Source: Chiloscyllium plagiosum (Eukaryota). Taken from it: a stretch of DNA of 64,000 nt. Where the stretch lies: NCBI RefSeq assembly GCF_004010195.1, contig NC_057713.1, positions 102,416,124 through 102,480,123 on the forward strand. Direction: 5' to 3'. The translations under genes were made by a program, and so were the position numbers. The first letter of the stretch is position 1; each line of letters starts with the position of its first letter. A model generated the notes under the pieces. The model was given only the letters and a program-made list of their open reading frames with translations, did no database searches and was not told the origin of the DNA. Positions 1 to 64,000 of the stretch are shown one piece after another.

Positions 1-776
1 AATATGAGTTCTCTGATTGGGGCTGTAAATCTGGTCCAATCATGGAATTCTGGCTAGTAGGTATTAACAAGAGTATCAGAGGTTCTGTTCACTCTGAAAC
101 CTGGCTCTGAAAAAGCTGGGTCAGTGTCAAGTACTATGCACATGTAAATATTGGGAGATTTGGTGTTGGGAAATGGCTTCTGTGGAGTTATATCAGTGGG
201 CATGGAAAATATGTTTCTTCTTGTGGTTAAGTCCAGAACTAGAAGTCACTGTTTTAAAATTAGGGATTGCCCTTTTAAGACAGATGAGGAGAATTATTTG
301 TAGACAGTTGTGCTACTTTCTCTGCCTCAGAAGGCAATGGAGTTGGGGTAATTAAATTTTGTTAAGGCAGAGAGTGTTGTAGGTAAGGGAATCAAAGGTT
401 ACTGGGTGTAGACAGGGTTGTGAAATTTGAGACACCAACCAATCAGCCATGATTTTATTGGATGGGAGGGCAAACTTGACAAGCTGAATGGTTTAGTTGT
501 GCTTTTATGTTTGTTTGTTTCAACTGTTCTAAAGAGGAATAAATGTATAATGATTTGCAAAAGAATGACAATGAGAAAAGAATTACATAGCAAGTGGCTG
601 TGATCTGAAATATGCAAAGATGGTGAAAGCAGATTCAAAAGTAACTTCCAAAATAACTACTTGAAAGAAAAACAAAGTCAAAGGTGCATGGGGGAAAGAG
701 AAAGGAAATGGGATTAGTCAGATATATTTAAAATTCAGACAGCACAGAACAGTGGACTGAATGGCCTCATTCTATG

Positions 777-1726
777 GGGTAAAAACAATGACTACAGATG
801 CTGGAAACCAGATTCTGGATCAATGGTGCTGGAAGAGCACAGCAATTCAGGCAGCATCGAGGAGCTTCAGCAAAATCGACGTTTCGGGCAAAAGCCCTTC
901 ATCAGGANNNNNNNNNNNNNNNNNNNNNNNNNNNNNNNNNNNNNNNNNNNNNNNNNNNNNNNNNNNNNNNNNNNNNNNNNNNNNNNNNNNNNNNNNNNNN
1001 NNNNNNNNNNNNNNNNNNNNNNNNNNNNNNNNNNNNNNNNNNNNNNNNNNNNNNNNNNNNNNNNNNNNNNNNNNNNNNNNNNNNNNNNNNNNNNNNNNNN
1101 NNNNNNNNNNNNNNNNNNNNNNNNNNNNNNNNNNNNNNNNNNNNNNNNNNNNNNNNNNNNNNNNNNNNNNNNNNNNNNNNNNNNNNNNNNNNNNNNNNNN
1201 NNNNNNNNNNNNNNNNNNNNNNNNNNNNNNNNNNNNNNNNNNNNNNNNNNNNNNNNNNNNNNNNNNNNNNNNNNNNNNNNNNNNNNNNNNNNNNNNNNNN
1301 NNNNNNNNNNNNNNNNNNNNNNNNNNNNNNNNNNNNNNNNNNNNNNNNNNNNNNNNNNNNNNNNNNNNNNNNNNNNNNNNNNNNNNNNNNNNNNNNNNNN
1401 NNNNNNNNNNNNNNNNNNNNNNNNNNNNNNNNGTTATGGTTGGAGGGGTGGGGTCTGAGGGCGGAGGTGCGGGATGTGGACGAGATGCATTGGAGTGCAC
1501 CTTTAACCACGTGGGAAGGGAAATTGCGGTCTCTAAAGAAGGAGACCATCTGGTGTGTTCTGTGGTGGAACTGGTCCTCCTGGGAGCAGAAACGGCGGAG
1601 GCGGAGGAATTGGGAATACGGAATGGCATTTTTGCAAGAGATAGGGTGGGAAGAGGTGTAATCCAGGTAACTGTGGGAGTCGGTGGGTTTGTAAAAAATG
1701 TCGATGCTGCCTGAATTGCTGTGCTC
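777..1726 (-). mobile_element. 5'-truncated Penelope-like element (RT thumb fragment plus terminal repeat with hammerhead core), spans an assembly gap
   Basis: Minus strand encodes DIFYKPTDSHSYLDYTSSHPISCKNAIPYSQFLRLRRFCS, a PLE RT C-terminal motif. 1701-1726 is an inverted copy of about 835-860. A 15-bp direct repeat TGGCCTCATTCTATG lies at 762-776 and 1727-1741 (TSD). Confidence 0.85.
908..1432. other. Assembly gap (N run)
   Basis: Run of N; ORFs that cross it are artefacts. Confidence 1.
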
Positions 1727-1789
1727 TGGCCTCATTCTATGTTCGTTGTTCCAGGATTGGTCAATTAATTATAATCTGTAATATCAACT

Positions 1790-2320
1790 GACCAACCTCA
1801 CCTCCCCTCACAAAACCAGACACTCTCATATACTCCCAGTCCCCAGCAACTCACTTCCCACCAACACCACAAATTCTCCCAACATCCACAGCCCATGCAC
1901 TAGCAGGCAAAGCCCCAACCACAACCCCTCAGCCACCATTCTCCCCACATTCCCACCACCAAACAACTACTACTACTACCACCATCACCACTCCATCAAT
2001 CCACGACTATCCAACCACAAACCCGCCAACCTCAACACCCCACTAATCCCACCCACCAATCACTCCACATTCTGTCATCCCGATGCACTCCGTAACTTCC
2101 TCCCCCAACGTCAGTATGCCATACCACACCCAACTAGTCACGACCAACCCCCTATAACACCACCCCACATTTGGTACCAAATCTTACTCCCATCACCAAC
2201 ACACCAACATTCTCACTCCCATCACCACTACAACCCCCTCAACCCATATCCCCTATCACAACCCCTGAAACCCTGCTTCTTAAGACAAGTCCCTGAAACC
2301 TAACCTCATTCCCCGGCAAA
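1790..2320. repeat. C/A-rich low-complexity tract
   Basis: Strong strand bias (ccacca, caaccc) without a clean period. Confidence 0.6.
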
Positions 2321-2551
2321 TGCACTCTCAGTTATACTGTGCATAATAGTCTCCCTTCTAGTCATCAAAAATATTGGCACTAAATAGTGCAATTACCAAA
2401 TGTAAGCATGAAAAATAACCTTTCATTCCAATCCTCCCCCATATTCATGACCAGTTTTAATAACTATTCTACCTACTGCTCTTCATTGTTGGCAAGTTAA
2501 CTTATTCCATTTCTCAGTATTGCTTTTATCTACTCTTTTTTTTAAACTTAC

Positions 2552-2702
2552 GAGACAAATTTGCCAACTTCTACTTGCAATATTGGATCCTGCAGTTGAA
2601 GCTCTAGGATTAATTCTTCTGGATGAAGTGCTGCTCCAGGTTTAGCAGGCTGTGGAGAATAGATACGCAGAATTCCCTTATAACTGCCAACAATAATTTT
2701 GT
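2552..2702 (-). CDS. BBS9: BBS9 (PTHB1) coding exon (exon 3)
   Basis: 151-nt exon with AG/GT borders. Encodes (D)KIIVGSYKGILRIYSPQPAKPGAALHPEELILELQLQDPILQVEVGKFVS, matching the vertebrate BBS9 N-terminal beta-propeller. The gene continues left of the window. Confidence 0.96.
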
Positions 2703-3121
2703 CTGGAAACAGCAAAAAAGAATAAATTTAATGACATTGTTTGTTTGAATAGATCATGAAGTATAAACACATCTGCAAATAATTCTACAATCACAAGACA
2801 TATTAGTTTGCAAAATCAATTTATTTTTGACCTAGGATTTACAAGGTACAATTTATCCAAGATGAGGCAATGTAAAATCACAAGCATCCTGTAGATTGAA
2901 ATAATGATGTGAAATATTGCAAAGGTTTCAGATACTGTTTAGCATACAGGTTTAACCCAATCTTGATGTACAGTTCCCTTAATTAGCATTATTTACGGCA
3001 TTAAGATAAAGTGATTGTTTCATTTTGTTTGATCTAGATAGGTGAATTCAGAATTCAAAAGCGATGGCGCTTATCTGGATGCTTCATTCACCTATCCTTT
3101 CTCTAGGACACTAGGAGCATC

Positions 3122-3264
3122 ATAGCACAATATATATTTTCCTTGAATTGCCTAGATTAAATGTGATCTGATTGTAAATTCAATGTGCTATGATAGCACA
3201 ATATATATTTTCCTTGAATTGCCTAGATTAAATGTGATCTGATTGTAAATTCAATGTGCTATGA
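3122..3264. repeat. Tandem duplication, 2 x 71 bp
   Basis: ATAGCACAATATATATTTTCC...CAATGTGCTATG starts at 3122 and again at 3193. Confidence 0.9.
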
Positions 3265-3500
3265 TACAGCACCTACAGTTTGCTCCACTCATCACAAACA
3301 ATTTGGGAAAGAGAGGGTTGGAACATGACAGTGGCAATTACTGGATGCAATGACAACTTAAAGGCCTTTGTAAAAAAACATTGATGATGAATTCTATAAT
3401 TGATAAATATCAAAATTAAGGAATGCATTTTTTGGGCTGCCTAACTAAATTATTTAATTAAGCTGGGGGAGGAAATATTGTTGGTCTCAATCATACTTAC

Positions 3501-3606
3501 CATTTCCACTGTTGTCAATATCAGCCACACACAAGCATCCTTGATCAAATTCTTCCTGCTCTCCTACAATTGTGGACCACCAGTCTCGAGCTTTAAATAA
3601 AGACAT
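3501..3606 (-). CDS. BBS9: BBS9 first coding exon (exon 2; exon spans 3501-3617)
   Basis: ATG at 3606 gives MSLFKARDWWSTIVGEQEEFDQGCLCVADIDNSGN, the canonical BBS9 N-terminus. Acceptor CAG before 3617, donor GTAAGT after 3501; phase is compatible with the next exon. Confidence 0.97.
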
Positions 3607-3759
3607 CTTCCTTCAACCTGAAACTACCAAAATAATGAAATGCTCAGACTACTGATACACAATGCTGTCTTCACAACAGTCTCAAGAAGATACTAGAACT
3701 TAAATATTAGCACTCGAGGTAAAGACCCTCTCCTAGTTTGCTCATCCTGTATTAATATT

Positions 3760-4279
3760 GATTCGAAGATGCCGGTGTTGGACAGGGGTGTACAAAGTTA
3801 AAAATCACACAACACCAGGTTATCGTCCAACAGGTTTAATTGGAAGCACACTAGCTTTCGGAGCGACGCTCCTTCATCAGGTGATTGTGGAGGGCTCGAT
3901 CGTAACACAGAATTTATAGCAAAAATTTGCAGTGTGATGTAACTGAAATTATACATTGAAGAATTGATTGTCTGTTAAGCCTTTCATCTGTTAGAATACA
4001 GCTAACCCGAGAATGCAACTTTTAAAAAAGGGTTTTGTGATTTACACATGAAAGAAGTGAAACTATCAAAGTATTCTAACAGATGAAAGGCTTAACAGAC
4101 AATCAATTCTTCAATGTATAATTTCAGTTACATCACACTGCAAATTTTTGCTATAAATTCTGTGTTACGATCGAGCCCTCCACAATCACCTGATGAAGGA
4201 GCGTCGCTCCGAAAGCTAGTGTGCTTCCAATTAAACCTGTTGGACTATAACCTGATGTTGTGTGATTTTTAACTTTGTA
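3760..4279. mobile_element. Fold-back (long inverted repeat) Penelope-derived element with a hammerhead core in each arm
   Basis: About 3790-3999 is the reverse complement of about 4071-4279. CCTGATGAAGGAGCGTCGCTCCGAAAGCTAG is on the plus strand at about 4189-4219 and on the minus strand at about 3851-3881. Flanking direct repeat TGTATTAATATT at 3748-3759 and 4276-4287. Confidence 0.8.
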
Positions 4280-4339
4280 TTAATATTCAGCATCCTCAGG
4301 TGAAAGAGTAAAACACCCTACATTCTATCTCAAAAATCA

Positions 4340-4700
4340 AAAAACAAATAAAACTAGACATACCACCAAGCATTGACCTAGACAACAGAAATGACAAGGA
4401 CTTACCTTCCCACTCAATGCTGCAAAGCCTTCCTCATTAACATTTGGAGACATATGCCAAAATTGGAAGAGCTGTCCAAAGAGACTTTTGCAACAACATA
4501 ACATTGATTTTAAGATCTGATGATGACAATGTCCCAAATAGACTCTTCCATCACCGGATATGCCATACTCCAGGTATACTGTTAGGACAGAATGCCCGGG
4601 AGTCCTCAACACCTACTCCAGACCCCAAGAAGTCTCATAGCATCAAGTTAAACATGGGCAAAGATACTTCTTGCTGATTACCATCTACTGTCTCCCATTA
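4340..4700 (+). mobile_element. Degraded retroelement fragment (probably Penelope-like)
   Basis: Broken ORF ETYAKIGRAVQ... resembling recurrent shark repeat sequence; family assignment is tentative. Confidence 0.35.
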
Positions 4701-5189
4701 CCTGCTGAACCACACAACTCTTGAAGAGGCACAAAGAGTAAAACGGGCACAAATATACTTTGGGTGTTGGATTTTAATGTCCATTAACACAAGTGACTTG
4801 GAACACTACTATTCACCAAATTAGTCCTTAGGACATTTCTGCCAAACCGGGTCTGCAGAAGTTGACAAGGGGATCAAGAAGGAACAATCTATCTGGCCTA
4901 GACATTACCAATTTACCTGTCACAAATACTTGACATTATTGCTTGGAGATCTGGTCAAGTAAAACTCCCACCTTCACAGATGACACACTTCATTCTTCTG
5001 TTCTGTGTTCAATGGGACATGCAGGGTCTACAAAGCCTTCCTACTCTAATTTACCAAGGGGAAAATTAATATGAAGGAACAAAACAAAATTGATAATGTA
5101 GTGCATACTCAAATTAGCTTTGTGTGTCTTTTCCACTCAAGCCAGAATGAATATGTTGGAGGCTTTTTTTTCCAAATTCATTTATTGGA

Positions 5190-6040
5190 GACTTTTTTTA
5201 TTGCATTGTATTCATAATTGGCTGCACAAGTTGGTGAGCTGCTGCAATCCTTGGGATGTAGGGGTAACCACAATGCTGTTAGGAACGAAGTTTTAGAATT
5301 TGACTCAATTACAGTGAAGGAATGAAGCTATACTTGCAGGTCAGGGTGATGTGGCTTGGAGGAGAATTGCAAATGGTGGTCTCATGTACCTGCTGTCCTT
5401 CTCCAGCTAGATGGTTAAGGTTGCAGTTTGGAAGGTGCATTTACAAGAGCCTTAGTGAGTTACTGCAATACATTTTACAGATGGTACACACTGCTGGCAC
5501 TGTTTCGGTGGTGGAAGGAATAAATGTCGAAGGTGGTGGTTTGCATGCCAATCAAGAAGGCTGATTTATCCTTGATGGTGTCAAACCTCTTGGATATTGT
5601 TGAAGTTGTACTCATTCAGGAAAGTGAGAAGTATTGTTTTGTGGATGGTAAACAGGTAGTGCATTACTTGCCATAAAATTTCAAGCATCTGGCGTGCTCA
5701 CAGGATTTATATAGCTAGATAATAACCTCAGGAAGCTGATTGTAGGGGACTCAGTGATATCAACACTATTAAACATCAGTGGGCAATTGTTGGATTCACT
5801 CCTATTGGAGATAGTCATTGCTTGGCATGATTGTTACTTGACACTCATCAGCCCAAGCCTAGGTGCTGTCTTAAGTTTTGTTGCCTCTGGACACAGAGTG
5901 CTTCAAGTTTCTCAGGAGTGGTGAATATTGTTGGACATTATAAATCGTCATCTAACACTTCCACTTCTGACTCCATGATGGAGGGGAGGTAATTGATTAA
6001 GCTGCCAAACCTAGTTGGACCTTGGACATTACCCTTTGCA
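5190..6040 (-). mobile_element. Old non-LTR retrotransposon (LINE RT) fragment
   Basis: Degenerate LINE-like sequence with no intact ORF. Confidence 0.45.
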
Positions 6041-6151
6041 TGATGCTCGAGGGCTGATTGGAATTAATCAACCTCTGTTGTTTTCCTCTTCAGCCTGTGC
6101 CTTGTTCCTCCAATAATTCCTTCCATGTATTTTTAGTTTATCGTTTCTCCA

Positions 6152-6526
6152 CATTAGATTCCATACAGTGTGGAAACAGGTCCTTCAGCCCAACATGTCC
6201 ACACTGACCCTCCGAAGAGTAACCCACCAAGAACCATTCCTCTCTGACTAAAGGGCAATTTAGACCTGCACATCTTTGGGAGGAAACCAGAGCACACGGA
6301 GGAAACCCACGCAGACACAGGGAGAATGTGCAAACTCCACACAGACAGTCTAAAGGGCAATTTAGACCTGCACATCTTTGGGAGGAAACCAGAGCACACG
6401 GAGGAAACCCACGCAGACACAGGGAGAATGTGCAAACTCCACACAGACAGTCACCTGAGGCTGGAATCGAACCTAGAACCCTGGTGCTGTGAGACAGCAG
6501 TGCTAACCACTGAGCCACCATGCCAC
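6152..6526 (-). mobile_element. tRNA-derived V-SINE (HE1-like) with an internal ~102-bp tandem duplication
   Basis: Minus strand begins GTGGCATGGTGGCTCAGTGGTTAGCACTGCTG (A box) ... GGTTCGATTCC (B box), followed by the V-domain TGTGTGGAGTTTGCACATTCTCCC. About 6249-6350 is repeated at about 6351-6452. Confidence 0.9.
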
Positions 6527-6532
6527 TCCAAA

Positions 6533-7376
6533 ATTAAAAATCACACACCAGGTTATACTCCAACAGGTTTAATTGGAAGCACACTAGCTTTCGGAGCGAT
6601 GCTCCTTTATCAGGTGATTGTGGAGTGCTCGATCATAACACAGAATTTATAGCAAAAATTTGCAGTGTGATGTACCTGAAATTATACATTGAAAAATTGG
6701 TTGTCTGTTAAGCCTTTCATCTGTTAAAATACAGTGACAGTTTCACTTCTTTCATGTGCAAATCACAAAACCCTTTTTTTAAGTTGCATTCTCGGGTTAG
6801 CTGTTAACAATGGTGATAGCTAGACAATATGTTGAAGAAGGTGTTAGCCCCCTGTGTTCTCTGTCTATGACCTGATGTTTAGGTTGATTCTAATCTAAAA
6901 AGTGAGATAACAGAGTTTTACATAAATTGAGCGAGCTCAAAAACTGCATGAATTTATGTAAAACTCTGTTATCTCACTTTTTAGATTAGAATCAATCTAA
7001 ACATCAGGTCATAGACAGAGAACACAGGGGGCTAACACCTTCAACATATTGTCTAGCTATCACCATTGTTAACAGCTAATCCGAGAATGCAACTTTAAAA
7101 AAAAGGGTTTTGTGATTTACACATGAGAGAAGTGAAACTATCACTGTATTCTAAAAGATGAAAGGCTTAACAGACAAATGTATAATTTCAGTTACATCAC
7201 ACTGCAAATTTTTGCTATAAATTCTGTTATGATCGAGCCCTCCACAATCACCTGATGAAGGAGCATCGCTCCGAAAGCCAGTGTGCTTCCAATTAAACCT
7301 GTTGGACAATAACCTGGTGTTATGTGATTTTTAACTTTGTACACCCCAGTCTAACACCAGCATCTCCAAATCATGG
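6533..7376. mobile_element. Fold-back Penelope-derived element, ~400-bp arms, same family as 3760-4279
   Basis: About 6533-6928 is the reverse complement of about 6950-7335. Hammerhead cores at about 7251-7280 (+) and 6585-6615 (-, mutated). Confidence 0.85.
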
Positions 7377-8195
7377 CTCCAAACTTAGCAAGGGTTTAAC
7401 TCATTTTGCCACGTTTACAAGATGTTACAGATTGTGACATAGATATTTATTTCCCTCAAAAAACAAACATCCAAATCACTGCGTGGGTTTGAAGATACAA
7501 CCGAAGTAATGCTGCATGCGACAACAAATACACAGCAGCTGAGCTTATCCCTTCGGATAACGGGGACTGACGTACAGCCTAAATCAGCTTTGCAGTCTCA
7601 GCCTGAAGATGAAGCAGCAGAGGCTCTCCTCGGATTGTTTCGAATTAATGTGGAATGCTTCCCCGGCAGATGACAGTCGAGGATGAATGCTCATGAAACT
7701 TATTTCACAGCCTCATTTCATTCAGCCGATGTTAAGAATATATCAGTAATTTGAAACTCTTCTATTATTCAGAAACGAAGGGCCCAAGAGTGAGAAGAAC
7801 TCAATAACCTGCACCGAGGTTCGACTCTGCAAATTCACACACACTGAGCAAGCATGACATTCACTGGCCTCGCAGCCTCCTGCCATGGGCATCGGGGAGG
7901 TGGGTATAGGTCTGATTGGAGTTAGAGAAGCAGGATGGGGTCTGGTTGGGATGGGAAATGGAATCGGTTTGGGGACGGCATGTTCCCAGTGTAGAGATGT
8001 CCTGATCCAGAGGGAGGGGAATTGGGATTCGGTCCAGTGGGGAATCTGATTCTGAGTCTAGGGGTTGGTGGCGATCGTGACGGCCAGGAGACTGGGCTTG
8101 CTAGGTCAGCCTGGTCCAAGGTGAGAGGTTTCCGTTCCGGAAGGAAGGAAACGGAGAGTGCAGGGGTCGCTCAGGCCCGAGGATCAGTCACTTAC

Positions 8196-8260
8196 CCGCT
8201 GCCCGCTCCGCCGTTGTCATAGCGCCGCCGCGAGAGACGCTCTGATGGCGGCGCAAGAAC
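8196..8260 (-). other. BBS9: BBS9 exon 1 (5' UTR); upstream boundary approximate
   Basis: GC/CpG-rich segment ending in GCGG|GTAAGT on the minus strand (donor at 8190-8195), upstream of the ATG exon. Confidence 0.75.
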
Positions 8261-8320
8261 GGAAGTTCCTGGCGCCTTGGCAGCAAGGTCTGATGGGAAA
8301 TGTAGTTCTTTGTTGCCGAG
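8200..8320. promoter_or_regulatory. BBS9 CpG-rich promoter: RFX X-box-like, YY1, ETS and ZNF143/THAP11-like motifs
   Basis: GTTGTCATAGCGCC (X-box-like, about 8213-8226), GATGGCGGCG (YY1), CGGAAGT (ETS), GCGCCTTGGCAGC (second X-box-like) and GGGAAATGTAGTTC (reverse ACTACATTTCCC). RFX control of BBS genes is established. Confidence 0.7.
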
Positions 8321-8341
8321 TTTCTGCAAAACTTCCTTAAG

Positions 8342-8535
8342 ACATGATTTGGAGTTGCCGGTGTTGCTCTGGGGTGTACAAAGTTAAAAATCACACAACA
8401 CCAGGATTTAGTCCAACAGGTTTAATTGGAAGCACTAGCTCCGAAAGTTCTGATGAAGTCATCTAGATAGGAAACGTTAAGTTGCTCTCTCTCTCCATGG
8501 AGACCAGTTATGATCTCAAGCATTTGTTGTTTACA
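8342..8535 (+). mobile_element. Two fused Penelope-type terminal-repeat fragments
   Basis: 8342-8445 matches the start of the 3760 element. CTGATGAAGTCATCTAGATAGGAAACGTTA (about 8450-8479) is a degenerate hammerhead-like core of another family. Confidence 0.6.
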
Positions 8536-8577
8536 GTTAAGACACCGTCCATTCTCTTCCATGCAGGGACCTCAGTG

Positions 8578-8790
8578 TCAACTTTTCACGCAGAGGGTGG
8601 TGCATGTACGGAATGAGTTGCCAGAGGAAGTGGTAGAGGCTGGTACAATTACAGCATTTAAAAGGCATCTGGATGGGTATATGAATAGGAAGGGATTGGA
8701 CGGATATGGGCCAAGAGTGGCAACTGGGACTTGACTAATTTATGATATCTGGTCAGCATGGACGAGTTGGATTGAAGGGTATGTTTCCAA
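8578..8790 (+). mobile_element. CR1 LINE 3' end fragment
   Basis: [33 protein letters not shown], the CR1 ORF2 C-terminus. Confidence 0.9.
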
Positions 8791-8941
8791 TCTTTATATT
8801 TCAGACCTATACCCACCTCCCCGATGCCCATGGCAGGAGGCTGCGAGGCCAGTGAATGTCATGCTTGCTCAGTGTGTGTGAATTTGCAGAGACAGAATTT
8901 GTAGTCATAGAGATATCATATGCTAAAATGGTTATAGTGTG

Positions 8942-9480
8942 TGTGGGAGGTTAGAAATGTAGTTTCTGCAGGTGGGGGAGGGGAAGGGGAACATTATACA
9001 AACGATCGCGGACTTCTTGTAGCATGTCGCATACTTAAGGCTAAGACTTTAATGAATATAGAGGGTCTTTTAAAGAAAATAGTTTTAAGCTAGGAAATAA
9101 CTATGAAGGGTTGTAGCTGACCATAAAAAGAAGCAGCAGGGGCATTTCACAATAAAGCTTATGGTATGATAAGAGAAACTGGATAAAAGAACAAGCTGTA
9201 GCAAACAAGAAACAAAGAATGCAGACATACAATGACGGCAGGATGGCCAGGTAAGAAAATAACTAGAGAAAAAAACAAGTGAGGTAATCAGCTTATGATA
9301 GGATGGGAAAAGGGAGGCATGATTCCACAACTTGTAAACTGAATAAGAATGCTAACATGCTCTGTTTTTGCATGCATTTCTACTTGATTGCAGAAGCGTC
9401 CGGTACTTGCAAAGCTGTAATAAATTTTTCTTGTTTCCAAGGCTTTGTCTCAGGCTGATTTGTGACGTCTGTTTCCCACA
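8942..9480 (+). repeat. ERV 5' LTR
   Basis: TGTGGGA...TCCCACA terminal inverted repeats; AATAAA near 9419; direct repeat of 14160-14670. Confidence 0.95.
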
Positions 9481-9482
9481 AT

Positions 9483-9500
9483 TGGGGGCTCGTCTGGGAT
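9483..9500 (+). promoter_or_regulatory. Primer binding site, tRNA-Pro
   Basis: TGGGGGCTCGTCTGGGAT lies 2 nt after the LTR, one mismatch from the MLV PBS-Pro TGGGGGCTCGTCCGGGAT. Confidence 0.93.
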
Positions 9501-10497
9501 CCAAACCGCCGACCGCCCGACACTCTTGGGACGACGGGGGAGGTGCACCTCTCCAATTTCGGTCATCTCCGACTCTGTTGCTTGTCGTTCGCGGTTTGGG
9601 CGAGTACGATCTGGACTGGGAGACCCTAAAAACAAGGTGGGCAGACGCGGCAGGTTCAGTCGGGCAACTCTTGTGCACAAGACCCAGGTAGGGAAAGGTC
9701 TTAAAGGATATATCCGAGCGACCGGAGGCAGCGGTATTTGCTGCAGGAATTGCCGCGGGATGGGGCGCACCAACACAACCAGATAACTCTGTGCACAGAC
9801 CAAGGTAAGAAAAGAGACTTTTAAGTATTGCCTTGGTGGTCGGGACGTATGAAAGTACGGGGAATTTTGCGATATATAAAATAAAGCATATGTCAATGGA
9901 AAACAGCCCATGTCAGAAGGGCTAGTAGCTGAAGGGCTACTGAGGGTGCACTTCATAACTAGCTTATGGCCAGACGTCCAGAAGAATATTCAAAAGCTAG
10001 AGGAGTCGTTGCGGGAAGCTCAAAGTGTCTGTGAGATACGATGTCTGTGTGTGTGTGAGAGAGAGGGAGAGAGAGAAAAGAGCTGTACAGCTAGTAGAAA
10101 GTTTAACCCTTTGTGATTCAGTTTGAATGCACATTTGTTTGTTGGTGATTGAGTGTTTGTGCTTTGTTCCCTGGAGCTTGAGATCTGGGACTGTTTTGAA
10201 TCTGATTTCTACTATGGAAATTTTAACATGATTTCTTTTAAGGTTAAGGATTTTACAGATTATGAAATAAAATGTTAACTCCTGTTCTTTTTACAGGTCA
10301 TGACTGCCTTACTATCAGTTTCTAACTAATCTCTTTTATCCTTACATGAAAGTAATTTATGGAGAACAGTTGAAGTCTCAAAAAAACCATATAATTGGTC
10401 AGATTAATCGGACAAGTAAGGTGTCCAGTCAGGACCCTGAAGGGGGTGTGGAAGAAGGTGACACCAGACCTCGTTAAGATTAATTAAATTATCAACA

Positions 10498-12018
10498 ATG
10501 GGAGGCACGGGGAGTTGCCTGTGTAACGATCGATCTGTAAATAACGTTAAAGGGGATATATCCTGCCCGACAGTTCTTTAGGGAGAATGTTGGGTAATTG
10601 GGAACACAACTCCCCGACGCGGGAGAAAGATAAGGCCACAATGATAAACTATTGTTGTTTTGTCTGGACTAGAGAAAGTATTAAGGCGGTTGGTATTTTT
10701 TGGCCCAAATATGGGTCTGATGAGGATTGGCTGTGTCAAGATCTTAATATATATGTCAATCGAAAAGAACCGTACAGTCAAAAAGAGTCCGATTATGCGG
10801 CTTGTTGGATAGGGAGCGCAGGAGTAAAATTATGTCCCATGAATACGGAGGAATCAGGGAAAGAACAGAAAAAGAATGAACAAGGGAAGCCACAGTGGGA
10901 TCCCTTAACGTGTTTGCTGCCCCTGTATACTACTCCCCAGAACATGCCTTCAGCTCCCGAAGTAGAACCGAGTCCAGACACAGAAAAGGGAACGGACTCT
11001 GAACTAAAAGATGCAGAACCTAGGGGGCTCAGAATCACTCGAGCCACCACACGTAAAGGAGGGGCAGAGATAATGGAAAATGTAAAATTATGTCCCTTAC
11101 GAGAGGTTCCGATTGGGGAACGTACAATCGGATATGTAAACGCTCCCTTAACTAGAAGTAAAGTTAGGGTCTTTAAAAAGAAAATGAAAAGTTTAATGGA
11201 GGATCCGGTTGGACTAGCCGAACAATTAGATCAATTCCTAGGGCCTAATTTATATATCTGGGGAGAACTGATTGCAATTTTAGGAACGTTGGTTTCAGGG
11301 GAAGAACGAGGTATGATTAGGAGAGCGGCTTTATAGGAATGGGAAAAGAAGCACTCAGTTGGGGAAGAAGGGGCCCCAGCAGAACAGAAATTTCCAAATG
11401 TTGACCCTCTTTGGGAAAATAATAATAGAGAAGATAGGGAGTCAATGCGGAATCGACGAGAAATGGTAATATTAGGAATTAAAGAGACGGCACCTAGATC
11501 ACAAAACTTTGTTAAGGCCTTTGAAGTACAACAAGTGAAGGATGAAACCCCTTCTGCATTTCTTAAAAGGCTCAAGGATGCCACAAGGAAGTATTCGGGA
11601 ATGGATCCCAATAATCCGATAGCACAGGGACTCTTACAGGTCCAGTTTGTAACTAAATCATGGTCAGACATACAAAAGAAATTTCAGAAATTAGACGGAT
11701 AGAGTGAAAGACAGATGGAAGAACTGTTACGTGAGGCACAGAAGTGTATGTGAAAAGGGAAGACGAGAAGCAGAAAGAGAAAGCCAAAATGATGGTGGCG
11801 GCAGTAGAAGAAATAACAAAAAGGAGAATGGGATCAAGGGATAACAGGAAGGGTAGGGGAGGACACGAAAGACAAGTGTCAGATACCCGGGAAAGGAGGC
11901 AACAGGCAGGGTGTTACCATTGCGGGAAAGTGGGGCATTTTAAACGGGAATGCCCAGAATTAGCACGAGAAAGGGAAGCCGTTTCCCTAATGACCGTTTC
12001 CCTAATGATGAAGATTAG
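10498..12018 (+). pseudogene. gag: ERV gag (frameshifts and stops)
   Basis: MGGTGS myristoylation-type start; matrix-like MINYCCFVW...WPKYGSDEDW; capsid MHR-like QQVKDETPSAFLKRL; a single CCHC knuckle CYHCGKVGHFKREC; ends DED-TAG at 12016-12018. Confidence 0.92.
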
Positions 12019-12620
12019 GGGAGTCAGGGGTTTCTTCCTCCTGAGACCCACCAGGAACCCTTGGTAAATTTAAAGGTGGGACCTGAAGGGGAGGAGGCAG
12101 TATTTTTGGTGGACATGGGAGCGGCACAATCATCCCTAAGTTTTAGACCTACCGGTGTTAAATTGACTAACAAGAATCTCAGGGTTTCCGGAGTAAAAGG
12201 CAAGGAATTCTTGGTGCCTATTTTTGGGCCAACCCTAATTAGAGGAAATGATGAGGAAGTGACAGGACAATTACCAACTGTAGAGTTCAATGATAAGTTT
12301 TTAAAGAACTATATTGTGGTGCTCGGCTCTTCTTTGTCTGTCCTTAGGAAGAAGGGTCTGTTGACCCAGACACCTCCACTTGAGTTCGCCGTACATCGAA
12401 TACAACCAGGTGACTGGGTCCTGATCAAAACCTGGAAAGATACCAAACTGCACCCAAGCTGGGAGGGACTGTTCCTAACCCTCCTGACTATTGAAACAGC
12501 CATCCGAACTGCTGCACTTGTGTTAAGGGCCCCGTGGACGCTCCTTCCCCTCCGGCAGAGTGGCAAGCTCATCCTACAGACAACCCTCTGAAAGTCAAGC
12601 TGAGCAAAAAGAATGGACTG
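12019..12620 (+). pseudogene. pol: ERV pro fused in frame to the integrase C-terminus (RT, RNase H and IN core deleted)
   Basis: FLVDMGAAQS is a mutated DTG protease site. It runs directly into HRIQPGDWVLIKTW...WEGLFLTLLTIETAIRT, the integrase C-terminal GPY/F-type domain. Confidence 0.9.
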
Positions 12621-12748
12621 AGATAAGAGACTATTAAGTATTGGTTAAAAAAAAACTGTATCCCAAAATAATTGTAAGTGTTGCATGGACTCACTCCTCC
12701 CTGGTATTTAAAGGGTTAGGGAATAGACAGATAGGGTTGTGAGCTGAA

Positions 12749-14040
12749 ATGAATGGTCAGCTTTATGTTGTCACGATAATATTGGCGATAGCTGCCAAGG
12801 GGGGGGTGGGAAAAATCAATTTACCACTTTATGTCAGAATTATGCTAAACTAAAGGGGCATACCAACTGTTGGGTATGTGCTGAGATCCCACACCATGGG
12901 GAATCCGGAATTCCTCTCACAGTAATACCACTTACCAAAGAAGAAGTGTACGATGTACAACAATTTGACTTGGGCTCAAATGATACAACTTGGAGATTTG
13001 AAAGGGGTAATTATAACTTTGCGGGATGGTTCCTCGACCAGCCCCTAAAACCCCGGGCACTATCGATGGCCTTGGCGTTTCCCCACCAAAAGCAGTAAAT
13101 ACCACTTGTATTTACTGCATCCTTCCGATTAGGAAAATCACCAGCCAAGCTACTCCCATAACCTTTCCCCAAGTATTGAATGGGACATATTGGGTGTGTG
13201 GTTTAAAGGCCTACCCATTTATCCCCAGCAAGAAGTATGTTTGGAGTGGTGGATGTCACGGGAATGGGTGCTGGGACCATCCAGTTCAGACACTACCTCA
13301 AAGCCAGAAAGGCTGGAGTGGCTGCTGCTACCTCGCCCATATAATTCCCCACTTGAGGCTGTTAAAGAGAGCCCCAAAAATACCTCGGAATAAACAGGGA
13401 GGAAGGCGAGTAACCCGGAAAGTAATCGAAGGAGATCGCCTCCTCTGGACTTTGATACCTATGTATGGGACCGCTCGAGCAGGAATACAAAAGTTGGCAG
13501 CTTCCCTGGAAGAGTTGGCCAACAATACTGCTGATGCGTTGGCCGAAACCCAATCCCAAGTAGCAGCCATAACGACCGAAATGATTGCCACGAGGCTAAC
13601 GACCCTTCAGAACAGGATGGCTCTGGATTATATTCTAGAAGAGAAGGGTGGTACCTGTGCACTAATTGGAGAGGAATGTTGTACGTACATACCTGAGGTC
13701 TCCTCTAACATTACTGATATCTCCAAACATGGGCGAGACAAAATCGCCAAGGGAGGCCGGTAATCGGTACTGGAACGAAAAAGGATGGGAATGGGGGAAT
13801 TGGGGATTGACTGGTTGGGTAAGGTGGTTAGTCAATCTAGCTATCTATGGATTATTGATATTAGTGGGTCTGGTGGTAGGGTTTAATGTCCTACAATGGA
13901 TAATGAGCCAACTGATGACATCCCTTGGGAAAGGAACCCAAATAAATCATCAGATGCTTTTACAATCAGCAGGTGACATGCAACAAAGAGAAAGTCAAAG
14001 AATACTTCTAGAGTTCAAGGGACGAACAACACAAATGTAA
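12749..14040 (+). pseudogene. env: ERV env (frameshifted, internally deleted)
   Basis: Signal-like N-terminus; NCWVC (CXXC) in SU; TM ISD LQNRMALDYILEEKGGTCALIGEECC (CX6CC); hydrophobic anchor WLVNLAIYGLLILVGLVVGF. Confidence 0.93.
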
Positions 14041-14136
14041 AATGTAAGATTGTGAACCTCATCGCCAAAAGGCGTAAGAGGGCAGAACATAAGAAAATGG
14101 ATTAAAGGAGACTGAATAAGTGCAGAAACAACAGTT

Positions 14137-14159
14137 AGAGAAAAAGAAAAAGGGGGAAT
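14137..14159 (+). promoter_or_regulatory. Polypurine tract
   Basis: AGAGAAAAAGAAAAAGGGGGAAT immediately before the TG of the 3' LTR. Confidence 0.9.
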
Positions 14160-14670
14160 TGTGGGAGGTTAGAAATGTAGGTTCTGCAGGAGGGGTAAGG
14201 GGAACATTATACAAATGGTCGCGGGATTCTTGTAGTATGTAGCATACTTAAGGCTAAGACTTTAATGAATATAGAGGGTCTTTTAAAGAAAATAGTTTTA
14301 AGCTAGGAAATAACTATGAAGGGTTGCAGCTGACCACAAAAAGAAGCAGCAGGGGCATTTCACAATAAAGCTTATAGTATGATAAGAGAAACTGGATAAA
14401 AGAACAAGCTGTAACAAACAAGGAACAAAGAATGCAGACATACAAGGAAGGCAGGATGGCCAGATAAGAAAACAACTGGAGAAAAAAACCAAGTGAGGTA
14501 ATCGGCCTATGATAGGATGGGAAAAGGGAGGCGTGTTTCCGCAACTTGTAAACTGAATAAGAATGCTAACATACTCTGTTTTCGCGCGCATTTCTGCTTG
14601 ATTGCAGAAGCGTCCGGTACTTGCAAGGCTATAATAAATTGTTCTAGTTTCCAAGGCTTTGTCTCAGGCT
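14160..14670 (+). repeat. ERV 3' LTR (last ~24 bp missing)
   Basis: Homologous to 8942-9456; diverges after GTCTCAGGCT and lacks the ...TCCCACA end. Confidence 0.93.
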
Positions 14671-16889
14671 TAAAGTATGGCCCAGGACAGAAAGGTGCAC
14701 TTGGTGCTAAACACCAGAATAGTCCAACTGCACTGCAAGATTTTCATTTTTTTTAAAAATCCTGTCAAAAAAACCACAAGCTTCCATAAGGTCAAGAGCA
14801 GCACATCCTATTGGCAGGCTTGCATCAATTTTCAGGACAGTTCTTTCAGTTGAAAATCAGTTTCAGAGCTAAATAGATGATAGAGATTTTTACAATTTAG
14901 TGCCACAATATTAAATACTGTTACACCTCTCATAACTCTCTTTTAAACTTAAGCTAGCATAGATATAGCAGTCTTCATTTTCATTATGCTCGAAAGTAGA
15001 CATAATGCTGATGACATGCTGTTGAGGGTGTGGTGCTGCACCTGAATTGCATGGGCTACGGTGAGAAATGTGGCAGATTTGCACACGGTCCAGCAAAAGA
15101 CTGTCTTAATGCCTGGAACAACTCGCTGAATCTTTTAACTAAACTTGAGGCTTTGAAGCGAGATTCTCACTAGGCAGCTAAAAACTGACCGTTAAAGGAG
15201 ATGATTTCTTGTTAATAATCTTATTAACTGCACATCTAATCTCATCTCATTAATATGCAACTTTCAATCCAAACACAAGCAAGCTGGGACCGAGAATTCT
15301 CGACATGGAAGTCAGAGCAAGTAATTGGTGATTCAATTCACTGCTTTGCTGCAATGTTGGACACCTGACATCATCTCAGGGCATATTTCATTTGGCACCA
15401 GCCACACGCAACCCATATTCACAGAAATTGGAATCTGAAATGCCAGTTGCTGAGAACCATCATGGTTCATCTCCAATCCACTTACAGTATACTTCTGAAC
15501 TTCAATACTATACTTCAGGATGCAATTGCATCTATCACTGTAATGTTGTAGCAAGGACACTTTTTAACTCAGAGATAGGTAACCAGCTCATAGGCTGGTC
15601 CAGACTGCATCTCCAGTCTCTTCACTTGCCCTCTTACCATGGGGCCAACCTGCATGCTCAAAATATTCCATGTCTTGCCTTTTTGAGCCTTGTCCTCCAC
15701 CAGAGATAACAGGCGCACAGTACTGCCACATTGCCTTGCTGTTTAATGCAGACACAAAGCTAAAAACCCTTGCCATGTTTGTCAGTGTTCCTTAGTCAAG
15801 TCTTTGTCCTGGCAGAGTAAGGGCAGCTTCCAGTATCAGTGCAGGGACTTGAGACTCGGGGTAGTCAGAGTCAGGCTCCTCTCCAGATAAAACGTGAGGA
15901 ACCAAATATTGGGCAGCTCACCATCCTACTTGACTCTTTCTGCCCTATTGTAGGCTGTTTTCTTCATGGAAGAGAGACAGAGTGACAGGTAATATGGGAG
16001 ATGAAAATGGGTGGCAAGTTTTATTTTTGCTGCGGATGGGGAGGTGTCCTGAATGAGTAAGGAATGCACATGGCATGTCAGGTTAGGATGGAGAGAAAGA
16101 GATAAAATGTTGCAAGCAATCACTAAGATGGTAAAACATAATCTTTGGTTGAAAGTGGGTGCAGTTGCAGAGATAGAGTGAATGAGAGGTATTGGAGACA
16201 AATGATGGCATTTATACTTGCAGAATAGATAACTGACCTTCTTCCTGAATTCCTGTTACAATCCTTCAGATGGCTGAGACTGCACTGACCTATATGGCAA
16301 CCTTGGACCAGGTTGGCATGGTCTGTCACAGCCTCCATTGCCAGTCCTGAGGAAGAGGATAGCCTGAGTTTCCAACCTCCAGGAACGCCTAACCCTTCAA
16401 AGTAGAGCAGCAATTGCACATGTGCTGTGCCTGAAAAATTGTTCGGAAACATGCAAATCAACTCTCGACTGATCGTGTTCGTCCAAGTATTCAACAGCCT
16501 TTTAGAGATGGCATCAGTGCCAAGGATACCCGTCCATTTTGGGATATTTTAGCAGAGGTGAGTTATTCTGGATATATCATGTGGCAAAATTGGGCTAGAA
16601 TTGGGTGAGAGGGCTACTGTTAGGTAGGTAGTTGATGAGGCATGTTTAGTAAGATGTGGCAAGAGATCTTGGTCTTGCAGCAAGAAGACTCATCATCACC
16701 TTCGACATTTATTACTTTCAAGATTATGAGCAGTACGTACCATGTACAGAACACATTAAGGCAGACTGCTAGTTAACAAAATCTATTTAATCCCTTGCAA
16801 ATATCTAATGAGATATTATACTGGGATTACTGTGCTGTAAAAATAAAATTTGTACATTTTGGTTTGTTGCAGTAACATTACTTGCAGCA

Positions 16890-17099
16890 GGAGAAAGTGA
16901 GGTCTGCAGATGCTGGAGATCAGAGATGGAAATGTGTTGCTGGAAAAGCGCAGCAGGTCAGGCAGCATCTAGGGAACAGGAGAACCGACGTTTCGGGCAT
17001 TAGCCCTTCATTCCTGAAGAAGGGCTAATGCCCGAAACGTCGATTCTCCTGTTCCCTAGATGCTGCCTGACCTGCTGCGCTTTTCCAGCAACACATTTC
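16890..17099. mobile_element. 210-bp hairpin Penelope-derived mini-element with a hammerhead core
   Basis: 14-bp TSD CATTACTTGCAGCA (16876-16889, 17100-17113); near-perfect ~80-bp inverted arms; CCTGAAGAAGGGCTAATGCCCGAAACGTC at about 17013-17041. Confidence 0.88.
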
Positions 17100-17679
17100 C
17101 ATTACTTGCAGCACACAAACTAACATCATAGTAAATCATTACTATTAACATTAATGACCCATGGTGCTAGATATTGGGTAATATTTATAAGGTGATGCCA
17201 ACAATGGACATTATAATTTTACTTAGACCTTTATGATTAGTGAATTAATTAGTGAACTTTGAAAGGGTAAAAATACTGAGTATTGAGAAGATGGGGTGGC
17301 ATTAAGCCCAGAAACAAGATTAGCTGTTTTGCCCAGTATTTCTTTAAACTTAAATATGCAGATGCTGGAGTTCTGAAACACACAAAAAAAAAATTACTGG
17401 AGAAACTCAGCAGGTCTAGTAGCATCTGTTCTGAAGGGTCATTCAAGTCAAATGGTTAACTTTGTTTTCTCTCCCTCAATGTTGCCAGCAATTTCTGTTT
17501 TTCACGTGTCCCATGATTTCCAAATCTGGGTGAGACACACATTCAATTGATTAGGACTGGGATGAATATATCTGAAGTGAAAATATTTGTAGGTCTACTA
17601 GAAAATATGTGGTACAACGTGAATTACTCTTCCCAAACAGCCATGGAAAGGTTAAATTTAATTAGAGATAAAAAAAACA

Positions 17680-18255
17680 TGCAGACGCTGGAATCCACCA
17701 AGGCAGACAAGCAGGGGACTGGAAGAAGGGCTTATGCCCGAAACGTCGATTCTCCTGTTCCCTGGATGCTGCCTGACCTGCTGCGCTTTTCCAGCAACAC
17801 ATTTTCAGCACTGGAAGAACACAGGCAGATAGCATCAGGAGGTGGAGAAGTCAACGTTTCGGGTATAACCCTTCTTCAGAACTAGGGGTGGATGTAAGGG
17901 GAGCTGCAGGTAAAGGGGGTGGGGATAGGTGAACACAGGTAGAGGGTACGACCTGTTTGAAATTGGAGAATTCAATGAGTCCTCCAATTTCAAATAACCA
18001 CGACTCGCATCCCACCCCCCTCGATCCCTCCTTCTTGCCACTAACCGGATTCACTCTTCCCATCGACAGGTCGTATCCTGTGTTCATCTATCCACATCTC
18101 CCCCTTCCCCACCCCACCCCTACCACCGCCTTTATCTGCAGCTCTCCCTAAACCCCACCCCCAGTACTGAAGGTAGATTACGTCCGAAACGTTAATTTCT
18201 TCATATTCTGATGCTGCCTGGCTTCCTATGTTCTTCCAGCTTCCTGCTTGTCCAT
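17680..18255. mobile_element. Fold-back Penelope-derived element with a nested second mini-element
   Basis: Inverted arms about a centre near 17980. Hammerhead-like cores at about 17852-17882 (-) and 18166-18195 (+, degenerate). The nested insert 17728-17809 is flanked by ACTGGAAGAA (17718-17727, 17810-17819). Confidence 0.75.
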
Positions 18256-18329
18256 AATGGAAAGGGCAAATGAACTATCACTTTTCTATAATTCTATATT
18301 AACGTTCTGCCCCAGAAAAGAGCCAAAAT

Positions 18330-19030
18330 CATCGACCCGCCTGCTGGCTACCATCCAACTACGCATGCGTCGTGCCGGCTGCGACACAAGACGGAGTCCA
18401 CGCAGGCGCAGTACAGGCCCGACCGACATGGGTTCTGGGCACGCGCAGTGCTGCCAATCCGAATGGCGGACGAGTCGCCGGTGGTCAACATTGAGCAAAG
18501 TGAGTTCCGCGCAGGCGCAGTGCTGGGTGTGGTTCCTGCTGACTAATGTGAGTGCTGATAGCCGGTAGGTTGTGTCTATCACTGATGGATCGAGTGGCGG
18601 TAGTGAAGTTTGGTGCGGTGGCTGGAGCTGGCATATGTGTGCTTTTTGGAGGCGCCGTTTTAGCGCAATATATCTTCACCTTGAAGAAAAAAGCGGGCCG
18701 CAAGACCAAGATCATCGAGATGGTGAGTATGTGGATTTAAGGCTGAGCGGGGTCCCCGGTACTTGTTATTTACCCAGCGCCTGCGTGAGGGCTCCGGCTA
18801 CCGCCGCAGTCACAAAGTGCCGGGGTACCACCACCTCACAAAAGCCAACCCACACGTACCGGAGAAAAACAGCCACCTTTCCGGTACAGTAGAAGCCTCA
18901 GTAGGTGTGAGGCAGGTGAGATGCCGGCAGAGACGATCCCGTCACCAGGGAAAGGGGATGGCGGGAGCGCAGGGGAGGACGTCAAACGACCCCGGGGTTG
19001 GTAGGTGGAAGGCGACTCCCGCCGCGGGCG
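18330..19030 (+). promoter_or_regulatory. NT5C3A CpG-island promoter / first exon region
   Basis: CpG-dense; several NRF1-like motifs (ACGCATGCGT about 18361, GCGCAGGCGCA about 18509); CCAAT about 18454. Confidence 0.75.
18585..18722 (+). CDS. NT5C3A: NT5C3A exon 1 (hydrophobic N-terminal anchor)
   Basis: [46 protein letters not shown] followed by GTGAGT. Confidence 0.95.
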
Positions 19031-22000
19031 AGGTAGAAGTTAGAGACTGACATTGTGACCCCTGCCCCAAGGAGTTCTGGAGTTGTGTTCAGGTGACCAC
19101 GTCCCCGGAAGGAAGGTGGGTCAGCTCTCCTGGCGATCACTAAACCGTATTGAACATGATTGTTTCTATCACATAGCAGACTTGCAAAACAAAATCAATG
19201 TGATAGATACACTTGAACTATCGTGATTAGGTCAGCTACCTAGATTGCTAGCATGCGATGCAGTTGTAGCAATAAACCCCAACTGTTTGTGCTAGTTCAC
19301 GGGGACATGCCTCTGTGCCTTGTCCCTGGCTTAAGGAAGTAGTGTGTTTCAAGCTTCATGTAATCAGTTGTCCTTATGGTCTCTGCTTATCGTCATTTGT
19401 GGACTGTGACTCCTAACCGACTGGCCTACTCCACCTACAGTATTTTCTATGTTTCTATGCAGATCTGTGTTACAGTTCATTGCTAATGGAATATGCAAAC
19501 AGACAATGCTAGTTGTGATACAGTTGTAGTGGAGATTAGCAAAGACATTTTTCAAAATAATCTTTTAAAGCATATTCCAGATTGTAAGAAGTTGCTTATG
19601 ATGTTATAATTAACAGCATATGACATAGGTGGTTACAGATAATTCATATTCCTGAGAAAGTGGTACCTCAGTTTCTTAAAGATATTTGTGCATTCACTGT
19701 TGCTGTTGGAGCGCCTTTGTGATTGACACTTTCTGCTTAATTTGTGCATGGAAAGTTATTTTTGTTTTGGTCTCTGCCCCTCCTTTCATCTCAGGCTCAG
19801 GTCTGTGGCTCTGGCTGGGCAGAATATTTAGTGCCTGCCTTTAATACAATTTTGCTTTTATCGGTTTTTGTTTTGTATGCTAATGTGAACATTTTGAATA
19901 TTTTAATAAGAAAACATTAGAAGCTATGTAAACTCAGGAAAGGGACAGAAAATAGTAGTGCTAATAGTGAAAGGAACTGTCACAATGTAATAGCATTGAA
20001 CTTTACATTATGTGACAATATGAAATGCATATTGTGTAATTTAGAAATGCTACTTCGCAATTCAGTTCTGAAAAACTACTTCAGGAAATTTGCAATAGTT
20101 TTACAGAAAATTGCATTCAAAATTCTGCTCCATATAAAAGTACTTCCACAATGTTGTTGAGCTGAGAGTTTCAGGATTTTGACTTAGCAATGATAAAGGA
20201 ATAGTGATGTGCATTTTGAGTTCAATTAATGTGTAATTATCTTGGTAATTAATCAGAGACACTAATCAATTTACCTTTTACCTAATCAAGACCATGTCTT
20301 GAGATGTGAAAAAAGAGCTGAAAACATTACGAAATGCTCTAAGGTGCTTTATTAGAACTTGTTTATCACAAGATACTTACAGGTGAGGCACATCATTTGA
20401 ATTAATATTGGAATCAGAACTATTAGAATACAGAAGGTCATTCAGCCCATCTCGTCTGCACTGGGCCTCCAAATATGTAGTTCATTTTGCGTGATTCTCC
20501 AGCCTTCTCCCCAAAATAGTGCACATTTTCTTTCCAGCTAACAGTCTAATTCCCTTTTGAATGTTTCAACTGCACCCACCTTGTTGTAGTCTCTGGCTTA
20601 TGTTCCAGACATTAATCACTTGCTGCATGAAGACGTTTTTCCTCGTGTTACTTTTGTTTCTTTTACAATTTACTTTAAATCTGTGCTGTTTTGTTCTCGG
20701 TCCACTTCTGAAGGGAAACAGCTTTACCTAATATATTCTGCCCAGGCACTTCCAATTATTTTAAATAGTTCTATCAAATCACCTCTTTGTTGCCTTTTCT
20801 CCTTCTCCCAGTCTTAACTTGTCTAATCTATATTTGTGACTACTGTTACATGTCCCAGGACCTGTCCTGCTGAAAGTTTCATACAGTGCAGAAAATATTC
20901 TTGGAGCAGAACTGGATGTGCCACTACAGTCTTGTACAGGTTAAGCATAACCTCTATGCTCCTGCATACTATCCCAGTTAATAAAGCCCAGGATATAGTT
21001 ATTTTCTATTAACTGTACTCTCAACTTGTCATTCCAGTTGAAATGACTTGTGCACATTTGCATTCAGGTCCACATTAAACATTAAATGCCACCAGTATGT
21101 CCATTCACCAACTGTTTGTGTAATGGCCTGCATCATCATCTTTGATAAAGGCAGATGCAAATTATTTACTTAATACCTCAAATATGGCCTCTGTCTCCAT
21201 GCAAAATACCCTTTATGGACATATGAATTGGTCTCCTCCTTTTATGACTCTAACTGTTTATGAACCTATGGAAAATTTTGGTATTTCCTTTTATGTTAGC
21301 TGCTAGTCTGTTTTCGTACTCCTTTGCTTCTAACTTCTTTCTTCGCCTCCCCTTGAATCTTCTGTTTTTTTTCTGGTTCTTGATTGTATTTTTTGAGACA
21401 TTTATCATTAGCAGACTTTTTATACTTTATCTTAATTTGGTCATCCAGAGAGCTCTGACTTTGCTTACCTTGTCTTTCTCTATTGAGAGAATATATCTTG
21501 ACTCTGCCAGATTACCTTATCTTTGAAAGTAGCCTATTGTTCAGCTGCTGTTTCTCCTGCTAGTCTTTAGCTCCAATTGATGCAACCCAGATCCTTTTTT
21601 ATCCGGCTGAAATTGGCTTATCCCCAGTAAATTTTTCTTAGACTGTTTTTCTTTTCCATAGTGAGTCTAAACCTTATGATACAATCATTTCTGTGCCTGA
21701 AGCAGTTTTCTATGATCGTGACACATTTGGTCCATCACATGACCAAGAACCAGGCCTATCAGCACCTCTTTTCTTATTGGACTGTAAATATACTGCTGTA
21801 GAACATTTTTCTGAACACACTCTGATTCCCTTTTAAATTATTACAATCCCAGTCTGTATTTGGGTAACTAAAGTCTCTCATTATAACTACTCTATGATTT
21901 TTACCTTTCTAATTATTTGGCAATTTTTTTCTATCAATCCTTCCTCTTCGTTTATGGCCAGTAGATAATATCTAGCAATGTAATTGCACACTTTTTTTTT

Positions 22001-25000
22001 GTTCCTTAGCACTAACCAAATAAATTGTCATTGAATATGCATGATCGCATGTGTTATAGAATGTTGCAGCACGGAGATACAAGATGAAAATTAAGTCTAC
22101 ATCTTGGGGAACTATTCCAATAACAGTCAACTATGGAAAGTGTTAGAATGCTGGAAAACAATCGGATTGCAAAACCAGCCAAAAGCAAAGAATGCTCAAT
22201 GCCTAAAATAGGCAGGATTTGCAGACTAACAGGTGATGCAAAGATCAAAAATTAAAACCCATCAACAGTATCTATGTTCTAAGTGCAACATTTAACTTGA
22301 TTATTTAAAGTATGAATCATCTCTCAAAAAAAGTCTTCAATCAGATTACTTTAGTCGACTGTTCAACTATGATTCCTCATGAGAGTCCTGTTTCTTGAGG
22401 ACTGGAATGTACTGGGTAGTCAGTATTACCACCCTTATACAGTCTTTGCTGAACAGATGGTAACCAAGAATATTTAGTACCTAGTTCAAAGAAGGTATGG
22501 CACAGTAATGAAATACATAAACTGCAGCTTGAAGCAAAGTCATTTTTTAAACACTTTTTAAGTGTTATTGCTATATAGACTTTTGAAAGATGATTCATAC
22601 TTTAAAATGCTGTATTTAGAACATGGATTTTGTCGATGAGTTTTAGTTTTTGACCTTTGCATCACCTGTTAGTCTGCAAATTCTGCCTATTTTGGACATT
22701 GAGTATTCTTTGCGTATAATAGGTTTTGCAATTTGCTTGTTTTCCAGTATGCTAACAAATCATCTTTCTTAGTTAACTGTTGGAGTAGCTCCCCAAGATA
22801 TTGACTGTTAATTTTCACCTAGTGTCTAAATGCTCCATTGTTGATCTGTTTCATAACAAGTGCGATTATCACCAAAAAAACTGGATTGAATTACTAACTA
22901 TGCTTTTTAAAGGTTTCAGTTTATTCCATTTCTTTTCCACTTTTTTCATAAATATGGAAACTTAAGAAACCATAAAACCCAACAATAAAATTTGTCATTG
23001 GAATTTTTAAGCTGGACTTTGAAACATTTATGTTCTCTACCTTAAGCATTGATGTAAAAGTTTGGATCTGTATGATTAATTATTTTATGATATTTACTTA
23101 GCTTTTATGATTGAAAGCAAAATGAGTTTAAGTACCAAGTAAACAGGATGGGGGGAAAAAGCTGAACACAAAATTGTGAATATTTTGGGTTTTTTCCAAC
23201 TATAAAAGTATAGCTTGAGTGCTGGAAACAGATATAGAGCAACAAAGCAAACTGATTATGCTTAAAATGCAGCTAGTGATATTGCATTGATTTTACAAAA
23301 TACAGTTTCCTTAAACTTGAGCTGTTTATATCTGTCCAGTTTATGGGATGCTCCATATTCAGAAAAATGTGTTTTGGATTTGTCTATCTCAATTAATTGA
23401 GCTATTTGCAGCTTAAAATATCAAGTTTGTTTCAGACACCAAGATGTTAAACTGAAATCCTTACTGACGTTTTCACACTCCCTTCTATTTGTGGTATCAT
23501 GGCAAGTGATTGGTTCTGCTATTTTGGGCTGTGTTTATATAAAGGCTTTGATAATCAACAAAATCTTTCCTATCACTTCTGCAGATTGCAGCAAGGACAG
23601 CCTGATAGAAACCTGTGCTCAACTTGTGTTGTAAACTACTTGCAGGTAAAGCATTTGCAGTATAAGTGCTTTTGCAAGCAATTCACATTTCTGCAATTTG
23701 AGCTTAGACCTGAAAGGTTTTTAAGGAAGTAATTTAATTGGTTATTTCTCTGTTAGTTTTATGCAAGTACTGTGGCTCTGGATGTTGTTGGGCATCGCTG
23801 TCGTGGCTTCAGGACTGAGTCAAGGGTTAATGAGGAGAAAATGTGCTGCAGTGCACACACAGGTATCTACTGAACAAAATAAAATCCATTTTCACCTAGT
23901 AGGTTGCCAGTTTTTGTGCACTAATTGCTTAATTAGTTTTTCAGAACATTGAGAACATGGTACAAAATCAGTTTTCAAAATAGTGTGTATATTACCTTTT
24001 TTGGATGCTTTCTTATCCAGGGGAGGCAAGCCTTATAATTACCAAAGCCACTGAATAGTGTAGAGGTTGCAAAAGATTGCCATATTGAACGTGGATCGGC
24101 TTACTGCCCTTGGCTTTCCACCAAGGGCAGTCAATGGACACACAGTTGCTGGTGTTAGAGGAATATTTTCTGGAAATTTCAGCTGGAAAAATTGCAGCAA
24201 GTCTCTCTTTCTCAAGTGCTATATTTATATGCAAAGATGGTTTGATCCATTGGTTAACTAGTTTAGTTAATCATCAGATCTTTGTAATGATGCATTTTCC
24301 TAAAGTATTTATGCTGCATATTTCTTTAAAGTTTATACTCTGGTTCTAAAACCTGCTGTTACACTTATGAACCGAGGCAAACAACGTTACTCGAGTGTCC
24401 AACTATATGAAAGCTGCTTTCAAAGGACTGACAATCCGGTAGGAACTTGTATAAATGGCAGCAGTTTGCAAACATTCAATGCTGGAGTGTAGGGTTACTG
24501 GAGTGGGAATTACTGTCAGCCTGAAATAGATACACTTATAGAATGTGTTTCTTTGATGTTACAAACACACTGGTATATTTTATTCAAAAAAGCAGCATTT
24601 GGGAGAAATGAAGCATACAGTATATTTAAATATTGTATACAATCCTGTTCTTTGCAAGACAATATATCTGCAGATCTGTGTCAAAGAACAAAAACAATTT
24701 ACAGCCCAGGAACAGGCTCTTTGGCCCTCCAAGCCTGAGCCAATCCAAATCCACTGTCTAAACCTATCGCCCAATTCCTATGGATCTGTATCCCTCTGCT
24801 CCCCAGCCACTCATGCATATGTCCAGACACACCTTAAAAGAATCTATCTTGCCTGCCTGTACTACCTCTGCTGGAAATGCATTCCAGACGCTAGCACCCT
24901 CTCTGTAAAGTACTTTCCACTTGTATCCCCCTTAAACCTTTTACCTCTCACCTTGAACACGTGACCTCTCGTTATTGAATCTCTCACCCTGGGGAAAAAG

Positions 25001-28000
25001 CTTATCTCTATCCACTTTGTCGATATCCTTTGTGATTTTGTAGACCTCAATCAGGTTCCCCACTCAATTCCTTTTTTACTAATGAAAACAGTCCTAGCAC
25101 CTTCCATACCAGGCAACATCCTCACAAACCTTCTCTGCACCCTCTCCAAAGCATCCACATCCTTTTGGTAATGTGGCAACCAGAACTGTACACTGTATTC
25201 CAAATGCAGCCGAACCAAAGTCTTGTACAATTTTAACATGACCTACCAGCTCTTATATTCAATACCCTGTCTGATGAAGGCAAGTATACCATATGCCATA
25301 CCGTCTTGACCGCTCTATCCACCTGTGCAGCCACCTTGAGGGTACAATGGACCTGAACTCCCAGATCTCTCTGCTCATCAACGTTTCTCAAGGCTGTACC
25401 TTTTTTCAGTATAGTTGAGGCTAGAATTAGACTTCCCAAAATGCATCACCTCACATTTGCCTGGATTGAACTCCATCTGCCACTTCTCCGCCCAACTCTC
25501 CAGTCTATCTATATTCTCCTGTATTCTTTGACAGTCCCCTATGCTTTCTGCTACTCCACCAATCTTCGTGTCATCTGCAAACTTACTGATCAGACCAACA
25601 GTGCCCTCTTACAGGTAAATTATTATATCACAAACAACAGTGGCTCCAGCACTGATCCCTGTGGAACACCACTGGTCACCTTTCTCCATTTCGAGAACTC
25701 CCTTCAACTATTACTCTCTGTCTCCTGTTGCTCAACCAGTTCTTTATCCACCTTGCTAGAACACCCTGCACACCATGTGACTTTACTTTCTCCATTAGTT
25801 TACCATGGGGAACCTTATCAAACACCTTAAAGTCCATGTATATGACATCTACAGCCCTTCCTTCATCTCGGTCGCTTCCTCAAAGAACTCTATGTTGGTA
25901 AGACACAATCTCCCCCTCACAAAACCATGTTGCTTATCACTGATAACCCAAGTCTTTTCCAAATATAAATTGACTTCATCCCTCAGTACCTTCTCCAGCA
26001 ACCTTCCCACCACTGACGTCAGGCTCACTGGTCTGTAGTTACCTACAATATCCCTACTATCCTTCTTGTACAGGGGGGCAACATTAACAACCTTCCAGAG
26101 TTGAGTGTGTTGCTGGAAAAGCACAGCAGGTCAGGCAACATCCAAGAAGCAGGAAAATAGACATTTCGGGCTGGAGCCCTGCTCCTTGGATGCTGCCTGA
26201 CCTGCTGTGCTTTTCCAGCAACATACTCTCAACTCTGATCTCCAGCATTTGCAGACCTCATTGTCTCCTTAGCAACCCTCCAGTCCTCCAGCACTTCACC
26301 TGTTTTTAAGGATGCTACAGCTATTTCCTCTCTCGTTTCCCTCAGCAACCTGGGATAGGTCCCATCAGGTCCACCTTTAATATCCTTTAGCCTACCCAGT
26401 ACATCTTTCCTTCTTGTGTCAACGTGATCCAGAGTAAACAAACTTCTATCTCTAATCTCAACATTCATCATGTCCCTCTCCTCAATGAACACTGATTCAA
26501 AGGAATCATTGAGAATCTCACCCATTTTCTCAGGTTTGACACACAACCTTCCTTCCTTATCCTTTAGTAGACCAACCCTTTCTCTAGTTACCCTCTTCTT
26601 ACATATGAAGAAAAGGCCTTGGGATTCTCCTTAATTCTGCTGGCTAGTTATTTCATGACCCCCTTTAGCCCACTTGATTCCTTGTTTAAAGTTGGTCCTA
26701 CTCTCCCGATATTCCTGCAAGCCTCATTCTGTTCTGAGCTGCCTGGACCTTGTGTCCTAAGCACTGATTTGAGGACTGCATCTGTATCCTCTAATTACAT
26801 TACAGAGGAGCTTAGGTTTGATCTGGTGGGTGAATGGAGACTCTTCATCAGAGTATGGTGCCAGCTGGCAACGATACAACTCTATTCCTGCTGTGTTTTT
26901 GAGTTGATTGATCCTCTGAACTTTTCAGTTCTGCTTGTCTTAAATTTGGAACCTAATTATTGTATTTTCCATTGCCCTCATGTTATCACTTCTCTCTCAA
27001 TTCCTGTGCCTTTACTACTCACAGAGCCAGAGTCATACAGCGTGAAAACAGACGCTGTAGTCCAACCAGTCGATGCTGACCATAGTCCCAAACTAAACTA
27101 GTTCTACCTGCTTGCACTTGGCCCATATCTCTTCTTCACTTAATTAACCAAATGTATTTTAAACATTGTAACTGTACCCACATCCACTACTTCCTCTGGA
27201 AGTCCATTCTATACCTGAACACTCTGTGCTTTAACAAAAAAATTGCCCCTCATGCCTTTTTAAAATCTTTCTGCTCTCACCTTAAAAATATGAGTCGTGT
27301 TTCTGGAAAAGCACAGCAGGTCAGGCAGCATCTGAGGAGCAGGAGAATCAATGTTTCGGGCCAGAGCCCATCAGGAATTCCTGATGAAAGGCTCCAGCCC
27401 GAAATGTTGATTCTCCTGCTCCTCGGATGCTGCCTAACCTGCCGGGCTTTTCCAGCAACACACTTCCGACTCTCATCTCCAGCATCTGCAGACTTCCCTT
27501 TCTCCTACTTTTCCCTTAAAAATTTGACCCTAGTGTTGAAATCCCTTACTCTAGGAAAATACACCTGCCACTTAACTTAGCTATACCCCTCATGATTTTA
27601 TAAACATCTATTTGGCTCCCTTTTTTTATTGTTTCTATTATTTGGTAGGTAATTTGTTTAATGTTTGATTTCTCTGTCACTCCTTTTTTCTTTTCTGAAC
27701 GGCACAACTCTGAATTACCCACTGTCTGCTTTCTCTGCAGATTTTGATGGACAGTTGTTTGTCTTATTTTGTTTTTGTTTCCTTTTTGGTTTTGAAAATA
27801 ATATCTACATGGATAAATTTCCACGTGTGACTTGTTTATACTGAATTGTTGAGTTATTGTTAATAACTTGATTTGTGATATGAACTATACAGTGGATGAA
27901 ACATAGTCCTGAAGTCAGTGGTACCTAACTACCATCTAGTAAATTGTTTTGTAATGTTGCGAGAATACTGATGTGGCATGCACAGTAGGTAGCAGTGTTC

Positions 28001-31000
28001 CAAAAAGCAGTAAGATAAGTGTGCCAGTTGAGGCTTTTTTAAGAGACCATGGAGAACTTGCTGTCTTTCAAATAATGCTGTGAAATGTCAGCATATTGAA
28101 CACTTAAAAATAGTCTTAGTTTATCATCTTAAAAGAAGGATGGTGGTTCAATAGAGCACTGGAGTGTCAACCTAGACTGTGTGCTGAAGCCCTAAATTGG
28201 GGATTCGACTATTATCAACCAACTCAGAAAAGATGGTACTAACTGAAGCAAGCTTTTATCACAGCATCTGGTGACGGAAACGTGAACACACTTGGGAACT
28301 CAGAACAGATATCCTGAACTTTATGCAAACATACTATGGTGGGATATGTCACCTGCGTGTGTGACCTGATGAATGTCAAAAAGTGTCAGGTGGGCTTAAG
28401 TTAGGACCTATAATTTATTTGCCTTGAAGTATGAGGTTGGGAGGAGATTGATGGATAATATGACTAATTTCCTCAACCCTGTCTTCTATGATCAGCTTGT
28501 ACTGTTTGTAAATACAGTACAAACTACTGTTATCTTAAGTGGCTTATAAGTGGTAAAGTTTCCTTGAGATGAATGATATTGCATCATTTGACTTTGTTAG
28601 TTGGAACTTAGTTTTTAAAAAAAACTAACAATAATTTATGGACTAGAATCGATTTCAAACGTGATCACTGGTCTGTTTGAATGCTAATCTGGATTTATAG
28701 CATAATTAATTTCAAACAAAATATACACGTCTCTAATAGTTTACCAAATTTTGGTATTAAATCAAGTCAGCTATGACTGTGTTTACTGATGAGTAGAGAT
28801 TTATTTTGACAATAATATAAAATGGTATGGTGAAGTGTCACATCGAGTTGCATACCTGAACTATGTTCATTCCACTTTGCTACAACTTCATTGATAAAAT
28901 AGATTACAAAATGGACACTTTGGGGAGGCAATGGCTTAATGGGTATTATCACTGAACTGTTAATCCAGAGACCCAGATAAAGTTCTGGGGACCCAGGTTC
29001 AAATCCCACTACAGTATATGGTAGAATTTGAATTAATTTTTTTAAAATCTGGAATTAAGAGTCTGACGAGGACTGTTGATCCATTTATTAATTGTTGGGA
29101 AAGACACATCTGGTTCACTAATGTCCTTTTTTTAAAGGAAGGAAACTGCCAACCTTACCTGGTCTGACCTACATGTGACTCCAGACCTACAGCAATGTGG
29201 TTTACTCTGGGCAATTAGGAGTGGGCAATAAATGCTCCTAGCCAATGACTCCCTCGTCCTGTGAATGATTATTTAAAAACCTGAAATGTATGATCAGTGG
29301 TTTGTTTACATTTAGTATATACAAGTAACAAAACTAAGTAATATTTTTTGTCATGTTCCATCAAATAAGTTTTTTGAGGAAGTAACCAAAAAGATTGACA
29401 GTGCAGTAGATGCTTATTTGGATTTTAGTAAAGCCTTTGATACATTTCCGCATGGTAGACTAATCAATAAAGTTAGATCACATGGGATTCAGGGTGAACT
29501 TGCTGACTGGATACATAATGGGCTTAATGGCACAAGACAGACTATTACTGGAGGGTTGCTGTTTGGACTGGAGGCGTTTAACCAGTAGTGTTCCACAGGG
29601 ATTGGTTCTGGGTCCTCCTTTTGTCATTTATATAAACGATTTGTATGAGAATAATGAAGCCATGGTTAGTAAGTTTGTGGGTGACACAAAAATTGGTGGC
29701 ATAGTAGACAGTGAAGAAGGTTTTCTAAGATGACAAAGGGATCATGATCAAATGGGGTCAATGGGCTGAAAAATAGCAGATGGAGTTCAACCTAAATAAA
29801 TACGCAATATTGCATTTTGGTACGACAAATAAGAGTAGGGCTTATTTAATTAATGGCAGGGCCTTGGGTAGTGTTATAGAACAGAGGGATCCAAGGGTGC
29901 AGGTACATAATTCTTATAGACAGAATGATTAAGTAGGCGTTTGGCACAATTGCTCAGTCCTTTGAGTATAGAAGTTGGGAAGTCATGTTCAGATTGTACA
30001 GGGCATTGGTGCAGCTTCTTCTGGAATACGATGTCCAGTTCTGGTCACCCAATTATAGGAAGGATAGTATTAAGCTGGAGAAGGTTCCGAAGAAATTTAC
30101 CAGGATATTGCCCGGTATGGAAGCTAAACTGATAAATAAAGGCTGGGTCTTTTTTCACTGGAGCATAGGAAGTTGAGGGTCAACCTAAAAGAAGTTTATA
30201 AAATAATGAGATATATAGATGGATGTTAATGGTGGTTGTCTTTTCCCTAGGATGGGATTTTCAAGACTCGGGGCCACATTTTTAAGGTGAGGGGGGAGAG
30301 AGTTTTAAAAAGACATGAAACCAACTTTTTTACGTGTGGAGTGAACTTCCTGAGGAAGTGGTGGTTGCAGGTACAATTACAACATTTAAAAGAGATATGG
30401 ATAGATACATGAATAAGAGGTTTGGAGAGATATGGGTCAGGTGCAGGCAGGTGGGACTAGTTTAGTTTGAGATTATGTTCAGCATGGACTGTTTTGGACC
30501 AAGGGGTCGGTTTCCATGTTGTATAACTTTTTGAATCTATAGGTGCTCGCAGTATTCATTATAAATATCCCTCCATTTCACAGATGCCAGAATTCCAGAA
30601 AAAAAATATCTACATTAAGGACCCTGAAAGAGTAGAACAAATAATATGTGGTCTTATCAAAGGAGGAGCTTCCAAACTTCAGGTAAGTAGCATCTGTAAT
30701 GGTGGGTGATATTGAGGGAATCTGGGGAAAATAGCTGCAGAGTTCAACGTCCCTTCTAAACTCGAAATTTGAGAGCAGTTTCTTTTTCTGATTTATCTGG
30801 ATGGGTATATGAATAGGGAAGGTTTGGAGGGATATAGGCTGGGTGCTAGCAGGTGGGACTAGATTGGGTTAGGATATCTGGTCGGCATGGACAAGTTGGA
30901 TCGAAGGGTCTGTTTCCGTAGTCCAGTAAAGGGCAGGCTTTTTATAAACAACCAGCAGCAGAGCACTTCAGAGAACAGATTGGAATCACTGGAGTATGTT

Positions 31001-34000
31001 CTTGGGACTTTGGTGGGGAGAAACAGTTTTTGCTGTCAGAATGCTTGCTAATCAAAGATTAGATTTAAGACAATTGCTTAAGTAGCTGGGGGTGAAATGA
31101 GAATATACTTATCCGTTAAATAATCTGGACTGCACTGTCTGAAAGGTCAGTGGAAGCAGATATAGTAGTAACTTTGAAATAGAATTAGAAATAATTGAAA
31201 AGAAATTTAGAGGGAAACAGGAAAACAATCTTGCAAATACACATTCAACTGAAGTTTCTGCATTTTGACTGAGAAGCACTTCAATAAAAAATTAGCTTAA
31301 TGTTGTTACAGACACGTGTTTAATAAAATGAATTATTGTATCAAAGATCACAAATACAATGTTTCTCAATGTAAGGCATTTTGTAGAATGTTATAGTGCA
31401 TTTAGTTTCATAACTTTTGATATATTACAGCACATAAACCTGCACGGACGTATTCCTTTTTCTTAGTGTCATCGGTTTAAATGGAAACCAGGTACAAATT
31501 GAATAATGAACCATGCATTCTGCATATTCTGGAGTTCTGATTCACAACTTAGCCATCAGTATGGCAAAAAAGACTTAAAAGCAGCCTATTCTATTGTCAC
31601 AAATGATAGATTAAAGTACAAGTCGTTCTGTTATAGCGGATGTTTCGTTAACATGAATTTGCTATAACACGGTTGACGAATTGGGGACACTGTTTCTAAA
31701 GCAGTTTCTAAAGTTTTAAAATGTGCACTAGTTATAAAGCAATTTGTTTAAATGCTATTACATAATTTTCTTACAAGATAGGATTCTAGGAGAACAGAAC
31801 TACAGCATTCTAGCAGAACTGACTGTAGTGAAGAAATATAAACACAAGTGAAGTGAAGTGTCTGGATTCAAGTGATAGTGGTACCGTGGGAATTGTGTTG
31901 TGTGAATACCTTGATGTGGTACTTTATTACAGCGCCTATATTTCAAAAGGTACTTAACCAGCTGTAAGGCACTTAGACATGGTGATATCACAAAATACTT
32001 TACAAATGATTTACACCAACTGGAAAAGTAACTTACTGATTGTGATAACAACTTATTTTTAATGCTTAATAACTGTCTTTTAATGTATGTAATTTATCAC
32101 CAGTTTTTCAATATTAATTGTGCTGTATGCTCTTGATGTTTGGCAGATAATCACAGATTTTGATATGACACTGAGCAAGTTCTTCCACAATGGGAAAAGG
32201 TGTCCAACCTGTCACAGTAGGTACTCTGATATAATACAGAATTCTGTGGCCATTTGAATTGACACCTTCACATTGCTGGGAAGCAGAAGACATATGCCAA
32301 CAAAGATCAAACCTATCTCCTGAATGCTGAGCATTTACTAAAATGTGTCCTTAATTTCCTGTCACATTTTCAAAATGGCTTTACTAATATCATTGTCTTA
32401 TTGGAACTTCTGTTTCTGAGGAGATGGTTAACCCAGTGTGGAGTCAACCAATAAGATCATAAGCAGCTCTATTTTTACTGATGAATAGCTCCTAATTTGC
32501 TAGTGTTTCATGACATGCATTGGAGTTTCTCAGGTTTACCAACAGTCTAAACACATTAGGCTTCTAGTTCTTCCATCCTCTGTTCAAATGTTCTGTGTAT
32601 ACAATCTATGGTGGATTTTTTTCCCATTTAATGTGTAGATCATTTCCTTTTTGATGAGATGTTGCCATTAATGTGTCATCTTGTAACTGTGTCTCACTGT
32701 GACATTGGCCAGTGTCACATCGGAATTTTTATTTTTCACTCTGCATTTGCAAACTGCAGTGGTCCTGCTGTTGCATTGCCAAGAACAGCAAGCTGAACAC
32801 AAGTTTTTACAAGACCCCTTGGTTTGAGTGATGCAGGCTACTGATTTGTATGTTACCTCACAGCAATATTGGTTGCCTGTTATCATTCATGGTAACTAAC
32901 TTTCTTAATCACCTATGCAAGATCGAACATTACAAAACAAACATTAACTCTATACAGCTAGATTACATAACTACTTTATAGCTACTTAATAACTCTAAAT
33001 AACTCTACAATATATTTGATTTTTGGTTAAACGTTAATTTTTATTCCTTTTTTAACAGATATTATTGACAACTGTAAGTTAATCTCAGAGGACTGTAGGA
33101 AAAAGGTATTTGTTTCACCAATTACAACAACAAAAAATTCTTGCATGTCACACTTTCAGTTTTCATTTGTATATTTTTTCCTTGCAGTTGCTCCAAATTA
33201 GGAATAAATACTATCCAATTGAGGTTGATCCTACTCTTAGTGCTGATGACAAGTACCCTCTCATGGTTGAATGGTAAGTCCTTAGCTTTCAAAAAATGGT
33301 AAACCTGAAAAAAATGGTTGTTTTCTAATTACAGTTAAATGATTTTGGCTGAAGAATGGTTCCAAGTGTGAACAGAAACTGACTTTATCTAATAGTAATA
33401 AAATAATATTACGGTTATATCCAAAAAGTTGCATTTTTTGTTATTTAATCTTGGAATTTGGACAATGTTGCGAACAACACATTTATAACCACTATCGTGA
33501 GAGTTGCTTCTCATGATTAATGGCATTAGACTACTTTGCTCTTTTCACCTGGTGGTGAATGACAAGCTTGTTCATATCAGATAATTTGGAGTCAGGCTAA
33601 GGTTTTGTCACAAACCTGAGAGTGACTGCAGGGAATTAACTCCGCACTTAGCCTGTGATCTATTACTTATTGTGTCTGAGTAGCTTGGGCTTTCTCAGGT
33701 GACTTCTGCCTCGGTGACTTCCATACACTACTGGTCGAAATATAGATATGAAATTTACATAGTTGAATGAAAATGGGTAAGGTATTCTTAAGGCTAAATT
33801 ATTTCTTTTAAACTACGTTAATGATCACTTCTAAATTTATTCATCCTCTTTAGCTCTGAGAACTTCTGCTTAACATTCTGGTTCAAATGTATTTTGCAGA
33901 TGTGCACTAGTCATTGGACCCACAACTTGGAATTGCAAAACATAAAATCCAAGACAATACAAATTAATTGATTAATTTGTTTATGTTTGGAATGAAGGGT

Positions 34001-37000
34001 GAAGCCAATTTTAAAAGACTTTTCTTGATACTGGCCTGAAAATGAGCTAATGGTTTCACTGCTTACAAGTGAAATTTTGATAACATAACTAAGTACCTCT
34101 ATAGTGATAATAAATGGAATTATTTCCAAGTTCTTCATGTTTGTGTTTCTAGTCATGTACGTACCAACATTTTTCAAAATAAAATCTCTTTTTTGTTTTT
34201 GCACAGGTGGACCAAAGCCCACAATTTACTAATTGAACAAGGTATTGAAAAGGCAAAACTGGCTATGGTGGTGAGGGAATCAGATGTCATGCTGAGGTAC
34301 AGCGAGGATTATCTATAATCAGTTCAGACATGTATAAAAACATTTTCAATGTTTGCCAGTTTTTTTGTTACCTTTGTATTTCTCAAATTTAAATATTAAA
34401 ATTTAAATTATGTGGCATCTACTGGGTTTTGTTGAAAAATTACTATTGCAGCATTGTGTTGCTTAGTTCTCATCCTTTGCGAAATAGTATAGCAAAATAA
34501 TAAAAAACTGGTGTCCAAATAGTGTGGAGCCAGGCTGCATTAAAAAAAAACGACTAACAATGAAAGAAGCTACATCTTAACCACAGCTGTTGTCTGAAGG
34601 GTTATGTAAAATCGTGAACTTTGGTTAGGTGTACTTTGTTAACTCAAGATAATGTGTGCTTGGGGATATTTTGTATTGATTGTGGTGCTCAGTTGAAATA
34701 TGCTGTAAGAGAATACCTCTTCCCCTTTCATAGAAAATTTCAATCTCCTAAAATACCACTGACTATTGTGATGAATGTTCATAATTTTTTTTATTGTTTG
34801 GGAATTTGGTTCTAAAATACAGGTTGCAGTACTGTGAAGGTTTTTTTAAAATGTCAGTCATTTTCAAAACTCTCTTTCTCAAAACAGTCTTTCAAGCATG
34901 TGACCTAAGTTAATATTTTGATGAAGTATGTAAGGAGATGAAGTATAACGTGGAGAAATGAAGTTATCCATTTTGGTAGCAAAAAGGAAGGCAGATTATT
35001 ATGTGGAGATTGATCTCTCCTTTTTCCAATCTGAGACCTGCATGTCCTTGTATGCAAAGCTGAAAGTGAGCAAGCAGGTGTAGTAACTTGTGAAGAAGGC
35101 GAATTATATGTTGGCCTTCATAGCAAAGGAAAGAAGGAGGGGTTTCTTTTTGCAATTGTACAGTACCTTGGTGAGACCACAGACAGAGTATTCTGTGCAA
35201 TTTTAGTATCCTTATCTGAGGAAGGGTGTTCTGGCTATAGAAAAAGTGCAATGACTGTTCACCAGATTGATTTCTGGCATGGCAGCCCTGATATATGAAG
35301 ACAGACTGGATCTGTTAGGACTATATTTAGTGGAGTTTAAAAGAATGATCGGGCACATCAAGGAAACCTATAAAGTTCGAACAAATTCTAACAGGACTAA
35401 ATAGGGTAAACTCACGAAGGATATTTCTGATGACCAGGAAGTCCGAAATCGGGTCAGAGTCTAAAGATACAAGGTCGGCCATTCATCATTGAGATGAGGA
35501 AACATCTCTTCACCCAGAGAGTGGTGAGTGAGGCCAAAACATTAAATATTTTCACAAAGGAGTTAGATATAGGTCTTGGGGCTATAGGGATCAAATGGTA
35601 TAGAGAGAAAGTGAGAACAGGTACTGAGTTGGATGATCAGCCATGATTACATTGAATGGCAAAGCAGGCTCAAAGGGCTGAATGGATTTACTCAAATATT
35701 TTTTTAATCGACCTGTTCAGACATCTATGCAACAAGAGGGCGTTGAGCCTGGGTCTCCTGGTAGAGGTAGAGACATTTTTGCATTAGCACAAGGGTTCTT
35801 AAACTGCTACTTTCTATGTTTCTACATTAAATTAGTATCAACCTTCCTGGGAAGATAATAGCTGGAGTGAATATTATATGGAACCTCTATGACCTACAAA
35901 AAAATGGGCCAGAGGCCATAGGCAGGTTGCATTCAGAAGAAGATCCATTCCAGCAGAAGAACATGTTTTCCTTCTGTAGAGTTCTTCAGGCTGTTGGAGC
36001 TGGAAAGAATCTAGAAGTCTTGATCTGTCTTAACAGCCTCTAAGTAAAAAGTAGTGTGTTGCCCAACTGAATTAAATCTGGTGAATGTGCAGAAAATAGC
36101 TGGTAAGAAATGCTTGCATCCTCATCAGTTCAGTTTTTAAAAAATTTTCAAAGTGAAGATAAGCAGAAAGTTAAAAAATAAGTCCTTGAATGTAGTAATA
36201 TCTGGATTACTTGCTGTGCCATGTGCTAGTGAGAGTAGTGATAGGAGGATAAAGCAGATGAATGCATGGCTCAGCAGCTGGTGGAAGCAGCAAGGATTCA
36301 TATTTTTGGATAGAATCTCTTCTGGGGTAGAAGTGACTTGTGTAAAGAAGGGCAGGTTGCATCTGAATTGGAAGGGGAGCAAGTGGGCGGCACGGTGGTT
36401 AGCACTGCTGCCTCACAGCGCCAGAGACCCGAGTTCAATTCCTGACTCAGGCGACTGTGCAAACTCCACACAGACATTCTCCCCGTGTCTGCGTGGGTTT
36501 CCTGCGGGTGCTCCGGTTTCCTCCCACAGTCCAAAGATGTGCAGGTTAGGTGAATTGGCCATGCTAAATTGCCCATAGTGTTAGGTAAAAGGGGTAAATG
36601 TAGGGGAATGGGTGGGTTGCGCTTCGGCGGGTCGGTGTGGACTTGTTGGGCCGAAGGGCCTGTTTCCACACTGTAAGTAATCTAATCTAATCAAACTCAT
36701 GGCAGGGAGATTTGCTAGTGCTACTTGGAGGCTAGTAAGGGGATTGGGTGAGACCCAAAGAGAGTGAGAAAAGAGAAGTCTGAGGCTGGTCCAGTAGATA
36801 AGGTGAGCAAGTTAACTAGTCAAGGCAGGCGAGAGGACAGCAGAGAATGAGGTAAGAATGATAAATTGAACTGCATTTATTTCAATGCAATAGGCCTAAC
36901 AGGTAAGGCAGATGGGACTGGGATATCATAGCTATTACAGAACTGTGACTCAGGGAGGTTAGGACTGGCAGTTTAATGTTCCAGGTTTTGGATGCTACAG

Positions 37001-40000
37001 TAAGGATAGCAAAGGGAACAAGAGAGGAGGGTGAGTGGCATTTTTGGTTAAGGATAACATTATTATTGTACTTAGGATATTCCTGGGAGAACATCCAGTG
37101 ACGTTAAATAGGTGGAACTGAGAAATAAGAAAGGGATGACCACTTTATTGGGATTGTATTATAGGCCTCCCAATAGTCAGGAGAAATTGAGAAGCAAATG
37201 TGTTAGGAAATCTCTGATAGCTTTAAGAGGGTTGTAATGGTAGTGGATTTTAACTTTCCAAACATAGACCCAGGACAGCCACAATGTGAAGGGCTTGAAT
37301 GAGGAGGAATTTGCATACAATAACATTTTCTTATTAAATATGTGGATGTATCTACAAAACTTGACCTTCTCTTGGGAAACAAAATTTAAAATAAACTATG
37401 AAAAAAGAATAGACCTGATCTAAAAGGTAAATTGAAGTAAGGCCAATTTTAATGGTATTGGACAGGAATTTTAGAAAGTTGATTAGGGGAGGCTGTACAC
37501 AGGCAAAGAGACAGTTGAAAAATGGGAGGCCTTCAAAACAAATAACTATAGTTCAGAAACAGTACGTTCCTCTTAGTACAAACAGCAAGGCTGGCAGATT
37601 TAGGGAATGGTGGATGACTAGAAAAATGGAGTGTTTGATCAGGGAAAAGGAGGAAGCAAATTTCAGGTATAGACAGCACGGATCAAGTGAATCTCTATAA
37701 GTATAAAGACAGAAGTATACTTAAGATGGAAATCAGAAGACATAAGAGATTTGGCAAATAGGATTAAGGAGAATCCAACTAGATTCTACAATACATTAAA
37801 GGTTAAAAAAAGTAACTAGGGAGAGAATAGGGCCCCTTAGACATCCTAAACAATCTTTGTGCAGAAGTACAGGAGATGGGTGAGCTACTAAATGAATATT
37901 TCACGTCAACATTTACTTGAAGGAGGACATAGAGTCATAGAGATGTACAGCATGAAAACAGACCCTTTGGTCCAACCCGTCCATGTGGACCAGATATCCC
38001 AGCCCAATCGAGTCCCAACTGCCAGCACCTGGCCCATATCCCTCCAAACCCCTCCGACTCACATACCCATCCAAATGCCTCTTAAATGTTGCAATTGTAC
38101 CAGCCTCTACCACTTCCTCTGGCAGTTCAGTCCATACACGTACCACCCACTGTGTGAAAAAGTTGCCCCATAGGTGTCTTTTGTATCTTCCCCCTCTCAC
38201 CCTAAACCTATGCCCTCTAGTTCTGGACTCCCCAACCCTTGGGGAAAAGACTTTGTCTATTTACTCTATGCGTGCCCCTCATAATTTTGTAAACCTCTAT
38301 AAGTTCACCTCTCAACCTCAGACACTCCAGGGAAAACAGCCCCAGCCTGTTCAGCCTCTCCCTGTAGCTCAGATCCTCCAACCCTGGCAACATCCTTGTA
38401 AATCTTTTCTGAATCCTTTTAAGTTTCACAACATCTTTCCGATAGGAAGGAGATCAGAGTTGCATGTAATATTCCAACAGTGGCCTAACCAATGTCCTGT
38501 ATAGCCACAACATGACCTCCCAACTCCTGTACTCAATACTCTGACCAATAAAAGAAAGCACACCAAACTCCGCCTTCACAATCCTATCTACCTGAGACTC
38601 CACTTTTTCAAGGAACTATGAACCTGCACTCCAAGGTCTCTTTGTTCAGTAACTAGGACCTTACCATTAAGTGTATGAGTCTTGCTAAGATTTGCTTTCC
38701 CAAAATGCAGCACCTCGCATTTATCTGAATTAAACTCCACCTGCCACTTAGCCCATTGGCCCATCTGGTCAAGATCCTGTTGTAATCTGAGGTAACCTTC
38801 TTTGTTGTCCACTACACCTCCAATTTTGGTGTCATCTGCAAACTTACTAACTGTACCTCTTATGTTCACCTCCAAATCATTTATGTACATGACAAAAAGT
38901 GGAGGACCCAGCACCTTTGAGCTAGTTCTGTATCCAAATAGCTAGTTCTTCCTGTATTTCGTGAGATCTAACCTTGCTAATCAGTCTCCCATGGGTAACC
39001 TTATCGAACGCCTTACCGAAGTCCATATAGATCACATCTACTGCTCTGCCCTTATCAATCTTCTTTGTTACTTCTTCAAAAAACTCAGTCAAGTTTGTGA
39101 GACATGATTTCCCACGTACAAAGCCATGTTGACTATCCCTAATCAGTCCTTGCCTTTCCAAATACATGTACATTCTGTTCCTCGGGATTCTCTCCAACAA
39201 CTTGCCCACCACCGACGTCAGGCTCACTGGTCTATAGTTCCCTGGCTTGTCCTTACCACCCTTCTTAAACAGTATCACCACGTTAGCCAAACTCCAGTCT
39301 TCTGGCACCTTACCTGTGACTAACGATGATAAAAATATCTCAGCAAGAGGCCAAACAATCACTTCCCACAGAGTTCTCGGGTACACCTGATCAGGTCCTG
39401 GGGATTTATCCACCTTTATGCATTTCAAGACATCCTGCACTTACTCATCTGTAATATGGACATTTTGCAAGGTGTCACCATCTATTTCCCTGCAGTCTAT
39501 ATCTTCCATATCCTTTTCCACAGTAAATACTAATGCAAAATACTCGTTTAGTATCTCCCCCATTTTCTGCGGCTCCACACAAAGGCCGCCTTGCTGATCT
39601 TTGAGGGGCCCTATTCTCTCCCTAGTTACCCTTTTGTCCTTAATGTGTTTGTAAAAACCCTTTGGATTCTCCTTAATTCTATTTGCCAAAGCTATCTCAT
39701 GTCCCCTTTTTGCCCTCCTGATTTCCCTCTTAAGTATATTAAGTTAGAGAAATAAATGGTGATGCCTTGGAAAGTGTCCAAATTACAGAGGAGGTTGTGC
39801 TGGAGCCCTTAAAATGCATAAAAATAAATAAATTCCCAGGACCTGATCAGGTGTGTACCAGAACCTTGTGGGAAGCTAGGGAGAGATTGCTGGGCCCTTT
39901 GTTGAGATGTCTGTATCATCAACAGCCACGGGTGAGGTGCTGGAAGACTGGAAGGTGGCTAACAGAGTGCCATTATTTTCAAAAGGTGGTAAAGAAAAGT

Positions 40001-43000
40001 CCGGGAGCTGTAGTCTGAGTCTGACATCAATACTAGGTATGTTATTGGAGGAAATTCTGAGGGATAGGATTTACATGCATTTGGAAAGACTAGGACTCAT
40101 TAGGGATAGTGAACATGGCTTTGTGGATGGGAAATCCTATGTCACAAGCTTGATTCAGTTTTTTGAAGAGGTGATTAGCAAGGTTGAAGGCACACAAAAG
40201 ACATTTGTGTGGATTTCAGTAGACTAGTTAGCAAGTTTAGATCATGTGGAATCCTGGAAGAGCTAGGAGAAAGTGAGGACTGCAGATGCTGGAGATCAGA
40301 GCTGAAAATGTGTTGCTGGAAAAGCGCAGCAGGTCAGGCAGCATCCAAGGAACAGGAGAATCGACGTTTCAGGCATAAGCCCTTCTCCTGGAAGAGCTAG
40401 CCAATTGGATACAAAATTGGCTTGAAGGTAGGAGACAGAGCATGATAGTAGAGGATTATTTTTCAGAGTAAAGGCCTTTGACCAGCAGTGTGCCACAAGG
40501 ATCTATGCTGGGCCCACTGCTTTTCAAGATTTTATATAAATGATTTGGATATGAATATAGGAGGTATAGTTAGTAAATTTGCAGATGACACAAATAGGTG
40601 ATGTTATGGATTGTGAAGTTTGAGTACGACAGGACTTTGATCAGATGGGCCAAGGAGTGGCACATGAGTTTATCAGATACGTGTGTGATGCTGCATTTTG
40701 GTAAGGCAAACGAGGGGAGTTAATGGTCGGGCCCTCTGGAGGGTTGCCAAACAAAGAGATCTAAGGATGCAGATGCATAATTCCTCAACAGTGGAATTGT
40801 AGGTAGACAGTGGTGAAGAAGGCATTTGGCATACTTGCCTTCATTGTTCAGTGCATTGAGTATAATTGGGATGTCATGTTGCAGCTGTACAGGACATTGT
40901 TGAAGCTACTTTTAGAATACTGTCTTCAATTCTGGTCTCTCTGCTAGAGGAAAAATGTTGTTAAACTTAAAAGGGTTTAGAAAATATTTACAAGGAAGTT
41001 GTCGGGATTGAAGGGATAGAGCTACATGGAGAAGCTGAAAAGACTGCCTCTTTTCCCCTCAAGCATTGGAGGCTGAGGACTGACCTTAGAGGTTTACAAA
41101 ATCAAGAAAGACATGGAAAGGGTGATTAGCCAAGGTCTTTTCCTCAGAGTGAAGGAGTCCAAAACTAGAGTGCATAGGTTTAAGATGAGAGGGATAAAAT
41201 TTAAAAGGAACTTGAGGGTAACCTTTTCACACAGAGGGTGGTGCGTATATGAAATGAGCCAGATGAGGTGATGGAGGCAGATACAATCACAATGTTTAAA
41301 GACATCTGGATAGGTATGTGAATAGGAAGAGTTTAGAGAGATATGGGCCAGATGCTTAGTTTAGGATATCTAGTCGGCACAGACAGTAAGAAGCAGGCCA
41401 TTTTGCCCATGGCGTCCACACCAACCTTACAAAGAGCATCCCACCCAGACCCAACCCCGTCCCTGCATTTCCCTTGGCCAATCCACCTAACCTGCATATC
41501 TTTGGACTGTGGAAGGAAACTGGAGGACTGAGGAAACCCACACAAACATAGAAACTCCACACAGTCCCTGAAGCTGGATTCGAACCTGGGACCCTGGCAC
41601 TGACGCAGCAGTACTGACCACTGAGCCACCATGTCACCCATGGCAAGTTGGACCAAAGGATCTAGTGCTGTATAACTCTGACTCTAGGAGTGATGCTTCA
41701 CTGTTGTGGAGTCTGTGTAAAGTTGTTCAAATTATAGCTTGGGTTTTTCATTTTGTTACAAATATAATGACAGCAATGGGTGAATGTTCAGTAACTGACC
41801 ACATCACAAATTACAAAACAAAACTTGACTTCTCTGTCCAGATTTTAGTCTGAAATTGATTCTTTCCAATATAGCCATTAGCTGAGATCATAACATTGTG
41901 TACTGCCCCAGTAAAAGGATACATAATCAACTTATTCCTATATTGCTGCCAGTGTTACTGTTAAATCTGCATCACTTCCTCTCTTCCAAATAGATGATTT
42001 GGCTGGGATCTAAAATACTCATACAAACAAATGCACAGTTGTACTGTTGTCCAAGATGTACAACTTTATGAATGCCTTTGAATTTTGTAGCTATTAATCC
42101 TTTTATTTAGAATAAAGCACAATATCTATCAATAAATTCACTCACTGCCTTGCGTATCAAGAGTTAGGCATGATCACTATGCTTTTTTAAAAAGCTTGCC
42201 AAGTAGTATGTTAAATATGTTATCCCATTCTAGAGATGGTTACGAACTATTCTTCGATAAGCTGAACGAACATAACATCCCAGTCTTCATATTCTCTGCT
42301 GGCATTGGTGATGTACTAGAGGAGATTATTTCTCAGGCTGGTGTCTTTCATTCAAATGTGAAGGTAGTCTCCAACTTCATGGACTTTGATGAGAAGGTAA
42401 TTTGAAATCCGAATTCCTTTTTTCTACAATTTACAATGTTGCAAAGAACCTAGTAATCCTTTGCAAGAAAGAACTTGATTACAACAGTGTCTATAATTGG
42501 AAACAGTCTTTTTGATATAGTCCTTGTGAAAGATGTTTAACTGTGATTCGCGGAGCCACATTTTCACACAGTAATGGTTACTTTTAATAGATGAAAGGCA
42601 TTGTTTAAGGTCAAAATAACTTGTGCAACATATTATAACCCACATGTATGTGTTTGCTGTTAAATAGCAAAAGTCATTCAGCTGAGATTTTCTCATTTCA
42701 GGGTATTTTAAAAGGCTTTAAAGGTGAGCTTATCCATGTTTATAATAAACACGATGGAGCCATAAGAAGCTCGGAGTACTTCGATCAACTAAAGGAGAAT
42801 TGTAACATTATCCTTCTGGGTGATTCATTAGGAGACTTGACCATGGCAGATGGTGTTCAAAATGTTGAAAGCATTCTCAAGATTGGATTCTTAAATGATA
42901 AAGTAAGAAATAGTAAGACAAATCATTAGTATTAATTAGGGTCATATGATTATAAGAATTAGGAGCAGCTGTAGATAATTCAGCCTTTCAAGCCCACTCT

Positions 43001-44477
43001 GCCATTTAACATGATCATGGCTATCTTATCCTGATCTCAAATCCATTTTCCTGCCTGCTACTCATAGCCCTTTATTCCACTTTTCCTCAGAAACATCTTT
43101 CTTTCTTGTGTGGCATTTGATTTTTGCCTCCACTGTACTTTGGGGTATTGAGATCCGTAGATTCACAAGCCTTGGAGAGAAGTAGTTTCACCTCCTCCCA
43201 CTTTTGAACCTACCTCCTCTCAATCAATATTTATGATTTCTTGTTCTGGATAGTCTCACAAGGGGGAGCAACTCAACATCCATCTCCTTAGCATTTTATA
43301 TACCTCAATCAGATCCTCCCCCTCAATCTTCTGACTTCGTGAGTACAAACAAAATCTATTCAATTACCTCTCATACATCAGCTCTTTCAACCCAGGAATC
43401 AACATGGTGAACCTCCTCTGAACTGTGTACAGTGCTACCACATCCTTCCTCAAGGAGACCAAAATTGGACACACGATCCAGATGTGGTCTCCCCATTCGC
43501 CTTACATGATTGTAACAACAGTACTTTTTAATAATCTAATCCTGTTTCAGTAGTTCATGCATAAGGACATCCAGAAGTCACACTGACGCACTTCGAATCT
43601 GCTTCCCATTTAAATAATAATTTGCCCTTTTATTTTACCAGCCAAAATTGATAACCTTGTGCTTGTCAACATTAAACTCCATCTGTCAGATTCTGGCCTT
43701 TTCTCCTAGTCTTATCAATATCCATCTATAACCTCCTTATCTCTTTGATAAAGCCTGCTTTTCCACCTATTTTAGTATCACCCATGAATTTTGCTATGTT
43801 ACATTCTGTCCCTGGTTGCAGATTATTTCTATAGATTGTAAACAGTTGAGGTCTGAGAGCTAAACTTTGCAGCACCCCACTAGTTATATTTCACCATCCA
43901 GGTAAGAACCCCTTTTATCTCAACCCTCTACATGCTGTCACTCAACCAATATTCTACCATATGGAGCATAGTTCCCATTATATTATTTACTTTTGTCAAA
44001 GAAGCAGATATAATTTTGTAGAGGAATTACATGTATTACATTTGTGTGCTTGATTTTGAAAATGAAAAATGCTTATGTTAGACAAGCTTCACATTTGTCA
44101 GCCATTTTTGTTGCTGTTCTTCTCCCAATAGATATATTGTACAGATATAATACAATATATTATAGGCTATTACAATATTGTAATAGCCTAGCAAGCCTTT
44201 TACTACTAAGGTGCATTGTACTAGAACCTTGACTTCAATAATCAAGATGAATAAAGTCTTTGTAATTTCATGGCAAAATCAATTTTTGGTTCTTGAGATC
44301 AGCATTAATTCTTCATATCTACAAATTGAGATATTAGATATAAACATTTGTATCTTTCTCTTTAAATGTGCATAGGTGGAAGAAAGTTTAGAAAAGTACA
44401 TGGACTCCTATGATATAGTTCTGGTTAAAGAAGAGACATTAGATCTGACGAATGCTATCCTTCAGAAGATTCTGTGA
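18585..44477 (+). CDS. NT5C3A: Cytosolic 5'-nucleotidase 3A (pyrimidine 5'-nucleotidase, HAD family), 9 coding exons, 331 aa
   Basis: Exons 18585-18722, 30584-30682, 32147-32216, 33059-33105, 33188-33273, 34207-34296, 42234-42396, 42702-42902 and 44376-44477 total 996 nt, all GT-AG and in phase. HAD motifs DFDMT, FSAG and GDSLGD are present. The N-terminus MDRVAVVK...[26 protein letters not shown] is NT5C3A-type, and synteny with BBS9 and FKBP9 agrees. Confidence 0.97.
20420..21960 (-). mobile_element. Old degraded CR1 LINE
   Basis: Degenerate CR1 3' end and ORF2-like sequence on the minus strand. Confidence 0.6.
22047..22870. mobile_element. Old fold-back / non-autonomous DNA-transposon-like element
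   Basis: Diverged inverted arms about 22047-22335 and 22578-22870 (e.g. TTTGCAGACTAACAGGTGATGCAAAG and CTTTGCATCACCTGTTAGTCTGCAAA). Confidence 0.75.
23757..23862 (+). CDS. NT5C3A: Candidate alternative NT5C3A N-terminal exon
   Basis: TGTTAG acceptor and CAG|GTATCT donor in phase 0 with exon 2. Encodes ...[11 protein letters not shown], reminiscent of the mammalian alternative N-terminus MTNQESAVHVKM (recalled). Confidence 0.55.
24675..26760 (-). mobile_element. CR1 LINE (ORF2 RT region) with a nested Penelope mini-element at 26099-26268
   Basis: [36 protein letters not shown]. The nested hairpin is flanked by a 15-bp repeat with 2 mismatches (26084-26098, 26269-26283). Confidence 0.9.
27025..27610 (-). 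mobile_element. CR1 3' fragment with a nested Penelope hairpin mini-element (about 27294-27513)
   Basis: CR1 3' end. The insert has a symmetric centre CATCAGGAATTCCTGATG and is flanked by CCTTAAAAAT repeats (27280, 27514). Confidence 0.85.
28922..29275 (+). mobile_element. tRNA-derived SINE (SacSINE1/Deu-SINE-like)
   Basis: GGGGAGGCAATGGC...GGTTCAAATCCCAC head; conserved core CTGGTTCACTAATGTCCTTT...GGAAACTGCC...CTACATGTGACTCCAGAC; related copies at 58935 and 63148. Confidence 0.75.
29368..30540 (+). mobile_element. CR1 LINE 3' half
   Basis: [27 protein letters not shown]...EYDVQFWSP. Confidence 0.9.
30584..30682 (+). CDS. NT5C3A: NT5C3A exon 2
   Basis: [33 protein letters not shown] with AG/GT borders. 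Confidence 0.96.
31617..31827. mobile_element. Tc1/mariner (Tigger-like) MITE remnant
   Basis: TA-flanked imperfect TIRs TACAAGTCGTTCTGTTATAGC ... GCATTCTAGCAGAACTGACTGTA. Confidence 0.6.
32147..32216 (+). CDS. NT5C3A: NT5C3A exon 3 (HAD motif I)
   Basis: [23 protein letters not shown]. Confidence 0.96.
33059..33105 (+). CDS. NT5C3A: NT5C3A exon 4
   Basis: (N)[15 protein letters not shown], 47 nt. Confidence 0.95.
33188..33273 (+). CDS. NT5C3A: NT5C3A exon 5
   Basis: [28 protein letters not shown](W), 86 nt. Confidence 0.96.
34207..34296 (+). CDS. NT5C3A: NT5C3A exon 6
   Basis: [29 protein letters not shown](R), 90 nt. Confidence 0.96.
34915..35695 (+). mobile_element. CR1 LINE 3' fragment
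   Basis: Degenerate CAATTGTACAGTACCTTGGTGAGACCAC...TTCACCCAGAGAGTGGTG. Confidence 0.8.
36385..36692 (+). mobile_element. V-SINE (HE1-like)
   Basis: GGGCGGCACGGTGGTTAGCACTGCTGCCTCACAGC head and (TAATC)n tail. Confidence 0.9.
37928..39738 (-). mobile_element. CR1 LINE inserted in opposite orientation inside an older CR1
   Basis: [38 protein letters not shown] and [11 protein letters not shown] on the minus strand. Confidence 0.92.
40267..40385 (-). mobile_element. Penelope terminal mini-insertion truncated within the hammerhead
   Basis: 15-bp TSD TCCTGGAAGAGCTAG at 40252-40266 and 40386-40400; same family as 16890-17099. Confidence 0.88.
41385..41640 (-). mobile_element. V-SINE (HE1-like)
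   Basis: Minus strand TGGTGGCTCAGTGGTCAGTACTGCTG...GGTTCGAATCC. Confidence 0.85.
42234..42396 (+). CDS. NT5C3A: NT5C3A exon 7
   Basis: [54 protein letters not shown], 163 nt. Confidence 0.97.
42702..42902 (+). CDS. NT5C3A: NT5C3A exon 8
   Basis: [19 protein letters not shown]...[15 protein letters not shown]...KIGFLNDK, 201 nt. Confidence 0.97.
42945..43960 (-). mobile_element. Old CR1 LINE 3' fragment
   Basis: Degenerate CR1 tail (ATAAGAATTAGGAGCAG...) and RT remnants. Confidence 0.7.
44376..44477 (+). CDS. NT5C3A: NT5C3A exon 9 (stop TGA at 44475-44477)
   Basis: [33 protein letters not shown]; candidate polyA signals AATAAA about 44647 and ATTAAA about 45027. Confidence 0.96.
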
Positions 44478-46759
44478 TATGAACACTGAAGATATACAGG
44501 CCTGTGCAAGCTCAAAACCGAAATACTCTTCTACCATTCATGTCATTTAATTGAACAGCCTCTTTCTTTTTTTTGAAAATGCTGTTCATTCTTCAGTACC
44601 TGGAACTTAAAATATTCTTAAAATTTGCACGAATGTGTCTGCAGTGAATAAAGGGAATAATGTGTGTTCTTTAGAAAGATTGGCAATTACACAAATAGGT
44701 CAGCCATGGGCAGATTTTAAACTACCTCTTAGATTTAGTTTAAATTCTGACTTTAACATTTAAAAGAATCTGTGTGTAGTTTTCAGTATATGTTCTCTCA
44801 AAAGAGAGAAGTATTGTAAGCTTGATGTACTATGGCTACATTGTGTATAACTATTGCAAGTTCTATACAAGAAACAAGCACTCTGAAGCAGTTTTTGATT
44901 TTTCAAATGTTTTTTAGATAACTAAGGATGCTGTTGGTTTACTTGTCACAGTTTGTGTTGCCTATTGAACATTGTCATTTGCATATTTTAAAATGAATGT
45001 ACATGAAAGAAATATTTGTACAGTACATTAAAGTTGGTGGAGAGATTTTTAAACACTGGGCTCTAATTTCTTAAAGCCGTTTAAATTTATTATAACAAAC
45101 TCCCCATTCCGTCTGGAAGAGTTGAATGGTGGCTAGATGTTTAGTATGGGGAAAAATGGGTTTCAATTCATGGAGTGCTGGCATCAACACTAAAGCAGTT
45201 GTACCATTGGGACAGTGTGAGAATTATGCAGAGACTAGTTTTCTAGAGCGTCAGTGCTATAGTGATGATACTAGTGAACTTGTAATCCAGAATAACCTCC
45301 AGCTGGTAGAAATTCAACAAAACCAGTCATTGGTAATGCTGACTGTGAAACCATTGTAACAATTCATGAGAGTCACTGGTTCCATGAGTGGTTTAGCCTA
45401 AAGGTGACTTGACCTATGGCTGACCCTTTAACTGCCCTCTGAAATGAGCTCCTGAGTTACTCAATTGTATAAAACTGCCATGAAGTCTAAAGGATTGAAA
45501 CCAGATGGTCTTTGCAGCAGTTCCTAGTCACTGGAAATGACAATATGGAACCTAATACTGTTGTTTCTGCAAAGTTCTCTCAGCTTTGACACTAGTCACC
45601 AGCAGTTAGTAAATCTGTGTCATAGAATAGTCATGCAGCACAGTAATTATGGTGCTATTCATAGGATTGTATCTTACAGACAATGTCATAAATATTACCA
45701 CTCCCTTCCCTAGGTATTTCTTGTCTGGATTTGGTTTTTTTTTAAGTCTTCAATAGAAAATCAAAGGGCATGTGGACAAAGAAACATAAAACTAATCACT
45801 AGGATTTAAGGCTGACAAATGCCCTGAACCTGACAACCTGTATTAGATAAGTTCTAAGGAAGGGTCATGTCCTGAAACATTAATTTTGATTTCTCTTCAG
45901 TTGCTTTCAGAGCTGCTGAGCTTTTCCAGCAACTTCTGTTTTTGTTAGTTGTAACTTTCCTGTTATCAGTGAAGCTAGAAAAGTGCATTGTTACTCAACA
46001 GATCACAGCATAAAATACTTTTCCAAGTTAACAAGATGGTAAAGCAAATGCCTTAAGTTTCAAATAAAAAAAAATTATCAACCAGATTATTAAATGTGAT
46101 TATTCGTTTATTAAAGTTTATTAAACAATGAAAGAATGCAATAACTGGTTAGCATATAATCTATAACTTGGAAGGATTAATTGTCTGTTTTTCTAAATAA
46201 GATAGAAAAAAATTCAGGAAAATAATCTCTCCAGAGATTAACTATAGAGAAGACATTTTCTGGCCACTATGGTGACTCTTAAAGGCAGAATAAGAGTGTT
46301 GAATGTTCCAGTTGTCATCAACCATGCACAGTTGTCTCTGGAATCTCTGAGGACCGTTTGCTCAGGAAGTACAATAGTGAGAAGTTCCTTCAATCATTTC
46401 TAGAAGGACTCTGAATTCAACAAGATGGTTCTTTTCAGGACAGCCTTTTTTCTCAATCCGGACACTGTTGAAACCACCCAGCAGGGGTCTACAGTAAAAC
46501 GAGCAATTATCAAGTCATAAACTAACTTGATTTAAAGAAATTCCAATATCCAGAATGACTTTGCAATAGCCACCTTAAAAGAAACATTCTAGGTATTTGC
46601 ACAAAACTTGAAATAAGTTGAATAAATTGATTTTCCACAATTGTTTAGAACTTGTCTGAGAAATATGAAATGAAATGTCTTTGCAATAATTTCACCCTTG
46701 AAAGCAATGAAACATCATTCATATATATCAGCTGGGAAGCCCATCCTCAGGCTTACTTT

Positions 46760-47185
46760 CCTCCAAGGTAGTTGAGACAGCGATAGGTGGACGAAGGCGA
46801 GTGAGAAGGTGATAGGTTGAGGGGGGGGAAAAGAGAGGAAGAGTGAATGGACAGGTCCAGAAGGTGGTGCTGAGATAATATGGTGGGAGGGGAAATGAGG
46901 AAGCTGTTGAAATTCACATTTATCCCATGTGGTTGCAGGGTCTCAAGGTGGAATATGATGTGTTCCTCCTCTATGTGTCAGGAGATAATGGTTTTCCCCT
47001 TCTGACCTAATCACCTTCTCCCTCACCTTTATCCACCACCCCTTAATTTATCTCTCAGCCCTGACGAAGGGATTATACCCAAAATGTCGATTCTCCTGCT
47101 CCTCGAATGCTGCCTGACCTGCTGTGCTTTTCCAGCACCATACTCTCGACTCTGATCTCCAGCATCTGCACTCTTCACTTTAACC
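46760..47185. mobile_element. Penelope-like element remnant (GIY-YIG C-terminus plus inverted terminal repeat)
   Basis: Minus strand about 46900-46975 encodes EEEHIIFHLETLQPHGINVNF. A degenerate hammerhead CTGACGAAGGGATTATACCCAAAATGTC lies at about 47061. Confidence 0.75.
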
Positions 47186-47256
47186 CTGCACTATCAGGCA
47201 ATACACTTGGTTTCGAAAAAGAGATTGACAAATTAATATAGTTCTTTGAAGTAGTA

Positions 47257-48853
47257 GTCAAGGATAGTAGTGGGAAATTGCGTGTGGAGGCGGAAGAGAT
47301 TGGGGAGACACTAAATGAATACTTTTCTTCAGTATTTACTCAGGAACAGGGCATTGTAGTCGATGTGAATACTGAGTCACAAATAAGTAGAATGGATGGC
47401 TTTGAGGTATGTAGAGAAGAGGTGTTGGAAATCCTGGAAAAGGTGAAAATAGATAAGTCCCCTGGGCCTGATGGCATTTATCCTAGGATTCTCTGGGAAG
47501 CAAGGGAGGAGATTGCAGAGCCATTGGCCTTGATTTTTATGTCCTCTTTGTCTACAGGAGTAGTGCCAGAAGACTGGAGGATAGCAAATGTGGTTCCCTT
47601 GTTCAAAAAGGGGAGTAGGGATAACCCTAGTAACTATAGGCCGGTGAGTCTCACTTCTGTTGTGGGCAAAGTCTTAGAGAGAATTGTAAGGGATAGGATT
47701 TATGCACATCTGGATAAGAATAATGTGATCAAGGATAGTCAGCATGGTTTTGTGAAGGGCAAGTCGTGCCTCACAAACCTTATTGAATTCTTTGAAAAGG
47801 TGACGAAGGAGGTTGATGAGGGGAAAGCGGTAGATGTGGTATATATGGATTTTAGTAAGGCGTTCGATAAGGTTCCCCATGGTAGGCTACTGCAGAAAAT
47901 ACGGAGATATGGCATTGAGGGTGAGTTGGAGGTTTGGATTAGGAATTGGCTGGATGGAAGAAGACAGAGGGTAGTAGTTGATGGCAAAGTTTCTTCATGG
48001 AGTGCCGTCACTAGCGGTGTTCCGCAAGGATCTGTTTTGGGACCATTGCTGTTTGTCATTTTTATAAATGACCTGGAAGAGGGGCTAGAAGGTTGGGTGA
48101 GCAAGTTTGCGGATGATACAAAAGTCGGAGGAGTTGTTGACAGTGAGGAAGCATATGGCAGGTTACAGCAGGATATAGAGAAGCTGCAGAGCCATAGCTT
48201 TAAGTTAAGGGGTGGTAGGTATAGGACAGATGTTAGGGGTAGATTTGGCATATGGCGTACTGGCTTTTATTGGTAGAGGAATTGAGTTCTGGAGTCCTGA
48301 GGTCATGATGCAGTTGTATAAGACTCTGGTGCGGCTGCATCTGGAGTATTGTGTGCAGTTTTGGTCGCCATACTATAGGAAGGATGTGGAGGCACTGGAA
48401 CGGGTGCAGAGGAGGTTTACCAGGATGTTGCCTGGTATGGAAGGAAGATCGTATGAGGAAAGACTGAGACACTTGGGGCTGTTTTCATTAGAGAAAAGAA
48501 GGTTTAGGGGTGACTTGATTGAGGTGTACAAGATGATTAGGGGGTTAGATAGGGTTGACAGTGTGAACCTTTTCCCGCGTATGGAGTCGGGTATTACAAG
48601 GGGGCATAGCTTTAAATTAAGGGGGGGTAGATATAGGACTGAAGTTAGGGGTAGGTTCTTCACTCAGCGAGTCGTAAGTTCATGGAATGCCCTGCCAGTA
48701 GCAGTGGTGGACTCTCCCTCTTTATGGGCATTTAAGCGGGCATTGGATAGGTATATGGAGGATAGTGGGTTAGTATAGGTTAGGTGGGCTTGGATCGGCG
48801 CAACATCGAGGGCCAAAGGGCCTGTACTGCGCTGTATTCTTCTATGTTCTATG
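47257..48853 (+). mobile_element. Young CR1 LINE, 5'-truncated, internally rearranged
   Basis: 332-aa and 188-aa ORFs with intact RT motifs ([22 protein letters not shown]); (TTCTATG)n tail; GTAGTA flanking repeat inside an older CR1. Confidence 0.93.
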
Positions 48854-50177
48854 TAGTAATAAATAGGGTGGATAACAAGCAGCCAGGTAGGGTGTATGGG
48901 ATTCACAAAAGTTGTCACGTAAAAGGTGGAGTCTGTTGTTTGGGAAAATAGATTATCATGGATAGAGTATAAGCTAGCCAACAAAGCTTATTTGGGATAA
49001 ATGGCTCATTTTTAGGATGGAAAGCTATAACTAGTGGAGTGCTAGAGGGATTAGTGATAAGGCTTCAACTATTTGCTGTCTGTATTAATAGAGGAGGCTG
49101 ACTGTATTGTCACTAAATTTCTTACAATATTTAGATAGGAAAGCCACATTATGAAGAGGATAAAAAGAATCTGCAAAGATTGTAATTCAACTTTTTGCCC
49201 ACTTTCAATGTGGACAAATTTCACTCTCTGTACATTGGAATGTGAAATGCCCTGTACAGGAATAATATGTTGAACATATGAATAATCAGTGAAATAAATG
49301 AAAAAGCAAAAAAGATCTCACCTCCCTTACGCCTCTTCCCTTGCCCAGCCAATATCCCGTGCTTCCAATGCTACCTTTAACAAGGATATGGAGATGCCAG
49401 TGTTGGATTGGGGTGGACTTTTGACTTAATTAAATGGAAGTTTTGTTCAAGGCAAAATGATCCATGACCTCGGCCCTCAAATTTCAGACAGAATGCCTAA
49501 GGTGAATGTTAATAAAGGAATTCACCAAAACAAGCATCAAAGATACTAGATCTGGATAGCAAATAGCTGAATCAATCTCCTTTGATGGAACCATCAATCA
49601 CTGCTTCAAGTGTAAACCGCCCTATATCACTATCAAAGCATAATGTAAATTTCTTGCCTCCTCCAGCTTGTGGAATGTTATAAATACAGTAACTGGGTAC
49701 AAGATTTGAATTGATGTACCTTTCAATATTTCAGTTGTATAATAAAACTCTTCATTCTACGTGACCAAAGTGTCAGTGCATAACCAGTGAAATTCCAACA
49801 ATTTAAAATCACTCCATAGATGGAAGATATACAAAATTGAGATATACCATGCCAGAGTCAGATGTTTACATAAATACAGCAGAACGTAAACACAAAAATT
49901 CAAAGAAACATCCAAACTGCTTCCATTTTTTCACCACAACATGCCCATGTACTATATGGCACCATTTATTGACAACATTTGTCTGAATTTGAGTAAACAG
50001 CAAATAATTGGACTGATCGTGGAATTTTTAAAGTAAATTGTGTGGTATTTGCCAAAAGCAAAGAATTTAATATTCATTACAAACTGCATAATTTTAGACT
50101 GCAGAGAAATGGAGGGAGAACACCTCATCTTGGAACTTGGGACCTTCAACCACACAACATCAACATTGATGTCACTA

Positions 50178-51500
50178 GTCATAGATTCATAGAGATGTAC
50201 AGGACAGAAACAGACCCTTCAGTCCAATTCATCTATGCCGACCAGATATCCCAATCCAATCTAATCCCACCTGCCAGCACCTGGCCCATATCCCTCCAAA
50301 CGCTTCCAATTCATATACCATCCAGATGCCTTTTAAATGTTGCAATTGTACCAGCCTCCACTACTTCCTCTGGTAGCTCATTCCATACTCGTGCCACCCT
50401 ATGTGTGAAAAAGTTGCCCCTTAGGTCTCTTTTATATTTTTGCCCTCTCACCCTAAACCTATGCCATCTAGTTCCGGACTCCCTACCCGAGGGAAAAAAC
50501 TTTGTCTATTTATCCTATCCATGTCCCTCATGATTTTATAAACCTCTAGGAGGTCACCCCTCAGCCTGCAATGCTCCAGGGAAAATAGCCCAAGCCTATT
50601 CAACCTCTCCCTTCAGCTCAAATACTCCAAACCTGGCAACATGCTTGTAAATCTTTTCTGAATCTTTTAACGTTTCACAACATCTTTCCAATAGGAAGGA
50701 GATCAGAATTGCACATAATATTCCAACAGTAGCCTAAGTAATATCCTATACAGCCGCAACATGACGTCTCAACCCCTGTACTCAGTACTCTGACCAATAA
50801 AGGAAAGCATAGCAAACACCTTCTTCACTATCCTATCTACTTGCGACTCCACTTTCAAAGAGCTATGAACCTGCACTCCAAGGTCTCTTTGTTCAGCAAC
50901 ACTTCCTACGACCTGTAGAAGTGTATAGGTCCTGCTAAGGTTTGCTTTCCCAAAATGCAGCACCTTGCATTTATCTCAATTAAACTCCATCTGCCACTTC
51001 TCAGCTCATTGGCCCATCTGATCAAGATCCCATTGTAATCTGAAGTAACATTCTTCACCGTCCACTACACCTCCAATTTTGGTATCATCTGCAAACTTAC
51101 TGATTATACCTCTTATGCTCACATCCAAATTATTTATATAAATGTTGAAAAGTAGTGGACCCAGCACTGATCCTTGTGGCACTCCACTGGTCACAGGCCT
51201 CCAGTCTGAAAGCCAACCCTCCACCACTACCCTCGGTCTTCTACCTTTGAGCCAGTTCTATATCCAAATGGCTAGTTCTCCCTGTATTCCATGTGATCTA
51301 ACCTTGCTAACCAGTCTCCCATGGGAAACCTTGTTGAATGCCTTATTGAAGATCTCATCTACCGATCTGTCCTCATCAATCCTCTTTGTTACTTCTTCAA
51401 AAAACTCAAGAAAGTTTATGAGACATGATGTCCCATGCACAAAGACATGTTGACTATCCCTAATCAGTCCTTGCCTGTCCAAATACATGTACATCCTGTC
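50178..51500 (-). mobile_element. CR1 LINE 3' half inserted in a Penelope remnant
   Basis: RT motifs on the minus strand; the flanks 50100-50177 and 51500-51690 are PLE-like (LQPHNINID; terminal repeat). Confidence 0.88.
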
Positions 51501-53319
51501 TCCCGTCCCCCATCTCATCTCAGATTCTACCCTCCAATTCAGTACTGCCCTCTTCATCTGTCCATCTTCCTTCCAACCTATCTGCTCTACCCTCCCCATT
51601 GACCTGTCAATCATAAAGGGCTCACGCTCGACTCTCCTGCTCCTCAAATGCTGCCTGATCTGCTGTACTTTTCTAGCGCCACATTTTGACGGCAGAAAAA
51701 TATTAAATGCTTTAGCTTAATTATAAATAAATTGCACCAAAACCTTTCTCTATTAAAGCATGAGTTTTCTGCAGACTTATTTAAAGTAGTTTCTTGAAAA
51801 GTCAAAAAGATGTTTTTAAAAATGAAAACTTGATTCTCCATAATTGAGCAGTGCTATAAAAATTTCTACTTCAAAACACAAGAATCAGCAAATCCTTAAA
51901 CTGAAGGCTGAAACTTTGTTTACCCTCAAGGAGTTGTCTTTGGAATGCTTTGAAGTCAGACAACAATTAAAAAGGCTATTGGAGTGCTGCCAAGTTTCAA
52001 AGGCGGCTCTGAATTCAAAAGAGAGAATTGATAGTTCAGTTATACAGAGCCTTGGGTAGACCTCATGTGGAGTAATCCTGTTCAAGTTTGACAGTGCAAT
52101 GACTTCAGAGAATATAGAGTACAAATTCACCACAACAATACCAGATCTTGCAGGATTCAAGTACAATGACAGGTTGCATAATCTTGGGTCCTGATTATTG
52201 GCACTAAAATGACAGGAATGTGGTGGGTACATTGAGAAATTATTTCTTCCAATTGAGGAATCCGAAACAATGAAACGTGATCTTACAATTAGAGCAAGAT
52301 AACTCAGGTGGAACACTAAACGTTCTGTTACATAAAGGGTAATGGCAATTTGTAAATATCTCCTCTAAAAGACTGTGAAGGTTGAAGTTTTACTAAGATT
52401 GATTTTTGTTAGACAATGATCCAAACATTGTGAAGCAAAATAGACCTGTGCCACAATCTAACTGAACAATGGAGGAGGTTCAAGAAACTGATGGCCACTT
52501 CCTGTTCACACATCAGCTCAAAGTCTTGATCTATTGGAATGACAGCACTATGAAGCCTTGAATGGGGCTTTCAATATCTACATTGGAGCTGCAGAATGGA
52601 GTCCCAGAGAACAGGACTCTGATAGCAACAGATCTGTGTTCAAACATCCCTGGTCCAGTAAGTGATGATTAAGCACATTCGGATGACTTCATGCAAAAGA
52701 CATTGTTGAAGACAACTGTACAGTATGTATCACAGTTAGATGATAAAGAATATTGATGCTGCCAATTGTTCTGTGGATCTTTCAAGTCCATAATGAATAT
52801 TCAGATGATGTGAAGCATGAAGTTTAGGACTGTTCCAATCTTGCTTGGCTAACAATTGGCTACATTTTTGGTTTTAGAAAGGACAGCCTCTAGGTCAAAA
52901 ATGGCAGCTTGCTGCTCCATGACTTGAATTACATGGAATCAAACAGCAACAAATTTATTTTCCCTGCAGTTCATAAACTCTACAGATTACGCACAAATTG
53001 TTTAACAGAAGCTAGTTACAATGAGAGAAAGAGCTAAGCTTTCTTGAGAAAACTCCATCTTTACATATGCTTCAAACTCTTGGCTTCCAATTGGAAAGTA
53101 ATGTTCAGCTTTTGACTGGATATGATTAGCAAGTTGTTTTTTGATTACTCTGTCAAATGTAGATCCGTAATGACTATTCACTGAACTATGGGAAAATGTC
53201 ATGGCATTTCACAACAGGTACAACAAGGAGGCAGACCCTCAGGCTACTGCCAGAACAGGAGTCAAACCTATTGCTTTTGGCATCAATCTGATCCATACAC
53301 TGGAAAAAAAATAAATCAC

Positions 53320-53510
53320 TGAGTATGCTGGAGATCTGAAATAATAACAGAGTTAGAGAAACTCAGCAGGTCTGGCAGCAGCTGTGGAGAGAGAAAACAC
53401 AGTTAATGGTTCAAGTCCAATATGACTAGATATCAGAACCAAAACAGTAACTCTGTTTCTCTCTCCATAGATGCTGCCAGAACTGCCATGTTTCTCTAAC
53501 ACTTAGCTTC
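53320..53510. mobile_element. Degenerate Penelope-type hairpin mini-element
   Basis: Inverted arms CTGGCAGCAGCTGTGGAGAGAGAAA and TTTCTCTCTCCATAGATGCTGCCAG. Confidence 0.6.
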
Positions 53511-54219
53511 TATTTCATTCGTTAGCCATCTAGAACTATACATATAGAATTATATCCCTATATAACTATAGGGGAATGACCCCTTTCTGTGCTGTAATTC
53601 GGCCCAATGTGTCTATGCAAGTTAAATAAACCTGTGCCCATTCTAATTCCACTTACCAGCACTTGGTTCATAGGCTTGCAAATTACAACATTTCAGGTGC
53701 AGATCAAGATTTCTTTTAAATGGTTTGTGGGTTTCTGCCTCCATCCCCAAGCTGGGCAATGAATTCCAGACACCCACCACCCTCTGGATATAAAGGTTTT
53801 TCCTCATGTACCCTCTACTCACCTTTAATTCTCAAATCACCTTGAATTTGTAATAGACGTCTTCAGTAGAGGAAGCAGGACTTTACTGTTCATGCTATCC
53901 AAGCCCCAAATGATCTAACCAGTTCTTCCAATAGTAAAAGAAAAACAGTTCTTTTGAGAGTAGCCATCAGATTATTGAGAATAATTGAGAAATAATTAGA
54001 GCTATGAGAACCCCACTAGAGAATTACAGAGTAAGTCCAGAAATAAGAGAACGAACACTAAAGATTTGTGACCTAATTTTTGTGTTCTCAAAATAAATTA
54101 CAACTAGTTGTAGAGGTCTCATCTGTTGTGGCTGCACTATAGCAAGAACTGAGAACAGATTTCACTATTAGTTTCATCTGTACGTTTATTTCACAAGAGT
54201 CACAGAAAAATGAAAAGCA

Positions 54220-54988
54220 GATGGATTTTGATTTAATTTAGATAAATGCAAAGTGCTGCATTTTGGAAAAGCAAATCAGAGCAGGTAATGGTACTTACAC
54301 TTAATGGTAAGGTTCCATGGAGTGTTACTGAACAAAGCGACCTTGTTCATAATTCCTTAGAAGTAGAGTCGCAAGTAGATAGGATAGTGAAGGCGGCTTT
54401 TGGTATGCTTTCCTTCTTTGGTCAGAGTACTGAGGAGTTGCGAAGTCATGTTGCGGATGTACAGGACATTGGTCAGGCCACTGTTGGAATATTGCACGCA
54501 ATTCTGGTCTCCTTGCTATCGGAAGGTTGTTGTGAAACTTGAAAGGGTTCAGACAAGATTTACAAGGTTGTTACTAGGGTTGGAGGATCTGAGCAATTGG
54601 AAAATGCTGAATAGACGGGACTATTTTCCCTGGAGAGTCAAAGATTGAGGGGTGATCTTAAAAATCATGAATCCTTTTCCCTAGGATGGGAGTGTCCAGA
54701 ACTAGAGGGCGTAGGTTTAGGGTGAGAGGGGAAAGATATAAAAAGGACCTACGGGGCAACTTTTTCACACAGAGGGTGGTGCATGTGAGTGAGCTGCCAG
54801 AGGAAGTGGTGGAGGCTGGTACAATTACAGCATTAAAGGTCATCTGGATGGGTGTATGAATAGGAAGAGGTTAGAGGGATATGGGCCAAGTGCTGGTAAA
54901 CAGGACCAGATTAGGTTAGGATATCTGGTTGGCTTGGACGAGTTGGACCGAAGGGTCTGTTTCTGTGCTGTACATCTCTATGACTCTA
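54220..54988 (+). mobile_element. CR1 LINE 3' fragment
   Basis: [19 protein letters not shown]; CTATGACTCTA tail. Confidence 0.9.
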
Positions 54989-56544
54989 ACACTAATGTGC
55001 ACAAGAGGAAGTATTTTATGCAAAATGGAATCTTAAAACACAGGGATCATTCAGCCCTCAAGCATGTAATGGCTCTTTGAAATTACTATTCCTTTAGTCC
55101 AACTCCCTTGTTATTTTACTGTAGCACTGCAGCAACAAAATTTAATTTGCAAATATATTCTATCAGCCACAACACTAGCAGCTTGTTTTCCATAAGCATT
55201 CATTTGGCATAAGTCTGTTAAGATGATATACAATTGGGTATGCTTAATGTTAATTTTTTTTAAAGCAAATATTTTTGAATCTTTGTTCTAGTACTATTAT
55301 CAGGTTGGAGGATGGGAACACAGCCCAAAACCTTGGAATATGAGAAAGAAATGTAAAATGATGCATACCTTTAGACATCACATTACATGTCATCACAACT
55401 ACAATATGAGCAGTGTTCTCCTCCAATGTTTTCACCGTCTGGTGGGCCTTGAAGTGACAATTCCACATTACAATAGGCTGTGAGTCTACTCTTACAGTAT
55501 TGCTTCCCACAATTATTAAACTTGAAAATTAATATGATTTCAAAATGAAAGCAAAGTGGGGGGAAGCTGGAGAACTGACATCAATGCTTTATTCACTTAC
55601 TATTCTGTAGACCGTGATCAAGCCAAATTCATTCCACTGCATCCATTGAACTAAGGCAAAAAAGAAATTAGTGCATGTGCACGTCAATTTGGGCTCACAG
55701 CTGATTGATGGACTGTCTCACCTGAATCATTATTTCATAGTTGATACTGCTAGCAATACGAGAGGGAGTCGGTCATTGCAGGTTGTGATCCAGTTTTAGG
55801 AACTTAAATTGTTGGAGGTGCATACCATCATTTAAAGGCTACATCCATTACTCATTTACTAAGTTTAGGAAGCTGAATACAAGTGCCTACTTTGAGAAAA
55901 TGCCTCACAGAGTCAGACTCATTGCAACTGCTTCCATGCTTTTCCTCCCTACATTCATTTTATGGATGGAGGGCGTGTAAATTCTAACAAAATTATGCAC
56001 CTTAAGTCATGTGTTACGCAAAGGCACTGAGTCTCTGTTTTCTACTGATGTGTTGCATACTGGCAATCATTCCTGGTCACCCACAATATGATATCTGACC
56101 ACCTCTCACTGAATAATGACTGATTGACAAAAAAAATTATAATTAAGCTGCAAGATATGCTTTTACATACTAATGGAAAATTTAAATCTTTTGGCACAAA
56201 GTTGTGATTGTTGATTGTTTCTGAACTGCACATGAAATGATAAAATAGTTCAGCTAAAACAAATTTGGAGGATATAAGATGGGGCTGATATGGGGAAACA
56301 TTTCTCCTTATTAAGATAGAATTCAAAGAACACTGTTTAAAGGTGAAACACCATGGATCAACTATGCTCAGGAGTGATTGACTCCTCCATCCAAAAAATA
56401 AATTTCAAATCAGGGCTTTCAATGTCATCAATGAAGTTTTATATCTAAGTTCCAAAATGGGAAAATGGGCAAAACCTACCTCCCAACCAACAAACCACAG
56501 GTTAATTCTATTTTTCCACTCAACATAGATGTGTACACTTGACC

Positions 56545-56724
56545 TTATAGTTCATCATGATGATTGGTCTCCTCTTCCTTCAATTTGAACTCATCTGCAC
56601 TTATATTGCCATCTCCGTTCCGATCCTGATTGGAAAATATGTTCTCTATGATTTTGTCTGGTGGAAAACCAGGGGCCAGTTTCCCCTGACCACTTTCCAC
56701 TTGCATGAGGATATATTCGGAGAA
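56545..56724 (-). CDS. FKBP9: FKBP9 (FKBP prolyl isomerase 9) last coding exon
   Basis: After a TTCCTGCAG acceptor: FSEYILMQVESGQGKLAPGFPPDKIIENIFSNQDRNGDGNISADEFKLKEEETNHHDEL*, an EF-hand plus the HDEL ER-retention signal. Tail-to-tail with NT5C3A as in human. Likely polyA signal AATAAA at about 55588-55593 (-). Upstream exons were not seen in the window. Confidence 0.95.
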   Translation of the reverse strand, partial: FSEYILMQVESGQGKLAPGFPPDKIIENIFSNQDRNGDGNISADEFKLKEEETNHHDEL

Positions 56725-58585
56725 CTGCAGGAAGGAAAATAGTAGATTTTATAACAAATCATAAAAACAAAAAGAGCTGACCAAAGCTGTTACTCACACC
56801 ACTTATGCTGAAAAATAAAGCAAGGTGTTTTGTTTTTCAAAGCATTAGCGTTGGCTCAAAGAATAGCATTCCTGTTTTGAGTTAGAAAGTCATCGGTTCA
56901 AGTCATGGTTTGTAGAATTCAGGACTAAGTCTCAGTTATTTCTGCCAGTGGTAGTACCAAGACAGCACTGCCTGTTAAGGCAGCATTTCATTGTAGAAAA
57001 CTCTCAACTTAAAACAAGACATTAAGCAAATGGATACAAAAGATTCTACGTATTATCCAAAAGGTTGTGTTTACTTGTGTCACAACACTACAGCGAGCGT
57101 TTACTCCGCATGTGCAATTACGGTGTTAGTGCCAATCTGATTGTTTAGAGTGATGCTTTGAAGTGCATCTCTGTTTTAGATTTTCACTTTTTTTTCCCAA
57201 CAATCCCAAATAATCAGCTTTTGGGAATCAAGATTCAGCAATTTGCTTCCATTAGACTCTTCTGTCTATGTCTTATGTTTTGTGCAAGCTGTTTTCCCTT
57301 TACAACATAATCAATTAATAGAAGAAAATAAGCAGCCATTTTAAAATTCATATTATTGTAATGGCAAGAATAATGCTATTAAATTATTTTAATTATTTTT
57401 TTCAACATTGTTAACCTTCAAATTTTATCACTATAAGATTTTTAGACAAAGGTGAACTCCTACACTGATCCAATTTAAGGAAATCTTATCTGTTGAATTG
57501 CTGGAAATAGGAGTTCATCTTTAGTGAAAAAAAAATTGAATGTGTATTTTCTTTGTAAATATACATTCAGCTACCTATCCTTCTTCAGTGATAAGTAAGA
57601 AAATCACCATCCAATGTTGGGCTTGAAGCCATGACCCTAAGATTAAGACTCCCAATAATCACTAACTGAACAAAGTGGACTGTAGACAAACTCACTGCAC
57701 AAAGCCTTTCCAACCCAAGTTTGAGCTCCACAAGAAACCCTTAAGAAGCAACAATTGCATAATTCTGAAACATTACATGTACTATATTTCTAAACATGAA
57801 ACACTTCAGAGATTATTTTTTATACTAATCATGCAGCCCCATCCTAGTTACCAGAATCAAAACATTTAAAGACTTTGCAACCAGCCTCTGCTCACATCTC
57901 TCCATACCTTACGCAAGCACAGTAATTAGAATTCTCTTGTGCTCCAATACCACATTTTGTGGAGATTTTTAAAAACTTCAATGATGCTCTTGTCACTGGC
58001 TAGAAAGATGTCAGGAATAGTTGTGCATGCACAAGAGTCTGCAGTATGGGTCATGTTTGCATTCACAGTTGTTTCTAACAGCTTTCTAGTCAGCAGTAGG
58101 TGTTAAGAGTATATATTAGAACAAATAAAGGAGTTCTCCTCAGTGTCCTGGCCTATACGTATGTTCCTATTTATAACAATGACAACACTTCAACAACAAA
58201 GCATATTTACAGAACATCTTTAAAGAAGTAAAATATTCCGAGGTGCTTCACAAATCCATTATTGAAAACAATTTGACATCATACCACAAGGTGATATTAG
58301 GATCAAAATCTTGGTTGAAGACTTAGATTTTAAGGAGTATCTTCAAAGAAGAAGAAAAACGAAATGTCAAGGGAGAAAATCCCAGACCTTGGGTCTTCCA
58401 CCCCCGAAAGAATGGTGATCAACAGTGGAGCGATTAAAATTGGGATAGCCAAAAATTGACAGAGGGCAGATATCTTGGAGGTTTTGGGTCTGGAGGAGAT
58501 TATATGTACAGTGAGGAGCAAAACCTTGGAGAGATTTGAAAACATGACTTTTAATCACTTAATCATGCTTGAGCACAAGCCAATA

Positions 58586-58883
58586 GGGTGGCACGGTGGC
58601 TCAGTGGTTAGCACTGCTGCCTCAGAGCACCAGGGTCCCAGGTTCGATTTCAGCCTCGGGCGACTATCTGTGTGGAATTTGCACATTCTCCCCATGTCTG
58701 CGTGGGTTTTCTCCAGGTGCTCTGGTTTCCTCCCACAGTCCAAAGATGTGCAGGTCAGATGAATTGGCCATTAGGTGCATTAGTCAGAGGGAAATGAGTC
58801 TGGGTGGCTTACTCTTTGGAGGGTCGGTGTGGACTGGTTGGGCTGACGGGCCTGTTTCCACACTGTAGGGAATCTAATCTAAT
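58586..58883 (+). mobile_element. V-SINE (HE1-like)
   Basis: GGGTGGCACGGTGGCTCAGTGGTTAGCAC...GGTTCGATTTC head, V-domain and AATCTAATCT tail. Confidence 0.9.
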
Positions 58884-58934
58884 AAAAGAAATATAGGTCA
58901 GCAAGCACAGGAGTGACAAGTGAATGGCACTTGT

Positions 58935-59256
58935 CTTTTTTATTCATTCACAGGATGAGGGCATGAGAGGATGGTTAAGAGTCAACCATATTGCTATGGT
59001 TCTGGAGTCACATGTAGGCCAGACCAGGTAAGGATGACAATTTCCTTCCCTAAAGAACATTAGTCAACCAAATGGGTTTTTCCAACAATTGACAATAGTT
59101 TCACAGTTGTCATCAGACTCTTAATTCCAGATTTCTTTCTAATGAATTTAAATTCCACCATCTGCAATGGTAGGATTCAAACCTAAGTCCTCAGAACATT
59201 ACTTGGGTTTCTGGATTATCAGTCCAGCGATAATACCACAAGAGCATCACCTCCCC
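58935..59256 (-). mobile_element. tRNA-derived SINE (SacSINE1/Deu-SINE-like)
   Basis: Reverse-complement homologue of 28922-29275. Confidence 0.75.
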
Positions 59257-60369
59257 AGAGTTAGGTGAGAGTTAAGATATGAACAAGAGTTTTGGATAAT
59301 CTCAAATTGGTGGAGGGTAGAATTCAGACAGTTACCTAAAAGCACATTGAAATAGCCAAGTCCAGAGGTAATTGGATACCTAGACAAGGGTGAAGGTTTC
59401 AAGTGCAGATGAGTTGAGACAGAAGCATAATTAGGAAATAGTATAGAGTTCGAAACAGATTTTTTGGAAGCTCACCTTGGTAAAAATGTGACAGCAAAGT
59501 TGCAAACATTTTGGTTCAACCTCAAACAGTCAGCATGAGGGGGATGAAATTGGTAGCTAGGAATCAGAGTTTGTGAAAGGGACCACAAACAGTTGGTGTA
59601 AAAATCAGATCTAAACATTGATATACCAGTAGTGGAACCTGCTCAGCTATTTTACATCAAGTAGCTTCCTAATTGGCTTCCTATCTGTACCTCTCAGCTA
59701 ATTAAGGCCTGTATTGTAGTTCTGAAACATTGTCAGCACCACCAGGAGGGTTGCCACTGAGAAATGCAAGAGCCTATGAGAACTGAGCCAGGGAAAACCC
59801 TAACAAGAAGGTCACTGAGAGCCGTAAGTAATACCTTCTGTGCCCACAGCCACCACCATGACCACCACTCCCCCGACCCCCACTTGCCATGTGACCCTCC
59901 CTCCTGCCCTGCTGCTCGGTCACTTCACTTATTTAACCTTAACATAAAATCTTCTTTCATAGGCCTTCGCAACTGTAAGTCAGCTACCAACCACCTTGAG
60001 GCCGTCAGCCTCTTACATGCTGTACTACTGCTGGTAAAGTGCACCTATGATGTGATGGGGTCAGGATCTGACCCAGTTCGCTGTGTTGTTCCATGCCTTC
60101 AACTCCCAAACCCTAGTTAAATCTTGGCCAATGACTTCACTCTTCCTGATATCCAGCTGAGAGAAATTTCACAAAGAAAAGGACTACATAATATCAACTG
60201 GGTGAGACAGTTCTGGATCGTATTGCTTGAACATTTTTGAAAATAGTTATTTGGCAGAAAAAACATGAGATAAAGCTACATAAATGCTGTATTGTATGCT
60301 TCTCATACTTTTCCACATGCACTTTAAATATTTGGAAGAGGAAATATGCAGGGATATAAAGTAATATTA

Positions 60370-63005
60370 AAGGCATAACAGAAACATGGCTGAGAGACTG
60401 GATGCTCAAAGTTCCAGGTTTCAGAACCTACAGGCATGACAAAAGTACAAGTAAGTGAGGAGGGAGAGTTGCCCTTTTGACATCACAACAGTGCTGAGAG
60501 GGGATGTTCTTAAGGGGTCATCCAATGAGACCATACTTAAAAACAAGAATGGATGGTCACTTTGTTGGGACTATATTATAGAGACCCAAATAGCCAGCAG
60601 GTATTAAAAGAGCAGATGTGTAGAGAGATTTAGATACCTGTAGGAGTAATAGAGTAGTATTGGTTGGAGATTTTCATTTCCCCTGTATTGACTCAGCCAG
60701 AGTGTAAAAGGCCCAGATGGGGTGGAATTTGTCAAATATATCAAAGAAAGTTTCCTAAATCAATATGTAGAGGGCAACACTGGACCTCCTCTTAGAAAGC
60801 AAGGTCCAACAAATGACTGAAGTGTCAGATGGAGAGCACTTTGGATCCAGTGACCAAAACTCTTAGTTTTAACATAGTTATAAATAAAGATAGGACATGT
60901 CCATAGGTTAAGAGCAGGATCAATTTAGGACCATTAAGCAGGATCTAGCAGAGGTCGATTGGATGAATCCGTTTGAAGGAAAAGGACCGACTGGCAAATA
61001 AGAGACTTTTAAAAGCGTCATATCAAGAGTCCAGTGACTGTATGTCCCCGTTAGGGTGAAGGGAAAAACTGACAGGTTTAGGTATCCCTGGATGTCGAGA
61101 GATATTGTGTTCTGGTCAGAAAAAGAAAAAGACATACATTGGGTTTCAGCTATCGGCCTCAAGTGAATCTCCAGATGACTATAAAAAGTGTTGGAGCTTA
61201 TTTAAGAGAGAAATCAGAAGAGCACAAAGGGGGCATGAGATGGATCTGGCAGATAAGGGTAAATATAATCCCAAGAGGTTCTATAGCTACATCAAAAGTA
61301 AAAGAGTGGCTAGGGAGAGAATAGGTCCTCTTAAAGGGCAGCATAGCTGTCTATGTGTGGAGCCACAGGAGATGGGAGAGATTCTTAATGAATATTTTCC
61401 TCAGTGTTTACTGAGGAGAGAATCATAGATGCTAAGAAAGTAAGAGAAATAAATAGAGATGTTTTGGACTGCATACATACTAGAGAGGAGATTTTATAGC
61501 CTTAAAGTACATTAAGGTGGATAACATCCCCTGGGCCTGATCAAGTCCATCCTCGGATGTTGTGGGAAGCTAGGGAAGATATTGCAGACAGAGATCTTTG
61601 CTTCATCTTTAGATACTGGTGAAGTTCTGGAAGGCTAGAGGGTGGCTAATGTTGTTCCATTGCTTCAAAAAGGTAGCAAACACAAGCCAGGAAACTACAG
61701 GCCAGTGAGCCTGACATCAGTAATAGACAAGTTGTTGGAGAGGATACTGAGGGATAGAACCAACATTTGGATAGTCAAGGTCTGATTTGGGGTAGCCAGC
61801 ATGGATTTGTGCACTGGAAGTCACATCTGACAAATATTTCAGAGTTTTTCAAAGAGGTAACCATGTGGATAGATGAGTGAAGGACAGTGGATGTTGTCTA
61901 TATGGACTTTAGTAAGGCCTTTGACAAGGTCCCGCACTGCAGGCTAGCCATGAAGGTTAGGTGCATGGGATCTCGGAAGAGTTGTCAATTGGATTCAAAA
62001 TGGTAGGAATCAAAGGGTGATGGTTGAAGGTTGTTTCTTGGACAGGAAGCCTGTGACTCGTGATGTGTCACAGGGAATCAGTGCTGGGACCTTTGTTATT
62101 TGTTATTTACAGAAGTGATCAGGATGTGAATGTAGAAAGCATGATTTGTAAGTTTGCGGATGATACAAAATTAGGAGGTATCTTGATAGCGAGAAAGGTT
62201 ATCAAAAATTACAGAGGGATCTTGATCAGATGGGGAAGTGGGCTGAGGATGGGCAAATGCAATTCAATACAGATAAGTGTGAGGTGTTGCATTTTGGAAA
62301 GTCAAACCAAAGACTTCTACAGTAAATGGTAAGGTCCTGAGGAGTGTTGTGGGACAGAAGTACCCAAGATTACAAGTACAGAGTTCTTTGAAAACAGTGT
62401 CACAGGTAGACAGGGTGGTGAAGGAGGTCTTTAGCATGCTGATCTTCATCAGTCAAGGCAATGAGTATAAGAGTTGGGACATTATTTTACAGTTGTATTA
62501 ATCGCTGGTGAGGCCGCACTTGGAGTATTGTGTGCGGTTTTGGTCACCTTGTTATAGAAAAGATAAAGTTAAACTGGAAAAGTTCAAAGATGGTTTACGA
62601 GGATGTTGCCAAGACTAGTAGACCTGAGTTATAGGGAGAGGTTGGCCAGGATAGGACTTTATTCCTTGAAACATAGGTGGCCTTATTGAAGAGTATAACA
62701 TCATGAGGGGCATAGATAGGATGAATGCATATGGTCTTTTTCCCAGGAACGGGGAATTGAAAACTAGAGGATATAGGTTTAAGACGAGAGGGGAAAGATT
62801 AGGAAGGACCTGAGGGGCAACTTCTTCACACAGAGAGTGGTGCGTATATGGAATGGGCTGCCAGAAAAAGTGGTTAAGGCAGGTGCAGTAGTAACATTTA
62901 AAAAACATTTGGATACATACATGGATGCTGTGTGGGCACATGGTCAGCATTGACCAGTTTGGGCCGAAGGGGCCATTTCCATGCTATATTATTCTATGAC
63001 TCTAA
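60370..63005 (+). mobile_element. Degraded CR1 ORF2 (EN through RT to 3' tail)
   Basis: ITETWL, YYRDPN, VGDF, NPKRFYSYIKSKR, KFADDTKLGG; CTATGACTCTA tail. Confidence 0.9.
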
Positions 63006-63147
63006 TGGAAAGGGAGGGGAACTCTTTCAAAGAACTGACAGGAAACAAACGGGCCCCTTTATGTGTAGTAAGATTCAACGATTTCTATGATTGATTCTAA
63101 AGCACTTGGAGATATCCTGTGCTTATGAAAGGTATGTTTTTTTTAAA

Positions 63148-63470
63148 TCATTCATAGGACATGGTGTTGCTGGTTAGGCCAGTATTTGTTGTCCATCCCT
63201 AATTACCCCGAAGCAGTTGAGTGCCAACTACATGGCTGGGAGTCTGCAGTCACATGTAGGTCAGACCAGGTAAGGAAGGCAGCCTCCCTCTCTAAAAGAC
63301 ATTAGTGAACTAGCTGGGTTTTTCCTGACAACTGGTCATCATTCGACTTTCAGATTTTTATTGAATTGAAATTCCATCATCTACCATGGCAAGATTCAAA
63401 CCCAGGTGGGCAGAACATTATCTTGGTCTCTAAATTAACAGCCCAGTGATAATAAGCCATCACTTGCCCA
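63148..63470 (-). mobile_element. tRNA-derived SINE (SacSINE1/Deu-SINE-like)
   Basis: Third copy of the 28922 family. Confidence 0.7.
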
Positions 63471-64000
63471 TGTATTGATGCTTTTTAATGCTGTGCTCAT
63501 GCTTTTTCTACTGTTGCCCCATCAAGCAACTCACAGAGTGGTGTACTCTCAAAATATGAACAAAAACTTTAAAGCACTTCTCCTGTCTTTTCTGTCTCGG
63601 AGAGGAGTTTGTATTTGGTGGAATGAATATTAGGTTCTATACTTCCTGCCACGTACTAATTCTGGCAAGACTGTAATAACACCTGTTAATATCATTGACC
63701 GAGTTGCAAGAAATAAAGACAGTATAATTATTTTCTCTTATTGTTTTGAACAGACCTATTTACTCCACCACATTTACAAACAGAACATGCCTTCAGTTGC
63801 ACCTGTAACTAAGACCCTTTGTAAAAATAAAAGTATGCCAAATGCTCAAAACCACTTTGTTTTAGGATTACCACTGATCAGTGAAAGTTTTACTTGCCTA
63901 TACCCCCCAGAACCTCCTCTTCCTCATATGCTCCCCTCTGCACACTCACATACCCAATATTAGCCAGGTCCCTGAACAGCCCTGTTGCTAAATTCACCTA

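Follow-up and report, generated by a model that had tools for sequence, protein, structure and literature searches.

Minimal hammerhead motifs recur on both strands of a 64,000-nucleotide stretch of DNA from the shark Chiloscyllium plagiosum, hereafter the window. What kind of element carries them, and how did the carriers come to lie so often back to back? The first-pass annotation proposed a separate, non-autonomous, retrozyme-like family. [quoted passage not shown] We read the elements as 5'-truncated insertions of hammerhead-bearing PLE terminal repeats, with back-to-back pairs that were likely made during insertion and not copied as units; we give this reading a probability of about 0.8.

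Hammerhead motifs

A strict descriptor (CTGANGA, stem II of at least 4 bp, GAAA, a palindromic helix-III 4-mer, and stem I of at least 2 bp) finds 5 intact minimal hammerheads in the 64-kb window, versus a mean of 0.005 and a maximum of 1 in 200 dinucleotide shuffles. They lie at 878-905 (-), 3852-3880 (-), 4190-4218 (+), 17014-17041 (+), and 17853-17879 (-), and their NUH triplets are GUC, CUA, and GUU. By their boxes, bulged base, G10.1-C11.1 pair, palindromic helix III, and short stem I, the motifs are minimal type I hammerheads of the PLE kind; on folding, the helix III loop of the canonical type I hammerhead is absent from the window motifs. Intact-motif density is 26-184 per Mb (Poisson 95%), an estimate from 5 hits in a single 64-kb window. 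Further CTGANGA occurrences, at 10717, 29063, 59116, and elsewhere, failed the strict descriptor and were rejected. An Rfam scan of the window returned no hammerhead family, either at gathering score or at E <=10; the hits obtained were hairpin matches to miRNA models, scoring under those models' thresholds.

Five of the 7 main copies reported in the first-pass annotation are intact, and 2 are damaged: the copy at 7252 has lost U16.1 (GCCA), and that at 27381 is broken in both stem II and the palindrome. All 7 degenerate copies that it named are present in alignments and in a profile search, which is circular for those degenerate copies that helped build the profile. Its covariation between families is borne out across the 3 families with intact copies, a comparison of just 3 independent lineages: both sides changed at 5 pair positions (stem I positions 2 and 3, plus 10.3-11.3, 10.4-11.4, and 15.2-16.2), and G10.1-C11.1 and G10.2-C11.2 are invariant. 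Stem II of family B, described earlier as 6 bp with a 1-nt loop, is corrected to 5 bp with a 3-nt loop.

Sixteen PLE insertions

The window holds 16 PLE insertions with 27 arms, which make up 7.6% of its length including the gap in E1:

E1, 777..1727: family A; long tailed minus arm, then tailless plus arm of 27 nt; hammerhead 878-905 intact, assembly gap 908-1431, PLE reverse transcriptase (RT) piece 1433..1702 (-), open, 90 aa, 92% identity to Chiloscyllium punctatum proteins; 15-bp TSD
E2, 3760..4279: family B, head-to-head; 35-nt tail on left arm, none on right; both hammerheads intact, 3852-3880 (-) and 4190-4218 (+); arm identity 99%; 12-bp TSD
E3, 6529..7378: family B; tail (37 nt) on right arm, none on left; two mutated cores; TSD uncertain (score 8)
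E4, 8345..8536: two families; family-B minus arm with tail 8345-~8435, family-F plus arm without tail ~8444-8536, degenerate core 8450-8478; one 8-bp direct repeat encloses both arms
E5, 16890..17099: family A palindrome; tail (39 nt) on left arm, which is cut within the core; tailless right arm holds intact hammerhead 17014-17041; 14-bp TSD
E6, 17346..17505: degenerate family D palindrome; left arm tailed; TSD not found
E7, 17665..18256: family C, two-arm, split by nested E8; intact hammerhead 17853-17879 (-), degenerate one near 18168 (+); 9-bp TSD core
E8, 17728..17809 (+): lone family-A arm inside E7 left arm; no tail, begins within core; 10-bp TSD
E9, 26099..26268: family A palindrome; right arm tailed; CUGA box gone; 15-bp TSD, 2 mismatches
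E10, 27294..27513: family A palindrome; right arm tailed; both cores mutated; centre 3-4 nt upstream of core; 14-bp TSD, 1 mismatch
E11, 40267..40385 (-): lone family-A arm; tailed, begins within core; 15-bp TSD
E12, 45858..45950 (+): degenerate lone arm, D/E group; begins at core; TSD not found
E13, 46742..47181: family A, older; PLE ORF piece at 46822-46977 (-), followed by a tailed plus arm that includes upstream pLTR and a degenerate core (47061); TSD not found
E14, 49385..49418 (-): family-B fragment, tail only
E15, 51560..51690 (+): degenerate family-A arm; no tail, most of core deleted
E16, 53305..53515: degenerate family D palindrome; left arm tailed; TSD not found

The evidence supports placing the motifs in the terminal repeats of several PLE families (A, B, C, and the D/E/F group), in agreement with the earlier proposal of at least 3 hammerhead-bearing families with TSDs and a head-to-head layout. 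The description of the elements as having no coding capacity has to be dropped: reading-frame pieces occur in 2 of the 16 insertions (777-1727 and 46742-47181), linking family A to an RT/GIY-YIG frame. E1 extends from its tail via the ribozyme motif into the RT frame, and the C. punctatum protein family that matches it comprises RT, a CxxxxCxxC linker, and GIY-YIG.

Family B is linked to an RT and GIY-YIG frame solely via relatives. In metagenome contigs the B-type pattern matched 6 loci. Two are real (L002 and L004, one element); the other 4 were rejected as chance matches without a PLE protein hit. In the marine contig L004, a CxxxxCxxC and GIY-YIG-like frame is followed downstream by a B-type ribozyme motif (94% over 36 nt), and the repeat likewise has an inverted arm. 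The CxxxxCxxC Zn-finger-like motif between RT and endonuclease was found in P0003 and L004. The family-A pattern had 0 hits in metagenome contigs, and the B-type pattern 0 in viral contigs.

Arms, ends, and centres

Nine of the 16 insertions are same-family two-arm elements: inverted, adjoining, 5'-truncated copies. In 9 of 9, one arm bears a tail and the other none, with an overhang of 25-58 nt on one arm versus 0-5 nt on the other (P = 0.002, assuming a tail independent per arm at 50%, with E4 and E13 excluded as non-mirror pairs). Among these 9, intact cores on both strands occur in just 1 (3760-4279). Distances from predicted cut to end in 16 arms of families A, B, C, and F form 2 classes, about 55-62 and 89-105 nt, with a few cut coordinates wrong by 1-3 nt. 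The recurrence of identical boundaries, a check set by the first-pass annotation, largely gave the outcome named there as refuting a mini-element family: 3' ends are common, in 2 fixed classes, but no two palindrome centres are alike (11 of 11 listed differ, in one window). Coverage of one window counts against our reading, as centres could recur elsewhere in the genome.

A TSD score of at least 9, reached by 2% of 300 random position pairs, was found in 8 of the 16 elements, and a score of 8 in 2 more. TSDs of 10-15 bp, claimed earlier for many copies, hold for 7 elements; one further TSD is 9 bp, two are the score-8 cases, and for six (E6 and E12-E16, the oldest or shortest copies) none was found, even with wider windows. 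That clear TSDs occur in just 8 of 16 elements also weighs against the reading we prefer.

The family-B tail end is sharp in DNA contigs, where 1,524 (run X1) and 1,552 (run X14) exit the element at 7373-7375 into varied, AT-rich flanks; family-B ends are found in contigs of two organisms. One opposite-strand joint, 7245/7283, is present in 2 contigs of X1 and 5 of X14, which also counts against our reading. Contig depth steps up near the family-B cut (2.7 to 6.7 million), but copies that begin at the cut were set aside as the reason, because a 2-nt indel subfamily and a variable stem II loop clip alignments there and because summed contig depth is no copy number.

At the 5' side, 12 of the 21 non-B arms begin about -6 to +10 nt from the CUGA box (positions by eye from alignments; binomial P 1e-5 to 2e-3 under assumed window probabilities of 0.15-0.25); truncation there is therefore not random. 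Random truncation fails to account for these starts within ~16 nt, a further point against our explanation.

A polyadenylation site in family B

One new detail from this window concerns RNA 3' ends: family-B transcripts receive poly(A) ~30 nt beyond the predicted cut, at a point upstream of both insertion ends (837 reads from a single library); the reads represent family B genome-wide and are not assigned to the copy in which the signal is located here:

7292..7335 (+): family-B poly(A) signal; ATTAAA 7292-7297, cleavage site ~7310-7312, then GU/U-rich stretch

Other family-B copies carry the hexamer variant AATAAA, and the signal is present too in the distant marine relative. The predicted hammerhead cut falls 11 nt before the hexamer. 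No hexamer occurs within 60 nt of the cut in any of 10 non-B arms tested, so the feature is specific to family B. Internal oligo-dT priming was rejected as the source of the A-runs, since the next 20 nt contain 4 A; the artefact is also opposed by the lack of any such loose end among 18 of 984 DNA rows listed. Read ends do not pile up at the family-B cut in this poly(A)-selected library, which is blind to cleaved products.

How the insertions may have arisen

The PAc element of the anole offers a model. PAc nicks and extends both strands, its two internal starts define the tail, and ribozyme cleavage is unneeded, as given in the available text of PMC11167929; the PLE norm is likewise an inverted 5'-truncated copy with a 30-40-bp tail at one end (excerpts of PMC8557442 and PMC3846280). 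By analogy, a GIY-YIG endonuclease would nick both strands 9-15 bp apart, giving the TSD, and RT would prime on PLE RNA at both nicks. Synthesis would begin within the RNA at either of two fixed positions, ~55-62 or 89-105 nt beyond the predicted hammerhead cut, and so leave one arm without and one with a tail. Both cDNAs would end early and then join head-to-head via a few complementary bases. The ribozyme motif would be caught within these stubs because of its position just upstream of the priming sites, and the template would necessarily be uncleaved at the ribozyme.

A second addition from this window is E4, one insertion with two families' arms in an 8-bp duplication. Fold-back of a single template cannot produce such an element. 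On the side against our reading, it is the only such example, was seen in the assembly, and its repeat measures 8 bp.

How do other explanations fare? Chance motifs or assembly artefacts can practically be dismissed: the assembly gap within E1 and the nil return for Rfam hammerheads would suit them, but the excess of hits over shuffles refutes chance for the motif as a whole, and compensatory changes, TSDs, and the family-B ends in two organisms speak against artefact. The non-autonomous family of the first-pass annotation, in which 100-850-bp units are transcribed, hammerhead-processed, and re-inserted whole by PLE protein in trans, like retrozymes, is improbable. It would fit the density of elements, the gathering of family-A and D/E/F 5' starts at the core, and, in the parts available, reports that pLTR sequences can be enough for trans integration (PMC3846280) and that animal retrozymes trace to pLTRs (2026 preprint, 10.64898/2026.07.22.740005). 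Non-LTR retrozymes are, however, defined by tandem units, and the window has no tandem same-strand units; none of its 13 tandem-repeat rows is a head-to-tail hammerhead array. The differing centres, the ORF pieces inside two elements, and the single palindrome of 9 with two intact cores also stand against it. A head-to-head transcript holds one sense ribozyme and an antisense copy, predicted to be fully paired (-387 kcal/mol for E2, -175 for E5); this pairing would bury the motif and therefore supply no dimer partner. Minimum-energy cofolding gave no catalytic dimer, a fold outside that method's reach. Re-copying of single arms in trans is possible.

Somewhat less probable still is fold-back self-priming, in which a single cDNA or antisense RNA would bend back on itself where it has a short palindrome, in many cases the ribozyme stems, and self-copy the second arm. 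It has been suggested for rotifer PLEs (excerpts of PMC3846280), sister arms are 95-99% identical in E2, E5, and E9, and several joints lie at self-complementary ribozyme bases. Alone, it gives no reason for a second arm that ends at a fixed site 30-40 nt short in 9 of 9; it leaves E4 unexplained, as well as sister arms that are unequal in 5' reach by tens to hundreds of bases (E1, E2). That sister arms are often mutually closest (99% in E2 and E5) is expected from fold-back too, and so counts against the insertion-stub explanation that we favour.

Relation to known systems

In what is available of each source, one of the closest matches is the minimal hammerhead of metazoan PLEs (Cervera and de la Pena 2014, PMC4209133), which shares the boxes, the bulged base before stem II, G10.1-C11.1, palindromic 15.2-16.2, a short stem I, mostly solo or opposite-strand occurrence, and several families per genome. 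That work had already described dual minimal hammerheads, one on each strand and 100-700 bp from one another. The parts available mention no shark, and the window's density, if genome-wide, would exceed their counts of ~4,000 (coelacanth) and ~9,000 (Xenopus) per genome, a comparison from one window only.

The elements resemble EN+ PLE units of Neptune/Nematis type (Craig et al. 2021, PMC8557442; Arkhipova et al. 2013, PMC3846280) in 5' truncation, inverted copy, one-ended 30-40-bp tail, 8-15-bp TSD, and the order RT, Zn-finger-like linker, GIY-YIG. Unlike those units as described in the excerpts, most window copies are mere 60-130-nt arms, A and D/E/F starts cluster at the ribozyme, and one insertion is mixed-family. 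With PAc, a Poseidon element of Anolis carolinensis (Frangieh et al. 2024, PMC11167929), they share two tail-defining RT starts downstream of the ribozyme, an uncleaved RNA template (here a predicted one), and a cut site without RNA-read pile-up. The PAc ribozyme overlaps the ORF start, whereas no such frame was seen in family B; conversely, in family B a poly(A) site that is in use falls after the predicted cut and before both RT starts, and the available PAc text mentions none.

Non-LTR retrozymes (Cervera and de la Pena 2020, PMC7229834; Li, Clavereau and Pollet, 10.64898/2026.07.22.740005) are also short, mostly non-coding, pLTR-related, and equipped with a type I hammerhead. As far as these sources extend, however, they are head-to-tail tandem repeats that give circular RNA, whereas window elements lie scattered, as head-to-head pairs or single arms, with their ends at PLE priming sites. 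The 2020 definition specifies a canonical type I hammerhead with a helix III loop and loop 1-2 contacts (PMC7229834); the 2026 preprint, in its available part, admits minimal motifs too. The mammalian Clec2 3' UTR hammerhead (excerpts of PMC6765202) likewise cuts just upstream of a polyadenylation signal, such that cleavage would strip the poly(A) end; the Clec2 ribozyme is split and active and belongs to a host mRNA, whereas the window has a predicted minimal motif in a retroelement repeat.

Wider reading

A tentative and rather doubtful extension is that the family-B repeat is arranged as retroviral U3-R-U5 (ribozyme, used poly(A) site, two priming sites), with strong-stop-like stubs and a ribozyme switch. 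Given that order, polyadenylated mRNA would bear priming sites only at its 5' end. Were this true, the stubs would correspond to strong-stop DNA, copied from the priming sites to the RNA 5' end; full-length copies would require that synthesis jumps to the 3' end, or else a circle or read-through RNA; the predicted ribozyme would be a switch removing the poly(A) end; family-B palindromes would offer host transcription poly(A) sites on either strand; and E4-type insertions would be arms primed on separate RNA molecules.

The window is a dense natural record of PLE insertion products that agrees with the sole in vitro study and extends its picture from a lizard Poseidon element to putative Neptune-type shark families. 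The poly(A) site places the 3' end of family-B RNA upstream of the priming sites, and fixing that end makes questions on the PLE template, more-than-unit-length copies, and the purpose of the ribozyme testable. Should family-B copies terminate host transcripts as well, premature polyadenylation from this source would be widespread in the genome.

Hammerhead motifs and their elements

The window holds 16 Penelope-like element (PLE) insertions, E1 to E16, with 27 arms, each arm being one terminal-repeat copy on one strand. Self-comparison and alignments, with profiles derived from these, sort the arms into families A, B, and C and a D/E/F group; the labels A-F are coined here. Together the elements cover 4,893 bases (7.6% of the window), a 525-base gap included. 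Target-site duplications with a score of at least 9 flank 8 of the 16 elements, a score seen in 2% of 300 random position pairs. A strict descriptor finds 5 minimal hammerheads in the window, where 200 dinucleotide shuffles average 0.005.

Intact hammerheads in the window (strict descriptor)
878-905, minus strand, intact hammerhead
3852-3880, minus strand, intact hammerhead
4190-4218, plus strand, intact hammerhead
17014-17041, plus strand, intact hammerhead
17853-17879, minus strand, intact hammerhead

The first-pass annotation listed 7 main copies, of which these 5 stand; those at 7252 and 27381 have a mutated core or stem II. All 7 of its degenerate copies are recovered by alignments and profiles, and its covariation is borne out: stems I, II, and III have five base-pair positions that vary on both sides among families A, B, and C, while the catalytic boxes and G10.1-C11.1 are invariant. 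An Rfam scan of the window did not detect the motifs, a miss presumably to be expected because they have no helix III loop. The hammerhead motifs are real, and their attribution to PLEs is correct. E1 (777..1727) and E13 (46742..47181) contain fragments of the reading frame of a PLE. The minus strand has an open 90-aa stretch at 1433-1702 that is 92% identical to Chiloscyllium punctatum proteins, which places this vertebrate DNA in a bamboo-shark-like host. Full-length relatives of the E1/E13 frame carry reverse transcriptase (RT) and GIY-YIG domains and a CxxxxCxxC linker. PMC8557442 describes this linker as characteristic of the Neptune and Nematis clades, and it serves here as a clade hint.

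Family B is tied to a reading frame by a single marine element present in two metagenome contigs (2 of 6 pattern loci), in which a ribozyme 94% identical to that of family B over 36 nt lies 3' of a CxxxxCxxC frame with an endonuclease-like end. An inverted arm is present as well, and the homologous stretch lies about 750 nt downstream of the frame.

Marine relative of family B
L004 1294-1470, and L002: homology begins upstream of the ribozyme and reaches into the tail region

Going by sequence similarity, the marine element shows that the family-B lineage is not confined to the shark studied here.

Arm anatomy

In all 9 same-family two-arm elements, a count that leaves out E4 and E13, one arm extends 25-58 nt beyond the common 3' end (the tail) and the other 0-5 nt. 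Across 16 arms of four families, the distance from predicted cut to arm end is 55-62 or 89-105 nt, a few of the cut coordinates being off by 1-3 nt. In 1,524 and 1,552 DNA contigs from two organisms, family-B tails stop sharply at 7373-7375 next to varied flanks. The 11 palindrome centres listed, where head-to-head arms join, are all different.

At their other end, 12 of 21 non-B arms begin about -6 to +10 nt from C3, a residue of the CUGA box (binomial P 1e-5 to 2e-3, with starts read by eye from alignments); the family-B count is 0 of 6. Since the clustering appears with or without a tail, the stop is set by template position, not length. Plain truncation leaves this clustering unexplained; most likely the starts mark the 5' start of the copied RNA, though a stop of the RT would account for them too, as would joining via complementary bases within the ribozyme itself. 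The single-arm family-A copies E8 (17728..17809) and E11 (40267..40385) join the target where it resembles the ribozyme's purine-rich core (17718-17727 and 40386-40400), which suggests candidate microhomology at the 5' joint.

A poly(A) site in family B

Genome-wide statements come from one read mapping to the family-B arm at 6965-7420, at 85% likeness. The RNA reads are 12,955,460 records, about 2% of a raw single-cell poly(A) run, one library from one sample, with library type and strand inferred from loose ends; a second run, X22, gave no aligned reads. Among the 3,095 reads that align, 419 pass from the element into an A-run after 7307 and 418 after 7312. Their loose ends are about 70 letters long, and the sequences of these were inspected in the best 18 of 984 rows. 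Same-strand depth loss across the site is 72%, versus 7.5% and 5.6% in two DNA contig sets. The site lies 13-15 nt downstream of ATTAAA (7292-7297), where the AATAAA variant accounts for about 28% of the DNA depth. Downstream of the site comes a GU-rich stretch, and there are just 4 A among the next 20 nt. The hexamer is present in 5 of 5 family-B arms, versus 0 of 10 other arms tested, and the marine relative has AATAAA 19 nt past the cut.

The poly(A) site thus defined follows the predicted cut (7280) by about 30 nt and precedes both insertion ends (~7341 and 7373-7375). Reads span the cut with no depth drop and no pile-up of ends, so an uncleaved RNA pool exists, cleaved products being invisible in such a library. 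Only 13 of the 3,095 reads are 99% alike; the reads therefore derive from other family-B copies. Our literature search turned up no description of polyadenylation between the ribozyme and the priming sites of a PLE, and the available text of PMC2377424, PMC6765202, PMC3601003, and PMC8557442 (section 10) has none; older Penelope papers (1997, 2005, 2006) may describe one.

Surroundings of the elements

A pyrimidine 5'-nucleotidase gene (Pfam UMPH-1), presumably NT5C3A, has four exons at 33083-42926 (plus strand) and a likely first coding exon upstream, near 18587-18723; E9 (26099..26268), E10 (27294..27513), and E11 would lie in its introns. On the minus strand, a GC-rich stretch at 8150-8300 has an ATG plus a splice donor near 8218, which mark a second candidate gene; E4 (8345-8536) sits immediately upstream. 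E2 (3760..4279) and E3 (6529..7378) would lie downstream within this second gene, their minus arms carrying the family-B poly(A) signal in sense.

At 8938-14670 (plus strand) lies a defective endogenous retrovirus with two terminal repeats ~92-94% identical; Gag p30, zinc knuckle, integrase C-terminal, and Env matches each fall in a separate open stretch, pol is mostly absent, and frames are broken. LINE-type RT fragments (Pfam RVT_1) at 47242-48273 (plus), 38925-39440 (minus), and 29316-29585 (plus) belong to the window's most abundant long repeats. SINE-like repeats occur at 6169-6526, whose 3' end E3 adjoins directly, 28917-29148, and 58588-59261. An old inverted repeat at 22101-22799 (~230-nt arms, 78% identity, 250-nt spacer), single-copy in the window and with no hammerhead, may be a decayed derivative of a DNA transposon. 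Two tandem duplications, of 71 nt (3122-3266) and 102 nt (6248-6452), are perfect (100% match) and represent either recent events or assembly artefacts.

Origin of the units

We consider the units by-products of ordinary PLE insertion, with a probability of about 0.8. They share the insertion shape published for PLEs, in which a 5'-truncated copy lies inverted and one end has a tail of 30-40 bp (PMC8557442 and PMC3846280). For the anole PAc element, PMC11167929 describes nicking and extension of both strands, reverse transcription from two internal sites that define the tail, a predicted dimer, and insertion of uncleaved RNA. Each arm would represent one priming event.

The first-pass annotation saw instead a replicating, retrozyme-like family, which we judge very improbable. 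Non-LTR retrozymes are head-to-tail repeats (PMC7229834 and preprint 10.64898/2026.07.22.740005), and no hammerhead lies in any of the window's 13 tandem-repeat rows. A head-to-head transcript would join the ribozyme to its own reverse complement in one long predicted hairpin, so the layout offers no dimer partner; two intact cores occur in E2 only. Solo and opposite-strand minimal hammerheads of truncated PLEs have been known since 2014, and their activity was low even in dimeric form (PMC4209133). That the family-B repeat is U3-R-U5-like, its stubs being strong-stop products, is a speculative reading that we hold rather unlikely.

Fold-back self-priming, as proposed in PMC3846280, is spoken against by the two-family layout of E4. 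Here, the two copies of an 8-bp repeat adjoin different arms, one a tailed family-B arm with no duplication of its own, the other a family-F arm of the no-tail class that ends 58 nt past its cut. The simplest reading of this single case, drawn from the assembly and with a repeat score of 8 that is unexceptional in an unconstrained null, is that both arms arose in one event from two RNA templates. This window's additions are the poly(A) site and the E4 chimera.

Follow-up and report, generated by a model that had tools for sequence, protein, structure and literature searches.

A class I endogenous retrovirus from Chiloscyllium plagiosum with a probable collapsed second gag in its leader

Introduction

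Fv1 and enJSRV Gag are Gag-derived restriction factors. In the accessible part of its description, Ty1 p22 corresponds to the whole C-terminal half of Gag, is identical to its target and is expressed (Tucker et al. 2015, PMC4599808). Upstream of gag, Orf C of the fish retrovirus WDSV ends 7 bases before the gag gene and, according to the portion of the report at hand, has been detected as a protein (PMC3185748). For the pre-gag region of ERV-W, the consulted sections describe part of HERVIP10 pol together with an AG-rich tract, splice donor and acceptor sites and a possible reading frame, and recombination has been proposed for the HERVIP10 piece (Grandi et al. 2020, PMC6995185). Harlequin mosaics, in the sections consulted, carry a recombinant structure in many copies, for which co-packaging and template switching have been proposed (Vargiu et al. 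2016, PMC4724089).

Here we compare with these systems the leader of a provirus from Chiloscyllium plagiosum, located within a stretch of 64,000 nucleotides (contig NC_057713.1, positions 102,416,124 to 102,480,123; hereafter the window). A sequence-only reading of the window had noted a short leader ORF resembling the capsid of the provirus's own gag, and had proposed either a capsid-derived accessory or interfering peptide or a recombination scar from a different ERV lineage.

Results

Organisation of the provirus and its leader

A class I provirus spans positions 8942–14670 of the window, with all features on the forward strand and the leader remnant inside it. The 5′ LTR (8942–9480; TG...CA ends) is a direct repeat of the 3′ LTR (14160–14670), the two differing by 33 substitutions in 509 columns (6.5%; K2P 0.068). 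Because the 3′ LTR stops at 14670, about 24 bases early relative to the 5′ LTR, no target-site duplication was readable. The sequence immediately after the 5′ LTR contains the primer binding site (9483–9500), presumably of the tRNA-Pro type. The provirus's own gag (10498–12018; Gag_p30 E 3.9e-27, zf-CCHC E 2.7e-7) is broken by stops and frameshifts, and a short tandem duplication near its end (11979–12007) shifts the frame. It is followed by a protease start fused to an integrase end (12019–12591; MLVIN_C E 1.1e-8, at most 500 nt past the gag end), with most of pol gone. At about 12275 the protease start passes directly into the integrase C-terminal domain, and since about 3 kb of pol is absent, this copy is incapable of replicating alone. 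A broken env follows (12749–14040, its start taken from reading the sequence; TLV_coat E 1.5e-10 on 13026–13760). Just 5′ of env, positions 12621–12643 resemble the leader at about 9810–9830 (21/23, E 3e-4), possibly as a shared signal or a small scar. Some 4 kb beyond the 3′ LTR and on the same strand, an ORF (18585–18740) has the look of a host gene's initial coding exon, possibly that of cytosolic 5′-nucleotidase 3A.

Relatives of the provirus's own gag were found in sharks, rays, birds, snakes and armadillo, and the closest named partial gag matches (69–82% identical) were from bamboo shark, so that sharks are the likely hosts of this ERV family. We provisionally label the provirus a HERV-I/HERVIP-like class I ERV, the RT being absent from this copy.

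From the primer site to the gag ATG, the leader measures 997 nt. The sequence-only reading had considered this unusually long, a view that does not hold against the mean of 1021 nt given for gamma-like HERV leaders in the accessible part of that study (PMC6995185). The length also falls inside the range of about 0.4–2 kb of gamma-like pre-gag leaders. The leader contains 15 upstream ATGs, of which the fifth, in a weak context, opens the ORF at 9910. Scored against standard splice-site consensus sequences, positions 9805 and 10296 delimit a predicted intron containing 11 of the 15 upstream ATGs and the whole gag remnant. The donor at 9805 matches 8 of 9 consensus letters and ranks among the best 3 of the 300 GT sites of the provirus; the acceptor at 10296, with 14 pyrimidines in 18 positions and a branch-like site, is tied second to fourth of 170. 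These sites, whose arrangement resembles the pre-gag intron of ERV-W, are predicted to excise the remnant from spliced RNAs, and the donor may also simply be that of env. Two similar 30-base motifs (at 9666–9699 and about 120 bases downstream) were seen by eye in the leader, both of which end in a donor-like site.

The leader ORF contains a remnant of the capsid C-terminal domain

The 68-codon ORF (9910–10116) starts with an ATG at a junction between matrix-like and capsid-like sequence. As the sequence-only reading had proposed, it aligned to the provirus's own gag at 11619–11741, with 14 of 26 residues identical in the first block, 21 of 41 columns identical when an 8-codon gap was included, and the same residue at 21 of the 33 codons. 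The protein alignment scored 98 and the DNA alignment 81. No control came as high: the best of 1000 shuffles scored 53 for the protein, and the best of 1000 dinucleotide shuffles 43 for the DNA. A profile built from 75 related gags found the same block with E values of 6e-9 on the ORF and 1.1e-5 over the six frames of the window. The earlier observation that many differences at conserved residues are synonymous likewise stood, with 17 of the 21 identical residues using a different codon and 35 of 99 bases differing between the leader block and the provirus's own gag. These silent differences are a trace of selection that acted on gag genes prior to the capture rather than on the piece in the leader.

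The remnant (9925–10029, with a 24-nt gap after 9999) comprises the three helices that close the capsid C-terminal domain. The earlier reading had described it as a second C-terminal domain; the homology was confirmed, but the block covers only profile columns 350–388, about half of the domain. The provirus's own gag maps onto the MLV capsid structures 6HWW and 6GZA, with 1BM4, the peptide of the major homology region, falling N-terminal to the block that the leader matches. Neither that region nor the first helix was detectable in the leader, where columns 160–345 fitted no better than shuffles (69 of 80 as good). Moreover, the 8-residue gap has removed from the leader copy W427, a residue of the loop ahead of the last helix that all 17 of the 17 gags compared have in common. 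The block presumably opens with the capsid dimer helix. The structure predicted for the ORF was one long helix (pTM 0.43); an intact half-domain control likewise formed no bundle (pTM 0.34).

Searches with the ORF alone gave no match to Pfam Gag_p30 and no PDB relatives. Homologues were found neither among proteins of 37–119 aa nor among those of 120–2000 aa (24 candidates, none scored). Among 1.84 billion cluster representatives searched with 9820–10113, the sole match was P0076, an unrelated repeat protein. Viral contigs yielded no related loci, and metagenomes two short ones, neither extending to a leader.

The ORF ends in a TG/AG simple repeat (10046–10082) that differs among copies. A derivation of this repeat from the charged helix that follows the capsid was considered and is unsupported (profile, 1 of 200 shuffles in one of six tests; DNA, 95 of 1000).

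A matrix piece lies directly upstream of the capsid remnant

Directly 5′ of the capsid remnant, seven codons (9889–9909) match the matrix region of the provirus's own gag at 17 of 21 bases (10752–10772). None of 300 shuffles reached this value, for a stretch chosen after the match had been seen; by profile the piece was not significant (27 of 200 shuffles). Sibling copies found in sequencing runs (below) extend the resemblance: before 9911, the loose ends of five contigs in run X10 and seven in run X13 continue like the own gag at 10773–10802, with 22 of 30 letters alike by eye in the X13 loose-end row (binomial tail 3e-7). By their sequence, these longer siblings retain more matrix ahead of the same capsid block. 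In the longer form, read in that register, the matrix frame reaches the stop that the window has at 9923 and is not in phase with the capsid block, and the shorter form, seen in this copy, shifts the frame.

Because the matrix piece stands directly 5′ of the capsid remnant, we read the leader as holding a collapsed second gag, made of matrix and capsid end, rather than a lone capsid piece. Everything between the matrix and the last capsid helices would accordingly have been lost from this leader gag.

Many sibling copies from three organisms carry the remnant

Part of the region 9480–12100 was present in 20 runs from 11 studies. We compared siblings in four of 24 listed runs, with contigs aligned over 9822–10044: X2 and X10 from organism A, X13 from organism B and X15 from organism C. 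One of the organism A runs is possibly the source of the window itself, while B and C are independent.

The remnant was carried by 48, 326, 255 and 28 contigs in X2, X10, X13 and X15, respectively. Among the 32 records listed of 657, the matrix–capsid junction is bridged by nine and the gap site by 11, the latter always without the missing 24 letters. No joints appeared among the sibling alignments listed. Loose ends at 10036–10038 enter TG/AG repeats whose composition varies, a feature of the leader but not of gag. That these ends run into the leader's repeat speaks against most of the sibling contigs being ordinary gags. Single contigs reached depths of 202 and 261, against 6–14 for others, which points to many near-identical copies, although depth itself is no copy number. 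One contig each in X2 (at 9997) and X13 (at 10003) continues gag-like across the 24-nt gap, that of X2 with 17 of 30 letters like the own gag by eye. Such contigs could possibly be donor-like gags or an older, ungapped form of the leader.

The remnant is therefore family-wide, common to many copies in three organisms, and no one-off scar; the presence in siblings that the earlier reading had called for was borne out. It is scarcely credible that the resemblance is a chance match or a rearrangement confined to a single provirus. The failure of the ORF alone to match Pfam or PDB entries would fit such an account, which is contradicted by the shuffle tests (0 of 1000) and by the same junction and gap in hundreds of sibling contigs from three organisms.

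The remnant is probably not maintained as a protein

In the siblings, a G commonly replaces the A of the ATG at 9910, accounting for 119 of 168 depth units in X2, 3928 of 4226 in X10, 1728 of 2553 in X13 and 52 of 71 in X15 (71, 93, 68 and 74%). GTG is a weak translation start. The neighbouring base varies too, a pattern of CpG decay, and the ATG at 9910 is, to judge from these bases, likely a late, CpG-type change. Of the earlier claim that the ORF has its own ATG, the presence of that codon thus stands, but it is the minority state in the family, besides its weak context and fifth position. A stop at codon 20, another invariant Trp, occurred in one, four, two and two contigs of the four runs, with shares of depth of 11, 11, 2 and 8%; those in X10 had a mean depth of 116 per contig. 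Copies stopped at codon 20 therefore likely kept multiplying.

Codons 1–33 contain at least 23 variant sites among those listed, 16 changing an amino acid and seven silent. Excluding CpG-type sites and sites at which the window holds the minority state left 11 changing and four silent among the sites listed. The ratio of changes was 0.67–1.12, and neutrality was never rejected (P 0.33–1.0). An omega of 0.2 was always rejected (P at most 0.023), and an omega of 0.3 in five of nine settings but not in the other four (P 0.05–0.14). Contig variants mix changes from the replicating era with later neutral decay, which biases the ratio towards 1. As to the frame, the 24-nt gap preserves it, and four of 11 gap-bridging records differ in length by other than a multiple of three, possibly through gaps in the tail. 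No indel with a share of at least 5% fell inside 9910–10044 among the 12 rows listed of 13, all 12 lying at 9841–9872.

The check proposed in the sequence-only reading, whether siblings keep the ORF open with dN/dS below 1, gave no support on start, stop or ratio. Because the ATG is a minority state, the codon-20 stop is present in all four runs and the ratio is neutral, the remnant is likely not maintained as a protein.

These data bear most directly on a short capsid-helix peptide, present or past, that would bind Gag and block assembly in the manner of Ty1 p22 or act as an accessory resembling WDSV Orf C. The 68 open codons of the window copy, the in-frame gap, the first helix (presumably the dimer helix), the lack of a frequent indel in the block among the rows listed, and an omega of 0.3 that was not always rejected would all suit such a peptide. 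The ATG, besides being the minority state in the family and weak in context, is preceded by four others; multi-copy lineages of three organisms carry the codon-20 stop alongside a neutral ratio; the major homology region and the conserved Trp are missing; the tail is a variable simple repeat; and no related protein was found at near or longer lengths or among the cluster representatives. We consider an accessory or interfering peptide, one of the two readings first proposed, quite improbable.

A function at the RNA level, with the non-coding remnant selected as a leader element for packaging, dimerisation, splicing or translation control, also seems unlikely. It would account for the presence of the block in three organisms with few frequent indels (among the 12 indel rows listed of 13) and for its position between a strong predicted donor and acceptor. 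Gamma-like leaders, in the part of the survey available, do carry such signals (PMC6995185). But the predicted fold of 9900–10044 is no better than that of shuffled sequence (z −0.27), an Rfam search of 9820–10600 gave no match, variation reaches at least 23 sites in 99 bases, and one X10 contig of depth 261 (record 6) lacks everything from 10006 to the repeat.

The donor may belong to a different lineage

The leader block was nearest to P0001 (19 of 31 residues identical), compared with 17 of 31 for the provirus's own gag. In the tree, the leader row rests on 31 columns, over which it could not be placed; a second tree used 23 selected of 68 rows. Sisterhood with the own gag was rejected (p-AU 0.029), but membership of that gag's wider clade was not (p-AU 0.107). 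It is plausible that the donor of the remnant was a different ERV lineage than that of the own gag. Of the proposed recombination scar, the scar itself was thus upheld, extended by the matrix piece and found throughout the family, while a separate lineage for its donor is plausible.

Discussion

Our analysis makes it quite probable that the leader carries a collapsed second gag, common to many copies in three organisms, which arose in one recombination event and has been carried along without coding for protein. The make-up and spread of the remnant, and the lack of a common start or frame, were observed directly; from these we infer a route. A template switch during reverse transcription could have brought the 5′ part of a gag-deleted element, with its leader, matrix end and capsid end, ahead of a whole gag. 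Later deletions would then have trimmed the leader gag, and the family would have expanded with the remnant aboard. In the window copy, a junction deletion may have joined the two pieces in one frame, after which a CpG-type change would have created the ATG. By this route, the 68-codon ORF would be an accident of the window copy. The remnant could be tolerated in that gamma-like leaders are long spacers and the predicted splice sites would excise it. Persistence in three organisms is permitted, not predicted, by neutrality.

More speculatively, an ancestor might have kept the collapsed gag for a dimer-helix peptide damping its own assembly, as a counterpart of Ty1 p22, with constraint relaxed after the element came to depend on helpers, and duplication and collapse might explain long pre-gag leaders in general; to this scenario as a whole we give very little credence. 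If the peptide reading were true, the element would be a vertebrate retrovirus encoding an inhibitor of its own capsid; the siblings speak against this.

The locus illustrates one specific way in which a long gamma-like pre-gag leader can originate, namely from a second gag collapsed in place, and the nested deletions of that gag can serve as markers for sub-lineages of the family across species. It is also a warning that an open gag-like leader ORF in a single copy can be accidental. Mosaic pre-gag leaders were already known; the collapsed-gag content appears to be new. A search of mostly open-access literature returned no description of a gag collapsed within the leader of an ERV.

Comparison with the described systems, as far as the accessible parts of the reports go, separates this leader first from Gag-derived inhibitors. 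Like Ty1 p22, Fv1 and enJSRV Gag, the remnant derives from Gag and includes capsid C-terminal helices. Unlike p22, it spans 35 codons, is 64% identical to the own gag, and lacks a kept start or coding constraint. Judged by an open frame, a kept start and purifying selection, the leader ORF did not behave as a restriction factor. It shares with WDSV Orf C a position upstream of gag in a fish retrovirus, but ends 381 bases before gag, is itself gag-derived and has no conserved frame.

The mosaics are closer. As in Harlequin, the recombinant structure is repeated across copies, and the window copy is also without most of pol; here, in contrast, a short second gag precedes the real one, and the siblings are known over 9822–10044 only. 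Closest are the pre-gag leaders of ERV-W and other gamma-like HERVs, with which this locus shares a leader of about 1 kb, a captured retroviral gene piece, an AG-rich tract and a putative ORF, along with splice donor and acceptor sites that are here consensus-like sequences. As in those gamma-like mosaic leaders, the captured piece is common to many copies. In ERV-W, however, the captured piece is HERVIP10 pol, whereas here it is a collapsed gag, in what is likely a shark family and with splicing that is predicted only.
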